From: Amphiscolops sp. MND2022 | Taxonomy: Eukaryota | Length of the DNA: 64,000 bases | NCBI GenBank assembly: GCA_964187785.1 | Contig: OZ076409.1 | Coordinates: 75,642,001 to 75,706,000 of the forward strand | Reading direction: 5' to 3' | Part shown: in pieces, positions 1 through 64,000 of the stretch | How positions within the stretch are numbered: the first letter of the stretch is position 1 | Layout of the letters: each line of letters begins with the position of its first letter | Position numbers and translations under genes: made by a program | Notes under the pieces: generated by a model | The model's input: only the letters and a program-made list of their open reading frames with translations | Databases searched by the model: none | Told to the model about the DNA's origin: nothing

Positions 1-1121
1 AAACAGATTTCCGCTATCTATCACCGTTACGGACTTGGCCCCCCAGCCTAAGCGCTAAGTGACCGGAAATGTCACTTTTTGAGCCCAAAGGGTCGGTCCC
101 AGCCAGGGAACGTTAGGTAACTTATTGTAGTACTCATTGAGATGAGTTGGGGGACATAGTTTCAGTCACCCCCCGTTACCCCTTAAGACCGGAAATGACC
201 GTTATGTGAGTAAATTTGCCGTTTTTGTCCTATTTGAAGGGCATTTAGATGCGGAAGGAGTGGTAATAGGTGCTTGGACACTATATGAGGTAAGGGAGGA
301 TATGAGGCGAGCATTCGGAAATAACCGTTATGTTGACCCCAAAGTCCCCCTGGTACCGTAAACGACCGGAAATGGTCAAATTTTCTGTTTATAGGGTACA
401 AATGTTTGGTATTTTGTAGATAAAAGTATCTATTAGGTGTTTCGACGGTCTGCAGTAGTGAACATAGTCATGAAACCTTGTGGGGGGTAACGGTATATAG
501 CACCGGAAGTCCAAACCGTTGGAGACAGGATAGGTTTTTTGGTTTTAAAATGTCTTTCGGCGTACTTTTGTCGACTATTAAGGACTACTTTTAAAAATTA
601 AAGTTTTTCCATATAGTTTTAGAGACTCCGAAACCTCAACCAACATAACCGTTACCTCATGATAGCCTTTCAAGTTGGCCTGGTGTCAACTTGGAAGGGC
701 TATCCTTCAAAAATCGTCAATCAAGTGTGTTTTTGGGTATGTTTGTATCATTTTAGAATCAAATAGAAGCTTCAAGAAAAGTTTGCCAACGACAAAAACT
801 ATGTCGTGATGATTCCGTTATTAGAATAATAGTTAGCAAATTGTTGAGAAAATTGATTTTTTCCATATAAAATGTGTCCTAATTGCCAGGAAACCTATTT
901 AACTAACAAATGGTATTGATTGGAATGTATGTAACAGATTTATAAAAGTTCAAATTGATTATTACCTTTCAATATGGAAGCTGAAACGTAATATTTTAGT
1001 TTAATTAACGTCAACGCCACACACTTTACATCAACGCGCACCGTCTGTGGGCATGCCGAGGCATGCCCTTCGACGACGTATGGCAAATCCCTTCTAACGA
1101 CGCCCGTACATCCCGGGCTAG
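1..1121 (+). mobile_element. 3' part of a long (~2 kb family) unit
   Basis: Bases 1-560 align by eye to 44955-45520; GATAGCCTTTCAAGTTG hairpin at 661-704; 3' hairpin at 1049-1068. Confidence 0.85.
661..704. repeat. Internal palindrome GATAGCCTTTCAAGTTG-GCCTGGTGT-CAACTTGGAAGGGCTATC of the long unit family (example)
   Basis: Also at ~45635-45678 and ~62276-62319, with a variant at ~3467-3510. Confidence 0.8.
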
Positions 1122-2083
1122 GTGCCGGGATTTCTATTCGATAAGGAATTCTGCGCGTGTGGGTAGGGCCCCTGGCGCGCTCCTGTGTTTTGGGTTTTCC
1201 TACTCTAAATTCACACATCGGTTATCTCGGATCTCGAAAACTAGCCACACGATTTGGCTGAAATTTGGCACACGTACCCCCCTCGGCACGGTGAAGATGA
1301 TTCCCTACTGACGTTTTGCCCGCTAAACATTTTTTGTTGACCAAAATAACGGTTTTTGGTGGAAAATTTTTGATTTTTTTTAAATTTCATCTTATATCTC
1401 GCCAAGGGTTTACGCTAGCGCTTCAAAACCTTGCTGACGAAAGTTTGCAAACTGTCTCAGGAATGCGGTGTGAAATTTTCAGCTCAATCGGACAAAAACT
1501 CGGGGAGATATTGCGTTTTTCCGGAGCGGGGGGGTTTCATTTTTCTAACGGTCCAGCTTATCTTTGCCATTTTTTCGAAAATGCACTCGCCTAAAGGCCT
1601 CCCCTGGCCGGTTTTACTCCCAAAAAAACCATTTGGCCCTAAATACGGAGTTTCAGCGTTCTAGCATTCTCGGGCGAAAAGTTGTGGGACTTAGAAAATT
1701 TCAAAAATTTTCAAAAATTTTTTTTTTGTTGTTTGGGCCCCCAAAGTGGGGGAAAGGACCCCCCAACCATTAATTTGAGTGAATGCATGTGCAAAGCCCT
1801 TGTATAGAGGAGAAAAATGCCGTTTAGAACGTCTTTTTATCTTTACTCAACGTTGACTTATGACGTTTTGAAATTGACCGTTAGATATGGAAAATTGATG
1901 TTTTGAGTATTTATCTCATCTGAAAGCCATTGAGATACAACATGTTTTGCTCAAAACGGGTTTCATTGCAGTTTCGCTGTCTATTAACACCCTTTGGTGA
2001 CTTTTGACATATTTTTGCTTTTATATAAAACCAATTTTTTGTGCATTTTTTCTTTTTTTTTAATCTAATATCTTGAAACAGTT

Positions 2084-2127
2084 GAGTACATTCCATCTCC
2101 CTTCCCGGGGGAGATGAGAATGTACTC
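2084..2127. repeat. Internal ~44-bp imperfect palindrome GAGTACATT(C/T)CATCTCCC-loop-GGGAGATGAGAATGTACTC, present ~270 bp before the 3' end of nearly all 1.3-kb units (example)
   Basis: Recurs at e.g. 4778-4820, 9153-9195, 39978-40020 and the equivalent position of other units, with compensatory changes. Confidence 0.85.
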
Positions 2128-2395
2128 GCTAAAAGCCAAGAACTACGGCCAATACCTTCCCGAGCTACGCACTACAAATATTGCATATGCATGCAGACCT
2201 TTTGATATATTTTTATCTTTGTAGATTGACTGGAAAAACCGAAAACTCTGTCCTGATTATACAAAGTTTCCTCACAACGACACATGTTTACGTCAACGCC
2301 CCATAGTTCTTATCAACGCCCCCCGTCCGTGGGCATGCCGTGGCATGCCCTTCGACGACGTGCACCAAAATATATTCGAGCGCGGTAGCCGCTAG

Positions 2396-3791
2396 GTGGT
2401 CGGGGATTTTTTTTACTCGTATATGGCGTTTGCGAGGCTTTGGGGAGGGCCCCGTGCCGAGCCTGTACCGAAATTTACCACATACCAGAAGTGGTATAAA
2501 TAAGCGAGATCTCGAAAACTAACCGTTAGAATTCCCTGAATTTTTGCATGTGGCTCCTAATCAATGAGTAATGAAAAAGTGCAGGAGTGACGGTGGCTGA
2601 AAAAGTTGTCTTTGTTGCACTTTTTGCGCAATTTTTGTCGGATTGTTGCGTTTTTTATGTCATTTTCCACTTTGGAGGCAAAAAAGTCATAGATGCTTCG
2701 TTCCTAGCGTATCACGTGTGGAGCACGAAAAGTTGCAGCATCTTCAATTACGTATGCTGTGAAAACTTGGTTGCCCTCGGCTTACCCCCCACAGAGATAG
2801 AGAAGTCCTTCCGGTTATTTTTGACCCCTAAATTTGGGAAATTGCTAATTTTCGTAATAAAGCCGTATATGTAGCGTGTGCACACCCTGCTGAAGATTTG
2901 TTAGGCATTTTGAGATAGATCCGATGACATGCGTTCAGTTCACCCCAATCACCCCCTGGACCGGAAATAAACTTTTTTTGTGTCCTTTCAGACCGGAAGT
3001 CTCCAATTTCAACGGTAAGGAGTCCTTGTACGAGCAACTAGCAGGGCATCAAAATTGAAGTACAATGTGGGGTGAGCTTAGTTACCACGTGTTGCCCAGT
3101 CATGGGTACCGCCATGACCGGAAATGGGGTCAAAACCCCCATATTGGTCGGTTTTTTTAACAATTTGACTAGTGTTTGGTCCACATGCAAGTCGGGTAAT
3201 GCAATTGAACCAGAGTGAGCATAAACTGCACGTTCACTACGTAGCCGTAAATGACACTGACAGATACCGGAAGTAACCCCCTGTGACCGGAAGTGATCCA
3301 TTTTGACCGGAAATGGTCCAAAAAGTAGCGTAAATGCAGTTTTTCACTGCTTTTTACGGTCAAGTAATTACTTTTTTTTCAATTTGAAAGCTATTTTCTA
3401 CGCAAAAAGCTAACGTCGTTGCATGTTTTGCTGAAGATCTGAAAAGTGATCACCTTTATCACCCCCGATAGCCTTTCAAGTTGACCTTGGGTCAATCTTG
3501 AAGGCTATCTGTACTTAAAACGAAAAATAAGATAATTGGTTTTCTCCATTACATTAATACTTTCCCTTCAAGTGATATTGTTCTGCAAAGACGTTTGTTC
3601 AACTGAATGATCTGAAAATTGGTCAGAGGTGCCACCCAGACCAAGATTATTTGCGATTGAAGTAAACTGAGAAAGAAGGTAGTATTAAACGACATCACAC
3701 AAACTTACCAACGCCCACCGTCTGTGGGCATGCCGAGGCATGCCCTTCGACGACGTATGCCCAATATACGCGTTAACGCGGTAGCAGCTAG
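2396..3791 (+). mobile_element. Divergent 1396-bp non-autonomous unit
   Basis: Standard termini, unique interior with ACCGGAAGT/AT motifs and a GATAGCCTT...AAGGCTATC hairpin (~3467-3510). Confidence 0.82.
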
Positions 3792-5095
3792 GTGGCCACG
3801 ACCATGGTTTCTTGCGTATCTTGTCGAATCCTTTGTCGTTGCCGGCCGGGGAGGGACCCGTTTGCCGGCGTGTGTAGTGTGGGGCCCCCATACCCAAAAA
3901 GTGGTATTTTTTTCAGAGATCTCAAAATCGGCCCATCAGAATTGCCTGAAATTTGGCATGAGGCTCCCAATTGGGGAAAAAATTAGAAGTGTAGGAGGCG
4001 ACTTGTTCGGGTAAATATTGTATGTTGACTTTTGGCCAAAATAGTGTTCCCCCCCAACATGGGCAAAATCACATGAGTTGTAAAAATATGATCACAACTT
4101 TTGAACCTTTGGATTTAGGGGTACGGTCGTGGACCACATTAAGCAAGAGCTTTGGTGAGCGGGTAGGATTGATGGGTTTTGATCCCAGTACCTTCAACCA
4201 CTTTTGAGAAATTAACGTTTCAAACAAACATCCGGGAGGTATCTGTTGCCCCTGAAGGCAGGTTTTTCGCCATTTTCAATGTGAAGGAGTGGGTTTAGCG
4301 TAACGTGTGTGGGGTGCTTTTTTGTTGCCCGTGTGCGGAGCGTTGTATAGAGGTGCTGGTTGTTGAAATTGGAAAAGCTGCTAAAAAGTTATACCTATAC
4401 CCCCCCTACTGTCTCTGCCATTCAATTTTTTTTTCAACTTCAGGCCTCCCAAAGGTGAGAAACTTCCACACAACTAGTATTGCAAGTGAATGCATGTGGA
4501 AAGTACTCGGATAGACGAGAAAAATGAGCTATAGAACGACTCTGTAGCTTAACCTGACGTTGACTTATGACATTTTGAGTGTGAGCTTGCTACGAGAGAA
4601 AAAAATTCAAAATTGAAAATCGAAGCTAAGTCTCATCCAAAACTCATCGAAATACGTTCAATCCATACCAAAGCGGTCAAACTCCAGCTATATAGTGCAG
4701 CAACACTATTTAAGACCATTTGACACAATTTTACTAGTTTTGACATTGTATTATTCATCCGAGAGCACAAAACAGTTGGGTACATTCCATCTCCCTTTCG
4801 GGGGAGATGAGAATGTACCCGCTAAATGACACGCACCATGGCCTAATTTTTACCTTTATGCGACGTTTTCTAGGCTTTCGCGCAAGCCCACTAATATTTA
4901 GACTGGTTTCTTTCTCTTTCACTCCAAACATTCCGTCCGTACTAACCACCTTACACACCACCAGCAGCTCAACGACACATCTGTAACGTCAACGCCACAT
5001 ACTCGCATCAACGCCCACCGTCCGTGGGCATGCCGAGGCATGCCCTTCGACGATGTATGCCCGTTGTCACAACAGGGCGCCCCTACATTCTCTAG
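3792..5095 (+). mobile_element. 1304-bp unit (GTGGCCACGACC head family), near-identical to 8166-9468
   Basis: The two copies match over their full length by eye. The right half is shared with GTGCCGGGAT-head units such as 36455-37732. Confidence 0.87.
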
Positions 5096-8000
5096 GTGGT
5101 CAGTGCTGTTGCGTTCATTTTTTTCCGGCCGTGGGGGAGGGCCCCTCTGAGGCCGGTCATTTTTCAGGTAACAGCTTTCTTATACAAAAAAGCGGGAAAA
5201 AACCTCAGTGCTCAAATCCCAACCGTCAGATTGAGCTGAAATTTGGCATGTAGCTAGTGCATTGCAAATGATTAGGATGGGTTATAACGCTATGTTTGGC
5301 AAAATTGGTTTCGTTGCATTTTTTTTGTCATATAGGGCCAAAAATGGCCTTTTTTGCGTATTTTTTGCTTGACTAGCTAATAACTCGCGTTGGGTTGGTA
5401 CTAGCGATACGGGTGTGGGGTATGGAATTGTAAGAATACCAAATACCTTGCTGATCACGTTATTTGATTTCCGCCCACATCACTCCCCACGCCGGAAATG
5501 CCCAATTTGTCAATTCCGGTCGCAATTTTTGACTTTTTTGGATGGAGTCAAAACCCATTTCCGGTGTGAAGGAGTGGGTTGAGCGCTTCGACCCCAATAT
5601 ACTAAAAGTAGGTTTAGACAAAGTCCTATTAGGAAGAAAGTAATGTAAGCCCGTATCTATCACCCCCTCACCGGAAATAGGGGTCACGCCTCCTTTTTCT
5701 GTGTTGCAAAAGTGACATGTGCACATTTGTCCAACTCCGAAGCCCCGGAGCACTGTGGGACCCTTATACTTTCTAAACACCTATCCCACACGCTACCGGA
5801 AGTGACCGGAAGTTTCACCGGAAATGACATCCTTGGACCGGAAATGGTCAAAAAAGGACTTTTTCAATAAAAAATAGACACTTTTGGTGCAATTTTTAGG
5901 CAAAAAGCATAATTCGTGATAAGCTTGTTGCAGTTGAAAGGGCCATTGTTCAGCAAGAATGCATACAGCATTACGTAGCACATCAAGTGGTTGATAATTT
6001 TTCGTCCATAATATCCATAGGACCGGAAATGGCCATTTTTGAATCGGAAATTTCTTCAGCTTGATTTTTAACAAGTTTTTCCACAATATTAGTGTAGGAA
6101 TTGCTCGTCGGATGCTTTAGGTCTATTTTAAAACTAGCTGACTGCTTCTTAGAAATGTATTTCAGAAATCCCAACCAATTCCAGATTACCGGAAATGGGA
6201 GTAATTGCCTCCTTTATGACCTTTGAATGATAAATTGTTAAAATCCGCAAATTATTTTATTCCACAACTGTTGCTCAGGTTATATCTAAGCAATAACATC
6301 TGCTTGTTTTGAAGTGCTGTATTGTGGGAGATACAAATATTGCTTTTCAATAGTAATACATACGTGATATTCGCCGCAATAAAGATTTTTCAAATCAACC
6401 ATTTTGAAGTCCTACTGGCGTTCCGCACACCCGAAATAATTTAAGTTTCTAGTTTCGATTTTCAGGCTTCCGCGACTATTGAGTTGAGATGATAGTTTTC
6501 ACGTTCTCTGCAAAACGGGCATTTCATTGTGTATGTGACATTTATTGGGTTGTTTCACATGGTAATTCAAAACTAATTGATCATACAATTTAGAACAATT
6601 GAAAATTTTCAATTGAACAATAAATGTTTTATTAATTTCTCTTTCGTTAAAGATACTCTTTTGTGGCCATTAGAACAGGTTGAATTGGTTGAATAAGTAA
6701 CCAGTGCGATACATCGTTTAATACATAGCGTTTGACATCGTTTTCTTGCGAACAAAGACAAGCATGATTTGTTGGAAGTTTTTACCATATCGCTTCAAAT
6801 CGGTCGTGACAAACAATGAATTTCTCGTTTTAATTGCTACTTCGAAAGCAGCCTGAAAACGCAAATCGATCTATTGAGTTATGGAGATGCAACTAAGCAT
6901 TTCAAGTCTGGGTTTCAATTTAATTCTATCACTCCGGACTATTTTTATGTCGCAAAAGTGATAAAGGGTGTTAGCAAGGTTAAAAACATCGAACAATTTT
7001 AAAAATAATGCCTCCGGAAAGGGAAGAAAAATGAGTTTTCCTGTCAAAACAATGATAACCACGTACGAAACATCAAGTATTTGTATTTTTCAATAGTCCA
7101 AAACATGAATGAAGTTTTTAAATATCCAAGAGTTTCTAATCAAGCATGCGTTTCAAATGTCTCACAGGGCAGCATCGTTTTCAAAAAACAGCGCTTTCAA
7201 TGTGGTTTCATACCAGCAAAACGAACGCAGGCACAACCACTTTCTCAAAATTCTTGCACAACAACCAATTTCTTTGAAAATCCTATTTGATTCCTCAAGG
7301 TATATGGTGAGAACCCTGTTGGGTTCCAAAGTTGATGTGCTGTTTTCTTGGGTTTGCGAGATAAGTTACAACGGAAATCTGAAAGCAGGTCGTCTCAATA
7401 AAATACCTGTTGCTCTTTAAACGATTGGACTTAAGTAGTCGAAATTTATTCTCAGACACTTTCGATCAGAGAATGTTTGAGTCCTAACGTTCGAATCAGG
7501 TTGGTTTCAGGTGGCTCGAAGTGCCAGCTGAACCAACCTTTCAAATAAAGAAAAACCCCACACCTTCTTCATGCCACGCTACCCCGTATAGCGTTTCAAC
7601 TTGACAGAAATTGGAACGTTTGATTTTGGCGTCGCTTGGGATTGACACACCAGTGTTGATACTAAATTTGGCAAAGAGAAATCGCAGAAATAATTGTTTC
7701 TGTTTTTCCCTTTGATTTAGTGTGTCGAGCGTACAAAGCAGTTTGGGAAACTAACTTGCATTTCCACTGAACGAAAAGCAAAAGTAGTAACAATGAAAAC
7801 TTCCGGAATAAATTTAATCAGGTTTCCGTATTTGTGAGATCAGCTGCCACTCAGTTATCAGTTACATCTTTCAAATTTTTAAGAACAACTAATCTAACTT
7901 TGCTCGACTCTCTTGGATAAGGCAACAATAGTTTACTAATCTGTACTCGTGGAAAAAGTCAACTGCCGGGTCAAAAACAATCTGTATGTAACTTTTCTCT

Positions 8001-8165
8001 CGTGCAAAGTTATTTTTTACCCCCTCTGACTCAACTATAGCATGTACGTAATGAAACCAATAACACCTTCAACTGTTAATCAACGCCCACCGTCCGTAGG
8101 CATGCCGAGGCATGCCTTTCGACGACGCGCGCCAAAAACAATATAACGGCGCCACCCGCTTCTGG
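5096..8165 (+). mobile_element. 3070-bp unit carrying ~1.9 kb of sequence unique in this window (~6200-8070)
   Basis: Starts with GTG after CTAG (5095) and ends with the hairpin module and CTGG (8162-8165). The interior is not repeated elsewhere in the window. Confidence 0.8.
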
Positions 8166-9468
8166 GTGGCCACGACCATGGTTTCTTGCGTATCTTGTCG
8201 AATCCTTTGTCGTTGCCGGCCGGGGAGGGACCCGTTTGCCGGCGTGTGTAGTGTGGGGCCCCCATACCCAAAAAGTGGTATTTTTTTCAGAGATCTCAAA
8301 ATCGGCCCGTCAGAATTGCCTGAAATTTGGCATGAGGCTCCCAATTGGGGAAAAAATAAGAAGTGTAGGAGGCGACTTGTTCGGGTAAATATTGTATGTT
8401 GACTTTTGGCCAAAATTGTGTTCCCCCCCAACATGGGCAAAATCACATGAGGTGTAAAAATATGATCACAACTTTTGAACCTTTGGATTTAGGGGTACGG
8501 TCGTGGACCACATTAAGCAAGAGCTTTGGTGAGCGGGTAGGATAGATGGGTTTTGATCCCAGTACCTTCAACCACTTTTGAGAAATTAACGTTTCAAACA
8601 AACATCCGGGAGGTATCTGTTGCCCCTGAAGGCAGGTTTTTCGCCATTTTCAATGTGAAGGAGTGGGTTTAGCGTAACGTGTGTGGGGTGCTTTTTTGTT
8701 GCCCGTGTGCGGAGCGTTGTATAGAGGTGCTGGTTGTTGAAATTGGAAAAGTTGGTAAAAAGTTATACCTATACCCCCCTACTGTCTCTGCCATTCAATT
8801 TTTTTTTCAACTTCAGGCATCCCAAAGGTGAAAAACTTCCACACAACTAGTATTGCAAGTGAATGCATGTGGAAAGTACTCGGATAGACGAGAAAAATGA
8901 GCTATAGAACGACTCTGTAGCTTAACTTGACGTTGACTTATGACATTTTGAGTGTGAGCGTGCTATGTGAGAAAAAAATTCAAAATTGAAAATCGAAGCT
9001 GTCTCATCCAAAACTCATCGAAATACGTTCAATCCATCCCAAAGCGGTCAAATTCAAGCTATATAGTGCAGCAACACTATTCAAGACCATTTGACACAAT
9101 TTTACTAGTTTTGACATTGTATGTATTATTCATCCGAGAGCACAAAACAGTTGGGTACATTCCATCTCCCTTTCGGGGGAGATGAGAATGTACCCGCTAA
9201 ATGACACGCACCATGGCCTAATTTTTACCTTTATGCGACGTTTTCTAGGCTTTCGCGCAAGCCCACTAATATTTACACTGGTTTCATTCTCTTTCACTCC
9301 AAACTTTCCGTCCGTACTAACCACCTTACACACCACCAGCTCAACGACACATCTGTAACGTCAACGCCACATACTTGCATCAACGCCCACCGTCCGTGGG
9401 CATGCCGAGGCATGCCCTTCGACGACGTATGCCCGTTGTCACAACAGGGCGCCCCCATTGTCCGCTAG
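8166..9468 (+). mobile_element. 1303-bp unit (GTGGCCACGACC head family), near-identical to 3792-5095
   Basis: Same sequence as 3792-5095 but with different neighbours. Confidence 0.87.
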
Positions 9469-12400
9469 GTGGCCGGAAATTTTTTTTTTCATCAAAATCT
9501 TTGCCATTGGGGGAGGGGCCCCGGATGGCCAGTAGTACGGGATAGCTTCCTACCAAATCCAGGCGGAAAAAACGTGATTTTGGAAACTAGCCGTCAGAAT
9601 TTGCTCAAATTTTGCATACGGCTTCCTATAACAATCCTAAGAACTAATCCCTACTGGCATTTTGCCCAAAAAACGCAAAAAGTTGGTCAAAATCTTAGTT
9701 TTTTGGTCAAAAAATGGCAATTTTTCGAAAAAAAATTTTTTCAGAGACAATTACTCGTAACTGGTTCACCCAGCGCAAAAACGCCTAGCTGATTTATTGT
9801 TGAGCACTTCATGAGAAGTGCGTATACAAATTTTCGTCCAGATCGGAAAAAAAAATGACTAAGTATTAGCCGGAATTCGGACGCATTTTTTCGCAAATTT
9901 TTGAAAACCTAGTCTATCTCTGCCGTTTTTTGCCCAGATTTTTTTCCAGGTCCTCTCCTAAAGGCCTCCCCTGGCCGGTTTACTTCCCAGAAAAACCATT
10001 TGGCCCTAAATCCGGAGTTTCAGCGTTCTAGCATTCCCGGGCGAAAAGATGTGGGACATAGAAAAAATTCAAAATTTTTCAAAAATTTTTTTTTTCGTTT
10101 TCCGGCCCCCCAATGAAGGGGAACGACCCCCCAACGAGGATTTTTGGTGAATTCACGTGGAAAGGCCTTGTTTTGTGGAGAAAATTGCCGTTTAGAGCGA
10201 CTTTTTATCTTAACTTGACGTTGACCTCTGTCGTTTTGAATTTGATATTAGTATGTGTTGAGCATGTGAAAAGTTGATGATTTCAGTTGTTCTCTCGTGT
10301 TCAAGCCATTGAGATACAAGCGGTAGTGATCAAAATGTGATTTATCGCAATTTGGTGGTGCTTTTGGTGTATTTTGATTCTTTTAAATAAAAAGTTGTTC
10401 TTTATATATTTGGTGTATTGATTCAAATGAACAAGAAACAGTTGAGTACATTTCATCTCCCCCCTTGTGGGGGAGATGAGGATGTACCCGCTAAATGACA
10501 CGCACAATGGCCCAATTTTATTTTTATGCGACATTTTCTAGGCTTTTGCGCAAGCCCACTAAAATTTAGACTGGTTTCCTTTTCTTTTACTCCAAAATTT
10601 TCCGTACTAACCACGTTACGCACCACCAGCTCAACGTAACATCTGTAACGTCAACGCCACACACTCTCACTAACGCCCACCGTCCGTGGGCATGCCGAGG
10701 CATGCCCTTCGACGACGTATGCCAAATAGCGCCACAGGGCGCCCCCAATTTCCGCTAGGTGCCGGGATTTCTATTCGTTCAAGTAAGTTGCGCGTGTGGG
10801 TAGGGCCCCTGGCGCGCTCTTGTGTTTGGGGGTTTCCTACTTCTAAATCACGTTCAGATTTCCGGGATCTCGTAAACTATCCATACGATTTGGCTGAAAT
10901 TTGGCACACAGCCCCGTTGGAACATTCTAAGAACAAATCCCTACTGACGTTTTGCCCGCTAAACATTTTTTGTTGGTCAAAAATGCGATTTTCCGACAAA
11001 ATTTTTGACTTTTTTTCATTTTACAGTCTATTTCTCGCCACAGGGTCACGCTAGCTACCCTAAACCCTGCTAATTATAATTTGCAAACTGTCTCAGGAAT
11101 GCGGTGTGAAAATTTCAGGTCAATCGGACTTAAACTCAGCGAGTTAGAGCAATTTTTTAGGTGCTTTTTTTGACATTTTTTGCATTTGCCGATTTATCTC
11201 TGCCGTTTTTTGCCCAGATTTTTTTGAGACACTCTCCTAAAGGCCTCCCCTGGCCGGTTTACCTCCCAGAGAAACCATTTGGCCCTAAATACGGAGTTTC
11301 AGCGTTCTAGCATTCGCGGGCGAAAAGTTGTGGGACTTAGAATAAATTTTTGGAAACGCAAAATGTGTAAAGTCAACTTCAGGCCTCCCAAAGTCAAAGA
11401 ACTTCCACACAACTAGGATTGCAAGTGGATGCATGTGGAAAGTACTGGGATAGACGAGAAAAATGAGCTATAGAACAACTCTGTAGCTTAACCTGACGTT
11501 GACTTATGATGTTTTGAATGTGTGCTTGCTAAGGGGTCCTAAATTGAAAATTTTTAAAGAAAGTTAATATCGTCAAAATTTCATCGGAAAGCCTGCAATA
11601 TACAGTAGAGCGTGTTCAATTGTAGCTGAATAATGCATCAACACCGTTCAAGGTCTTTTAACTCAGTTTCAAAATTTTTGACACTGTAATCTTCATCCGA
11701 GAGCACAAAACAGTTGAGTACATTCCATCTCCCTTTCGGGGGAGATGAGAATGTACTCGCTAAAGAACATGTACCACAGCCAATTCTTGTTTTTATGCGA
11801 GGTCATTCTATGCTATTGCACACGAACACTTTAGTTTTGACAAACATATGTCTTTACATGCTGAATCTTACCTTACCTTTACTTTACGTTTTTGTACAAA
11901 CTACTACAACAACCCCCCTTACGTCAACGTCCCATACTTTAAATCAACGCCCACCGTCCGTGGGCATGCCGAGGCATGCCCTTCGACGACGTATGCCCTC
12001 TCAATCGCGGTAGCCGCTAGGTGCCGGGATTTCTATTCGATAAAGTATGTGGCGCGTGTGGGTAGGGCCCCTGGCGCGCTCTTGGGTATGGTGTTCACCA
12101 GCTAGGAAATAGGGGTCGATTTTTCGGGATCTCCTAAACTAGCCATTCGATTTGGCTGAAATTTGGCACACGTACTCCCCTCGGCACGGTGAAGATGATT
12201 TCCTACTGACGTTTTGCTCGCAAAATTTTTTTTGTTGTCCAAAATAACGGTTTCTGGGGTAAAATTTTGAATTTTTTTTAAATTTTATCTTATATCTCGC
12301 CACGGGTTTACGCTAGCGCTTCAAAACCCTGCTAAAGGAAGCTTGCAAACTGTCTCAGGAATGCGGTGTGAAATTTTCAGCTCAATCGGACTTAAACTCG

Positions 12401-14617
12401 GGGAGATATAGCGTTTTTCCGGAGCGGGGGGGTTTCATTTTTCTAACGGTCCAGCTTATCTTTGCCATTTTTTCGAAAATGCACTCGCCTAAAGGCCTCC
12501 CCTGGCCGGTTTTATTCCCAGCAAAACCATTTGGCCCTAAATACGGAGTTTCAGCGTTCCAGCATTCCCGGGCGAAAAGTTGTGGGACTTAGAAAAATTT
12601 CAAAAGTTTTCAAAATTTTTTTTTCGGTTTTCCGCCCTCCCCCCGAGGGGAAAAGACCCCCCAACCAGTAATTTGAGTGAATTTATGTGGAAAGGCCATG
12701 TTTAGACGAAAAAATTGCCGTTTAGAACGTCTTTCTATCTCAACCTGACATTGACTTATGAAGCTTTAAAGGTGATGTTTGGACGTGTGAAGCATGTAAA
12801 AAAAGGAATTTTTTTGATTTTATTTCATCAGAAAGTCATTGAATCACACGCTGTGAAGCCCAGAGCGTGGTTTCTAATAGTTTGGTATCGTTTAAACGCA
12901 TTTTGGTGTCTTTTTACTCTGTTTAAAAAACTTTTCTCCTGAAAATTTATAAATTTTGATTACTTTTCTTACTTTCCATTAATTTTTTTTCTTATATTTT
13001 TACTTGAAACAGTTGAGTACATTCCACCTCCCTTCCCGGGGGAGATGAGAATGTACTCGCAAAAAGCCGCGAACTACGGCCCATACCTTCCCGAGATACG
13101 CAGTATAAAGATAACATAATGGTCCAGACATTTTAATGGAGTTGTATCTTGGTAATATGTCTGGGTTTGCAGAAAAATCAGCACGTGCCATTTTATACCA
13201 AGTTGCTCGCAACGACAATTAATTTAAATCAACGCCCCCCACAAAAATCAACGCCCCCCGTCCGTGGGCATGCCGAGGCATGCCCTTCGACGACGTATGC
13301 CAAAGATATTCCCGAGCGCGTTAGCCTAGGTGCCGGGATTTCTATTCGATAAAGTATGTGGCGCGTGTGGGTAGGGTCCCTGGCGCGCTCTTGGGTATGG
13401 TGTTCACCAGCTAGGAAATAGGGGTCGATTTTTCGGGATCTCCTAAACTAGCCACACGATTTGGCTGAAATTTGGCACACGTACCCCCCTCGGCACGGTG
13501 AAGATGATTTCCTACTGACGTTTTTCCCGCAAAATTTTTTTTGTTGTCCAAAATAACGGTTTTTGGGGTAAAATTTTGAATTTTTTTTAAATTTTATCTT
13601 ATATCTCGCCACCGGTTTACGCTAGCGCTTCAAAACCCTGCTAAAGAAAGCTTGCAAACTGTCTCAGGAATGCGTTGTGAAATTTTCAGCTCAATCGGAC
13701 TTAAACTCGGGGAGATATAGCGTTTTTCCGGAGCGGGGGGGTTTCATTTTTCTAACGGTCCAGCTTATCTTTGCCATTTTTTCGAAAATGCACTCGCCTA
13801 AAGGCCTCCCCTGGCCAGTTTTATTCCCAGCAAAACCATTTGGCCCTAAATACGGAGTTTCAGCGTTCCAGCATTCCCGGGCCAAAAGTTGTGGGACTTA
13901 GAAAAGTTCAAAAATTTTCAAAAAATTTTTTTTCCGTTTTCCGCCCTCCCCCCCTAGGGGAAAAGACCCCCCAACCAGTAATTTGAGTGAATTCATGTGG
14001 AAAGGCCATGTTTAGAGGAGAAAAATGCCGTTTAGAACGTCTTTTTATCTTGGCTCAACGTTGACTTATGACGTTTTGAAGGTGATGTTTGGAGGTGTAA
14101 AGCACGTGAATAGTAAACGTTATGAGTATTTATCTGATCTGAAAGCCATTGAGATGCAATATGATTTGCTCAAAACGTAATTCATGGCAGTTTGGCAATC
14201 AATCAACACCCTTTGTTGTCGTTTGACATACTTTTTTGTTGTTATAATAAAAAATTTTTTGTATTTATTCATTTTTTTCTCATCAAATAACTTGAAACAG
14301 TTGAGTACATTCCATCCCCCCCCTTCCGGGGGAGATGAGAATGTACTCGCAAAAAGCACCGAACTACGGCCCTTACCTTCCCGAGCTACGCAGTATAAGG
14401 ATTACATATTGGTTCCGACATTTTCATAGAGTTAAATCTTGGTAATCTGTCTGGATATGCAGAAAAACCAGCACGTGCTTTTTTATACCAAGTTGCTTAC
14501 AACGACAATTATTTTATATCAACGCCCCCATATTTATCAACGCCCCCCGTCCGTGGGCATGCCGAGGCATGCCCTTCGACGACGTATACCAAGATATGTT
14601 CGAGCGCGTTAGCCTAG

Positions 14618-17600
14618 GTGGCCGTGTCTTTTCGACGTGCTTTTGCATTGAGGAGTGGGTAGGGCCCCGCGACGACCTAGAAGAATTGGATGCTCACCGA
14701 AACGTGCAGAATTCTACGAGATCTCATAGTTTGAGCCATACGATTTTTCTGAAATTTGGCATGTGGCCTGGAATTGGTGAGTAGGTAAAACGTGTAGAAG
14801 GTAATTTTTCCCAAATTCCACTGTGAGAGGAGATATGGGCAAATAACGGACCCAAAATTGGCAAAAATGCACATTTTTCAACTTTGTCAGCCAATATCTC
14901 TTTTCCAGGTGCCCGTAGCGTTCCGCACGTGGACATCAATATTGCTCAGCGCTGTTGGAGGAGTGCGTGGACAAATTTTGGTTTAAATCGGACTTAAACT
15001 TGACGAGAAATTAACGGTTTTTTGGGCGTTTCCGGGGTAAATTTTTTAACGGTCCAGCTTATCTTTGCCATTTTTTCGAAAATGTACATGCCTAAAGGCC
15101 TCCCCCTGGCCGAATTTACTCCCAGCAAACCCATTTGGCCCTAAATACGGAGTTTCAGCGTTCCAGCATTCCGGGGCGGAAAGTTGTGGGACTTGGAAAA
15201 ATTTCAAAATTTTTTCAAAAAATTTTTTTCCCGTTTTCCGGGCCCCCAATGAAGGGGAACGACCCCCCAACCAGTATTTTGAGTGAATTCATGTGGAACG
15301 CCCATGTTTGGAGGAGAAAAATGCCGTTTAGCACATCTTTTTATCTTAACTTGACATTGACTTATGACGTTTTGAATGTGATGTTAGGATATATGAAGCA
15401 TGTTAAAAGTTGAAGTTTTGAGTCTTTATCTCATCGGAAAACCATTGAGATACAAGCAGTTTTGCTAAAAACGATTTTCATTGTAGGTTAGCAGAGTATT
15501 AGTACACTTTGATGTCATTTGAGTATTTTTTTCTTCTATATAATAACTGTTTTTATGTATTTATTCCAATTTATCTCATCTCATTTTAACATCAAGCAGT
15601 TGAGTACATTTCATCTCCCTTTCGGGGGAGATGAGAATGTACTCGCTAAAAACCTAATGCTATGGCGCCAATGTTTGGATGGGAAGTTTTCTATGCTTTG
15701 AAAAAAGTTATTTTTAATTACTTGATTTTTTAAAACAATAATTAACATGAAGTACATTACTTGCTCCTACTACTACCACCATACATCTCTAACGTCAACG
15801 CCCCCTGCTTGCATCAACGCCCCATCGTCCGTGGGCATGCCGAGGCATGCCCTTCGACGACGTATGCCAAATGCCCAGTGCCACGCAGTCTTTCCCCGCT
15901 AGGTGGCCGTGTCTTTTCGACGTGCTTTTGCATTGAGGAGTGGGTAGGGCCCCGCGACGACCTAGAAGAATTGGATGCTCACCGAAACGTGCAGAATTCT
16001 ACGAGATCTCATAGTTTGAGCCATACGATTTTTCTGAAATTTGGCATGTGGCCTGGAATTGGTGAGTAGGTAAAACGTGTAGAAAGTAATTTTTCCCAAA
16101 TTCCACTGTGAGAGGAGATATGGGCAAATAACGGACCCAAAAATGGCAAAAATGCACATTTTTCAACTTTGTCAGCCAATATCTCTTTTCCAGGTGCCCG
16201 TAGCGTTCCGCACGTGGACATCAATATTGCTCAGCGCTGTTGGAGGAGTGCGTGGACAAATTTTGGTTTAAATCGGACTCAAACTTGACGAGAAATTAAC
16301 GGTTTTTTGGGCGTTTCCGGGGTAAATTTTTTAACGGTCCAGCTTATCTTTGCCATTTTTTCGAAAATGTACATGCCTAAAGGCCTCCCCCTGGCCGAAT
16401 TTACTCCCAGCAAACCCATTTGGCCCTAAATACGGAGTTTCAGCGTTCCAGCATTCCGGGGCGGAAAGTTGTGGGACTTGGAAAAATTTCAAAATTTTTT
16501 CAAAAATTTTTTTTCCCGTTTTCCGGGCCCCCAATGAAGGGGAACGACCCCCCAACCAGTATTTTGAGTGAATTCATGTGGAACGCCCATGTTTGGAGGA
16601 GAAAAATGCCGTTTAGCACATCTTTTTATCTTAACTTGACATTGACTTATGACGTTTTGAATGTGATGTTAGGATATATGAAGCATGTTAAAAGTTGAAG
16701 TTTTGAGTCTTTATCTCATCGGAAAACCATTGAGATACAAGCAGTTTTGCTAAAAACGATTTTCATTGTAGGTTAGCAGAGTATTAGTACACTTTGATGT
16801 CAATTGAGTATTTTTTTCTTCTATATAATAACTGTTTTTATGTATTTATTCCAATTTATCTCATCTTTTAACATCAAGCAGTTGAGTACATTTCATCTCC
16901 CTTTCGGGGGAGATGAGAATGTACTCGCTAAAAACCTAATGCTATGGCGCCAATGTTTGGATGGGAAGTTTTCTATGCTTTGAAAAAAGTTATTTTTAAT
17001 TACTTGATTTTTTAAAACAATAATTAACATGAAGTACATTACTTGCTCCTACTACTACCACCATACATCTCTAACGTCAACGCCCCCTGCTTGCATCAAC
17101 GCCCCATCGTCCGTGGGCATGCCGAGGCATGCCCTTCGACGACGTATGCCAAATGCCCAGTGCCACGCAGTCTTTCCCCGCTAGGTGGCCGTGTCTTTTC
17201 GACGTGCTTTTGCATTGAGGAGTGGGTAGGGCCCCGCGACGACCTAGAAGAATTGGATGCTCACCGAAACGTGCAGAATTCTACGAGATCTCATAGTTTG
17301 AGCCATACGATTTTGCTGAAATTTGGCATGTGGCCTGGAATTGGTGAGTAGGTAAAACGTGTAGGAGGTGATTTTTCCCAAATTCCACTGTGAGAGGAGA
17401 TATGGGCAAATAACGGACCCAAAAATGGCAAAAATGCACATTTTTCAACTTTGTCAGCCAATATCTCGTTCCCAGGTGCCCGGAGCGGGACGCGTTAAGC
17501 TGATTATAAACTCTAGGGTGTTGAGGCTGTACGGGGAAGTCAGGCCCGTTCCGATCGGACTTGTAGTCTTGGAGAAATAACGGTATTTTTGGGGAACCTT

Positions 17601-19720
17601 TTCTAACGGTCCAGCTTATCTTTGCCATTTTTTCGAAAATGTACTCGCCTAAAGGCCTCCCCCTGGCCGAATTTACACCCAGCAAAACCATTTGGCCCTA
17701 AATACGGAGTTTCAGCGTTCCAGCATTCCCGGGCGAAAAGTTGTGGGACTTGGAAAATTTTCAAAAATTTTCAAAAAATTTTTTTTTCGTTTTCCAGGCC
17801 CCCAATGAAGGGGAAACGACCCCCAACCAGTATTTTGAGTGAATTCATGTGGAAAGCCCTTGTTTTGACGAGAAAAATACCGTTTAGAACATCTTTTTAT
17901 CTTGACTCAACGTTGACTTATGACGTTTTGAATGTGATGTAAGGATGTAGGACGCATGTGATCAGTTGATGTTTTGAGTCTTTATCTCATATGAAAGCGG
18001 TTGAGATGCAAGCTGTCCTGCTCAAAACGTCTTTCGTTGTAATTTTCCAGTGCACCAATACCCTTTGGTGTCATATAAACATACTTTTTGTCGATATATT
18101 AACAATTTTAATGTATTTATTCCAATTTTTATTATCTTATAACTCAAAACAGTTGAGTACATTTCATCTCCATTTCGGGGGAGATGAGAATGTACTCGCT
18201 AAAGACCTAGCGCCATGACCAAAAGTTTGAAACCCACGTTTTTTATCTTCTTACAGACTTGTTTTTGTATTTTTTCGGAATTTTTTAAAAATTAATATAC
18301 TTGAAATACATTACTTGACTTTACTACTACAATCCACCTCCAACGTCAACGCCCCCCTGCTTGCATCAACGCCCACCGTCCGTGGGCATGCCGAGGCATG
18401 CCCTTCGACGACGTATGCCAAATGCCCAGTGCCACGCAGTCATTATCGCTAGGTGGCCGTGTCTTTTCGACGTGCTTTTGCATTGAGGAGTGGGTAGGGC
18501 CCCGCGACGACCTAGAAGAATTGGATGCTCACCGAAACGTGCAGAATTCTACGAGATCTCATAGTTTGAGCCATACGATTTTTCTGAAATTTGGCATGTG
18601 GCCTGGAATTGGTGAGTAGGTAAAACGTGTAGGAGGTGATTTTTCCCAAATTCCACTGTGAGACGAGATATGGGCAAATAACGGTCCCAAAAATGGCAAA
18701 AATGCACTTTTTTCAACTTTGTCAGCCCATATCTCGTTCCCAGGTGCCCGGAGCGGGACGCGTTAAGCTGATTATAAACTCTAGGGTGTTGAGGCTGTAC
18801 GGGGAAGTCAGGCCCGTTCCGATCGGACTTGTAGTCTTGGAGAAATAACGGTATTTTTGGGGAACCTTTTCTAACGGTCCAGCTTATCTTTGCCATTTTT
18901 TCGAAAATGTACTCGCCTAAAGGCCTCCCCCTGGCCGAATTTACTCCCAGCAAAACCATTTGGCCCTAAATACGGAGTTTCAGCGTTCCAGCATTCCCGG
19001 GCGAAAAGTTGTGGGACTTGGAAAATTTTCAAAAATTTTCAAAATTTTTTTTTTCGTTTTCCGGGCCCCCAATGAAGGGGAAACGACCCCCCAACCAGTA
19101 TTTTGAGTGAATTCATGTGGAAAGCCCTTGTTTTGACGAGAAAAGTACCGTTTAGAACATCTTTTTATCTTGACTCAACGTTGACTTATGACGTTTTGAA
19201 TGTGATGTAAGGATGTAGGAGGCATGTGATAAGTTGATGTTTTGAGTCTTTATCTCATATGAAAGCGGTTGAGATGCAAGCTGTCCTGCTCAAAACGTCT
19301 TTCGTTGTAATTTTCCAGTGCACCAATACCCTTTGGTGTCATATAAACATACTTTTCGTCGATATATTAACAATTTTAATGTATTTATTCCAATTTTTAT
19401 TATCTTTTAACTCAAAACAGTTGAGTACATTTCATCTCCCTTTCGGGGGAGATGAGAATGTACTCGCTAAAGACCTAGCGCCATGACCAAAAGTTTGAAA
19501 CCCGCGTTTTTTATCTTCTTACAGACTTGTTTTTGTATTTTTTCGGAATTTTTTAAAAATTAATATACTTGAAATACATTACTTGACTTTACTACTACAA
19601 TCCACCTCCAACGTCAACGCCCCCTTGCTTGCATCAACGCCCACCGTCCGTGGGCATGCCGAGGCATGCCCTTCGACGACGTATGCCAAATGCCCAGTGC
19701 CACGCAGTCATTATCGCTAG
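14618..19720 (+). repeat. Run of four GTGGCCGTGTCTTTTCG-head units forming two near-identical adjacent pairs (14618-15902/15903-17184 and 17185-18452/18453-19720)
   Basis: Direct comparison and duplicated ORF-track peptides. This head family has 11 copies: 14618, 15903, 17185, 18453, 22324, 23594, 26164, 31301, 41547, 42821, 62737. Confidence 0.88.
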
Positions 19721-22700
19721 GTGCCGGGATTTCTATTCGATAAAGTATGTGGCGCGTGTGGGTAGGGTCCCTGGCGCGCTCTTGGGTATGGTGTTCACCA
19801 GCTAGGAAATAGGGGTCGATTTTTCGGGATCTCCTAAACTAGCCACACGATTTGGCTGAAATTTGGCACACGTACTCCCCTCGGCATGGTGAAGATGATT
19901 TCCTACTAGTGTTTTGCTCGCAAAATTTTTTTTGTTGTCCAAAATAACGGTTTTTGGTGGAAAATTTTGAACTTTTTTTAAATTTCATCTTATATCTCGC
20001 CACGGGTTTACGCTAGCGCTTCAAAACCCTGCTAAAGAAAGCTTGCAAACTGTCTCAGGAATGCGGTGTGAAATTTTCAGCTTAATCGGACTTAAACTCA
20101 GGGAGATATAGCGTTTTTCCGGAGCGGGGGGGTTTCATTTTTCTAACGGTCCAGCTTATCTTAGCCATTTTTTCGAAAATGTACTCGCCTAAAGACCTCC
20201 CCTGGCCGGTTTTATTCCCAGCAAAACCATTTGGCCCTAAATACGGAGTTTCAGCGTTCCAGCATTCCCGGGCGAAAAGTTGTGGGACTTAGAAAAATTC
20301 AAAAATTTTCAAAAAATTTTTTTTCCGTTTTCCGCCCTCCCCCCCTAGGGGAAAAGACCCCCCAACCAGTAATTTGAGTGAATTCATGTGGAAAGGCCAT
20401 GTTTTGACGAAAAAATTGCCGTTTAGAACGTCTTTCTATCTCAACCTGACATTGACTTATGAAGCTTTAAAGGTGATGTTTGGACGTGTGAAGCATGTAA
20501 AAAAAGGAATTTTTTTGATTTTATTTCATCAGAAAGTCATTGAATCACACGCTGTGAAGCCCAGAGCGTGGTTTCGAATAGTTTGGTATCGTTTAAACGC
20601 ATTTTGGTGTCTTTTTACTCTGTTTAAAAAACTTTTCTCCTGAAAATTAATAAATTTTGATTACTTTTCTTACTTTCCATTAATTTTTTTTCTTGTATTT
20701 TTACTTGAAAAAGTTGAGTACATTCCATCTCCCTTCCCGGGGGAGATGAGAATGTACTCGCAAAAAGCCGCGAACTACGGCCCATACCTTCCCGAGATAC
20801 GCAGTATAAAGATAACATAATGGTCCAGACATTTTAATGGAGTTGTATCTTGGTAATATGTCTGGATTTGCAGAAAAATCAGCACGTGCCATTTTATACC
20901 AAGTTGCTCGCAACGACAATTAATTTAAATCAACGCCCCCCACAAAAATCAACGCCCCCCGTCCGTGGGCATGCCGAGGCATGCCCTTCGACGACGTGCA
21001 CCAAAATATGCCCCGAGCGCGTTAGCAGCTAGGTGCCGGTGTATTTTTACACAATGGGGGATGTTGCGCGTGTGGGGAGGGTCCCTGACGCGCTTCCGTG
21101 AGATCAGGTTTTTCAACTAGTGAAATCGACAAAGAAAATTGAGATCTCGTAAACTAGCCATACGATTTGGCTGAAATTTGGCACACGTACCCCCCTCGGC
21201 ACGGTGAAGATGATTTCCTACTGACGTTTTTCCCGCTAAACATTTTTTGTTGACCAAAATAACGGTTTTTGGGGTAAAATTTTCAACTTTTTTTAAATTT
21301 CATCTTATATCTCGCCACGGGTGCACGCTAGCGCTTCCAAACCTTGCTGACGAAAGTTTGCAAACTGTCTCAGGAATGCTGTGTGAAAATTTCAGCTCAA
21401 TCGGACTTAAACTCGATGAGATATAGCGTTTTTCCGGAGCGGGGGGGTTTCATTTTTCTAACGGTCCAGCTTATCTTTGCCATTTTTTCGAAAATGCACT
21501 CGCCTAAAGGCCTCCCCTGGCCGGTTTTATTCCCAGCAAAACCATTTGGCCCTAAATACGGAGTTTCAGCGTTCCAGCATTCTCGGGCGAAAAGTTGTGG
21601 GACTTAGAAAATTTCAAAAATTTTCAAAAAATTTTTTTTTCGTTATTTGGGCCCCCAAAGTGGGGGAAAAGACCCCCCAACCAGTAAATCAAGTGAATGC
21701 ATGTGGAAAGGCCATGTTTAGAGGAGAAAAATGCCGTTTAGAACGTCTTTTTATCTTGGCTCAACGTTGACTTATGACGTTTTGAAGGTGATGTTTGGAG
21801 GTGTAAAGCAAGTGAATAGTAAACGTTATGAGTATTTATCTGATCTGAAAGCCATTGAGATGCAATATGGTTTGCTCAAAACGTAATTCATTGCAGTTTG
21901 GCAATCAATCAACACCCTTTGTTGTCGTTTGACATACTTTTTGGTGTTAAAATAAAAAATTTTGTGTATTTATTCATTTTTTTCTCATCAAATAACTTGG
22001 AACAGTTGAGTACATTCCATCCCCCCCTTCCGGGGGAGATGAGAATGTACTCGCAAAAAGCACCGAACTACGGCCCTTACCTTCCCGAGCTACGCAGTAT
22101 AAGGATTACATATTGGTTCCGACATTTTCATAGAGTTATATCTTGGTAATCTGTCTGGATATGCCGAAAAATCAGCACGTGCCTTTTAATACCAAGTTGC
22201 TCACAACGACAATTATTTTATATCAACGCCCCCATATTTATCAACGCCCCCCGTCCGTGGGCATGCCGAGGCATGCCCTTCGACGACCCGCACCAAAATA
22301 TGCGTTAGCGCGGTAGCTGCTAGGTGGCCGTGTCTTTTCGACGTGCTTTTGCATTGAGGAGTGGGTAGGGCCCCGCGACGACCTAGAAGAATTGGATGCT
22401 CACCGAAACGTGCAGAATTCTACGAGATCTCATAGTTTGAGCCATACGATTTTTCTGAAATTTGGCATGTGGCCTGGAATTGGTGAGTAGGTAAAACGTG
22501 TAGGAGGTAATTTTTCCCAAATTCCATTGTGAGAGAAGATATGGGCAAATAACGGTCCCAAAAATGGCAAAATTGCACTTTTTTCAACTTTGTCAGCCCA
22601 TATCTCGTTCCCAGGTGCCCGGAGCGGGACGCGTTAAGCTGATTATAAACTCTAGGGTGTTGAGGCGGTACGGTGAACTTGGGCCCGTTCCGATCGGACT

Positions 22701-25700
22701 TGTAGTCTTGGAGAAATAACGGTATTTTTGGGAATTTTTTTCTAACGGTCCAGCTTATCTTTGCCATTTTTTCGAAAATGTACTCGCCTAAAGGCCTCCC
22801 CCTGGCCGAATTTACTCCCAGCAAAACCATTTGGCCCTAAATACGGAGTTTCAGCGTTCCAGCATTCGCGGGCGAAAAGTTGTGGGACTTGGAAAAATTT
22901 CAAAAATTTTCAAAATTTTTTTTTACGTTTTCCGGGCCCCCAATGAAGGGGAAACGACCCCCCAACCCTTATTTTGAGTGAATGCATGTGGAAAGGCCAT
23001 GGTTAGAGGAGAAAAATGCCGTTTAGATTGTCTTTCTATTTTAACTTGACATTGACTTATGACGTTTTGAATGTGATGTTAGGATGTGTGAGGCATGTGA
23101 AAAGTTGATGTTTTGAGTCTTTATCTCATATGAAAGCAATTGAGATGCACGCTGTCCTGCTCAAAACGTCTTTCGTTGTAGTTTTCCAGTGCACCAGAAC
23201 CCTTTGGTGTCATTTGAACATACTTTTCTTCGGTTTATTAACATTTTTAATGTATTTATTCCAATTTTTATTATCTTATAGCTCAAAACAGTTGAGTACA
23301 TTTCATCTCCCTTTCGGGGGAGATGAGAATGTACTCGCTAAAGACCTAGCGCCATGACCAAAATTTGAAGCGCACGTTTTGTATCTTCTTACAGACTTGT
23401 TTTTGTATTTTTTCGGATTTTTCTAAAAAATAATAACATACTTGAAATACATTACTTGACTTTACTACTACATTCCACCTCCAACGTCAACGCCCCCCTG
23501 CTTGCATCAACGCCCACCGTCCGTGGGCATGCCGAGGCATGCCCTTCGACGACGTATGCCAAATGCCCAGTGCCACGCAGTCATTATCGCTAGGTGGCCG
23601 TGTCTTTTCGACGTGCTTTTGCATCGAGGAGTGGGTAGGGCCCCGCGACGACCTAGAAGAATTGGATGCTCACCGAAACGTGCAGAATTCTACGAGATCT
23701 CATAGTTTGAGCCATACGATTTTTCTGAAATTTGGCATGTGGCCTGGAATTGGTGAGTAGGTAAAACGTGTAGAAGGTAATTTTTCCCAAATTCCACTGT
23801 GAGAGGAGATATGGGCAAATAACGGACCCAAAAATGGCAAAAATGCACATTTTTCAACTTTGTCAGCCAATATCTCTTTTCCAGGTGCCCGTAGCGTTCC
23901 GCACGTGGACATCAATATTGCTCAGCGCTGTTGGAGGATTGCGTGGACAAATTTTGGTTTAAATCGGACTAAAACTTGACGAGAAATTAACGGTTTTTTG
24001 GGCGTTTCCGGGGTAAATTTTTTAACGGTCCAGCTTATCTTTGCCATTTTTTCGAAAATGTACATGCCTAAAGGCCTCCCCCTGGCCGAATTTACTCCCA
24101 GCAAACCCATTTGGCCCTAAATACGGAGTTTCAGCGTTCCAGCATTCCGGGGCGGAAAGTTGTGGGACTTGGAAAAATTTCAAAATTTTTTCAAAAATTT
24201 TTTTTCCCGTTTTCCGGGCCCCCAATGAAGGGGAACGACCCCCCAACCAGTATTTTGAGTGAATTCATGTGGAAAGCCCATGTTTGGAGGAGAAAAATGC
24301 CGTTTAGCACATCTTTTTATCTTAACTTGACATTGACTTATGACGTTTTGAATGTGATGTTAGGATATATGAAGCATGTTAAAAGTTGAAGTTTTGAGTC
24401 TTTATCTCATCGGAAAACCATTGAGATACAAGCAGTTTTGCTAAAAACGATTTTCATTGTAGGTTAGCAGAGTATTAGTACACTTTGATGTCATTTGAGT
24501 ATATTTTTCTTCTATATAATAACTGTTTTTATGTATTTATTCCAATTTATCTCATCTTTTAACATCAAGCAGTTGAGTACATTTCATCTCCCTTTCGGGG
24601 GAGATGAGAATGTACTCGCTAAAAACCTAATGCTATGGCGCCAATGTTTGGATGGGAAGTTTTCTATGCTTTGAAAAAAGTTATTTTTAATTACTTGATT
24701 TTTTAAAACAATAATTAACATGAAGTACATTACTTGCTCCTACTACTACCACCATACATCTCTAACGTCAACGCCCCCTGCTTGCATCAACGCCCCATCG
24801 TCCGTGGGCATGCCGAGGCATGCCCTTCGACGACGTATGCCAAATGCCCAGTGCCACGCAGTCTTTTCCCGCTAGGTGCCGGGATTACTATTCGATAAAG
24901 TATGTGGCGCGTGTGGGTAGGGCCCCTGGCGCGCTCTTGGGTATGGTGTTCACCAGCTAGGAAATAGGGGTCGATTTTTCGGGATCTCCTAAACTAGCCA
25001 CACGATTTGGCTGAAATTTGGCACACGTACTCCCCTCGGCACGGTGAAGATGATTTCCTACTGACGTTTTTCCCGCAAAATTTTTTTTGTTGTCCAAAAT
25101 AACGGTTTTTGGGGGAAAATTTTCAACTTTTTTTAAATTTCATCTTATATCTCGCCACGGGTTTACGCTAGCGCTTCAAAACCCTGCTAAAGAAAGCTTG
25201 CAAACTGTCTCAGGAATGCGGTGTGAAATTTTCAGCTCAATCGGACTTAAACTCAGGGAGATATAGCGTTTTTCCGGAGCGGGGGGGTTTCATTTTTCTA
25301 ACGGTCCAGCTTATCTTAGCCATTTTTTCGAAAATGTACTCGCCTAAAGACCTCCCCTGGCCGGTTTTATTCCCAGCATAACCATTTGGCCCTAAATACG
25401 GAGTTTCAGCGTTCCAGCATTCCCGGGCGAAAAGTTGTGGGACTTAGTAAATTTCAAAAATTTTCAAAAAATTTTTTTTTCGTTATTTGGGCCCCCAAAG
25501 TGGGGGAAAAGACCCCCCAACCAGTAATTTGAGTGAATTCATGTGGAAAGGCCATGTTTAGCGGCGAAAAATGCTTTTTAGATCGTCTTTTTATTTTAAC
25601 CTGTTGTTGACTTATGTTGTTTTGAAGGTGATGTTTGGATGTGTGAAGCATGTGAAAAGGTAATTTTTTGTGTCTTTATCTCTTCTAAAAGCCATTGAGA

Positions 25701-28700
25701 TGCAATCTGTTTTGCTCAAAACGTAATTCAATGCAATTTGGCAGTCAATGAACACAATTTGGTGTCTTTTGTTATATTTTTCTGTTGATATAATAAAAAA
25801 TTTTGTGTCTTTATTAATTTTTTTTAAATAAAATAACTTGAAACAGTTGAGTACATTCCATCCCCCCTTCCGGGGGAGATGGAAATGTACTCGCTAAAAG
25901 CCGCGAACAAGAGCCCATACCTTCCTGCGCTACGCAGTATAAAGATTGCATGTTGGTTCCGACTTTTTGGTAGTGTTATATCTTGGTAATTTGACTGAAT
26001 ATGGAGAAAAATCAGCAAGTGCTCTTTTATAGCAAATTGCTGACAACGACAATTTTTTTATATCAACGCCCCCATATTTATCAACGCCCCCCGTCCGTGG
26101 GCATGCCGAGGCATGCCCTTCGACGACGTATACCAAAATATGCGTTAGCGCGGTAGCCGCTAGGTGGCCGTGTCTTTTCGACGTGCTTTTGCATTGAGGA
26201 GTGGGTAGGGCCCCGCGACGACCTAGAAGAATTGGATGCTCACCGAAACGTGCAGAATTCTACGAGATCTCATAGTTTGAGCCATACGATTTTTCTGAAA
26301 TTTGGCATGTGGCCTGGAATTGGTGAGTAGGTAAAACGTGTAGGAGGTGATTTTTCCCAAATTCCACTGTGAGACGAGATATGGGCAAATAACGGTCCCA
26401 AAAATGGCAAAAATGCACTTTTTTCAACTTTGTCAGCCCATATCTCGTTCCCAGGTGCCCGGAGCGGGACGCGTTAAGCTGATTATAAACTCTAGGGTGT
26501 TGAGGCTGTACGGGGAAGTCAGGCCCGTTCCGATCGGACTTGTAGTCTTGGAGAAATAACGGTATTTTTGGGGAACCTTTTCTAACGGTCCAGCTTATCT
26601 TTGCCATTTTTTCGAAAATGTACTCGCCTAAAGGCCTCCCCCTGGCCGAATTTACTCCCAGCAAAACCATTTGGCCCTAAATACGGAGTTTCAGCGTTCC
26701 AGCATTCCCGGGCGAAAAGTTGTGGGACTTGGAAAATTTTCAAAAATTTTCAAAAAATTTTTTTTCGTTTTCCGGGCCCCCAATGAAGGGGAAACGACCC
26801 TCCAACCAGTATTTTGAGTGAATTCATGTGGAAAGCCCTTGTTTTGACGAGAAAAATACCGTTTAGAACATCTTTTTATCTTGACTCAACGTTGACTTAT
26901 GACGTTTTGAATGTGATGTAAGGATGTAGGAGGCATGTGATAAGTTGATGTTTTGAGTCTTTATCTCATATGAAAGCGGTTGAGATGCAAGCTGTCCTGC
27001 TCAAAACGTCTTTCGTTGTAATTTTCCAGTGCACCAATACCCTTTGGTGTCATATAAACATACTTTTTGTCGATATATTAACAATTTTAATGTATTTATT
27101 CCAATTTTTATTATCTTATAACTCAAAACAGTTGAGTACATTTCATCTCCCTTTCGGGGGAGATGAGAATGTACTCGCTAAAGACCTAGCGCCATGACCA
27201 AAAGTTTGAAACCCACGTTTTTTATCTTCTTACAGACTTGTTTTTGTATTTTTTCGGAATTTTTTAAAAATTAATATACTTGAAATACATTACTTGACTT
27301 TACTACTACAACCCACCTCCAACGACAACGCCCCCCTGCTTGCATCAACGCCCACCGTCCGTGGGCATGCCGAGGCATGCCCTTCGACGACGTATGCCAA
27401 ATGCCCAGTGCCACGCAGTCATTATCGCTAGGTGCCGGGATTACTATTCGTTCGAGTATGTGGCGCGTGTGGGTAGGGCCCCTGGCGCGCTCTTTTATTT
27501 CGGGTACACCTACTCCAAATTCACGATGTGATTTCGACGATCTCGTAAACTAGCCACACGATTTGGCTGAAATTTGGCACACGTACCCCCCTCGGCACGG
27601 TGAAGATGATTCCCTACTGACGTTTTGCCCGCTAAACATTTTTTGTTGACCAAAATAACGGTTTTTGGGGTAAAATTTTCAACTTTTTTTAAATTTCATC
27701 TTATATCTCGCCACGGGTTTACGCTAGCGCTTCAAAACCTTGCTAAAGAAAGCTTGCAAACTGTCTTAGGAATGCTGTGTGAAATTTTCAGCTCAATCGG
27801 ACTTAAACTCGAGGAGATATAGCGTTTTTCCGGAGCGGGGGGGTTTCATTTTTCTAACGGTCCAGCTTATCTTTGCCATTTTTTCGAAAATGCACTCGCC
27901 TAAAGGCCTCCCCTGGCCGGTTTTATTCCCAGCAAAACCATTTGGCCCTAAATACGGAGTTTCAGCGTTCCAGCATTCCCGGGCGAAAAGTTGTGGGACT
28001 TAGAAAATTTCAAAAATTTTCAAAAAAAAATTTTCCGTTATTTGGGCCCCCAAAGTGGGGCAAAAGACCCCCCAACCAGTAAAGCAAGTGAATGCATGTG
28101 GAAAGCCCTTGTTTAGACGAGAAAAATGCCGTTTAGAACGTTTTTTTATCGTAACTTGACATTGACTTTTGTCGTTTTGAAGGTGACCGTTAGATACGGA
28201 AAATTGATGTTTTGAGTGTTTATCCCATCTGAAAGCCATTGAGATACAACATGTTTTGCTCAAAACGTGTTTCATTGCAGTTTCGCTGTCCATTAACACC
28301 CTTTGGTGTCTTTTGACGTAATTTTCTTTTCTATAATAACAATTTCTTTGTGTATTTATTCATTTTTTTCTCATCAAATAACTTGAAACAGTTGAGTACA
28401 TTCCATCTCCCTTCCCGGGGGAGATGAGAATGTACTCGCTAAAGGTCAGGAACTACGGTCTATATCTTCCACAACACAAAAGAGATTGCAAATTGTTTCA
28501 GTTTGTCGCAGAAAACTTCTTTTTGCACTCTGTGACTCGACAAAGTGAACGTTTCTTACTTACTTTGAATCTCACCATACCACAACTCATCTCTAACGTC
28601 AACGCCCCCCACACACATCAACGCCCCCCGTCCGTGGGCATGCCGAGGCATGCCCTTCGACGACGTATAGCAAAATATATTCGAACGCGGTAGCAGCTAG

Positions 28701-31700
28701 GTGCCGGGATTTCTATTCGATAAAGTATGTGGCGCGCCTTGGGTAGGGTCCCTTGCGCGCTCTTGGGTATGGTGTTCACCAGCTAGGAAACAGGGGTCGA
28801 TTTTTCGGGATCTCCTAAACTAGCCACACGATTTGGCTGAAATTTGGCACACGTACTCCCCTCGGCATGGTGAAGATGATTCCCTACTAGCGTTTTGCTC
28901 GCAAAATTTTTTTTGTTGTCCAAAATAACGGTTTTTGGGGTAAAATTTTGAATTTTTTTTAAATTTTATCTTATATCTCGCCACGGGTTTACGCTAGCGC
29001 TTCAAAACCTTGCTAAAGAAAGCTTGCAAACTGTCTCAGGAATGCGGTGTGAAATTTTCAGCTCAATCGGACTTAAACTCGGGGAGATATAGCGTTTTTC
29101 CGGAGCGGGGGGGTTTCATTTTTCTAACGGTCCAGCTTATCTTAGCCATTTTTTCGAAAATGTACTCGCCTAAAGACCTCCCCTGGCCGGTTTTATTCCC
29201 AGCAAAACCATTTGGCCCTAAATACGGAGTTTCAGCGTTCCAGCATTCCCGGGCGAAAAGTTGTGGGACTTAGAAAAATTCAAAAACTTTCAAAAAATTT
29301 TTTTTCCGTTTTCCGCCCTCCCCCCCCTAGGGGAAAAGACCCCCCAACCAGTAATTTGAGTGAATTCATGTGGAAAGGCCATGTTTAGACGAAAAAATTG
29401 CCGTTTAGAACGTCTTTCTATCTCAACCTGACATTGACTTATGAAGCTTTAAAGGTGATGTTTGGACGTGTGAAGCATGTAAAAAAAGGAATTTTTTTGA
29501 TTTTATTTCATCAGAAAGTCATTGAATCACACGCTGTGAAGCCCAGAGCGTGGTTTCTAATAGTTTGGTATCGTTTAAACGCATTTTGGTGTCTTTTTAC
29601 TCTGTTTAAAAAACTTTTCTCCTGAAAATTAATAAGTTTTGATTACTTTTCTTACTTTCCATTAATTTTTTTTTCTTATATTTTTACTTGAAACAGTTGA
29701 GTACATTCCATCTCCCTTCCCGGGGGAGATGAGAATGTACTCGCAAAAAGCCGCGAACTACGGCCCATACCTTCCCGAGATACGCAGTATAAAGATAACA
29801 TAATGGTCCAGGCATTTTAATGGAGTTGTATCTTGGTAATATGTCTGGATTTGCAGAAAAATCAGCACGTGCCATTTTATACCAAGTTGCTCGCAACGAC
29901 AATTAATTTAAATCAACGCCCCCCACAAAAATCAACGCCCCCCGTCCGTGGGCATGCCGAGGCATGCCCTTCGACGACGTGCACCAAAATATGCCCCGAG
30001 CGCGTTAGCAGCTAGGTGCCGGGATTTCTATTCGTTCGAGTATGTGGCGCGTGTGGGTAGGGCCCCTGGCGCGCTCTTGTGTTTCGGGTTTTCCTACTCC
30101 TAAACCGCGTTCAGATTTTCGGGATCTCCTAAACTAGCCATACGATTTGGCTGAAATTTGGCACACGTACCCCCCTCGGCACGGTGAAGATGATTCCCTA
30201 CTGACGTTTTTCCCGCTAAACATTTTTTGTTGACCAAAATAACGGTTTTTGGGGTAAAATTTTCAACTTTTTTTAAATTTCATCTTATATCTCGCCACGG
30301 GTACACGCTAGCGCTTCCAAACCTTGCTGACGAAAATTTGCAAACTGTCTCAGGAATGCTGTGTGAAATTTTCAGCTCAATCGAACTCAAACTCGGTGAG
30401 ATATAGCGTTTTTCCGGAGCGGGGGGGTTTCATTTTTCTAACGGTCCAGCTTATCTTTGCCATTTTTTCGAAAATGCACTCGCCTAAAGGCCTCCCCTGG
30501 CCGGTTTTATTCCCAGCAAAACCATTTGGCCCTAAATACGGAGTTTCAGCGTTCTAGCATTCTCGGGCGAAAAGTTGTGGGACTTAGAAAATTTCAAAAA
30601 TTTTCAAAAAATTTTTTTCCGTTATTTGGGCCCCCAAAGTGGGGGAAAAGACCCCCCAACCAGTAAGGCAAGTGAATGCATGTGCAAAGCCCTTGTTTAG
30701 AGGAGAAAAATGCCGTTTAGAACGTCTTTTTATCTTGGCTCAACGTTGACTTATGACGTTTTGAAGGTGATGTTTGGAGGTGTAAAGCACGTGAATAGTA
30801 AACGTTATGAGTATTTACCTGATCTGAAAGCCATTGAGATGCAATATGGTTTGCTCAAAACGTAATTCATGGCAGTTTGGCAATCAATCAACACCCTTTG
30901 TTGTCGTTTGACATACTTTTTTGTTGTTATAATAAAAAATTTTGTGTATTTATTCATTTTTTTCTCATCAAATAACTTGAAACAGTTGAGTACATTCCAT
31001 CCCCCCTTCCGGGGGAGATGAGAATGTACTCGCAAAAAGCACCGAACTACGGCCCTTACCTTCCCGAGCTACGCAGTATAAGGGTTACATATTGGTTCCG
31101 ACATTTTCATAGAGTTAAATCTTGGTAATCTGTCTGGATATGCAGAAAAACCAGCACGTGCTTTTTTATACCAAGTTGCTTACAACGACAATTATTTTAT
31201 ATCAACGCCCCCATATTTATCAACGCCCCCCGTCCGTGGGCATGCCGAGGCATGCCCTTCGACGACGTATACCAAGATATGTTCGAGCGCGTTAGCCTAG
31301 GTGGCCGTGTCTTTTCGACGTGCTTTTGCATTGAGGAGTGGGTAGGGCCCCGCGACGACCTAGAAGAATTGGATGCTCACCGAAACGTGCAGAATTCTAC
31401 GAGATCTCATAGTTTGAGCCATACGATTTTTCTGAAATTTGGCATGTGGCCTGGAATTGGTGAGTAGGTAAAACGTGTAGAAAGTAATTTTTCCCAAATT
31501 CCACTGTGAGAGGAGATATGGGCAAATAACGGACCCAAAAATGGCAAAAATGCACATTTTTCAACTTTGTCAGCCAATATCTCTTTTCCAGGTGCCCGTA
31601 GCGTTCCGCACGTGGACATCAATATTGCTCAGCGCTGTTGGAGGAGTGCGTGGACAAATTTTGGTTTAAATCGGACTTGAACTTGACGAGAAATTAACGG

Positions 31701-34700
31701 TTTTTTGGGCGTTTCCGGGGTAAATTTTTTAACGGTCCAGCTTATCTTTGCCATTTTTTCGAAAATGTACATGCCTAAAGGCCTCCCCCTGGCCGAATTT
31801 ACTCCCAGCAAACCCATTTGGCCCTAAATACGGAGTTTCAGCGTTCCAGCATTCCGGGGCGGAAAGTTGTGGGACTTGGAAAAATTTCAAATTTTTTTCA
31901 AAATTTTTTTTCCCGTTTTCCGGGCCCCCAATGAAGGGGAACGACCCCCCAACCAGTATTTTGAGTGAATTCATGTGGAACGCCCATGTTTGGAGGAGAA
32001 AAATGCCGTTTAGAACATCTTTTTATCTTAACTTGACATTGACTTATGACGTTTTGAATGTGATGTTAGGATATATGAAGCATGTTAAAAGTTGAAGTTT
32101 TGAGTCTTTATCTCATCGGAAAACCATTGAGATACAAGCAGTTTTGCTAAAAACGATTTTCATTGTAGGTTAGCAGAGTATTAGTACACTTTGATGTCAT
32201 TTGAGTATTTTTTTCTTCTATATAATAACTGTTTTTTTGTATTTATTCCAATTTATCTCATCTTTTAACATCAAGCAGTTGAGTACATTTCATCTCCCTT
32301 TCGGGGGAGATGAGAGTGTACTCGCTAAAAACCTAATGCTATGGCGCCAATGTTTGGATGGGAAGTTTTCTATGCTTTGGAAAAAGTTATTTTTAATTAC
32401 TTGATTTTTTAAAACAATAATTAACATGAAGTACATTACTTGCTCCTACTACTACCACCATACATCTCTAACGTCAACGCCCCCTGCTTGCATCAACGCC
32501 CCATCGTCCGTGGGCATGCCGAGGCATGCCCTTCGACGACGTATGCCAAATGCCCAGTGCCACGCAGTCTTTCCCCGCTAGGTGCCGGGATTACTATTCG
32601 TTCGAGTATGTGGCGCGTGTGGGTAGGGCCCCTGGCGCGCTCTTTTATTTCGGGTACACCTACTCCAAATTCACGATGTGATTTCGACGATCTCGTAAAC
32701 TAGCCACACGATTTGGCTGAAATTTGGCACACGTACCCCCCTCGGCACGGTGAAGATGATTCCCTACTGACGTTTTGCCCGCTAAACATTTTTTGTTGAC
32801 CAAAATAACGGTTTTTGGGGTAAAATTTTCAACTTTTTTTAAATTTTGTCTTATATCTCGCCACGGGTTTACGCTAGCGCTTCAAAACCTTGCTAACGAA
32901 AGTTTGCAAACTGTCTCAGGAATGCTGTGTGAAATTTTCAGCTCAATCGGACTTAAACTCGAGGAGATATAGCGTTTTTCCGGAGCGGGGGGGTTTCATT
33001 TTTCTAACGGTCCAGCTTATCTTTGCCATTTTTTCGAAAATGCACTCGCCTAAAGGCCTCCCCTGGCCGGTTTTATTCCCAGCAAAACCATTTGGCCCTA
33101 AATACGGAGTTTCAGCGTTCCAGCATTCCCGGGCGAAAAGTTGTGGGACTTAGAAAATTTCAAAAATTTTCAAAAAAATTTTTTCCGTTATTTGGGTCCC
33201 CAAAGTGGGGCAAAAGACCCCCCAACTAGTAAAGCAAGTGAATGCATGTGGAAAGCCCTTGTTTAGACGAGAAAAATGGCGTTTAGAACGTTTTTTTATC
33301 GTAATTTGACATTGACTTTTGTCGTTTTGAAGGTGACCGTTAGATACGGAAAATTGATGTTTTGAGTGTTTATCCCATCTGAAAGCCATTGAGATACAAC
33401 ATGTTTTGCTCAAAACGTGTTTCATTGCAGTTTCGCTGTCCATTAACACCCTTTGGTGTCTTTTGACGTAATTTTCTTTTCTATAATAACAATTTCTTTG
33501 TGTATTTATTCATTTTTTTCTCATCAAATAACTTGAAACAGTTGAGTACATTCCATCTCCCTTCCCGGGGGAGATGAGAATGTACTCGCTAAAGGTCAGG
33601 AACTACGGTCTATATCTTCCACAACACAAAAGAGATTGCAAATTGTTTCAGTTTGTCGCAGAAAACTTCTTTTTGCACTCTGTGACTCGACAAAGTGAAC
33701 GTTTCTTACTTACTTTGAATCTCACCATACCACAACTCATCTCTAACGTCATTGCCCCCCACACACATCAACGCCCCCCGTCCGTGGGCATGCCGAGGCA
33801 TGCCCTTCGACGACGTATAGCAAAATATATTCGAACGCGGTAGCCGCTAGGTGCCGGGATTTCTATTCGATAAACTATGTGGCGCGTGTGGGTAGGGTCC
33901 CTGGCGCGCTCTTGGGTATGGTGTTCACCAGCTAGGAAATAGGGGTCGATTTTTCGGGATCTCCTAAACTAGCCACACGATTTGGCTGAAATTTGGCACA
34001 CGTACTCCCCTCGGCATGGTGAAGATGATTTCCTACTAGCGTTTTGCTCGCAAAATTTTTTTTGTTGTCCAAAATAACGGTTTTTGGGGTAAAATTTTGA
34101 ATTTTTTTTAAATTTTATCTTATATCTCGCCACGGGTTTACGCTAGCCGCGCCGCACCTTGCTAAGCTTATTTTGCAAACTGTCTCAGGAATGCTGTGTG
34201 AAATTTTCAGCTCAATCGGACTTAAACTCAGGGAGATATAGCGTTTTTCCGGAGCGGGGGGGTTTCATTTTTCTAACGGTCCAGCTTATCTTAGCCATTT
34301 TTTCGAAAATGTACTCGCCTAAAGACCTCCCCTGGCCGGTTTTATTCCCAGCAAAACCATTTGGCCCTAAATACGGAGTTTCAGCGTTCCAGCATTCCCG
34401 GGCGAAAAGTTGTGGGACTTAGAAAAGTTCAAAAATTTTCAAAAAATTTTTTTTCCGTTTTCTGCCCTCCCCCCCTAGGGGAAAAGACCCCCCAACCAGT
34501 AATTTGAGTGAATTCATGTGGAAAGGCCATGTTTAGAGGAGAAAAATCCCGTTTAGATCGTCTTTTTATCTTTATTCAACGTTGACTTATGACGTTTTGA
34601 AGGTGATGTTTGGAGGTGTGAAGCACGTGAAAAGTAAACGTTATGAGTATTTATCTGATCTGAAAGCCATTGAGATGCAACCTGTTTTGCTCAAAACGTA

Positions 34701-37700
34701 ATTCATATCAGTTTGGTAGTCAATCAACACCCTTTGTTGTCATTTGACATCTTTTTTTGTTGATATAAGAAAAAATTTCGTGTATTTATTCATTTTTTTC
34801 TCATCAAATAACTTGAAACAGTTGAGTACATTCCATCCCCCCTTCACGGGGGAGATGAGAATGTACTCGCAAAAAGCCCCGAACTACGGCCCTTACCTTC
34901 CTGAGCTACGCAGTATAAAGATTGCATATTGGTTCCGACATTTTGATAGAGTTATATCTTGGTAATCTGTCTGGGTATGCAGAAAAACAAGCACGTGCTT
35001 TTTTATACCAAGTTGCTCACAACGACATTTATTTTATATCAACGCCCCCATATTTATCAACGCCCACCGTCCGTGGGCATGCCGAGGCATGCCCTTCGAC
35101 GACGCGCACCAAAATATTCCCCGAGCGCGTTAGCCTAGGTGCCCGGATTTCTATTCATTAAAGTATGTTGCGCGTGTGGGTAGGGCCCCGTGGCGCGCTC
35201 TTGTGTCCCTGTTTTAAAATCTGCAATTTCCGGCTGCTTTCGGAGCGATTTTCTAAACTATCCATACGATTCGGCTGAAATTTGGCATGTGAGTTCCTAT
35301 GACAGTTCTAAGAAACATTTCCTTCTGGCGTTTTGCCCGGAAAATTTTTTTTGTTGACTTATAACGGTTTTTTTGGCCAAAAAATGCAATTTTTTCAAAA
35401 ATTTTTTTTTTCGGAGCCCATATCTTTTTTCAGGGTGCCCGGAGCGGGACGCGTTAAACTGATTATAAACTCTACGGTTCATGGGCTTTACGGAGAACCT
35501 AGGCTCGTTTCGATCGGACAAATAGTCTTGGAGATATAACGGCATTTTTTGGGAATTTTTTGGAAATTTTTCTAACGGTCCAGCTTATCTTTGCCATTTT
35601 TTCGAAAATGTACTCGCCTAAAGGCCTCCCCTGGCCGGTTTTAATCCCAGCAAAACCATTTGGCCCTAAATACGGAGTTTCAGCGTTCCAGCATTCCCGG
35701 GCGAAAAGTTGTGGGACTTAGAAAAATTTCAAAATTTTTCAAAATTTTTTTTTTCCGTTTTCCGCCCTCCCCCCCGAGGGGAAAAGACCCCCCAACCAGT
35801 AATTTGAGTGAATTCATGTGGAAAGGCCATGTTTAGAGAAGAAAAATGCCGTTTAGATCGTCTTTTTATTTTAACCTGTCGTTGACTTATGTTGTTTTGA
35901 AGGTGATGTTTGGATGTGTGAAGCATGTGAAAAGGTAATTTATTGTGTCTTTAGCTCTTCTAAAAGTCATTGAGATACACGGTGTGTGACTCAGAACGTG
36001 TTTAATTCTAATTTAGCAATGCATCAACACTTTTTTGTGTCTCTTGACTCTGTTAAAAAAACTTTTTTCCTCATAAATTGAAAAAATTTTACCAATTTTT
36101 CATTTTTTTTCTGATCTAATGACTCGAAACAGTTGAGTACATTCCATCTCCCTTCCCGGGGGAGATGAGAATGTACTCTCTAAAGACCAGCTACTACAGT
36201 ACTTACCTTCCCCGAGCAACGCCCCATAAAAATTGCGTTTTGATCATTCTATTTTGACATAAATCTATCTTTGTAATTTGACTGGAAATGAAGAAAATGC
36301 CGCACGTGCTCTTTTATATCAAGTATCTTAACAACGCCATCTCTTTTACGTCAACGCCCCATAGTTCACATCAACGCCCACCGTCCGTGGGCATGCCGAG
36401 GCATGCCCTTCGACGACGTATGCCAAGATATATCCCAAGCGCGGTAGCCGCTAGGTGCCGGGATTTCTATTCGATAAAGTAAGTTGCGCGGTTGGGTAGG
36501 GCCCCGTGAGCGCGCCCGTGTCTGTGTTTTTTTAACCTGAATTTGCGGGTGCCAAAATAGACGATCTCCTAAACTATCCATACGATTTTGCTCAAATTTG
36601 GCATACGGGTTCCTGAGACAGATATAAGAACTAATTCCTACTGGCGTTTTGCCCGGAAAATTTTTTTTGTTGCGCAAACTTGAAATTTTTGACAAAAAAA
36701 TGCGATTTTTTTTGAAAAATTTTTTTTGAGAGGCCATATCTTTTTTCAGGGTGCCCGGATCGGGACGCGTTAAACTGATTATAAACTCTACGGTTCACGA
36801 GCTGTACGGGGAACCTATTTTTGTTGGAATCCGACTTGTAGATTTTGAGATATATTATCAAATTTGGGTGTTTTTTTTTCAATTTTTCGAAAAACCTGGT
36901 TTATCTCTGCCGTTTTTGCCCAGATTTTTTTCTAGACCCTCTCCTAAAGGCCTCCCCTGGCCGGATAACGTCCCAGCAAAACCATTTGGCCCTAAATACG
37001 AAGTTTCAGCGTTCTAGCATTCTCGGGCGAAAAGTTGTGGGTCTTAGAAAATTTTTTTTGAAACGCAAAATGTGTAAAGTCAACTTCAGGCCTCCCAAAG
37101 TCAAGGAACTTCCACACAACTAGGATTGCAAGTGGATGCATGTGGAAAGTGCTTGAATAGACGAGGAAAATGAGCTATTATAAAACTCTGTAGCTTAACC
37201 TGACGTTGACTTATGACAATTTTAGTGTGAGCTTGCTATGTGAGAAAAAATTTCAAAAATTGAAAATCGAAGCTAAGTCTCATCCAAAACTCATCGGAAT
37301 ACGTTCAATCCATTCCAAAGCGGTTTACTTCCAGCTATAGACTGCAGCAACACTATTCAAGACCATTGTACCCCTTTATATTAGTTTTGACATTGTATTA
37401 TTCATCCGAGAGCACAAAGCAGTTGAGTACATTCCATCTCCCTTTCGGGGGAGATGAGAATGTACTCGCTAAAGAACAGGTACTACAGCCAATTTTTGTA
37501 TTTATGCGAAGCCATTCTATGCTATTGCACATAACAACTATGCTATTGACTTAATTTTGCCTACACTTTGCTATGACATATGCTAAACGTTTGGCCCTTA
37601 CAACAACATACACATGACTAACGTCAACACCACATACTGTTACCAACGCCCACCGTCCGTGGGCATGCCGAGGCATGCCCTTCGACGACGTATGCCAAAT

Positions 37701-40700
37701 ACCTTCCAGCGACGCTCGCGCTCCCCGGCTAGGTGCCGGGATTTCTATTCGATAAAGTATGTGGCGCGTGTGGGTAGGGTCCCTGGCGCGCTCTTGGGTA
37801 TGGTGTTCACCAGCTAGGAAATAGGGGTCGATTTTTCGGGATCTCCTAAACTAGCCACACGATTTGGCTGAAATTTGGCACACGTACTCCCCTCGGCATG
37901 GTGAAGATGATTCCCTACTAGCGTTTTGCTCGCAAAATTTTTTTTGTTGTCCAAAATAACGGTTTTTGGGGGAAAATTTTGAACTTTTTTTAAATTTCAT
38001 CTTATATCTCGCCACCGGTTTACGCTAGCGCTTCAAAACCCTGCTAAAGAAAGCTTGCAAACTGTCTCAGGAATGCGGTGTGAAATTTTCAGCTCAATCG
38101 GACTCAAACTCAGGGAGATATAGCGTTTTTCCGGAGCGGGGGGGTTTCATTTTTCTAACGGTCCAGCTTATCTTAGCCATTTTTTCGAAAATGTACTCGC
38201 CTAAAGACCTCCCCTGGCCGGTTTTATTCCCAGCGAAACCATTTGGCCCTAAATACGGAGTTTCAGCGTTCCAGCATTCCCGGGCGAAAAGTTGTGGGAC
38301 TTAGAAAATTTCAAAAATTTTCAAAAAATTTTTTTTCCGTTTTCCGCCCTCCCCCCCTAGGGGAAAAGACCCCCAACCAGTAATTTGAGTGAATTCATGT
38401 GGAAAGGCCATGTTTAGAGGAGAAAAATCCCGTTTAAATTGTCTTTTTATCTTTATTCAACGTTGACTTATGACGTTTTGAAGGTGATGTTTGGAGGTGT
38501 GAAGCACGTGAAAAGTAAACGTTATGAGTATTTATCTGATCTGAAAGCCATTGAGATGCAACCTGTTTTGCTCAAAACGTAATTCATATCAGTTTGGTAG
38601 TCAATCAACACCCTTTGTTGTCATTTGACATCTTTTTTTGTTGATATAAGAAAAAATTTCGTGTATTTATTCATTTTTTTCTCATCAAATAACTTGAAAC
38701 AGTTGAGTACATTCCATCCCCCCTTCACGGGGGAGATGAGAATGTACTCGCAAAAAGCCCCGAACTACGGCCCTTACCTTCCTGAGCTACGCAGTATAAA
38801 GATTGCATATTGGTTCCGACATTTTGATAGAGTTATATCTTGGTAATCTGTCTGGGTATGCAGAAAAACCAGCACGTGCTTTTTTATACCAAGTTGCTCA
38901 CAACGACATTTATTTTATATCAACGCCCCCATATTTATCAACGCCCCCCGTCCGTGGGCATGCCGAGGCATGCCCTTCGACGACGTATACCAAGATATGT
39001 TCGAGCGCGTTAGCCTAGGTGCCGGGATTTCTATTCGATAAAGTAAGTTGCGCGGTTGGGTAGGGCCCCGTGAGCGCGCCCGTGTCTGTGTTTTTTGAAC
39101 CTGAATTTGCGGGTGCCAAAATAGACGATCTCCTAAACTATCCATACGATTTTGCTCAAATTTGGCATACGGGTTCCTGAGACAGATATAAGAACTAATT
39201 CCTACTGGCGTTTTGCCCGGAAAATTTTTTTTGTTGCGCAAACTTGAAATTTTTGACAAAAAAATGCGATTTTTTTTGAAAAAATTTTTTTGAGAGGCCA
39301 TATCTTTTTTCAGGGTGCCCGGAGCGGGACGCGTTAAACTGATTATAAACTCTACGGTTCATGGGCTTTACAGAGAACCTAGGCTCGTTTCGCTGGGACA
39401 AATAGTCTTGGAGATATAACGGTATTTTTCGGGAATTTTTTGAAAATTTTTCTAACGGTCCAGCTTATCTTTGCCATTTTTTCAAAAATGCACTCGCCTA
39501 AAGGCCTCCCCTGGCCGGTTTTATTCCCAGCAAAACCATTTGGCCCTAAATACGGAGTTTCAGCGTTCCAGCATTCCCGGGCGAAAAGTTGTGGGACTTA
39601 GAAATTTTTTTTGGAAACGCAAAATGTGTAAAGTCAACTTCTGGCCTCCCAAAGTCAAGGAACTTCCACACAACTAGTATTGCAAGTGAATGCATGTGGA
39701 GAGTACTCGAATAGACGAGGAAAATGAGCTATAGAACGTCTCTGTAGCTTAACTTGACGTTGACTTATGACCTTTTGAGTGTGAGCTTGCTATGCGAGAA
39801 AAAATGCAAAACATGAAAATGGAAGCAAAGTATCGTCGAAAACCCATCATAAGATGTTCAACTCATCCTAGAGCGGTTTATTAACAGTTGTTTAGTAGAG
39901 CAACACCATTCATGATCATGTGACCCATTTTTATGGGTTATGAGATTGTCTTATTCATCCGATAGCCCAAAGCAGTTGAGTACATTCCATCTCACATCCG
40001 TGTGAGATGAGAATGTACTCGCTAAAGTCCAGGTACTACAGCCCATTTTGGTTTTATGCGACGCTCTGTATGCAAATGAGCTTACTTGAAATTTTTTTAG
40101 CTGATATTTTTTTAAACTGCACTTTGACTCTGACCTGACATACTGAATATTTAGTCCTTATAACATACACATAATTGACGTCAACGCCCCATACTTACAT
40201 CAACGCCCACCGTCCGTGGGCATGCCGAGGCATGCCCTTCGACGACGCGCACCAAAATATTCCCCGAGCGCGTTAGCCTAGGTGCCGGGATTTCTATTCG
40301 ATAAGGAATTTTGCGCGGTTGGGTAGGGCCCCGTGAGCGCGCCAGGGGATAGTGTTAGAACAACAAGGATTTGGGCATCAGTTGGGAGCGATTTTCTAAA
40401 CTATCCGTACGATTTGGCTGAAATTTGGCATGAAGCTTCCTTGGAACATTCTAAGAACAAATCCCTACTGGCGTTTTGCCGGGAAAAATCGAAATGTTGG
40501 TCAAAAATGCAATTTTCCGACCAAATTTTCGGGTAAAATTTTTTTGAAACGCTATATCTCGCCACAGGGTTACGCTAGCGCCTCGCAACCTATGATCAGG
40601 TTTTGTAGAGCGTTGTCTGTAGAACACGTATGCCAAATTTGGTGGCGATCGGACTTAAACTCAGGGAGATATAACGATTTTTTAGGTGCATTTTTTGACA

Positions 40701-43700
40701 TTTTTTGCGTTTGCCGATTTATCTCTGCCGTTTTTTGCCCAGATTTTTTTTGAGACCCTCTCCTAAAGACCTCCCCTGGCCGGTTTACCTCCCAGCAAAA
40801 CAATTTGGCCCTAAATACGAAGTTTCAGCGTTCTAGCATTCCCGGGCGAAAAGTTGTGGGACTTAGAAAATTTTTTTGGAAACGCAAAATGTGTAAAGTC
40901 AACTTCTGGCCTCCCAAAGTCAAGGAACTTCCACACAACTAGTATTGCAAGTGAATGCATGTGGAGAGTACTTGAATAGACGAGGAAAATGAGCTGTAGA
41001 ACGTCTCTCTAGCTTAACCTGACGTTGACTTATGACCTTTTGAGTGTGAGCTTGCTATGCGAGAAAAAATGCAAAACATGAAAATGGAAGCAAAGTATCG
41101 TCGAAAACCCATCATAAGATGTTCAACTCATCCTAGAGCGGTTTATTTACAGTTGTTTAGTAGAGCAACACCATTCATGATCATGTGACCCATTTTTATG
41201 GGGAATGAGATTGTCTTATTCATCCGATAGCCCAAAGCAGTTGAGTACATTCCATCTCACCTCCGTGTGAGATGAGAATGTACTAGCTAAAGTCCAGGTA
41301 CTACAGCCCATATTGGTTTTATGCGACGCTCTGTATGCAAATGAGCATACTTGAAATTTTTTTAGCTGATATTTTTTTAAACTGCACTTTGACTCTGACC
41401 TGACATACTGAATATTTAGTCCTTATAACATACACATAATTAACGTCAACGCCCCATCCTTGCATCAACGCCCACCGTCCGTGGGCATGCCGAGGCATGC
41501 CCTTCGACGACGCGCACCAAAATATTCCCCGAGCGCGTTAGCCTAGGTGGCCGTGTCTTTTCGACGTGCTTTTGCATTGAGGAGTGGGTAGGGCCCCGCG
41601 ACGACCTAGAAGAATTGGATGCTCACCGAAACGTGCAGAATTCTACGAGATCTCATAGTTTGAGCCATACGATTTTTCTGAAATTTGGCATGTGGCCTGG
41701 AATTGGTGAGTAGGTAAAACGTGTAGAAGGTAATTTTTCCCAAATTCCACTGTGAGAGGAGATATGGGCAAATAACGGACCCAAAAATGGGGAAAATGCA
41801 CTTTTTTCAAGTTTGTCAGCCAATATCTCATTTCGAGGTGCCCGTAGCGTTCCGCACGTGGACATCAATATTGCTCAGCGCTGTTGGAGGAGTGCGTGGA
41901 CAAATTTTGGTTCAAATCGGACTGAAACTTGGCGAGAAATTAACGGTTTTTTGGGCGTTTCCGGGGTAAATTTTTTAACGGTCCAGCTTATCTTTGCCAT
42001 TTTTTCGAAAATGTACATGCCTAAAGGCCTCCCCCTGGCCGAATTTACTCCCAGCAAACCCATTTGGCCCTAAATACGGAGTTTCAGCGTTCCAGCATTC
42101 CGGGGCGGAAAGTTGTGGGACTTTGAAAAATTTCAAAATTTTTCAAAATTTTTTTTTCCGTTTTCCGGGCCCCCCAATGAAGGGGAACGACACCCCAACC
42201 AGTATTTTGAGTAAATTCATGAGGAAAGCCCATGTTTAGAGGAGAAAAATGCCGTTTAGAACATCTTTTTATCCTAAATTGATGTTGACTTATGATCTTT
42301 TGAGTAGCGTATAACACGTGATCACAGTAGTGAAAATCCTAATTTTCAATAATTTTCAAACAATAACGCATGAAAAGAACCTGGAAAAGGTTCCGATGGG
42401 TCAGTTGGGATGTCTGAAGCATGTGTACATTCCCGTAGTGTATAGCGGAGGTATTTGGGACTTATTAGAAATTGTGATAAATTTTATACAAGTCTTTGTT
42501 TCTCTTAGAATCTTATGCCGTTGAGTACATTCCATCTCCCTTTCAGGGGAGATGTGAATGTACGTTTGCCAAATGCCTTGTAACGTTCACAATTTTGATG
42601 GATTCAAATAGTTCAACAAGTGTGATTTGCGTTTGCCGAACCACTGCGACAAAATATCCTAAATCTATAGCGAGATTGAATAGTTTTTGTCTTTAGTGTT
42701 TCTTCTTGTATAGCCGACTTCCACATCCAAATATCAACGCCCACCGTCCGTAGGCATGCCGAGGCATGCCTTTCGACGACGTATGCCAAATACCCAATGC
42801 CACGCTGTCATTATCGCTAGGTGGCCGTGTCTTTTCGACGTGCTTTTGCATTGAGGAGTGGGTAGGGCCCCGCGACGACCTAGAAGAATTGGATGCTCAC
42901 CGAAACGTGCAGAATTCTACGAGATCTCATAGTTTGAGCCATACGATTTTTCTGAAATTTGGCATGTGGCCTGGAATTGGTGAGTAGGTAAAACGTGTAG
43001 AAGGTAATTTTTCCCAAATTCCACTGTGAGAGGAGATATGGGCAAATAACGGACCCAAAAATGGCAAAAATGCACATTTTTCAACTTTGTCAGCCAATAT
43101 CTCTTTTCCAGGTGCCCGTAGCGTTCCGCACGTGGACATCAATATTGCTCAGCGCTGTTGGAGGAGTGCGTGGACAAATTTTGGTTTAAATCAGACTAAA
43201 ACTTGACGAGAAATTAACGGTTTTTTGGGCGTTTCCGGGGTAAATTTTTTAACGGTCCAGCTTATCTTTGCCATTTTTTCGAAAATGTACATGCCTAAAG
43301 GCCTCCCCCTGGCCGAATTTACTCCCAGCAAACCCATTTGGCCCTAAATACGGAGTTTCAGCGTTCCAGCATTCCGGGGCGGAAAGTTGTGGGACTTGGA
43401 AAAATTTCAAAATTTTTTCAAAAATTTTTTTTCCCGTTTTCCGGGCCCCCAATGAAGGGGAACGACCCCCCAACCAGTATTTTGAGTGAATTCATGTGGA
43501 AAGCCCATGTTTGGAGGAGAAAAATGCCGTTTAGCACATCTTTTTATCTTAACTTGACATTGACTTATGACGTTTTGAATGTGATGTTAGGATATATGAA
43601 GCATGTTAAAAGTTGAAGTTTTGAGTCTTTATCTCATCGGAAAACCATTGAGATACAAGCAGTTTTGCTAAAAACGATTTTCATTGTAGGTTAGCAGAGT

Positions 43701-44102
43701 ATTAGTACACTTTGATGTCATTTGAGTATATTTTTCTTCTATATAATAACTGTTTTTATGTATTTATTCCAATTTATCTCATCTTTTAACATCAAGCAGT
43801 TGAGTACATTTCATCTCCCTTTCGGGGGAGATGAGAATGTACTCGCTAAAAACCTAATGCTATGGCGCCAATGTTTGGATGGGAAGTTTTCTATGCTTTG
43901 AAAAAAGTTATTTTTAATTACTTGATTTTTTAAAACAATAATTAACATGAAGTACATTACTTGCTCCTACTACTACCACCATACATCTCTAACGTCAACG
44001 CCCCCTGCTTGCATCAACGCCCCATCGTCCGTGGGCATGCCGAGGCATGCCCTTCGACGACGTATGCCAAATGCCCAGTGCCACGCAGTCTTTTCCCGCT
44101 AG

Positions 44103-46096
44103 GTGCGGGGGGGTAACCCCAACAAATATATTGGAGGATTCGGGTAGGGTCCTGAATCCGATTTCAACTCTAATAGCTATCGATAGGAAATCTTGCAAAA
44201 ATTTCGGGATCTCGTGATCTAACCATAGGATTTTAAAGTTGGAGCGGCCCCCACCAGATTTTCCGAAAATTAGCGCCCCCCACCGGGTTCCATACCCCGG
44301 AAAATTTTTTTCTGGCCACACGGGCGACCGTTAGGGTGTCATTTTAGGGGTAAAATTCATATTGGTCCATATAACTTTTTTCCTGTTGTTTTAAAAGTTT
44401 GGGAACCCTACTAAAGGTTTTTTGACCATGTTGCAAGGGCTCCGGAGGTCCAAACCAAATTTTTCTATCTTGAAGCTATCTCCAAGTACCCCCCCGCTCA
44501 AACCGTTATTTTTCCGGAAACGCAGGTTTTTGACCCGGAAGGAGTCGTCTGAGCGCGGGGTCGTTAGGTGATGTTTTGGGGACGGCCTTGAGACAAAGTG
44601 GGGGACATGTAGTTTGCCAACCTCAGTTTACCCCCCGGACGGGAAATGACCGTTATATGAGCGGCAAAAATGTCCCCCTCCACGTTTTACCGCTATTTCC
44701 GGTGTGAAGGAGTGGGAGTAGCGCGTCGGGTGCCATATATCAAAAGTAGGTTTAGACAAGGATCTATCGGAAACATGTGGTTTGGGACCCCCTGGACCAA
44801 CCCGTTAGCAGGAAATGGGGCTTCCGGCCCGTTTTTTTACGGTTAAAAACGGAAAATGGGCATTGAGGGGTAAATATCTCGTGAACGCGTGGAGCTACGG
44901 TGTCCTTCACTACTACAAGGTTTCATACCCATGATATGGTGCGTTCAGGGGGGCAAACAGATTTCCGCTATCTATCACCGTTACGGACTTGGCCCCCCAG
45001 CCTAACCGTTAAGTGACCGGAAATGTCATATTTTGAGCCCAAAGGGTCGGTCCCAGCCAGGGAACGTTAGGTAACTTATTGTAGTACTCATTGAGACGAG
45101 TTGGGGGACATAGTTTCAGTCACCCCCCGTTACCCCTTAGGACCGGAAATGACCGTTATGTGAGTAAAATTGCCATTTTTGTCCTATTTGAAGGGCATTT
45201 AGATGCGGAAGGAGTGGTAATAGGTGCTTGGACACTATATGAGGTAAGGGAGGACGTGAGGCGAGCATTCAGACATAACCGTTATGTTGACCCTAAAGTC
45301 CCCCTGGTACCGTAAACGACCGGAAATGGTCTAATTTTGTGCTTATAGAGTACAAATGTTTGGTTTTTTATGGAGCAAAGTACAGATTATGTGTTTCCAC
45401 GGTCTGCAGTAGTGAACATATTCATGAAAACTTGTGGGGGGTAACGGTATATAGCACCGGAAGTCAAAACAGTTGGACACAGGATAGGCTTTTTGGTTTT
45501 AAAACGTCTTTAGGCGTAGTTTTGTGGGTTGAATCGTCGTAATATCAACTATAATGGAGTTTGTTTGGAAATAAAATTTTATCACATTAGTTTCAGGGAC
45601 CTCCAACGCTTCAGTCAACAAAACCGTTACCTTTGATAGCCTTTCAAGTTGGCCTGGTGTCAACTTGGAAGGGCTATCTTTCATGAATCGTGAAACAAAA
45701 TTGTTTTCAGGTACCTTTGTATTGCCTTAGTGTCAATTAGAGCTTCATCAAGAGTTTACCAATGACAAAAACTATGTCGTCTTACCGTTATTAGGAAAAT
45801 AGTGTGAGAAATCTGTGACGCACTTTCATTTTTCTCTCTCGTATCTTTGTCTAAATACCCTGGAAACAAATAATCGATCAATTGTTGTTGACTGAAACTC
45901 AATATCCATACTAAAGATTACCACAATACTGCTACGTTTTATAATTAAAGCTGAAACCGCACCTTACCGTTGCATGAAATTCAACCCGACGCCACATACC
46001 AACGTCAACGCCCACCGTCTGTGGGCATGCCGAGGCATGCCCTTCGACGACGTATGACAAATCCATATCAAACGACGCCCGTACATGCCGGGCTAG
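44103..46096 (+). mobile_element. Long non-autonomous unit, 1994 bp (GTGCGGGGGGGTAACCCC head family)
   Basis: Same termini but a different interior, rich in ACCGGAAAT and CCGTTA motifs. Homologous to 60743-62736 and to the partial unit 1-1121. Confidence 0.88.
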
Positions 46097-49000
46097 GTGC
46101 CGGTGTTTTTTTACACAATGGGGGAAGTTGCGCGGTTGGGGAGGGTCCCTGACGCGCTTCCGTGGTATCGGGTCTTTCAACCGATGAAAACGACATAAAA
46201 AATTGGGATCTCGAAAACTAGCCATACGATTTGGCTGAAATTTGGCACACGTACCCCCCTCGGCACGGTGAAGATGATTCCCTACTGACGTTTTTCCCGC
46301 TAAACATTTTTTGTTGACCAAAATAACGGTTTTTGGGGTAAAATTTTCAACTTTTTTTAAATTTCATCTTATATCTCGCCACGGGTACACGCTAGCGCTT
46401 CCAAACCTTGCTGACGAAAGTTTGCAAACTGTCTCAGGAATGCTGTGTGAAAATTTCAGCTCAATCGGACTTGAACTCGAGGAGATATAGCGTTTTTCCG
46501 GAGCGGGGGGGTTTCATTTTTCTAACGGTCCAGCTTATCTTTGCCATTTTTTCGAAAATGCACTCGCCTAAAGGCCCCCCCTGGCCGGTTTTATTCCCAG
46601 CAAAACCATTTGGCCCTAAATACGGAGTTTCAGCGTTCCAGCATTCACGGGCGAAAAGTTGTGGGACTTAGAAAATTTCAAAAATTTTCAAAAAAATTTT
46701 TTTCCGTTATTTGGGCCCCCAAAGTGGGGGAAAAGACCCCCCAACCAGTAAAGCAAGTGAATGCATGTGCAAAGCCCTTGTTTAGAGGAGAAAAATGCCG
46801 TTTAGAACGTCTTTTTATCTTGGCTCAACGTTGACTTATGACGTTTTGAAGGTGATGTTTGGAGGTGTAAAGCACGTGAATAGTAAACGTTATGAGTATT
46901 TATCTGATCTGGAAGCCATTGAGATGCAATATGGTTTGCTCAAAACGTAATTCATGGCAGTTTGGCAATCAATCAACACCCTTTGTTGTCGTTTGACATA
47001 CTTTTTTGTTGTTATAATGAAAAATTTTGTGTATTTATTCATTTTTTCTCATCAAATAACTTGAAACAGTTGAGTACATTCCATCGCCCCCTTCCGGGGG
47101 AGATGAGAATGTACTCGCAAAAAGCACCGAACTACGGCCCTTACCTTCCCGAGCTACGCAGTATAAGGATTACATATTGGTTCCGACATTTTCAAGAGTT
47201 AAATCTTGGTAATCTGTCTGGATATGCAGAAAAATCAGCACGTGCCTTTTAATACCAAGTTGCTCACAACGACATTTATTTTATATCAACGCCCCCATAT
47301 TTATCAACGCCCCCCGTCCGTGGGCATGCCGAGGCATGCCCTTCGACGACGTATACCAAGATATGTTCGAGCGCGTTAGCCTAGGTGCCGGGATTTCTAT
47401 TCGTTCAAGGATGTTGCGCGTGTGGGTAGGGCCCCTGGCGCGCTCTTTTATTTCGGGTACACCTACTCCAAATTCACGATGTGATTTCGACGATCTCGTA
47501 AACTAGCCACACGATTTGGCTGAAATTTGGCACACAGCTCCGTTGGAACATTGTAAGAACAAATCCCTACTGACGTTTTGCCCGCTAAACATTTTTTGTT
47601 GGTCAAAAATGCGATTTTCCGACAAAATTTTTGACTTTTTTTTCTTTTTCAACTCATATCTCGCCACAGGGTTACGCTAGCGCTTTGCAACCTATGATCC
47701 TTTTTTGTAGGGCATTGCATGTAGAACACGTATGCCAAATTTGGTGGCGATCGGACTTAAACTCAGGGAGATATAACGATTTTTTAGGTGCATTTTTTGA
47801 CATTTTTTGCTTTTGCTGATTTATCTTTGCCGTTTTTTGCCCAGATTTTTTTTGAGACACTCTCCTAAAGACCTCCCCTGGCCGGTTTACCTCCCAGCAA
47901 AACCATTTGGCCCTAAATACGAAGTTTCAGCGTTCTAGCATTCCCGGGCGAAAAGTTGTGGGACTTAGAATAATTTTTTGGAAACGCAAAATGTGTAAAG
48001 TCAACTTCAGGCCTCCCAAAGTCAGGGAACTTCCACACAACTAGGATTGCAAGTGGATGCATGTGGAAAGTACTGGGATAGACGAGAAAAATGAGCTATA
48101 GAACGACTCTGTAGCTTAACTTGACGTTGACTTATGACAATTTTAGTGTGAGCTTGCTAAGGGGTCCGAAAGTCAAAAATTGAAAATTGAGTTATTCCAA
48201 AGCAAATACTCCTTTATATAGGCTAATTAGGTATCAGTAACGTGAAACACGGTTGTACGGAGCGATTATTATCATAGGCGATACGGTTCGTTCAAAAAAA
48301 TGTCCAAAAATTTTTTCTCTTTTTTCGTAGGTTTTTTGTCTAGGATTTTTTTCTTTGGTTTTTTCCTTAGGTTATAGGTGTAGGTTATAGATTAGGCTTT
48401 TTCTAAGGTCCTGTTTTGCTTTCCCTGTTCACTGCATAGTTTGTTTTTAGTGGCAGAAGAAGACGACGACGACCAAGCATACGAGTTTTTCTTTTTTTTT
48501 CCTTGGGTTTTCTTCGGGTTAATGGCTATCCCGAAACCAGGTGCTCCTGCTCGAGGGCTTCTCGGGCGCTGGTTTCGTGTATGGGGCTTTCCCCCCCAGT
48601 AGGTAACCTCTGCCCAAATTTTCAAACGTCCCTCGTAATTCGCATTTTGCCGGTGTCTTTTTTTTACGGGCGTTTCGTCGAAAAAGATAGAATTTTTCTC
48701 GGAACCGGCAAAATCGGAAAATCAATCACAAAATAAACGACGTCGAGAAATCAATCAGACTTAACGGCGTCCAGTTGCTACAAAGAAGAAGTACAGATTA
48801 ACCATGCTTCAGTTTCAGGTGCCAATCAATCAAGCTCAAGATGTCTTTTTTTGTAACTTATTAAATAGTCCATAAAATTATGGAAATTAGGAAAATTTTC
48901 AAAGGTTGGTTTTTTTTTGAAATTTAATGCAACTTATTAACATATGTGCCAAAGCTTTTGAAAGCATTAGGAGAAATCAATATAAAGTAAACCAATATGC

Positions 49001-49966
49001 AGTTTAACTGTTCTAACTTCCTTCAGTTTTAGTTCACAGATGAAGATTCGCCGTAGCGATACGTAACGTTTTTTATCTAAATCGAATTTGCGGAGACTCA
49101 ATCTGCCTATCGTTCGCACGGTCGTTATTGAGCATAAATTACGCTCATTGAAAAAGTGCGTGATCAGCGTCGTTCAATTTTTACGTGTAATTATCATAGG
49201 TGCCCATATGTTAAATTGTAAGAATAGAGGTAATAGGTTTTCAAAATCCGGCTCATCAGAAGTTAGCTTGCGGCGTTATGCTGAAGGCCCTTCTGATGAT
49301 GCTATGTCCCCCCTTTTTTAGTGGGTAACCTATGCCCAAATTTTTTTCCAGCAATTTTTCCCAGCATTTTTGTTTTTTGTGAGTCTTAACCAAAATAATT
49401 TCTGATACATATTTTTGATTAAATATTACTTCTTAAAGTAGCTTTTCATTGAATGGTTTTAATACAATCAGAATTGTTTTTCCTTGTAAAGTTTTTTTGT
49501 AATATGAGTTTGTAACTGATGTACATGAGAATGAATTCCACCAATAAAAGACTCGAAACCTCTTGTACTGTATGTTTGATGTATGTTTATTTTATACTGA
49601 GAGTCAAGTAGGACATTACGTCTCTCGATCAAATCATAGATTTTCTTCGCTCTTTTATTTCGTTAATTGCTATTTTCCAAGTGGAACCGCTTCACACATT
49701 TGATTTTGCAAAGAAACATTGAACAAAGGTATTGTTTTAGCATATTTAGAATCAAAATTGAATTTTTCACGTTTGAAAGATTGTAAGATTTACAAGTTCT
49801 CTGATTTTATCCATCGTCTAAAACTTGATTGACTCGATTTTGGTAATTGTTCCAGTGGCGCTTCAACTATTAATTCGATTTCATTAGCCAATTCGGTTGA
49901 TCCGTATCAAATTTTAGTCCCAATGAGATACTGAAATGTTCAATTTCGTTTCATATTTTCAGGGAT

Positions 49967-52900
49967 ATGCCTCCAAGGAGAAATCGGAGTGTTAGAAACA
50001 AGTGCTCCCGGTGCCGTGTGTTTATCCCTCAGTCTTCGACTTTGTGTGCCAGTTGTGCATCTTCCTCCGCCGAGGTAACTCATGACAACGAAGACAGCAG
50101 CAGTGTTTCTATACCCAACGAAGACAACCCTCGGAACATAGTTTACCCTCCTCGTTGTACATTATGTGGATTACATGAACAGTCACAAGGCCAACTTTGT
50201 TGTTTTTGCTGTCCTGTTACTTTACCCGTTTGTACAGATGCAGAATGTCAAAAGTGCCGAAGAATTACCTGTTCATCACTGAATTCAATTTCTATGGCAG
50301 ATGTAAAGCAGACCGCGTTTGGTTGCCGATTACCGGGAGAAGCATCTGATTTTGCAAGACTGTGCAACGAGTGTACTCATTACGCAACACATGGCTTCCG
50401 ATCGCCATGGAGGAATATTTGGCCATGCGTCGTTTTAGATTTCCTCAGTGGTAAATATAATGGAATTGCTGATGGAAAACCATTCCATAAAGTGTTGCCT
50501 ACTTCTATTTTGGAACAATATCAACATCTGTTGCAGTTTAACACTGATGAAAAAGAGACTGTTTTTGCTGACCTGACACACAAACTGCTGGAATTCAAAA
50601 GTTTAAAACAAAACCTCAACATTGATGGAGTGCAGAAAGCCCATAACAAGTACAGTTTTCCAGAAGTTCGCTGTCCTTTTGGTTGTACTGAGTTCGTTGG
50701 CGACACGGGATTAATACCCTTGCAATACTTTCTTCTGACGTTAGACAAAAACTTTGCTTTTAACGGAATGAAGTGGAAAAGGCGATTACGTTGTGTTCGA
50801 CCAGATTGGTTGACCCCATACAATCACAATGATGCCTTCAACGTAAGACCACACATTGTTGTCGACGAGAAACAAGGACTGTGTCTTGCAACCTGTAAAT
50901 TCCACAACGGGGGATCGCACCAGTTTTTCGTCCATCCACCTACAAATCCCACTGGCAGATTACCCTCGAAAAATGCAGATCGTCTTGGTCCAGCTACAGT
51001 TAGTTATAACTGCTACAAACCAAGCAAGCCCAATTTTTCCACTCACACCTTTTCAATGGGTGTGGCTAAGGGTAATTTCTCCGGAATTAGTTCGACCACA
51101 ATTGCCTGTAAGCGAAGGTGGGATATCGCATTTGGTGAAGATGACGTCGTAAGAGAGTCTCTTTGTTCAAACAAACGACAGGATATAAAACCGCTGTTAC
51201 AAAAACTTGTGCACAAAGGAGAGTTATCACAGAATCTCTTTGATAGCATTACATCAATTGAAGGTTTGCCTGACGATCAAACAATTCTGGAATGTTTGAA
51301 GACTGCTACATCCGTCCCTTTGGAGTTAGCTCTTGCATTAAAGAAAATTCAAGAAGAAGGATTAAATGTAAACTATTTTCCGGTATTCTCCCATCCTTTC
51401 ACAAAATACGGATGTGATCCACCTGACACAGTTGTAAACCAGTCAATGCCGAAATATTTATGGATTTATGCTGTAATGTTTGCTTTGAGTTGCAACTTCC
51501 ATTTGTCTCTTTTGAAATTCATTTCAACAGATAGTGCCTTCAAAAATGTGTTCCATTTTATGCTGATTAATGATGGTAGACTGGCTGATAAAAAGAAACG
51601 AGAACTTGCAGAGTTCCTTCAACGTTATTCACAAGATCCTAGTTATGACATGGTTGACAGTTTGGAACAATTGCTAACAAACATATCTTTCGTCAAACAC
51701 TTCAATGTAACTGACAGAGAAAGTGTTGAATCAATTTTGAAATCTCTGACCGATGACAAAATTGTAACTTTCATTACCAATGCAAGGAGAAGAGACGATG
51801 GTTACTTGCCGGATAGAGTGGTAACTACGAATGGGTCAACATCATACGAACTACGATCAATTGCTGTCACTGAGGGCGGCAACGTAAAAACACTCGTTAG
51901 ACATGGTAATGAATATAATTGTTGGTGGATATACTCTACAGCTCATGAGACTCCATCAAAAATGGGTCTTGAAGATCTGGTGGAGATGAACAAATTTCAT
52001 TCTAGTTGGTTGTCCTGCCATTACGAGATCATTGGTTCAGTTGACATGCAGAGAGAAAAATACCAGTACTTGGAATATTTAGGAGGCCAAGGACGATTCA
52101 TTTGTGACGATCATCATGTCCCTCTTACAGTAGCCAGAAAAAATACTCCGACTCTTTGTTCGTTCAGTACCAGCTGTCAGCGAAAACCCGCTTGGAATTG
52201 CCCGTCGGAGAACTGCTTGTCGTCAGTCTGCCGTACTCATTTCGCACAACACCAGCTTAGCAATGAACGTTTCTTTGTCAAATGCCCCACTTCAAATTGT
52301 GACGTTGTTCCTCCACATTCTGCTGAATGTTGTGATGATGATGTAGTTGTTTCTGAACCCGAATCAGACTACGATGAATTTTCTTTTACAAATTTCACAA
52401 CCGACACTGGTCATGTTGAAAATATGACAAATTGTTGTGCTACTGATTCTGGAGACATGCCGTCAGTCGTTGACAGTGTTGACACATCAATTCCTGCCCA
52501 TATTTTGCTAAACACTGATTGTCATGTACTAGAAAGGAAGAACTACAGAATTGACCGTTCCAAAACAAGTTCTCGATTTTTACAAAACATTGTCGCAAGA
52601 TCATCTGGTAACTCCATCCCTCTCATTTACCCTGACGCAGCACTCTTCCCTACACATTATTATCATGAACAGACGGACAATACTATTACTGGCGCTGTTC
52701 CGGCTCCTCTCTTTTGTGATAAACAGAGCAAACACTTTCTCTTTGCAAGCATTGAGGATCATAAGCGATCAGCTGTTCTGAACCCAAATCTTTTGCAATC
52801 AACCGACGTTAGAAGTATTCAGACATCTTTCGACACCGTGCTGAATAAACGTCTCACTTTTTCCGATACACGTTTGGTTCTCAATCGAGGATTCCAAGAA

Positions 52901-55900
52901 GTGACTGTGAAGACTTCCAAATCAATAACTCCAACTAATCCAAAACTTCAATTTGATCATGCTGATTCTAGAGTACGCGTAAATGAATTGGCCGCATTGT
53001 TGTCTAAAGAACCTGCTACATTTTTTCTGACACTCACTTGTAACCAGAAATATCACTTTGGGGTAGCACCAATTTTTGAAGCTATTGAAAATCGATTCAA
53101 CAGAAATAATAAACAAGAGTACGAGAGAGCAGTTCAAGCTGAGATGGTGCTACTAACAAGAGCTTGGTATAGATCAGCTGAAGCTTTAATGGAATGGATC
53201 GAAAAATCTCCCGACCAACCACTTGGAACTGTCACCAAAATTTGGTATCGCTATGAGTTCCAGTCTACCAAAGGGAACTTACCGCACATTCATTGCGTCA
53301 TATGGACAAAAGAAAGCAAAGCTGAATTACAACACAAGGTTTCATGCTCTGGATCATCAGCTTTATTCGAATTGAAAAAAATAGCAGCTGAAACAAATGT
53401 AATTAATAGTGATCAAGTTTTCGATTTGTGGACTCAACTGATGACAATCCAAACTCACTCCTGCGAAAAGGCAAACTATCGCTGTCACAAAATTGTCAAA
53501 GACGACGGGTCAACAATATGCAGAGTTCCCCGTTACCCGCATTCAAACCGATATTCCTGGAGAAAAGTCCCATCAAGCCATTCGGAAGAAGCATTGCAAG
53601 TTCTTCATTACCTTGACTTGGCCACACCCTCGAAGTCTCATGACGATACCTTCGAAGTTTCAGAGAGTCTTCAAGGAGGCAAATTCGAATACCCAGCTTC
53701 AAGTGACGAGCACCTTTCCCCTTTTAACCCACTTGTTTTCATCATTACGATGTCTTCGCAAAACCTTCAATTGTGTGACGAATACTTATCTGCAAGGTAT
53801 ATTGCAAAATATGCAGCAGGGATCGAAGAACGAGCTGATGCACGTGTTGATCCGGTTTCCTTCAATGAAATTAGAATTCACACTAAAGGAATTAATAATT
53901 CGAAAATTTCCAGTTGCCGTATCAAAGAAAAAAGTACAGATAGAAAAACAATTGTTCAGATAATTCCTCTCGTTGAAACTGTTTGGTGGTTATTGAGTTT
54001 CAAATATGTTCACAGTTCTGTTTCCTTCGTTCATTTATCGACTCTTGAAAAGTCAGAACGAACGTCTTTCATCACACCCAGAAAAAATACAAACCCAACC
54101 CAGCCGTTACCTTTACATGTTACAAAAAGTTTCACTTTACCACTGTCGCGCCAATTCACCCAATCACAGTTGTTGGTTTTAAAAGATTCTATGACAAGTG
54201 AGCATTCTAACTGCAAAATGACAGTTTTTAGCGGTAGGCCACCAGCGCTTTTGTGTGTTGATAACCCTCAACTGTATTTCACTTGGTTCAACAGAGTTAA
54301 TATTCGGCATCCCCAGGATACATTGAATCATGATGTTAACAATTCAAAATGGATAGACCTTTTCGGACGTGCTGTACACTTGAGACGTTGCTATCTTGAT
54401 GACTTTTCCACTTATGTCAACAATCTCAGAAGAGAGGGACATATCAACTTGTACCGATTCGATGAAGATACATCGATTTTGTTTCTACAAAACGACTGTT
54501 TGGGATTGAAAACAATAGACGATTCTCCAGTTCAAGTTGTGACATCAAACATTGTGCCAAATAATCGTCGAAAATTTTTGGTGCACTTTGTTCTATCTAA
54601 CGGGAAGTTTGAGACAGAACCAGATCTATTCAATCATCCTAGCATGATGGAGGTTTTCATCAACTGCAAGTTACTGCCATCAAAAAGTTCTTATACACAA
54701 CAAGATGCCTGTGATCTAGTGAAATTTTACGTTTTGTCGGAACTCAAATACCTTCCTGGGGCAAGCAGATCGTTCGATCGTCATTTGTTATGTTGTTACG
54801 ACTTGATGACCAATCTTGTTCTTCATAACCAGATTCATTCCGAAGCTTTGCCCTCAACTCTTCATTCAGAAATAACCGAAAACGCTGAAATTGATTACAT
54901 CCTCCACAGTAACGAAAAACGAGAGCGAAGTGTTCAAGGTTGCCTCTTAAATCCAGCTTTGATGCCATTGCAACCACACAAAGATTCTTTCGTCGCAGCC
55001 ACCCGCAGTAACCCGTTTGTGTACAGTTTTCCGTTTCCTCGAGCTCCCGGACAGTCGGACGAATCAAACACTTTTCAACAACGTGTGTTCAACGGGTGCA
55101 TTCAGAAATTGACTAACTTTATTGAAACAAAAGACGGTTTCGTAAAACATCAATTGTTTTTGGGGCGTCCGGGAAGCGGCAAAACACTCATCTGCACAAT
55201 GATATATCTGGAAGCTGTGGCGAAAGGTCTCAATTGTGCAGTAACTTGTCTAAGTGGAGAGCGAGCCCAACAACTCGGTGGCGAACATGTCCACAAACTA
55301 TTCAAGTTCAGAGTAAACAAAATACAGAATCCCGAAATAATGGCTTCCCAGAGTTTGAAAAGTCTTCTCAAGGATGTCACAAGGTTCACTGAGCTGGAAC
55401 GCCTTGACGTACTTTTTATTGATGAAGTGGGCCAGCTGAATTCTGAATTGATGATAGCTATGGAAATTGTTCTACAATCTGTACGAGAAAACAAACTGCC
55501 AATGGGAGGAATCTTCACAATCCTAACAGGAGATCCGAAGCAATTGCGCCCTCCACAAGGATCATTGACATGGTTGTCACCGAAGATGCTGACAAATTTT
55601 GATTTCCACTACTTTAAACACTATGTTCGAGCAAAGCCTGGATTGTTGCGACAGATACTGACTAAATTAGATGAACTTGATATCAGCCCAATCGAAGCAT
55701 CAAATATTGCAAAGGAAATTGTAGCCAATTGTAATATCCATTCAACTTGGGACAATGTTGGTGACAACTTTGACATGCGTGTTTTCAGCACACGAGCCGC
55801 TGAAAAACAGGCTGTTACACATCATTTTGAAAAAATTCTGGCTGACCAAAGTTGTGTAAATGTTGTGTTAACTGCTAATGATGAAGTGAGTTCTACTGGT

Positions 55901-56950
55901 GCATCAATTTGGCGTCCGGCAGGTGACATTGAACAAAAAATCATCGATTCCACATCCATCACTCCCCGACAACTGCTCTTGTATAAGAAAGCGCTTCTCA
56001 GATTTACAGCCAACCTCCCCAACATTCAGGCTAGGCAAGGACAATTGTGCCTAATTTTGGAAATACCAACCGAAACAGCATCTTCTCTGGACGTTTGGAT
56101 TGCACCACCAGGTTGCCGGACCGTCACAAATTTCGACGAAAATAACCTCATTACATCTGGTTGGCGCAAAGTCTCTATTTCAAAAGTGTTTACACCTATA
56201 ATGACTAACAACAACAAATTCCTAAGGAGATACTCTTTCCCTCTCAAGAACTATGTGGCATCCACTATTCACAAATGCATTGGTGACACGTTCCCAAAGA
56301 TTGTTACCAAAGTTTCACTTACGGACAAACATTACAAAATTTGGGAAAAAGAGCAACTTCTTGTGTTGTTGAGTAGAGTCAGTAAGCTCGACGACATAAC
56401 GTTCGTAGGTGAAGAACACGAAATAGAATTAACTTTAACTGCTGCCATTCAGCAAAAGTCCTGCTGGGGAACTTTCATCAATAACCTTCTGGAAAAATTG
56501 GCCTGTACTCCCTCTGACCTGACGCCGCCAACACTCAACCTCCTTTCTTCAAATATTGTACCTTGGAACATTGTCTTACCCGAAGACAATGTAGGCTTTG
56601 TGTATCTTCTGGTAAGCACGAAGATTCCGAATGTTTATTTCATTGGAGAGGCTCTGGAAATTCGGCGAGAATTGAAAGTTATCAACTCTGGAAATGGCGC
56701 ATCCGAAACACGCCCAATCGAACGAAGGCCATGGGCAATCTTAGCATTTGCAACAGGTTTCAACACCGAAGATTCTTCCAGCAACAATACGCAAAGAAAA
56801 TCGCTTGTATCGAAGATGAGAACGCAATTTACTTCCCTTGGATTAAACTTCACCACCGTGGAATTGTTTGAAACGTTCAAAGAATCAACGAGAACATATG
56901 CTGACGAACGTGATCTAAATTTGAGAGTTATCCAGTGTGGCAGTGTTTAG
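49967..56950 (+). CDS. Helitron-type RepHel transposase (2327 aa): Cys-rich N-terminus, HUH/Y2 replication initiator, Pif1-family SF1B helicase, C-terminal GIY-YIG-like domain
   Basis: Uninterrupted ORF. Rep motif I FFLTLTCN (aa ~1019, nt 53021); motif II YRYEFQSTKGNLPHIHCVIW with HUH = HIH (aa 1107-1109, nt 53285); motif III YIAKY (aa 1278-1282, nt 53798). Helicase motifs: Walker A GRPGSGKT (nt 55163), Walker B FIDEVGQL, GDPKQLRP, HYVRA, FPLKNYVASTIHKCIGDT, VLLSRV. C-terminal GFVYLLVS...YFIG...NSGNGA..T...RRPW from nt 56594. The ATG lies just after a pyrimidine-rich AG (49961-49962), suggesting a 5'UTR intron. Confidence 0.95.
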   Translation: MPPRRNRSVRNKCSRCRVFIPQSSTLCASCASSSAEVTHDNEDSSSVSIPNEDNPRNIVYPPRCTLCGLHEQSQGQLCCFCCPVTLPVCTDAECQKCRRITCSSLNSISMADVKQTAFGCRLPGEASDFARLCNECTHYATHGFRSPWRNIWPCVVLDFLSGKYNGIADGKPFHKVLPTSILEQYQHLLQFNTDEKETVFADLTHKLLEFKSLKQNLNIDGVQKAHNKYSFPEVRCPFGCTEFVGDTGLIPLQYFLLTLDKNFAFNGMKWKRRLRCVRPDWLTPYNHNDAFNVRPHIVVDEKQGLCLATCKFHNGGSHQFFVHPPTNPTGRLPSKNADRLGPATVSYNCYKPSKPNFSTHTFSMGVAKGNFSGISSTTIACKRRWDIAFGEDDVVRESLCSNKRQDIKPLLQKLVHKGELSQNLFDSITSIEGLPDDQTILECLKTATSVPLELALALKKIQEEGLNVNYFPVFSHPFTKYGCDPPDTVVNQSMPKYLWIYAVMFALSCNFHLSLLKFISTDSAFKNVFHFMLINDGRLADKKKRELAEFLQRYSQDPSYDMVDSLEQLLTNISFVKHFNVTDRESVESILKSLTDDKIVTFITNARRRDDGYLPDRVVTTNGSTSYELRSIAVTEGGNVKTLVRHGNEYNCWWIYSTAHETPSKMGLEDLVEMNKFHSSWLSCHYEIIGSVDMQREKYQYLEYLGGQGRFICDDHHVPLTVARKNTPTLCSFSTSCQRKPAWNCPSENCLSSVCRTHFAQHQLSNERFFVKCPTSNCDVVPPHSAECCDDDVVVSEPESDYDEFSFTNFTTDTGHVENMTNCCATDSGDMPSVVDSVDTSIPAHILLNTDCHVLERKNYRIDRSKTSSRFLQNIVARSSGNSIPLIYPDAALFPTHYYHEQTDNTITGAVPAPLFCDKQSKHFLFASIEDHKRSAVLNPNLLQSTDVRSIQTSFDTVLNKRLTFSDTRLVLNRGFQEVTVKTSKSITPTNPKLQFDHADSRVRVNELAALLSKEPATFFLTLTCNQKYHFGVAPIFEAIENRFNRNNKQEYERAVQAEMVLLTRAWYRSAEALMEWIEKSPDQPLGTVTKIWYRYEFQSTKGNLPHIHCVIWTKESKAELQHKVSCSGSSALFELKKIAAETNVINSDQVFDLWTQLMTIQTHSCEKANYRCHKIVKDDGSTICRVPRYPHSNRYSWRKVPSSHSEEALQVLHYLDLATPSKSHDDTFEVSESLQGGKFEYPASSDEHLSPFNPLVFIITMSSQNLQLCDEYLSARYIAKYAAGIEERADARVDPVSFNEIRIHTKGINNSKISSCRIKEKSTDRKTIVQIIPLVETVWWLLSFKYVHSSVSFVHLSTLEKSERTSFITPRKNTNPTQPLPLHVTKSFTLPLSRQFTQSQLLVLKDSMTSEHSNCKMTVFSGRPPALLCVDNPQLYFTWFNRVNIRHPQDTLNHDVNNSKWIDLFGRAVHLRRCYLDDFSTYVNNLRREGHINLYRFDEDTSILFLQNDCLGLKTIDDSPVQVVTSNIVPNNRRKFLVHFVLSNGKFETEPDLFNHPSMMEVFINCKLLPSKSSYTQQDACDLVKFYVLSELKYLPGASRSFDRHLLCCYDLMTNLVLHNQIHSEALPSTLHSEITENAEIDYILHSNEKRERSVQGCLLNPALMPLQPHKDSFVAATRSNPFVYSFPFPRAPGQSDESNTFQQRVFNGCIQKLTNFIETKDGFVKHQLFLGRPGSGKTLICTMIYLEAVAKGLNCAVTCLSGERAQQLGGEHVHKLFKFRVNKIQNPEIMASQSLKSLLKDVTRFTELERLDVLFIDEVGQLNSELMIAMEIVLQSVRENKLPMGGIFTILTGDPKQLRPPQGSLTWLSPKMLTNFDFHYFKHYVRAKPGLLRQILTKLDELDISPIEASNIAKEIVANCNIHSTWDNVGDNFDMRVFSTRAAEKQAVTHHFEKILADQSCVNVVLTANDEVSSTGASIWRPAGDIEQKIIDSTSITPRQLLLYKKALLRFTANLPNIQARQGQLCLILEIPTETASSLDVWIAPPGCRTVTNFDENNLITSGWRKVSISKVFTPIMTNNNKFLRRYSFPLKNYVASTIHKCIGDTFPKIVTKVSLTDKHYKIWEKEQLLVLLSRVSKLDDITFVGEEHEIELTLTAAIQQKSCWGTFINNLLEKLACTPSDLTPPTLNLLSSNIVPWNIVLPEDNVGFVYLLVSTKIPNVYFIGEALEIRRELKVINSGNGASETRPIERRPWAILAFATGFNTEDSSSNNTQRKSLVSKMRTQFTSLGLNFTTVELFETFKESTRTYADERDLNLRVIQCGSV

Positions 56951-57019
56951 TTCATTTGGGTTTACAAATATTACACTGTAGAAGTCTCTGAGAATGGACG
57001 ATAGATGAAGCATGTGAGG

Positions 57020-57050
57020 TTGCCCCGGCCACGCAGTGAGCCGAGGGCAA
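57020..57050. other. GC-rich stem-loop ~70 bp after the RepHel stop codon
   Basis: TTGCCC-CGGC-CAC-GCA-GTG-A-GCCG-A-GGGCAA; the arms are complementary. Confidence 0.6.
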
Positions 57051-57510
57051 GCTTTATTCAAACTATAGATGAACATCCTTTTTTGTTGAAAAGTTCTTTG
57101 ATTATACTTTGCCTTTGCTCATTTTTTCAACGTTCCTTTGTAAATATATACTGATAAAATTGTCACCCGTTGATAATATTACCAGTTGACACTGAAGTTG
57201 ACACCAGTCAAGAAAAAAAATATTTATCTGACTGGAACAAAAAAAGACAAAAAAAACAAGATGGCAAGATTGTTGAAACAGTTCAATTCTTCAACTTCGA
57301 TAATCTTTTCCTTAACATATTTTTACCATCACGTGGAGGGAAATAGAAAAACATTTCTACAGTTAATTAGTTCGAAAGAGAAAAATTAGACAGTATTTAG
57401 ACGCAGTAGTGATGTTGTACATCGAAAGAAATGAAAATGTGTCGAGAAACATAACTTTATTGTGTTTTTAGATAGCTTTGTCTTCAATCGAGACTGAAAC
57501 AAGATTCAAA

Positions 57511-58901
57511 ATGCCCATCATTAATAAAGATTTGTCGGCAGATGAGGCAGCCACCAGAACAATCAGTAAATTAACAACGTGTGAACTCGATGAAGTGATG
57601 GAATCTAATGCAACGGATCGGAAGTACATGATTTGTACATTGCTTTACGCCAAAAAATGTGTGAAATCAGTATCGTATTTTAAACTAACGAATGGACAAA
57701 AGCAAAAACAGGAGGCTACATTTAACCGTTTTGTCCTTCTGGGAGTGATCGGAAAAGAGAAAGTAATGGCAATATTTACCTACACCCAACTAGAAAGCGC
57801 GGAGTTGTTGCGTTACTGTTCTGCATTACAACCAGGAAATGCGTGCGCCTTAATACGCCCTAAATTCGATAACAAGTATATGGGATCATCATCCACTACC
57901 CCAATCATACTAACTTCTGAGCCACTTGTGCCTCTGAACATCAAGAATTACCCTGATGTCAGCTGTCCAAGAATTGTATCATCACCGGACTTTCAACATT
58001 TCTACATGAAAACGAAAGATTTGAAGCTCGATAATATAGATGCCATTGGAAACGTGTGCAATGGGACCTTCTGCGATGGTCAACCGAAGGGCGACTGTCC
58101 TTGTTTAGAGGTCGACAACCGGAAAAGCAGCTGGATCATTACTGCGGATGTGAAATGCAGTGGGTTGTATCACTCATCAAAAATACGATCAAAACGATTG
58201 ATAACGGTATTCGCTCCCAAATGTAAGTCGGCGGACCCTAACAAAAGAGAATTTGATGTCCTTGATTTGGGCGATTGTATTGAAAACTGTGTTGAAGCAG
58301 TAAATGCCAAGAATGGATGGGAAATTTTCGGTTGGGTGAAACCAAACGAATCTGCTCTAGAGTTTACAAACTATGAATGCGACCTACACATTATACATCT
58401 TCAACCTATCGAAATTACAGATGTAGAGTCAGGTAAACCTAAAATTCAAATATTTATTTTTCCAGTTTTTACTTTCTTTTTTCGCTAAAGTTCTAATTAA
58501 TTTTCGACCAAAATATGTCTAGCAGAATCAAAATATAAATTTTAACAGAATCTCAAACACAACGTTTAGTGTTATTAACAATTGTTTTCGCAAAAGACAT
58601 GAACATTAATTTCACCTTGAACTATTATTTTACAACTTGAGACTAAAACTTACAGTCTTTCTTTTTTTCCCAACGTTATTTTTAAGATGACCGATAATTG
58701 ACAAATGATAAATATACTTCAGATGCATACAAAGCCTTGCAGTATAAGTTGCCCGAAACATCTGCCCCAGAAGTCGAAATGCCCGTCATAGCAACTACAT
58801 CAGGAACAGCTTCGGTTCCAGCAACAGCTCCAGCAACAGCTCCAGAAACAGCTCCAGCAACAGCTCCACCAGATGAACAAGCAGCTTCGGTTGAAAGATG
58901 A
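57511..58901 (+). CDS. Second gene of the autonomous element; predicted two coding exons (57511-58432, 58723-58901), ~366 aa, function unknown, CxGxxCDGQ-x4-CxC motif and Ala/Thr/Pro-rich tail
   Basis: ORF open from 57472, after acceptor-like TTTTTAG (57471), with first ATG at 57511. Donor TCAG|GTAAAC at 58433 and acceptor TACTTCAG| at 58722 are both phase 1 and join in frame (...ITDVES-D-AYKALQYKLPE...). The unspliced read-through (IQIFIFPVFTFFFR) looks intronic. AATAAA at ~59133. Confidence 0.75.
58818..58868 (+). repeat. 12-bp coding minisatellite (CCAGCAACAGCT) x~4 encoding PATA/PETA
   Basis: Read directly in exon 2 of ORF2. Confidence 0.85.
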
Positions 58902-59344
58902 AAATCGCATTATCAACTACGAAAAATGCAGAAATCAAGAGAAGTGACAATGAGCAAAAAACATTGATAGATTTAAAAATCTCGAAACATTTTGATTCAA
59001 TAATGTTATAATGTGATCATAAAAAGATTGCAGAAAAAATAATCTTGAAACCGGTAAAAGATTATAAATATCGTATTGTTATGTTCCTTTAGTTCATATT
59101 CTTGAAATAATGTTAATTTGTTATTTTCAAGAAATAAAAATTCACTTTTTCGTTCCCACAAGAAACTTGAATAGAGTGTTCATAGAAAAAATACGTATGT
59201 TCATAGACTAGTCAATATTTTCAATACAAATATCTGAACTAGTCAAAATACTAATCTTTTCTTTGCTTTCACTCTGGTATGACATTTGCTAAACGTTTGG
59301 TCCTTACAACATACACATGACTAACGTCAACGCCACATACTGTT

Positions 59345-59434
59345 ACCAACGCCCACCGTCCGTAGGCATGCCGAGGCATGCCTTTCGACGACGTATGCCA
59401 AATACCATAAAACCGACGCGCACTCTCCCGCTAG
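59345..59434 (+). terminator. Helitron 3' terminal signal (GC-rich hairpin plus CTAG) of the autonomous element; an equivalent copy ends every unit
   Basis: AGGCATGCC-GA-GGCATGCCT at 59364-59383, flanked by CGTC...GACG; CTAG at 59431-59434. A hairpin followed by CTRR is the established Helitron 3' structure (rolling-circle termination, not transcriptional). Confidence 0.85.
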
Positions 59435-62400
59435 GTGCCGGGATTTCTATTCGATAAAGTATGTGGCGCGTGTGGGTAGGGTCCCTGGCGCGCTCTTGGG
59501 TATGGTGTTCACCAGCTAGGAAATAGGGGTCGATTTTTCGGGATCTCGTAAACTAGCCACACGATTTGGCTGAAATTTGGCACACGTATTCCCCTCGGCA
59601 CGGTGAAGATGATTTCCTACTGACGTTTTTCCCGCAAAATTTTTTTTGTTGTCCAAAATAACGGTTTTTGGGGTAAAATTTTGAATTTTTTTTAAATTTT
59701 ATCTTATATCTCGCCACCGGTTTAGGCTAGCGCTTCAAAACCCTGCTAAAGAAAGCTTGCAAACTGTCTCAGGAATGCGGTGTGAAATTTTCAGCTCAAT
59801 CGGACTTAAACTCGGGGAGATATAGCGTTTTTCCGGAGCGGGGGGGTTTCATTTTTCTAACGGTCCAGCTTATCTTAGCCATTTTTTCGAAAATGTACTC
59901 GCCTAAAGACCTCCCCTGGCCGGTTTTATTCCCAGCAAAACCATTTGGCCCTAAATACGGAGTTTCAGCGTTCCAGCATTCCCGGGCGAAAAGTTGTGGG
60001 ACTTAGAAAAATTCAAAAATTTTCAAAAAAATTTTTTTCCGTTTTCCGCCCTCCCCCCCTAGGGGAAAAGACCCCCCAACCAGTAATTTGAGTGAATTCA
60101 TGTGGAAAGGCCATGTTTAGACGAAAAAATTGCCGTTTAGAACGTCTTTATATCTCAACCTGACATTGACTTATGAAGCTTTAAAGGTGATGTTTGGACG
60201 TGTGAAGCATGTAAAAAAAGGAATTTTTTGATTTTATTTCATCAGAAAGTCATTGAATCACACGCTGTGAAGCCCAGAGCGTGGTTTCTAATAGTTTGGT
60301 ATCGTTTAAACGCATTTTGGTGTCTTTTTACTCTGTTTAAAAAACTTTTCTCCTGAAAATTAATAAATTTTGATTACTTTTCTTACTTTCCATTAATTTT
60401 TTTTTCTTATATTTTTACTTGAAACAGTTGAGTACATTCCATCTCCGTTCCCGGGGGAGATGAGAATGTACTCGCAAAAAGCCGCGAACTACGGCCCATA
60501 CCTTCCCGAGATACGCAGTATAAAGATAACATAATGGTCCAGACATTTTAATGGAGTTGTATCTTGGTAATATGTCTGGATTTGCAGAAAAATCAGCACG
60601 TGCTTTTTTATACCAAGTTGCTCACAACGACATTTATTTTATATCAACGCCCCCATATTTATCAACGCCCCCCGTCCGTGGGCATGCCGAGGCATGCCCT
60701 TCGACGACGTATACCAAAATATGTTCGAGCGCGTTAGCCTAGGTGCGGGGGGGTAACCCCAACTTTTTTCTTGGAGGAATCGGGTAGGGTCCTGATTCCG
60801 AGCTTAGTGCCGCCAGCTATCGTTAAAAACCCATACCTTTTAAACCCGATCTCGGGAACTAACCACGCCCCTTCTTTAATTTTTTGGCCCCCACTCACTT
60901 TTTGAGAGTAGATCGCCCCCCACTGGGTTCGATGTTGGGCAAAAATGGAGGTCATGGGTAACGGGGACCGTTAAGGGGTAACTCAGGGGGTAAAATTTTT
61001 TTTTGCGTCATATCTTTTCCCCCCGTGGATTTAGCGCTTCCGGTCAGCAGACAAAACCTCATGTACGTGATACGGGGCCTCCGTAGGTCCAAACAAAATT
61101 TTTCTATCATGCACCGTTACGGACTTGCCCCCCCCGGCCCAACCGTTATTTTGCCGGAAATTGCACTTTTTGACCGGGAAGGAGTCGTCTGAGCACGGAG
61201 TCGTTTGGTAATGTTTTGTAGTGCATCTGGAGACGTGTTGGGGGACATGTAGTTTGCCGGCCCCAGTTTACCCCCCGGACGGGAAATGACCGTTATGTGA
61301 AGTTTAAAAATGCCCCCCTTCAATTTTCCCCGTAATTTCCGGTGTGAAGGAGTGGGAGTAGGGTGTCGGGTGCCATATATCAAAAGTAGGTTTAGACAAG
61401 GACCAACCGGAAACATGTGGTTTCGGACCCCCTGACCCAACCCGTTAGCCGCTATTACGGTGATCGCCTCCTTTTTTTGCTGTCAAAACCGGAAAACGGG
61501 CATTGAGGGGTAAATATCTCGTGAACGCGTGGAGCAATCGTGTCCATCACTACTACAAGGTTTCATACCCATGATATGGTGCCTTCAGGGGGGCAAACAG
61601 ATTACCGCTATCTATCACCGTTACCGACTTGGCCCCCCAGCCTAACCGCTATGTGACCGGAAATTGCACTTTTTGAGCCCAAAGGGTCGATCCTAGCCGG
61701 GCAACGTTAGGTAACTTATTGTAGTACTCATTGAGACGAGTTGGGGGATCTAGTTTCAGTCACCCCCCGTTACCCCTTGAGACCGGAAATGACCGTTATG
61801 TGAGTAGAATTGCAATTTTTTTACCTTTTGAAGGGCATTTAGGTGCGGAAGGAATGGTAATAGGTGCTTGGACACTATATGATGTAATGGAGGTCGTGAG
61901 GAGAGCATTCGGAAGTAACCGTTACGTTGACCCCAAAGTCCCCCTGGTACCGTTAACAACCGGAAATGGCCAAATTTTGTGTTTATAGGGTACAAATGTT
62001 TGGTATTTTATGGATAAAAGTACCTGGAAGGTGTTTTAAAGGCCTCCAGAAGTGAACATAGTCATGAAACTTTGTGGGGGGTAACGGTATATAGCACCGG
62101 AAGTCCAAACCGTTAGTTACAGAATAGGTTTTTTGGTTTCAAAATGTCTTTAGGCGTAGTTTTGTGGGTTGAATCGTCATAATATCAACTAATACGGACT
62201 TTTTTCGGAAATAAAATTTTTTCACATTAGTTTCAGGGACCTCCAATGTTTCAGTCAACATAACCGTTACATTTTGATAGCCTTTCAAGTTGGCCTGGTG
62301 TCAACTTGGAAGGGCTATCCGTCTAAAATCGTTAATCAAGAGTGTTTTTGGGTAGGTATATGTTGCATTAGTACCAATTAGAGCTTCATCAACAGTTTGC

Positions 62401-64000
62401 CAACGGCAAAAACGATGTCGTGATAATTCCGTTATAAGAATATTAATTAACAAATTGTTTCCAAAGTTGATTTTTTCCATTCGAAATGTGTCCTAATGCC
62501 ACCAAATTGAATAAAATAATAAATGGTATTGACTAAACCTAAATAACATTGAAAAAGAAGCTCAACATTTTTAATAGGTCTCATTATGGAAGCTGAAACC
62601 TCACGTTTTAACTTAATTAACGTCAACGCCACATACTTTACATCAACGCCCACCGTCTGTGGGCATGCCGAGGCATGCCCTTCGACGACGTATACCAATT
62701 ACATATATATCCACACCCACCCGCGGTAGCAGCTAGGTGGCCGTGTCTTTTCGACGTGCTTTTGCATTGAGGAGTGGGTAGGGCCCCGCGACGACCTAGA
62801 AAAATTGGATGCTCACCGAAACGTGCAGAATTCTACGAGATCTCATAGTTTGAGCCATACGATTTTGCTGAAATTTGGCATGTGGCCTGGAATTGGTGAG
62901 TAGGTAAAACGTGTAGGAGGTGATTTTTCCCAAATTCCACTGTGAGACGAGATATGGGCAAATAACGGTCCCAAAAATGGCAAAAATGCACTTTTTTCAA
63001 CTTTGTCAGCCCATATCTCGTTCCCATGTGCCCGGAGCGGGACGCGTTAAGCTGATTATAAACTCTAGGGTGTTGAGGCTGTACGGGGAAGTCAGGCCCG
63101 TTCCGATCGGACTTGTAGTCTTGGAGAAATAACGGTATTTTTGGGGAACCTTTTCTAACGGTCCAGCTTATCTTTGCCATTTTTTCGAAAATGTACTCGC
63201 CTAAAGGCCTCCCCCTGGCCGAATTTACTCCCAGCAAAACCATTTGGCCCTAAATACGGAGTTTCAGCGTTCCAGCATTCCCGGGCGAAAAGTTGTGGGA
63301 CTTGGAAAATTTTCAAAAATTTTCAAAAAATTTTTTTTTCGTTTTCCGGGCCCCCAATGAAGGGGAAACGACCCCCAACCAGTATTTTGAGTGAATTCAT
63401 GTGGAAAGCCCATGTTTGGAGGAGAAAAATGCCGTTTAGCACATCTTTTTATCTTGACTCAACGTTGACTTATGACGTTTTGAATGTGATGTAAGGATGT
63501 AGGAGGCATGTGATAAGTTGATGTTTTGAGTCTTTATCTCATATGAAAGCGGTTGAGATGCAAGCTGTCCTGCTCAAAACGTCTTTCGTGGTAATTTTCC
63601 AGTGCACCAATACCCTTTGGTGTCATATAAACATACTTTTTGTCGATATATTAACAATTTTAATGTATTTATTCCAATTTTTATTATCTTATAACTCAAA
63701 ACAGTTGAGTACATTTCATCTCCCTTTCGGGGGAGATGAGAATGTACTCGCTAAAGACCTAGCGCCATGACCAAAAGTTTGAAACCCACGTTTTTTTATC
63801 TTCTTACAGACTTGTTTTTGTATTTTTTCGGAATTTTTTAAAAATTAAAATACTTGAAATATATTACTTGACTTTACTACTACAACCCACCTCCAACGAC
63901 AACGCCCCCCTGCTTGCATCAACGCCCGCCGTCCGTAGGCATGCCGAGGCATGCCTTTCGACGACGTATGCCAAATACCCAATGCCACGCTGTCATTATC
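59435..64000 (+). mobile_element. Continuation of the array: three non-autonomous units (59435-60742, 60743-62736, 62737 to just past the window end)
   Basis: Same termini. The last unit ends ...GTCATTATC at the window edge, matching the tail at 42781-42820, so it is ~5 nt short of its CTAG. Confidence 0.92.
60743..62736 (+). mobile_element. Long non-autonomous unit, 1994 bp, diverged sibling of 44103-46096
   Basis: Same head and collinear interior with many substitutions; standard 3' hairpin and CTAG. Confidence 0.88.

Follow-up and report, generated by a model that had tools for sequence, protein, structure and literature searches.

The accepted view is that Helitrons integrate at scattered AT or TT dinucleotides. 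How, then, could part of a chromosome come to consist of Helitron-like units of many families, all in one orientation and each joined exactly to the next? We addressed this question in a stretch of 64,000 nt (the window) and in a larger sample of 244 kb with 142 units, which was used for unit statistics.

Extent and composition of the array

The whole window (1..64000, + strand) was a piece of a one-strand array at approximately 70.5 to 76.5 Mb of contig C1. An earlier, sequence-only reading of the window had proposed an array of at least 64 kb, which was borne out. That reading had also described 39 complete units in one orientation; the orientation was as described, but only 37 units were complete, and two were clipped by the window edges: the first (1..1121), with a genomic length of 1,972 bp, and the last (62737..64000), with a genomic length of 1,269 bp. 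Its estimate of at least seven to eight head families was right in that several families are present but was too low, as the 39 units formed 19 clusters at 90% identity. No opposite-strand BLAST matches were found between window units. A RepHel unit was indeed embedded in the window, though not as the single RepHel-GIY-YIG helper that had been supposed: the C1 array contained at least 35 matches to Rep, this one included, which came from many families, were 34 to 100% identical, and lay on a single strand throughout. Regional family domains were present, and this structure extended over megabases.

The non-autonomous units (1122..47384, +) were 1.26 to 1.40, 2.0, and 3.1 kb long and carried no cargo open reading frames (ORFs). 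The 1.3-kb units matched autonomous units over roughly their initial 800 bp and in the tail. The longest ATG-initiated ORF per family had a median length of 71 aa, compared with 69 aa in shuffled sequences. Since the longest of all, 136 aa, was likewise within the range of the shuffles, the earlier description of an integron-like cassette array was an overreach: with no cargo genes and many helpers, "integron-like" is an analogy only. A conserved internal noncoding motif (47945..48245, +) was found in 119 of the 142 units and 29 of 42 families. An Rfam search of the window returned no match, and ARAGORN found no tRNA in L090, for which the label "tRNA-like" came from a by-eye reading.

Junctions and terminal hairpins

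On the positive strand of the window, CTAG^GTG (the caret marks the joint) occurred 37 times and CTGG^GTG once, and the conserved tail hairpin region preceded all 38 junctions. The negative strand contained 4 such heptamers, and 100 shuffles of the window gave a mean of 5.4 and a maximum of 10. The exact joins noted earlier were thus confirmed. The sole CTGG^GTG junction (8162..8168, +) closed a 3,070-bp unit; CTGG ends were a family trait. Among 143 junctions in the 244-kb sample, the unit ended in CTAG 127 times, in CTGG 15 times, and in CTTG once. The same junction was used by families with unrelated tails, whose Reps were 36 to 79% identical. Families without the shared tail formed joints of the same kind.

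None of the 142 units began with 5' TC; although these units were delimited by the GTG rule, solo copies located by head homology also began with GTG. Terminal inverted repeats were not detected in 40 families, the longest exact inverse match between head and tail averaging 6.1 nt for both cognate and noncognate pairs.

Nearly all units had a hairpin at approximately +35 to +56 (47416..47443, +, in the autonomous unit), with a family-specific stem and the core GGGNNGGGNCC, which makes a candidate Rep-binding signal. When junctions were picked by the tail alone, the core was found in the heads of 250 out of 259; the other 9 heads still sit in arrays, which counts against the explanation that we favor below. 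The stem covaried, with predicted folding energies of -8.1 kcal/mol for cognate arms and -5.3 kcal/mol for swapped arms across 17 arm types. In 4 of these types the swapped arms folded equally well, which also counts against that explanation. The tail hairpin (59364..59383, +) consisted of an 8-bp stem and a CGAG loop. In 127 of 142 units it stopped 40 to 58 nt short of the 3' end; some families lacked it.

The autonomous unit and its proteins

The autonomous unit (47385..59434, +) is 12,050 bp long and runs from GTG to CTAG. ORF1 (49967..56950, +; 2,327 aa) encodes a RepHel-GIY-YIG transposase with two Pfam matches that exceed the cutoff, Helitron_like_N at 33.8 bits and PIF1 at 35.1 bits. 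Its Rep core (53021..53812, +) contains motif I, FFLTLTCNQ (aa 1019 to 1027), the HUH motif EFQ...PHIH (aa 1097 to 1109), and two tyrosines in YIAKY (aa 1278 to 1282). A PDB sequence search returned PIF1 helicases only and no Helraiser, whereas a fold search with the Rep model recovered Helraiser (Foldseek E value, 1.6e-8; 7LCC, Z score of 14.8, root mean square deviation of 4.0, 303 aligned residues, 18% identity). The PIF1-like helicase core (55151..55552, +) has Walker A at aa 1733 to 1740 and Walker B at aa 1819 to 1822. The C-terminal GIY-YIG-like nuclease domain (56594..56776, +) is degenerate in this copy (E value of 0.025, below the cutoff). It was clear in a sister family (E value of 3e-9) and was found in seven of seven outside homologs, in five of them above the cutoff. 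No DUF6570 was detected in ORF1 (E ≤ 1) or in the seven homologs (E ≤ 0.1), and Pfam scans of the autonomous unit and the sampled stretches matched no integron-type tyrosine recombinase in ORF1 or ORF2.

ORF2 (57478..58488, +; 336 aa) probably encodes an RPA70-like OB-fold single-strand DNA-binding protein. The mean pLDDT of its structural model was 40 (low confidence), and the best fold matches had Z scores of 7 to 7.7, under the level that is safe alone. Pfam gave no match for ORF2 or for four of its homologs. ORF2 homologs accompany the RepHel clade.

Dispersed copies and the target site

Were most copies dispersed solos, as the sequence-only reading had allowed? By copy number they were not: CTRG^GTG followed 4,187 of 4,266 exact tail hairpins genome-wide, a 98% array share that stems largely from a handful of huge arrays. 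Counted by locus, solos and fragments were the more frequent, with 18 of the 23 true 3' ends examined versus 5 for arrays, and this counts against the explanation that we favor below. One family contributed 6 of the 23 yet only approximately 45 of the 4,266 copies, and it supplied the last unit in all three small arrays in which it stood at an end. The small arrays had clean, unique flanks on both sides.

The left flank of dispersed loci ended in CT[ATC]G in 10 of 11 cases, and in none of the 11 did it end in A or in T. T occupied +2 at 22 of the 23 true 3' ends, the search design having ruled out G at +1. One empty paralogous site showed neither duplication nor loss, and two of three pattern searches for empty sites gave no match. 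Host flanks were not telomeric. Thus, a unit has the form GTG...CTRG and is inserted 3' of CT(A/T/C)G, before NT, without target duplication. Since the rare dispersed copies are preceded by host CT(A/T/C)G in this way, the array junction mimics the target, a point in favor of the sequence-only reading. CTAG stood on the left flank of two of two arrays versus two of nine solos (P = 0.11), a result that we likewise count against the favored explanation.

Apparent insertion of whole units between earlier copies

In the 244-kb sample, 115 unit-centered 1-kb windows yielded 40 pairs with at least 99% identity, whereas 105 junction-centered windows yielded 2, and shuffled halves 0 to 1. Blocks of identity began and ended at junctions. 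The 34 nonadjacent pairs with at least 99% identity had 1 of 68 neighbor slots in common, the same as in permutations, in accord with the shuffled order reported before. Three further copies of the 12-kb unit had exact ends that were 99.7 to 100% identical, and all of their neighbors were different. Units therefore appear to insert singly, whole, and exactly between earlier copies, as the first reading had held; block duplication is not what builds the array.

We think it quite probable that these elements are a separate Helitron-like (RepHel) lineage in which Rep relies throughout on a single kind of site, any resident left end serving as both origin and integration site. One polarity that this explanation predicts was not seen: young units were no closer to the next head than to the previous one (P = 0.35 to 0.98 at four thresholds).

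Rep might instead function mainly as a site-specific recombinase that moves units conservatively between junctions, copy number being raised by other means, which is the integron-like view of the sequence-only reading. An identical site at both ends of each unit and the random order of units would fit, and HUH enzymes are able to carry out site-specific recombination (sections of PMC6049929). Nonetheless, we regard this alternative as unlikely. The four near-identical 12-kb copies, and a large number of small units that are nearly identical to one another, indicate copying, the multiunit block moves that it predicts were no more common than chance, and there are no cargo genes on which selection could act.

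Still less probable is a Rep that reads the short motif alone and inserts into permissive chromosomal territory or close to the donor, with copies that land elsewhere or within units being purged. Such a Rep would account for the dispersed solos found next to host CT[ATC]G, for the regional domains, and for the clustering of like with like: similar head groups adjoined 52 times versus 38.5 expected (P = 0.002; first 128 units), which counts against our explanation because local hopping fits equally well. A single nested insertion, inside a RepHel gene outside the big array, tells against us in the same way. However, 348 CT[AGT]G^NT sites on the positive strand and 609 on the negative strand, approximately 950 in total, were left empty inside units of the 244-kb sample, compared with 143 to 144 junctions used; all 71 of 71 junctions across 15 samples were on one strand; and Helraiser showed no local hopping (sections of PMC4778049).

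Slightly lower again we place satellite-like growth, in which rolling-circle concatemers seed an array that unequal crossing-over and gene conversion then amplify and scramble. Tandem Helitron arrays are known from plants and bats (parts of PMC5876387), and tandem Helitrons have been attributed to rolling-circle readthrough (passages of PMC5876387 and PMC5148889). The largest unit family was mosaic (site incompatibility of 0.12 near and 0.45 far; P < 0.001), and besides a few adjacent twins there were five two-unit blocks similar at 96% or more; both observations would fit this alternative and count against the explanation that we favor. Thus, of the plain unequal crossing-over that the sequence-only reading had considered, recombination within units is real, but it does not build the array. 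Identity blocks are bounded by junctions, unrelated families are interleaved with exact joints, and identical neighbors were not enriched (2 of 141 versus 0.54 expected; P = 0.10). The match of junction-centered windows only at the level of shuffled halves weakens this alternative further. As for transport of blocks as a source of small arrays, one junction was unique in the genome and a second had a single near match, which argues weakly against it.

An assembly artifact, in which reads of repeat families were stitched together at their common tails of approximately 100 nt, is scarcely credible given 122 distinct unit types at 99% identity among the 142 units (244 kb), families lacking that common tail but joined likewise, small arrays with clean unique flanks on both sides, and regional structure on a megabase scale.

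Proposed mechanism and its significance

Under the explanation that we favor, a self-made insertion site, Rep would bind the head hairpin 35 to 56 nt inside the unit and nick the top strand at CTRG^GTG, and PIF1 would unwind the unit. The next junction would act as the terminator, and the strand would close into a circle whose joint is again CTRG^GTG followed by the head hairpin. Rep would then join the circle into any origin-like site in the genome; the junction at 59431..59437 (CTAG^GTG, +) exemplifies the putative site of nicking, circle joining, and integration. The best targets would be the left ends of residents that have CTRG before them; newcomers, whatever their family, would accordingly land between residents and point the same way, and every insertion would add one more target. 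Weak host sites, which offer the tetranucleotide only, would rarely be hit and yield solo copies, and any of these that had CTAG to its left could seed a new array. A moderate preference of families for their own kind may produce the regional domains, and gene conversion or recombination may produce mosaic units without setting unit order.

Many coexisting families with intact transposases appear to have built several megabases of a eukaryotic chromosome here, inserting one unit at a time at junctions of their own. If the mechanism is correct, it offers transposons a means of sparing host genes, in that they create the target themselves, and it reveals a new origin for repeat blocks of megabase size and a RepHel clade that has no name yet. 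The defined site CTRG^GTG and the covarying hairpin make target choice by a Helitron Rep directly testable, and four near-identical intact copies of the autonomous unit are available for expression. The system would then be a natural means of precise, duplication-free, repeatable integration for cargo of up to 15 kb or more. An HUH integrase that is precise and iterable could serve to stack DNA at one locus.

Relatives and comparison with known systems

Relatives of the RepHel protein were found in a tunicate (Styela clava, XP_039257388.1), an alveolate (Perkinsus olseni, KAF4681268.1), and many aquatic metagenomes. A FastTree phylogeny separated 35 sequences of this group from 19 HLE1-type sequences with a support of 1.0, and also from 13 HLE2-type sequences, these being two lineages and not all four published subgroups. 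The sets were chosen by similarity to different queries and labeled by Pfam content; 19 of 166 family, 18 of 120 HLE1-type, and 11 of 120 HLE2-type sequences were kept after rows that lacked the motifs or were too alike had been dropped. Forty metagenome loci, on nonviral contigs mostly of one unit or less, included no clear multiunit array; one pair yielded a left boundary and one locus a head-like hairpin. The left boundaries of a distant metagenome relative read CTGG^GT and CTAG^GT.

On balance, we lean toward regarding this as a third major, unnamed RepHel-GIY-YIG and OB-protein lineage, with tunicate, alveolate, and metagenome relatives. It would be a eukaryotic HUH site-specific integrase whose origin is its attachment site, renewed at each insertion, with dozens of families (Reps down to approximately 35% identical) using one site standard and piling up thousands of units in shared arrays that extend themselves.

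Like canonical Helitrons (HLE1; Helraiser/Helibat), the element has a Y2 Rep-PIF1 fusion, no target duplication, a CTRR-type 3' end with an upstream hairpin, an RPA-like partner gene (probably ORF2), and nonautonomous deletion derivatives. It differs from them in its 5' GTG rather than TC, its target CT[ATC]G^NT rather than A^T, its C-terminal GIY-YIG domain, its conserved 5' hairpin, its separate clade, and its mixed-family megabase arrays. With 5' TC and the A^T target missing and a clade of its own, it is not a classical Helitron. The 3' hairpin stands 40 to 58 nt from the end, compared with 10 to 12 nt in HLE1 (sections of PMC5148889), and Helraiser cuts its own end-to-end junction precisely (parts of PMC5876387). 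HLE2 elements (Helentron/Helitron2, Fusarium FoHeli) likewise have a large RepHel with an accessory nuclease and hairpins at both ends. Their subterminal inverted repeats, T^T target, DUF6570, and AP endonuclease are absent here, DUF6570 being an HLE2 marker and GIY-YIG occurring in one Sphagnum HLE2 family (portions of PMC11417382). Self-insertion of FoHeli has been reported occasionally, but it is rare and imprecise, unlike the junctions described here.

The telomeric Helitrons of Paramecium (bioRxiv 10.1101/2025.11.06.686955) form a clade outside HLE1 and HLE2, much as the present clade stands apart from the HLE1 and HLE2 sequences sampled; they too are site specific with an absolute orientation bias and share one compartment among many families. 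They end in CCAA, which is also found in the target repeat; their target, the host's telomere repeat, borders every copy, whereas the target here is a junction of the elements themselves and no spacer intervenes. TrwC relaxase and AAV Rep combine an HUH nuclease with a helicase and integrate into a copy of their own origin (sections of PMC6049929), and IS91 inserts beside a tetranucleotide target in a specific orientation (sections of PMC10288648). These systems, whether from plasmids, viruses, or bacteria, have single targets, and growing arrays were not reported for them in the portions of the literature searched. Replitrons have a Y1 Rep without a helicase (parts of PMC10288648), unlike the two tyrosines and PIF1 found here. 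No description of self-targeting of this kind was found in the literature searched.

An integron is an array of whole, heterogeneous units in the same orientation, each with one structured site. The arrays described here resemble bacterial integrons in being heterogeneous, whole-unit, and unidirectional. They differ in using an HUH enzyme rather than a tyrosine recombinase, in carrying no cargo genes, in holding many enzymes inside the array, and in apparently accepting insertion at any junction.

Arrays of units joined at exact junctions

In the window, the plus strand carries 38 tail-to-head junctions, 37 CTAG|GTG and 1 CTGG|GTG, exactly as the sequence-only reading had counted them; the minus strand carries 4, and shuffled sequence a mean of 5.4. 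Of the 39 units taken by that reading to be complete, 37 are, and 2 are cut by the window edges. Most units measure 1.26 to 1.40 kb, others 2.0 kb or 3.1 kb, and one, autonomous, 12,050 bp (window 47385-59434). Non-autonomous units, in which no genes were found, have about 800 bp of head in common with autonomous ones. A conserved noncoding motif of about 200 to 300 bp (window 47945-48245, with an equivalent in most units) recurs in 119 of 142 units, representing 29 of 42 families, and is retained even where the Reps of the units compared share about 50% identity. It had no match in Rfam and is possibly a second-strand origin or a promoter.

Exact matches to a 25-nt tail hairpin number 4,266 across the 1.07-Gb eukaryotic assembly. 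CTRG|GTG follows within 22 to 52 nt in 4,187 cases, a 98% share that mostly reflects a small number of large arrays. In 26 cases the tail leads to CTAG and then A, C or T, and in 2 to CTTG|GTG; the classification leaves out 51. Twenty 10-kb stretches were sampled at 69.6-77.2 Mb of C1, the contig containing the window (75,642,001-75,706,000): all 15 samples at 70.8-76.4 Mb had junctions (71, plus strand only), and the 5 beyond had none. A genome-wide Rep query gave at least 131 matches (128 of 473 candidates scored). At least 35 of these, 34 to 100% identical, lie at C1 70.5-76.5 Mb, on the plus strand throughout, and 28 of the 35 are in open frames of at least 2,200 aa. The same-strand array is real and large. 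It is interrupted at C1 76.005 Mb (L123:5437-10000), where a unit ends in CTAG|TT and is followed by nonunit DNA with LINE-like ORF1 and endonuclease ORFs.

Further Rep clusters lie outside this array on C1, C2, C3 and elsewhere, with matches on both strands at C2 102-103.9 Mb and C3 2.4-3.9 Mb. At C1 23,975,000-24,018,500 a single plus-strand unit adjoins a minus-strand array, the sole opposite-orientation neighbors among the listings examined. Regional domains were seen at C1 75,747,292-75,794,900 and in L143-L144. One comprises 14 to 15 successive units, 1.0 and 4.9 kb long, from a group that ends in CTGG; in another, a stretch of units from a tail group lacking the hairpin surrounds that group's own autonomous copy. 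Ordinary HLE1-type (canonical) and HLE2-type (Helentron/Helitron2) Helitrons are also present in the genome, dispersed on both strands (L165, L166, L167).

Target site of dispersed copies

The 26 non-G ends comprise 3 internal variants and 23 true 3' ends, of which 5 close multiunit arrays, 8 close solo copies with a head, and 10 had no head within the flanking DNA examined. The dinucleotide after the 23 ends, a set chosen as non-G after CTAG, is AT in 14, TT in 8 and AA in 1. Left host flanks (n = 11, with 2 heads located by a pattern favoring such flanks) read CTAG (4), CTTG (4), CTCG (2) and GTCC (1). The empty paralogous site of one solo copy (L090, C8:22064568) retains a single CTAG joined straight to the right flank; thus, there is no duplication, and the left tetranucleotide belongs to the host. 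One RepHel gene is interrupted by an insertion at a position that reads CTGG in 6 of the 6 best-matching homologs. Array ends and solo copies, to which the sequence-only reading had pointed for the true target, together with the empty site and the nested insertion, thus define a short target, CT[ATC/G]G^NT, which is matched by the junction.

By eye, L090 lies inside a tRNA-like repeat (L090:5470-5512 and 7489-7530, minus strand), in which ARAGORN called no tRNA. At C10 39.23-39.24 Mb (L102:1-7990), an autonomous copy lies within the Rep region of a gene belonging to another family, in the same orientation; a C-terminal fragment is repeated there. L088, L099 and L105, each on a different contig, have the same 5'-truncated unit and the same downstream flank, and are probably one insertion within a repeated segment.

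Whole units are duplicated

Copying was analyzed in 244 contiguous kb comprising 142 units, with one more junction escaping the filter. At 90% identity the units form 42 clusters, and at 99% identity 122. High-identity blocks begin and end at junctions. Among 115 1-kb windows centered in units there were 40 pairs at ≥99%, as opposed to 2 among 105 centered on junctions (shuffled halves, 0-1). Near-identical units have 1 of 68 neighbor slots in common, equal to the chance expectation. The 12-kb unit has four copies with exact ends, 99.7 to 100% identical across the end stretches compared, and their neighbors differ on each side. The unit is thus what is duplicated, landing between residents. 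Conservative shuffling, in which existing units would change places, has the unshared neighbors on its side and the near-identical copies against it, and is unlikely.

Inside the units of the 244 kb, the short motif occurs 348 times on the plus strand and 609 times on the minus strand, always unused, and a truncated unit of 314 bp ends at an internal CTTG; the short motif is thus not the whole signal. Insertion by short motif followed by purging would account for the target of the dispersed copies, sits poorly with the unused internal copies, and is less probable still.

Three findings count against a pure unit-copying picture: the largest unit family is mosaic, five two-unit blocks match at ≥96%, and like head groups neighbor each other above chance (52 versus 38.5, p = 0.002). 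The first two would suit satellite-like growth, the third short-motif insertion with purging. Adjacent units are not more alike than permutations (2 of 141 at the 99% level versus 0.54, p = 0.10), and we rank such growth just below purging. An assembly artefact is very improbable, with 122 distinct unit types at 99% among the 142 units.

Hairpins and array growth

A head hairpin with the core GGGNNGGGNCC lies 35 to 56 nt downstream of 250 of 259 junctions chosen by tail alone. Its stems vary by family yet pair (cognate, -8.1 kcal/mol; swapped, -5.3 kcal/mol; 17 arm types, 4 of which fail the arm-swap test). The tail hairpin is absent from several families (12 tail types). One 2-kb family accounts for 6 of the 23 true ends versus about 45 of the 4,266 copies, and three small arrays end with one of its units; both small arrays with a known left flank have CTAG there (n = 2, p = 0.11). 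This pattern fits growth at the founder's head, for which a direct polarity test gave no signal.

The transposase and its relatives

In the embedded RepHel-GIY-YIG helper of the sequence-only reading, ORF1, the transposase, has Helitron_like_N and PIF1 over cut-off, with HUH and YIAKY motifs; its C-terminal GIY-YIG is weak, and is present in 7 of 7 outside homologs. The sole strong match of the Rep model (pLDDT 84) is Helraiser 7LCC (Z 14.8, next 5.7; E 1.6e-8). Some RepHel ORFs that look intact (L139-L140, L145-L146) have a degenerate GIY-YIG or none, among them the recently copied one in the window (56594-56776), so the domain may be dispensable or supplied in trans. ORF2, also in the autonomous unit, is similar to the OB folds of RPA70/Teb1 (Z 7.7, from a poor model), with POT1, CTC1 and MEIOB as language-model neighbors; in metagenome loci, homologs of ORF2 occur together with the clade.

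A library search found 655 transposase relatives, with Perkinsus olseni and Styela clava as named sources; two of the relatives' proteins (P0004, P0058) carry an OTU-like domain. In trees the family separates, with support of 1.0, from samples of HLE1-type and HLE2-type sequences; the sets were picked by similarity, and the HLE2 sample is narrow. Two copies of a distant metagenome relative start after CTGG and CTAG and continue with GT, the same boundary rule, as read from left boundaries; arrays were seen in this genome alone. Of two metagenome left flanks, one resembles RepHel coding DNA and the other a unit tail (L169:100-200; L171:1200-1417), and another relative has a head-like hairpin with an identical loop (L193:190-225).

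The elements are Helitron-like elements of a new type and probably form a new clade. Full-text literature searches turned up neither this clade nor arrays in which mixed families target junctions; their scope excluded Repbase, HELIANO supplements and subscription papers, Xiong 2016 and Thomas and Pritham 2015 among them. The comparison covered parts of PMC11417382, bioRxiv 10.1101/2025.11.06.686955, PMC10288648, PMC5876387, PMC4778049, PMC5148889, PMC6049929, PMC5714925, PMC6431247 and 10.64898/2026.09.17.752431. HELIANO's unclassified clusters may contain the present clade.

Proposed mechanism and known systems

Termini, short target, lack of duplication, copying by units and the use of junctions are seen directly in the sequence, and the sequence evidence for insertion at the elements' own junctions is strong. 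Rep-driven, unit-wise insertion at resident left ends or junctions is the likely explanation. Rep would bind the head hairpin and nick at CTRG^GTG; one unit would be unwound, its circle closed at the next junction and joined into another resident left end. Helraiser precisely cleaves its own junction (PMC5876387), and TrwC and AAV Rep integrate into a copy of their own origin (PMC6049929). The likeness to integrons holds in part: the array geometry fits, whereas the content does not, the units carrying no cargo genes.

Follow-up and report, generated by a model that had tools for sequence, protein, structure and literature searches.

A 12-kb autonomous Helitron-like element within a head-to-tail array of its non-autonomous relatives

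The DNA at positions 47385-59434 (+) of the window, i.e., of the whole 64,000-nucleotide stretch that was analyzed (Amphiscolops sp. MND2022, contig OZ076409.1), is an autonomous Helitron-like element of 12,050 bp that begins with GTG and ends with CTAG. It stands in a composite array, and the short units of that array are its non-autonomous relatives. We infer, with a confidence a little above even, that the array has been extended mainly through the insertion of single units at joints already present between units, a form of self-targeting. The array and the short unit used as an example are located as follows (a slash marks the boundary between units throughout):

1122-62736, + strand: head-to-tail composite array of 37 complete units, cut after CTAG, extending past both ends of the window
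36455-37732, + strand: non-autonomous unit whose tail is the best match to that of the 12-kb element (alignment)
37425-37467, + strand: long hairpin inside the 1.3-kb units (one copy as an example), not present in the 12-kb element (z=-6.6)

The complete units comprise 32 of 1262-1316 bp together with units of 1396, 1994, 1994, 3070, and 12,050 bp, and they form 23 clusters at 5% divergence. Every one of the 38 joints reads CTRG/GTG without spacer DNA (37 CTAG and one CTGG), the same joint is used by units of five size classes, and conservation drops on both sides of its seven bases. The joint pattern, which was defined after the sequence of the related locus L001 was known, was found 35 times in the window and in none of 100 shuffles. 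No target-site duplication was seen at the 38 joints, each of which lies between units (G/G). Mosaic units exist; for example, 39019-40281 combines a head like that of 36455 with a tail like that of 40282.

The termini and the parts of the 12-kb element that it shares with the short units are:

47385-48194, + strand: left (5') terminal region common to the short units, 810 bp, including the conserved central block
59262-59434, + strand: right (3') terminal region common to the short units, 87.6% identical to unit 36455-37732
59364-59383, + strand: subterminal hairpin with an 8-bp stem and a CGAG loop
59431-59437, + strand: 3' joint CTAG/GTG to the next unit, identical to the joint at 47381-47387

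The initial annotation had described the first ~800 bp of the element as following the standard unit layout, and its last ~160 bp as resembling the tail of unit 36455-37732. Both descriptions are borne out by alignment. The 5' 810 bp, with the central block present and a GGG(T/G)AGGG.CCC motif at ~+40, are 87.5% identical to unit 10759-12020, 85.3% to 40282-41546, and 76.0% to 36455-37732, and the 3' similarity to the last of these spans 173 bp of the element (178 alignment columns). The 20-base subterminal hairpin is present in 39 copies in the window, in a single orientation relative to the downstream CTAG. At the base of its stem, a G-C pair is exchanged for A-T by compensatory change, the double change being found in 4 of the 39 copies.

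Between their ends, the short units have a composition of their own. The palindrome GAGTACATT is present in all 32 complete 1.26-1.32-kb units (31, plus a variant in 41547-42820) and no copy was found in the remaining four non-coding units (1396, 1994, 1994, and 3070 bp). It was reported to be missing from the 12-kb element, and in the interior of that element its left arm is indeed unmatched and its right arm has one lone match with one mismatch (+). The internal long hairpin of the 1.3-kb units has 97.6% of cells paired and two pairs with two-sided changes (15 of 33 copies). When the ~290-bp 3' modules of eight short units were compared with the interior of the element, scores of 25-30 were obtained, versus shuffle means of 26-28.5. 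The 3' modules thus match the interior no better than shuffled sequence, and derivation of the short units as simple internal deletions of the 12-kb copy is rejected, in line with the earlier view that the non-autonomous partners have their own 3' modules. A short unit consists of the left end, then a module that carries a strong hairpin, and the right end.

There are two ATG-initiated open reading frames of at least 150 amino acids in the window, and both lie within the 12-kb element. There were no Rfam matches across 35000-64000, and no tRNA genes were found in the window or in six loci. The larger frame, ORF1, is organized as follows:

49967-56950, + strand: ORF1, RepHel transposase, 2327 aa
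49967-52816, + strand: Cys-rich N-terminal ~950 aa, conserved in the clade, no Pfam family at cut-off
52964-53836, + strand: HUH Rep domain (Helitron_like_N, E=4.9e-8; first Atlas hit, 0.96)
55064-56416, + strand: Pif1-family SF1B helicase (PIF1, E=1.3e-8), Walker A intact
56594-56836, + strand: SLX1-type GIY-YIG domain, degenerate in this copy (alignment, family profile)

The frame reads through all 2327 codons, as expected from the uninterrupted 7-kb ORF noted initially, and it passes the Pfam cut-offs for Helitron_like_N and PIF1. Rep motif 1 (aa 1020-1026), both HUH histidines (His1107/His1109), both tyrosines (Tyr1278/Tyr1282), and Walker A (aa 1733-1740) are intact and show little or no variation across 15 aligned proteins. 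ORF1 therefore has the two-Tyr HUH Rep fused to a Pif1 helicase by which a RepHel is recognized. SLX1-type GIY-YIG nucleases employ catalytic Tyr, Arg, and His residues and a metal-binding Glu. ORF1 has Phe2225, Glu2235, Ile2239, and Val2281 where most relatives have Tyr, Arg, His, and Glu (37, 30, 37, and 41 of 58 aligned proteins, respectively), and because of these replacements the nuclease tail of the 12-kb copy is probably inactive. The profile of the ORF1 family matches SLX1 structures, and the domain was detected in 12 of the 15 aligned members and not in ORF1 of the 12-kb element. This C-terminal tail varies little among the full-length members of the ORF1 cluster.

A protein search with ORF1 residues 950-2327 found 58 proteins, of which 57 belong to one family of large RepHels, many of them annotated as GIY-YIG; the remaining match is a canonical Helitron (E=7.9e-4). 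The only named member of the large-RepHel family, from the tunicate Styela clava, is 28% identical, and many other RepHel families are present in the same collection. The ORF1-family profile matches Helraiser solely in the helicase, below bacterial Pif1. No RepHel relative was found in viral contigs, and genome contigs yielded one 2.5-kb coding fragment without ends (L020).

Downstream of ORF1 lies a second gene:

57511-58432, + strand: ORF2 exon 1, predicted tandem OB-fold, RPA70/Teb1-like (pLDDT 90.7; fold searches)
58433-58722, + strand: probable GT-AG intron in ORF2 (spliced versus unspliced scores)
58723-58901, + strand: probable last ORF2 exon, Pro/Ala/Thr-rich tail (best-scoring spliced form)

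Unspliced, the ORF2 frame extends to 58488 and encodes 325 aa; the spliced form of 366 aa scored 320.7 bits versus 302.1 bits for the unspliced one and was the top of 11 forms. This probable intron and the type of element point to a eukaryotic host. ORF2 matched no Pfam family and gave no useful PDB sequence match, and it has 265 relatives at E<=0.001. A structural model of pLDDT 90.7 was built with 101 relatives plus close homologs, a model from six sequences having reached a pLDDT of 41. The predicted fold, in which exon 1 bears a Cys cluster, consists of tandem OB domains most like RPA, Teb1, and LEF-3. The best Foldseek match was an archaeal RPA (E=5.7e-6), and comparison with Teb1 OB-A gave a Z of 8.8 and an rmsd of 4.1 over 113 aligned residues. 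The model suggests that ORF2 is probably an RPA70-like single-stranded DNA-binding protein. ORF2 homologs were found 3' of RepHel in 4 of 19 RepHel loci (L001, L012, L016, and L018); most of the other loci end too soon, and in L004 the 4.6 kb downstream of RepHel holds neither an ORF2 homolog nor a joint.

We compared the 25 unit pairs that are >95% identical, which come from a few families and are not independent. None shares a whole upstream neighbor at >95% (0/25), and none a whole downstream neighbor (0/25). Of 50 adjacent 300-bp flanks, 3 match, where permutation gives a mean of 3.6. On the upstream side, 23 of 25 pairs lose exact identity no more than 7 bases from the joint, and on the downstream side 20 of 25 do; exceptions include one pair with 216 upstream bases in common and one with 130 downstream. 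Among 30 pairs with identical tails, the unit's own head is also shared in 23 and the head of the next unit in 4, and the Mantel rho is 0.56 within units (0 of 2000 permutations) versus 0.20 across joints (p=0.013). Adjacent units are near-identical in 2 of 36 cases versus 1.36 expected (p=0.40), their mean identity is slightly raised (0.702 versus 0.681, p=0.057), and identity does not decay with distance along the array. Since identity ends at the joints, neighbors are unrelated, and heads go with their own tails, the mobile unit appears to be the segment from GTG to CTAG, arriving singly. Joint-bounded identity and unrelated neighbors fit single insertions better than they fit rolling-circle concatemers or block duplication.

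The same joint was found in another sample. The relative L001, whose RepHel is 32% identical and which has an ORF2 homolog, ends in this joint, after which come 60 bp of a further 5' end matching the unit heads (score of 40 versus a shuffle maximum of 32). This is 1 of 16 related loci checked for 3' sequence, most of which hold too little 3' DNA to show it. The tail of L001 has no clear likeness to the unit tails (best score of 46 versus a shuffle mean of 37), and L001 is without the hairpin of the 12-kb family. A further match to the joint pattern, in the viral contig L019, lies in unrelated sequence and is taken as chance, and a match in L012 (minus strand, at 2887) was judged unrelated.

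Growth by insertion at joints could proceed along the lines of Helraiser, which, in the available portion of the source, needs its 5' end, employs a 3' hairpin terminator with an important loop, and makes circles (PMC4778049); it also precisely cleaves its own RTS-LTS junctions, according to the accessible part of PMC5876387. By analogy, Rep would nick at the 5' end of a unit, the helicase would peel off one strand, which would be coated by the OB protein, the hairpin would end copying at CTAG, and the peeled strand would close into a circle with the joint CTAG/GTG. As the joint sequence of the array is the sequence expected at the circle joint, Rep might also nick array joints and join the incoming unit by strand transfer, at a nick position assumed to fall within the seven invariant bases. 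Strand transfer at a joint would lead to exact, same-orientation, duplication-free insertion of any family member, and recombination inside conserved blocks would later make mosaic units.

These data also bear on whether the array is instead a Helitron-derived satellite, in which an old rolling-circle concatemer has diverged, unequal crossing-over and gene conversion have rearranged it, and the joint persists only through descent of all units from one founder. Plants and bats are known to have tandem Helitron arrays (PMC5876387, PMC5148889, and PMC13404089, as far as the available text of these papers extends), and both the mosaic units, e.g., 39019-40281, and the weak positional clustering would be in keeping with such an origin. 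However, a satellite is unlikely given that duplicated multi-unit blocks number 0/25, identity does not decay with distance and stops at the joint, units of 1.3, 1.4, 2.0, 3.1, and 12 kb are intermixed, and the joint recurs in the distant relative L001. We are similarly doubtful that Rep acts at array joints to replace or amplify units in place, through nick-initiated conversion, template switching, or terminator read-through, with the elements otherwise jumping to ordinary host sites. Such action predicts joint-bounded identity as well as mosaics, and bypass of the terminator is documented for Helraiser in the part of PMC4778049 that was accessible; yet copying past the terminator would be expected to carry two or more units along together, a kind of duplicate that was not found, and it is hard to see how in-place events would bring unrelated size classes into one chain.

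It is very improbable that the 11-kb interior is a separate element inserted in a 1.3-kb unit, or that the chain is an assembly artefact. The initial annotation had named an interior (48.2-59.27 kb) with its own termini as the observation that would overturn its account, and this was not upheld. The interior (48195-59261) has no DNA in common with the short units, and neither blastn nor tblastn found a match to it elsewhere in the window, as would be expected of an insertion. Against this, its edges have neither termini nor a target duplication, there is no second copy of the terminal motif within it, and no long inverted or direct repeat was found at its edges. In no short unit do the 5' and 3' matches adjoin; unit 36455-37732 has ~285 bp separating them, and this unit sequence is absent from the 12-kb element. 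The 5' UTR of L006, an autonomous relative with a RepHel 29% identical, can be aligned to the 12-kb element over positions 39-527 (score of 146.5 versus a maximum of 39 in 100 shuffles), and because of this homology the common 5' region is taken to be the true left end of autonomous elements. The encoded proteins are those that rolling-circle termini need, and the joint is also present in L001, an independent assembly. A pure rolling-circle concatemer is rejected, there being no duplicated multi-unit block and identity stopping at the joint.

The 12-kb element had been described as a recently active helper with non-autonomous partners. A helper role is plausible for the family; this particular copy is at most a candidate, since its ends are at best 87-88% like those of a short unit and many other RepHel families exist, so that the term helper applies to the family. 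The suggested search for other full-length copies gave an ORF1 cluster of 13 members, of which 11 are full length and 88.5-99.8% identical to the ORF1 protein. The proportion of full-length members and the two members that are 99.8% identical to this protein would fit recent copying, although these two may be haplotypes or allelic. Per 100 aa, the Rep and helicase cores have 7-13 variable sites and most of the N-terminal 800 aa has 30-51, a pattern as expected under purifying selection.

Judged by its sequence, the 12-kb element belongs to the broad HLE group and would work like a Helitron, within a lineage that appears divergent, far from canonical Helitrons, and little described. HLE1 and HLE2 are used here as defined in the available parts of PMC11417382 and PMC13286980. 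With HLE1 (Helraiser, wheat Xuan-Feng), the element shares the Y2 HUH Rep fused to a Pif1 helicase, a 3' hairpin, a CTRR end (37 CTAG and 1 CTGG of 38 here), non-autonomous partners with common ends, and, as far as the available text of PMC11417382 goes, an OB/RPA gene 3' of RepHel. It differs from HLE1 in starting with GTG (38/38) rather than TC, with no TC among the invariant bases; in the position of the 20-base hairpin, 36-53 bases before CTAG rather than 10-15 (with a 16-20-bp hairpin); and in the ~950-aa N-terminal extension and C-terminal GIY-YIG of ORF1. HLE1 elements insert between A and T without target duplication; the joints seen here, all of them between units, are G/G and likewise show no duplication. 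Against 17 HLE1 proteins the clade has a best-segment median of 45 bits (range 25-73), versus 1392 within HLE1 and 730 within the clade, these distances being similarity scores rather than a tree.

HLE2 (Helentron, Helitron2, and proto-Helentron) is set apart here by markers and ends. Like HLE2, the element has a large RepHel with an extra C-terminal nuclease domain, and HelenSM92 of Sphagnum carries a GIY-YIG domain, as this clade does. Proto-Helentrons pair HLE1-like ends with a non-HLE1 transposase, and some Atlas neighbors of the Rep region carry DUF6570. In contrast to HLE2, DUF6570 was detected in 0 of 15 members (E<=0.05) and AP endonuclease was also absent from all 15, no terminal inverted repeat joins the ends (25 longest of 77 pairs), and the joints are G/G, with no T-T site; in viral contigs there was no match to a Helentron motif. 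In the accessible part of its description, HELIANO reports one Sphagnum HLE2 family with GIY-YIG and, in 19 genomes, unclassified HLEs; its data may include this lineage. No such lineage is described in the available portions of PMC6431247, PMC12910113, PMC8788227, and PMC10288648, and none with RepHel-GIY-YIG was found described in the literature searched; the window supplies termini and a partner gene for it.

The general view is that Helitrons insert at dinucleotide targets and that rolling-circle concatemers account for their tandem arrays. The tandem arrays of plant centromeres (reportedly treated by Xiong et al. 2016), bats, and Meloidogyne centromeres, and the composite FoHelis, resemble the present array in their head-to-tail joints and in having autonomous among non-autonomous copies. 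Tandem and self-inserted Helitrons are known (PMC5148889, PMC13404089, and PMC12001565, in the parts available), and there they are explained as rolling-circle concatemers or occasional self-insertions, whereas here many families alternate singly through a stretch of at least 61 kb, with one exact joint. The literature covered, outside of which lie most subscription journals and Repbase, yielded no paper on composite Helitron arrays built by joint targeting.

We offer, tentatively and at somewhat less than even confidence, that these elements form a third major Helitron-like lineage, with GTG...CTAG ends, an SLX1-type GIY-YIG tail, and an OB protein of its own, whose obligate target is its own end-to-end joint. 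Long composite arrays, possibly heterochromatic or centromeric, would be its safe niche, and the habit would have been kept in distant hosts. If true, a lineage that targets its own joint would be a sequence-specific, duplication-free eukaryotic HUH integrase, and satellite-like arrays could form from mixed families by a new route. The ends are defined in the window, its two-gene element looks intact, and short substrates are numerous, so target choice is directly testable. A parallel in target choice is offered by the IS91/ISCR rolling-circle insertion sequences, whose target resembles the element's own end. These elements are prokaryotic and have no helicase and no eukaryotic OB gene. They are like the present element in their HUH transposase and, in the available text of PMC10288648, in orientation-specific insertion at a short target.

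Four non-coding units in the window differ in size from the 32 short non-autonomous units of 1.26-1.32 kb (the 1.3-kb units):

2396-3791, non-coding unit of other size
5096-8165, non-coding unit of other size
44103-46096, non-coding unit of other size, 1994 bp
60743-62736, non-coding unit of other size, 1994 bp

They have only the termini and short motifs in common with the 1.3-kb units, and none of the four contains a coding remnant. The ends of the two 1994-bp units are approximately 70% alike. Mosaic units are also present (39019-40281 and others), in which the nearest relative changes close to the conserved central block, the block in the 5' region common to the short units and the 12-kb Helitron-like element.

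Two sets of repeats were found within units:

35607-35626 and 36170-36190, example pair of the right-arm repeat
48598-48622 and 49320-49344, 25-bp direct repeat in the 5' UTR of ORF1, the RepHel transposase gene of the 12-kb element (copies separated by 722 bp, with 92% identity)

The first set occurs in the majority of the short units: the internal palindrome's right arm, together with the bases 3' of it, repeats the beginning of the conserved central block, which lies ~560 bp upstream, an arrangement that resembles a duplicated putative binding site.

The ORF1-related proteins P0004, P0005, P0023, P0026, P0080 and others represent several distinct RepHel families with about 33-66% identity to ORF1. 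Their longest contigs have lengths that also recur among members of the 12-kb element's own clusters, suggesting that one genome holds many intact RepHel families. The C-terminal GIY-YIG tail is more decayed in a second subgroup (P0014-P0017, P0022, P0023, P0025, P0026, and P0035), which suggests that the nuclease was lost more than once within the lineage. Close to RepHel relatives there are tRNA-like (SINE-like) stretches, at about 100-410 of locus L018 and about 4270-4600 of L017, in which ARAGORN called no tRNA genes. A RepHel fragment of the 12-kb element's lineage occupies positions 1-2512 of L020, a bacterial MAG contig, and is probably eukaryotic contamination.

In all but one of its 39 copies (59364-59383 and 38 others), the 20-base terminal hairpin that precedes the 3' CTAG end fits the p53-family double half-site consensus with a single mismatch; the same consensus found no further site in the window outside the hairpin copies. 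No Helitron example was among the papers that a literature search listed. Because a palindromic terminator accounts for the symmetry, and because L001, the locus of a RepHel relative, lacks the terminal hairpin, the resemblance to p53-family sites may be coincidence.

Follow-up and report, generated by a model that had tools for sequence, protein, structure and literature searches.

The window, by which we mean the whole 64,000-nucleotide stretch of DNA analysed here, is occupied over most of its length by a head-to-tail array of related units, one of which is an autonomous rolling-circle element with two genes. The features are listed below; all lie on the + strand.

1118–62739, +: mosaic head-to-tail array of 37 complete units in a single orientation
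47385–59434, +: autonomous rolling-circle element of 12,050 bp, junction to junction, bounded by the junctions at 47381 and 59431
47416–47442, +: 5' stem-loop with a GGTAGGG(C/T)CCC-type motif, found 43–61 nt past all 38 junctions
49967–56950, +: ORF1, RepHel-GIY transposase of 2,327 aa, uninterrupted (Met at 49967; single ORF 49901–56950)
53021–53812, +: HUH Rep core of ORF1 (motif 1 at 53021, HUH motif at 53255–53293, YxxKY tyrosine motif at 53798)
55163–56380, +: Pif1-family helicase of ORF1, motifs present from Walker A to motif VI (Pfam PIF1, E = 1.3e-8)
56594–56950, +: putative SLX1-type GIY-YIG pseudonuclease domain, the last ~120 residues of RepHel
57511–58901, +: ORF2, 367 aa, probable OB-fold single-stranded DNA-binding protein (exon 1 57511–58432, predicted exon 2 58723–58901)
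59364–59383, +: 3' subterminal hairpin with a 9-bp stem and a 2-nt loop, 39 copies in the window
59431–59437, +: head-to-tail junction CTAGGTG, the same 7-mer as at 37 of the 38 junctions

Three database proteins differ from ORF1 by 0, 4 and 4 residues. Its Rep core was matched by Pfam Helitron_like_N (E = 5e-8) and aligns with Helitron1- and Helentron-type Reps, while the helicase model resembles Pif1 (E = 2e-28) and Helraiser (7lcc, E = 3e-20); on Helraiser, the helicase was also the best-scoring stretch for the family profile. The Helitron-like hallmark, an HUH Rep with a tyrosine motif joined to a Pif1 helicase, is found in ORF1. The nuclease usually present in Helentron RepHel proteins is an AP endonuclease. 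Pfam detected neither an AP endonuclease nor a DUF6570 in ORF1, and the precomputed Pfam annotation of its relatives held none; one or both occurred in 10 of the 11 HLE2-type controls scanned. ORF2 probably encodes an OB-fold single-stranded DNA-binding protein. Its ESM Atlas features score 0.90–0.92 to POT1/CTC1/MEIOB clusters, which we take as a lead only, and it has no Pfam match; ORF2 homologs adjoin RepHel in L003, L005, L007, L014 and L025.

Element ends and the mosaic array

Non-autonomous elements of 1,262–1,396 bp make up 33 of the 37 units in the window. The sequence CT[A/G]GGTG is present at all 38 head-to-tail junctions, with G in place of A (CTGGGTG) at just one; 5.5 copies of CTAGGTG are expected from window composition, and 4 lie on the other strand. 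We placed the element break after CTAG, the true break being somewhere within the 7 bp of CTAGGTG. The Helitron-like combination of a 3' subterminal hairpin with a CTRR end is present, with CTAG or CTGG at 38/38, and the outer pair of the hairpin is G-C in 35 copies and A-T in 4. The 5' loop motif lies exactly 44 nt past the junction in 30 of 38 cases. Stem-loops lie near both element ends, and hairpins stand on either side of every junction. We rejected the idea that distantly related elements conserve the 5' loop motif (2 occurrences in the 168,696 bases of L001–L025 versus 1.14 in shuffles, p = 0.32). The autonomous element matches other units of the array at both ends, its first 810 bp being 87% identical to the unit at 10759–12020 and its last ~175 bp 88% identical to that at 36455–37732. 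Searching the window against Rfam and for tRNAs returned no matches; the units of the array therefore do not correspond to any known RNA gene.

Clustering at 92% identity splits the 33 short units into 17 clusters, arranged in random order, and two neighbouring pairs of units are 99% identical. Subfamily assignments are linked inside a unit (AMI 0.62) but not from one side of a junction to the other (0.005, p = 0.48). The segment between the hairpin and CTAG goes with the unit upstream of it (AMI 0.55) and shows no linkage to the next unit downstream (0.045, p = 0.25), which places the exchange within 7 bp rather than in longer shared homology; the point at which subfamilies switch is CTAGGTG and not the shared hairpin. 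Every unit adjoins another unit, and neither an empty junction nor an insertion in unique DNA was seen in the window. The random subfamily order and the invariant junction suggest junction-specific joining, in which elements insert into each other's ends; we infer the targeting of junctions from this one array. Rolling-circle concatemers combined with unequal crossing-over could build an array without such targeting, and Helitron tandem arrays are ascribed to concatemers in the available text of two reports (PMC12001565, PMC11934779). The two 99% identical pairs would agree with this origin, which we nevertheless regard as improbable for the window, because the clusters are randomly ordered and the exchange is confined to 7 bp. 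The array is also compatible with Rep joining free circles to one another before they integrate.

The C-terminal GIY-YIG domain

GIY-YIG domains of the SLX1/UPF0213 type read approximately YVYxLxS...YIGxTxDxxRRLxQHNxGxGAxxT...RPW, and a sequence-only reading of the window had proposed that RepHel ends in a catalytically degenerate domain of this kind. On its own, the domain scored below threshold against both Pfam GIY-YIG (E = 0.025, 15.3 bits, cut-off 22.6) and the PDB (UPF0213 protein 1ywl, E = 0.037); the family profile, however, matched Slx1 at E = 3e-13 to 9e-11, and structure comparison agreed. With the AlphaFold model of the domain (pLDDT 88), Foldseek ranks 1–11 were all Slx1/HIGLE chains, and VIA gave Z scores of 10.7, 10.4 and 9.5 (rmsd 2.5–3.0, 105–108 residues aligned), the next chain reaching 6.5. 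As modelled, the domain is confirmed as a GIY-YIG superfamily fold of the SLX1 lineage, with At-HIGLE and Slx1 as best matches. It shares with these proteins (PDB 4xlg, 6seh, 7cq2, 7wme) the fold over the aligned residues and, in register, the YxL..S, IG, RxL..N.G, RPW and GF motifs. It differs from them in the replacement of the YIG Tyr, Arg, His and Glu, in its fusion to a transposase and in the absence of the C-terminal RING, as ORF1 stops 46 residues after V2281, leaving one helix and one strand.

Four of the five catalytic positions are lost, as mapped by alignment to C. glabrata Slx1 and the family rather than by residue-level superposition. Slx1 Tyr26 is replaced by F2225 (56639; Tyr in 28/28 comparison proteins), Arg36, the invariant arginine of the arginine helix, by E2235 (56669), His40 at the proton-relay position by I2239 (56681; His in 28/28) and the metal-binding Glu79 by V2281 (56807; Glu in 27/28). 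The first three replacements had been read correctly from an ungapped alignment, whose register coincides with ours, and the loss of the glutamate had been overlooked. The GIY Tyr is kept (Y2213 at 56603, Slx1 Tyr14), as are R2234, K2237, N2240, RPW (56726), the YIG Gly and the G-x-G/Thr loop. Several basic residues are retained, the charge is +2, and the glutamate helix has no acidic residue. R2234 and K2237 correspond to Arg35 and Arg38 of Slx1 site I; the positions of Lys21/Arg22 of site III hold Ile/Pro. R2234, the arginine previously noted one residue ahead of the catalytic position, was rejected as a shifted catalytic Arg, as it corresponds to Slx1 Arg35 and many intact members have both. 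According to the Slx1 study (PMC4407285), Arg35 binds DNA and is not catalytic, Arg36 belongs to the active site, and the E79Q change eliminates activity; what the two Tyr, the Arg, the His and the Glu each do in GIY-YIG chemistry, with the GIY Tyr as proposed general base, has been described (PMC3045582). The same residues are lost in 12 of the 12 near-identical cluster members that reach the domain, and P0009 and P0010 terminate within it. By analogy with the chemistry of Slx1 and Hpy188I, the window domain would be a pseudonuclease.

The clade and the repeated loss of the arginine

All 53 Rep relatives that reach far enough beyond the helicase carry the GIY-YIG domain, and in 41 of them it is intact. 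Judged from these proteins, the domain is not a private capture of the window element; an ancestrally intact GIY-YIG domain defines the lineage, and degeneracy is a derived and recurrent state. In both the Rep and the helicase tree the clade is separate from the sampled Helitron1- and Helentron-type proteins, with Helitron2, proto-Helentron and the unclassified HELIANO clusters not identifiably sampled and outgroups drawn from a motif scan of GTDB records. AU tests (22–24 rows, LG+G4) rejected nesting with two HLE1-type rows (p = 6e-5 for Rep, 0.013 for helicase) and three of four forced nestings in HLE2-type rows (p = 0.03, 0.004 and 0.019), the fourth being retained (p = 0.16). The earlier suggestion of a distinct Helitron-like lineage is to this extent borne out, but its mark is the intact, not the degenerate, domain. 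A second homolog search with Rep returned 37 family members and no canonical Helitron, IMG/VR yielded neither a relative nor a canonical Helitron motif, and an NCBIfam search gave nothing useful. Some clade members carry OTU (P0247, P0252, P0254 and L023), a feature in common with Helentrons. The window ORF encodes the transposase of a rolling-circle element that has recently amplified and that belongs to a large Helitron-like clade with a C-terminal SLX1-type GIY-YIG domain.

Helentrons (HLE2) likewise combine Rep and helicase with an accessory nuclease domain past the helicase. The clade differs from them in having GIY-YIG instead of an AP endonuclease, in lacking DUF6570, in its place in both trees, in an HUH motif of the form EFQ-x(5-9)-H.H without the canonical RG, and in its CTAG end. 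Canonical Helitrons (HLE1; Helraiser, PDB 7lcc) resemble the window element in the 3' hairpin, the CTAG end and a probable single-stranded DNA-binding accessory gene, and the precise CTAG-joined circles of Helraiser (PMC4778049) resemble its head-to-tail junction; the window element, in contrast, has no 5'-TC start or A-T insertion, carries its hairpin 36–53 nt from the end, keeps the seven-base junction throughout and falls in a separate clade. Sphagnum HelenSM92 was the one printed Helitron-like family with GIY-YIG found in our literature search; the available text describes it as HLE2, with short inverted repeats, TT/TT insertion and a captured domain (HELIANO, PMC11417382). The Paramecium Helitrons (PMC13085455) are described as a third clade, more distant from both HLE1 and HLE2 than those two are from one another, with very long ORFs and proposed target-specific insertion. 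Their target is the telomeric repeat, no GIY-YIG is mentioned in the main text or searchable supplements, and by eye one published fragment seems, weakly, nearer to the HLE2 Y..RP..LE motif than to the F..RPPEL of the clade.

Within the clade the catalytic Arg has changed 5–7 times, to E, C, S, T, A, D, I, L or V, and the fold was retained each time; losses are concentrated in one half of the tree (19/38 versus 1/42). Glu or Asp occupies the position in 7 of 20 Arg-lost proteins, and the recurrence of Glu was rejected as significant, the sequences being related and Glu a common helix residue. In these 20 proteins, which represent several lineages, the tail is full length (167–250 aa) and the core persists (N2240 and P2255 in 20/20, S2217 in 19/20, W2256 in 17/20). 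G2244 and T2248, found in 28/28 of the comparison set, are lost in them. The median net charge is 0 in Arg-lost domains, most of which are neutral or acidic, versus +5 in the comparison set, a contrast drawn on related sequences and including one comparison protein (P0244 of 28) that itself lacks the Arg. Among nine distinct copies the mean pairwise difference of the domain (0.056) equals that of Rep (0.056) and is below that of the N-terminus (0.138), with 22/119 versus 255/781 variable sites (p = 0.002); the stem branch of the domain is 0.91 versus 0.33 for the helicase. Copies recombine, as region trees disagree. These protein-level values suggest that the domain is still constrained; recombination could instead have made the 3' ends of the copies alike and so look like constraint.

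Possible roles of the domain

We favour, with a probability of roughly 0.55, the reading that a recently amplified transposase of this clade keeps its pseudonuclease mainly as a folded cap packed against the helicase, and that transposition by Rep and helicase builds the mosaic arrays. The pTM of 0.83 across 650 aa for the model of helicase and GIY-YIG domain, an indirect measure, is compatible with a fixed domain arrangement. By analogy with Helraiser, Rep would nick inside CTAGGTG, the helicase would then peel the strand off, the ORF2 protein would coat it, and the circle junction would be joined to an existing junction, giving the mosaic pattern seen in the array. In its ancestral form, the nuclease is likely to trim flaps or to nick the second strand when the element inserts; in the window subfamily it may be dispensable, or its task may fall to host nucleases or to intact sister families, which exist at 60% identity (P0005). 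As a counterpoint to the cap, R2234, K2237, the G-x-G/Thr loop and the positive charge leave DNA contact possible in the window subfamily.

The sequence-only reading suggested that the dead domain may recognise branched or hairpin DNA and so help to steer insertion to element junctions. The retained site I residues, the hairpins beside every junction, the concentration of Arg loss in one half of the tree and a long stem branch followed by conservation, as in repurposing, would all suit this role. Arabidopsis MSH1 offers a parallel, as its GIY-YIG domain binds branched DNA with nuclease activity not seen, according to the available text (PMC6902002), although MSH1 is a host organelle protein with measured binding and our domain is known from sequence and model. 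We nonetheless consider such a reader unlikely. Site I by itself gives low affinity in Slx1, and the Lys21/Arg22 positions of site III are replaced; positive charge and the Gly/Thr loop erode in the 20 Arg-lost proteins, so that binding of branched or hairpin DNA is not supported. Junction-specific joining is well supported, but nothing links the domain to it, and Rep recognising its own nick site already accounts for junction recognition. In L011, where the nuclease is intact, a 177-bp direct repeat of upstream sequence follows directly after the ORF, possibly a head-to-tail join (one case), and the DNA context covers one Arg-lost element only. Simple decay, with an unneeded nuclease drifting slowly as a vestige under weak selection against misfolding, would explain the independent losses through different substitutions, the long stem branch, the truncated P0009 and P0010 and the intact sister families. 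It is rather unlikely in our view, since one stop codon could remove the terminal domain, yet the 20 Arg-lost proteins retain full length and core residues, and within the window subfamily the domain is no more variable than Rep. A rewired site that still cuts, with the GIY Tyr as base, E2235 binding metal in place of Glu79 and the neighbouring Arg holding the phosphate, would draw on Y2213, the YIG Gly and the acidic residues at the Arg position. It is very improbable: the site has also lost its proton-relay His and its YIG Tyr, the glutamate helix offers no acidic residue, and Glu is frequent on exposed helix faces. We know of no GIY-YIG site rearranged in this manner.

Beyond the favoured cap, a speculative and doubtful extension would make the clade a third major Helitron-like branch that uses an SLX1-type nuclease to insert at ordinary sites; sub-lineages that switched to their own head-to-tail junctions would repeatedly have turned it into a non-cutting junction reader, and would thereby build safe-harbour arrays, self-targeted and satellite-like, whose unit stays close to 1.28 kb. 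Why some rolling-circle transposases bear an extra nuclease is an open question, and the clade provides a natural experiment, since families 60% identical have the domain whole, half-lost through an Arg-to-Ser change (as in P0004) or fully lost. Pfam-only annotation overlooks the dead domain, along with a large part of the clade. The window defines clean element ends for the clade, and the random subfamily order of its array implies joining at a 7-bp junction; such joining would let a transposon turn into satellite DNA, and may point to a possible sequence-specific integrase.

The C-terminal domain of ORF1

The window contains a single long ORF, encoding a RepHel transposase whose C-terminus the sequence-only reading had called an SLX1-like GIY-YIG domain:

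49901-56950, + strand: ORF1, sole long ORF of the window, 2,327 aa from Met at 49967
from 56594, + strand: GIY-YIG peptide, C-terminal end of ORF1

Pfam identified Helitron_like_N (E 5e-8) and PIF1 (E 1.3e-8) in ORF1, and its Rep and helicase motifs form a complete set. Three database proteins differ from it by 0, 4 and 4 residues, which argues for a recent spread of the family; the identical one is possibly the window locus itself. Pfam gave no clear family for the N-terminal 850 residues (49967-52500), where Cys/His clusters and conserved VRCPxGC, RHG and GQxxxxCxxH motifs were observed. A GC-rich hairpin, occurring once in the window, lies right behind the ORF1 stop (57020-57050); it may act as an internal terminator or mark an old 3' end.

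When the last 149 residues were searched alone, matches were marginal (Pfam GIY-YIG, E 0.025; UPF0213 protein 1ywl, E 0.037), and 20 of 28 homologs retrieved with the C-terminal 400 residues carried a precomputed GIY-YIG hit. The SLX1 likeness was borne out by a 22-sequence family profile, which matched four Slx1 entries and At-HIGLE (E 3e-13 to 9e-11), and by the structure model of the domain (pLDDT 88). Foldseek ranks 1-11 were Slx1/HIGLE chains only, and VIA-align against 48,161 chains gave At-HIGLE at Z 10.7 (rmsd 2.5, 108 aligned) and Slx1 at 10.4 and 9.5, the next chain scoring 6.5.

The proposed catalytic degeneracy also held. Catalytic residues were mapped by sequence rather than by residue-level superposition, with an intact sister domain aligned to C. 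glabrata Slx1 over an ungapped stretch that starts at residue 13 and includes the HN motif. In this register the window domain retains Tyr14 (Y2213), Arg35 (R2234) and Arg38 (as K2237), and has lost the YIG Tyr, the Arg and the His (Tyr26 to Phe, Arg36 to Glu, His40 to Ile), together with Gln39 (to Val). The metal-column Glu79, present in 27 of 28 comparison proteins, is Val (V2281). Within the window's 90% cluster, 12 of 13 members extend into the domain, and none of these 12 has the Tyr of YIG or the catalytic Arg, His or Glu. In Slx1, Arg36 belongs to the active site, Arg35 binds DNA, and the E79Q mutant is inactive (excerpts of PMC4407285 and PMC6902002); the roles of the corresponding residues are laid out for Hpy188I (excerpt of PMC3045582). 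On the basis of this chemistry, we predict the ORF1 domain to be catalytically inactive, with a probability of about 0.9.

A GIY-YIG clade with recurrent loss of the catalytic Arg

For outgroups, GTDB records were scanned for the canonical HUH motif, and the resulting 59 loci were typed by motif as HLE1 (canonical Helitrons) or HLE2 (Helentron type). DUF6570 or an AP endonuclease was found in 10 of 11 scanned HLE2-type ORFs and in none of the HLE1 type; the GIY profile matched none of the 59 motif-bearing ORFs, most of which are truncated. Transposases of the canonical Helitron or Helentron type are found on short contigs in many GTDB bacterial bins; these contigs are probably contaminants from eukaryotes. 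One such transposase (L049) has a UCH domain at its C-terminus.

The 33 GIY-clade rows split from the HLE1 and HLE2 types at a branch with an SH-aLRT of 100 in two trees, one built from Rep (62 rows, without fragment L074) and one from the helicase (46 rows, after removal of five short outgroups); both are unrooted quick searches in which the published Helitron2, proto-Helentron and unclassified groups are not identifiably sampled. Forced nestings, computed on reduced sets under LG+G4, were rejected in five of six cases. The suggestion of a distinct Helitron lineage therefore stands as a separation from the sampled types in both trees, tempered by the one nesting not rejected (p 0.16).

A search with the Rep region only returned 834 clusters (50% identity) at E values of 0.001 or better, 192 of them at 1e-30 or better, and downstream domains were surveyed in the best 150 using a GIY-YIG profile built from 17 intact members. 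Among these best 150 of 834, 60 proteins extend to helicase motif VI, 53 running at least 100 residues beyond it and the other 7 ending too early. All 53 matched the profile, 41 of them with the full set of five catalytic residues and 9 without the Arg. Every GIY domain that a sequence pattern caught in the 25 metagenome loci has its Arg and His. The domain is the mark of a clade, most members of which have it intact.

A helicase tree was built for 80 proteins, a set over-representing close relatives of the window protein. Its 20 Arg-lost proteins need 7 changes, at least five of them forced by strongly supported branches; 19 are among the 38 proteins in one half of the tree, and one is among the 42 in the remaining half. 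Window relatives at 60% identity comprise one intact family (P0005), four with Arg to Ser and two with Arg to Cys and His to Ile. Two relatives, P0009 and P0010, terminate at an identical point inside the domain, directly behind the linker strand, reflecting an intron or a common truncation. Different RepHel families occur on contigs of equal size (e.g., 1,297,008 and 1,394,692), which suggests that intact and dead families sit together on the same contigs.

The only Helitron-borne GIY-YIG found in the literature is Sphagnum HelenSM92, typed HLE2 (PMC11417382, in part); a search for Helitron with GIY-YIG gave no other such case in the partial texts covered, a scope excluding Repbase reports and most subscription journals. 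Excerpts of other papers link GIY-YIG to elements other than Helitrons (PMC6431247, PMC3627910, PMC9977147, 10.64898/2026.09.17.752431), and Helitron with SLX1 gave unrelated titles only among the matches listed. Paramecium Helitrons have been published as a third clade, which targets telomeres (PMC13085455); the text and searchable supplement of that paper hold no mention of GIY, and its domain figure, outside this scope, could bear on kinship.

The head-to-tail array and ORF2

The entire window is a head-to-tail array, in which the following longer units and gene segment were distinguished:

47385-59434, + strand: autonomous element, 12,050-bp unit, both ends common to short units
5096-8165: longer unit, 3,070 bp, array-type ends
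44103-46096: longer unit, 1,994 bp, array-type ends
60743-62736: longer unit, 1,994 bp, array-type ends
58723-58901: predicted exon 2 of ORF2, the element's second gene; Pro/Ala/Thr-rich tail, 12-bp tandem repeat

A 9-bp hairpin is present in 39 copies, four with a compensatory outer pair; CTAGGTG (once CTGGGTG) follows at 38 sites, 36-53 nt downstream, and a second stem-loop motif lies 43-61 nt past every junction. There are 37 complete units, 33 of 1,262-1,396 bp and the others of 1,994 (twice), 3,070 and 12,050 bp. Clustering at 92% identity sorts the 33 short units into 17 groups, and their lowest pairwise identity is 54%. Across the array (1118-62739), the length of these units is near-constant despite a median pairwise identity of 71%. 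The three longer units contain no ORF of at least 150 aa, and no stretch over 100 bp from inside the 3-kb unit is matched elsewhere in the window.

Within a unit, the 3' type can be predicted from the 5' type (AMI, a measure of linkage, 0.62; reached in 0 of 2,000 shuffles), and no linkage was detected between a unit's 5' type and the neighbour's 3' type (AMI 0.005, p 0.48). Hairpin and CTAG are separated by a variable stretch that is linked to the upstream unit (0.55), not the downstream one (0.045), so exchange takes place within seven bases rather than in the longer shared homology. Junction-specific joining is likely, and the pattern fits joining by Rep, either between circles or into the chromosome; the same kind of junction occurs on Helraiser circles (PMC4778049, in part).

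ORF2 looks like an OB-fold protein from its language-model features, which are a lead only, and its homologs adjoin distant RepHel in five metagenome loci. In locus L025, a 7-kb segment behind the RepHel ORF (5781-12864) has 134-bp inverted repeats, an ORF2 homolog and a short RepHel fragment. In locus L023, a stem-loop (200-225) whose tip matches the window's 5' loop motif lies 0.9 kb ahead of a distant RepHel that has an OTU hit at its N-terminus; as a conserved feature this motif was rejected, its count being compatible with chance.

Persistence of the degenerate domain

Among nine distinct subfamily copies, per-site difference was 0.056 in GIY-YIG and Rep, 0.038 in the helicase and 0.138 in the N-terminus. 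Variable sites numbered 22 of 119 in GIY-YIG versus 255 of 781 in the N-terminus (p 0.002; versus Rep plus helicase, p 0.12), in a comparison at the protein level among recombining copies, and this recombination weakens the test. The dead domain is likely still under selection. The domain has a long stem branch, at 0.91 against 0.33 in the helicase.

Twenty Arg-lost proteins were set against 28 comparison proteins, all picked by hand and one of the 28 itself without the Arg. The tails of the Arg-lost proteins are of full length and retain the core residues Pro, Ser, Leu, Asn and Pro-Trp, while the otherwise invariant G2244 and T2248 are lost. So is the positive charge, with a median of 0 against +5 (p 0.0003, from rows that are not independent). 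A helicase plus GIY model (pTM 0.83 over 650 residues) fits, but does not establish, a fixed arrangement of the two domains. Taken together, constraint, retained core, lost charge and loop, and this model lead us to favour a structural role for Arg-lost domains over a general switch to DNA binding. In the window's own subfamily, where the domain has a charge of +2 and the Gly/Thr loop is still present, DNA binding is possible. The proposed involvement of the dead domain in junction targeting seems unlikely, DNA context covering one Arg-lost element. In locus L011, which encodes an intact RepHel-GIY, a 177-bp direct repeat (93%; 6394-6570 and 15114-15287) flanks the gene, its second copy just behind the ORF. 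It may be a head-to-tail join, which, if real, would count against a link between dead domain and targeting.

The RepHel-GIY elements are a barely described clade, in which the window element shows a pseudonuclease state that recurs and a mosaic array joined at its junctions.
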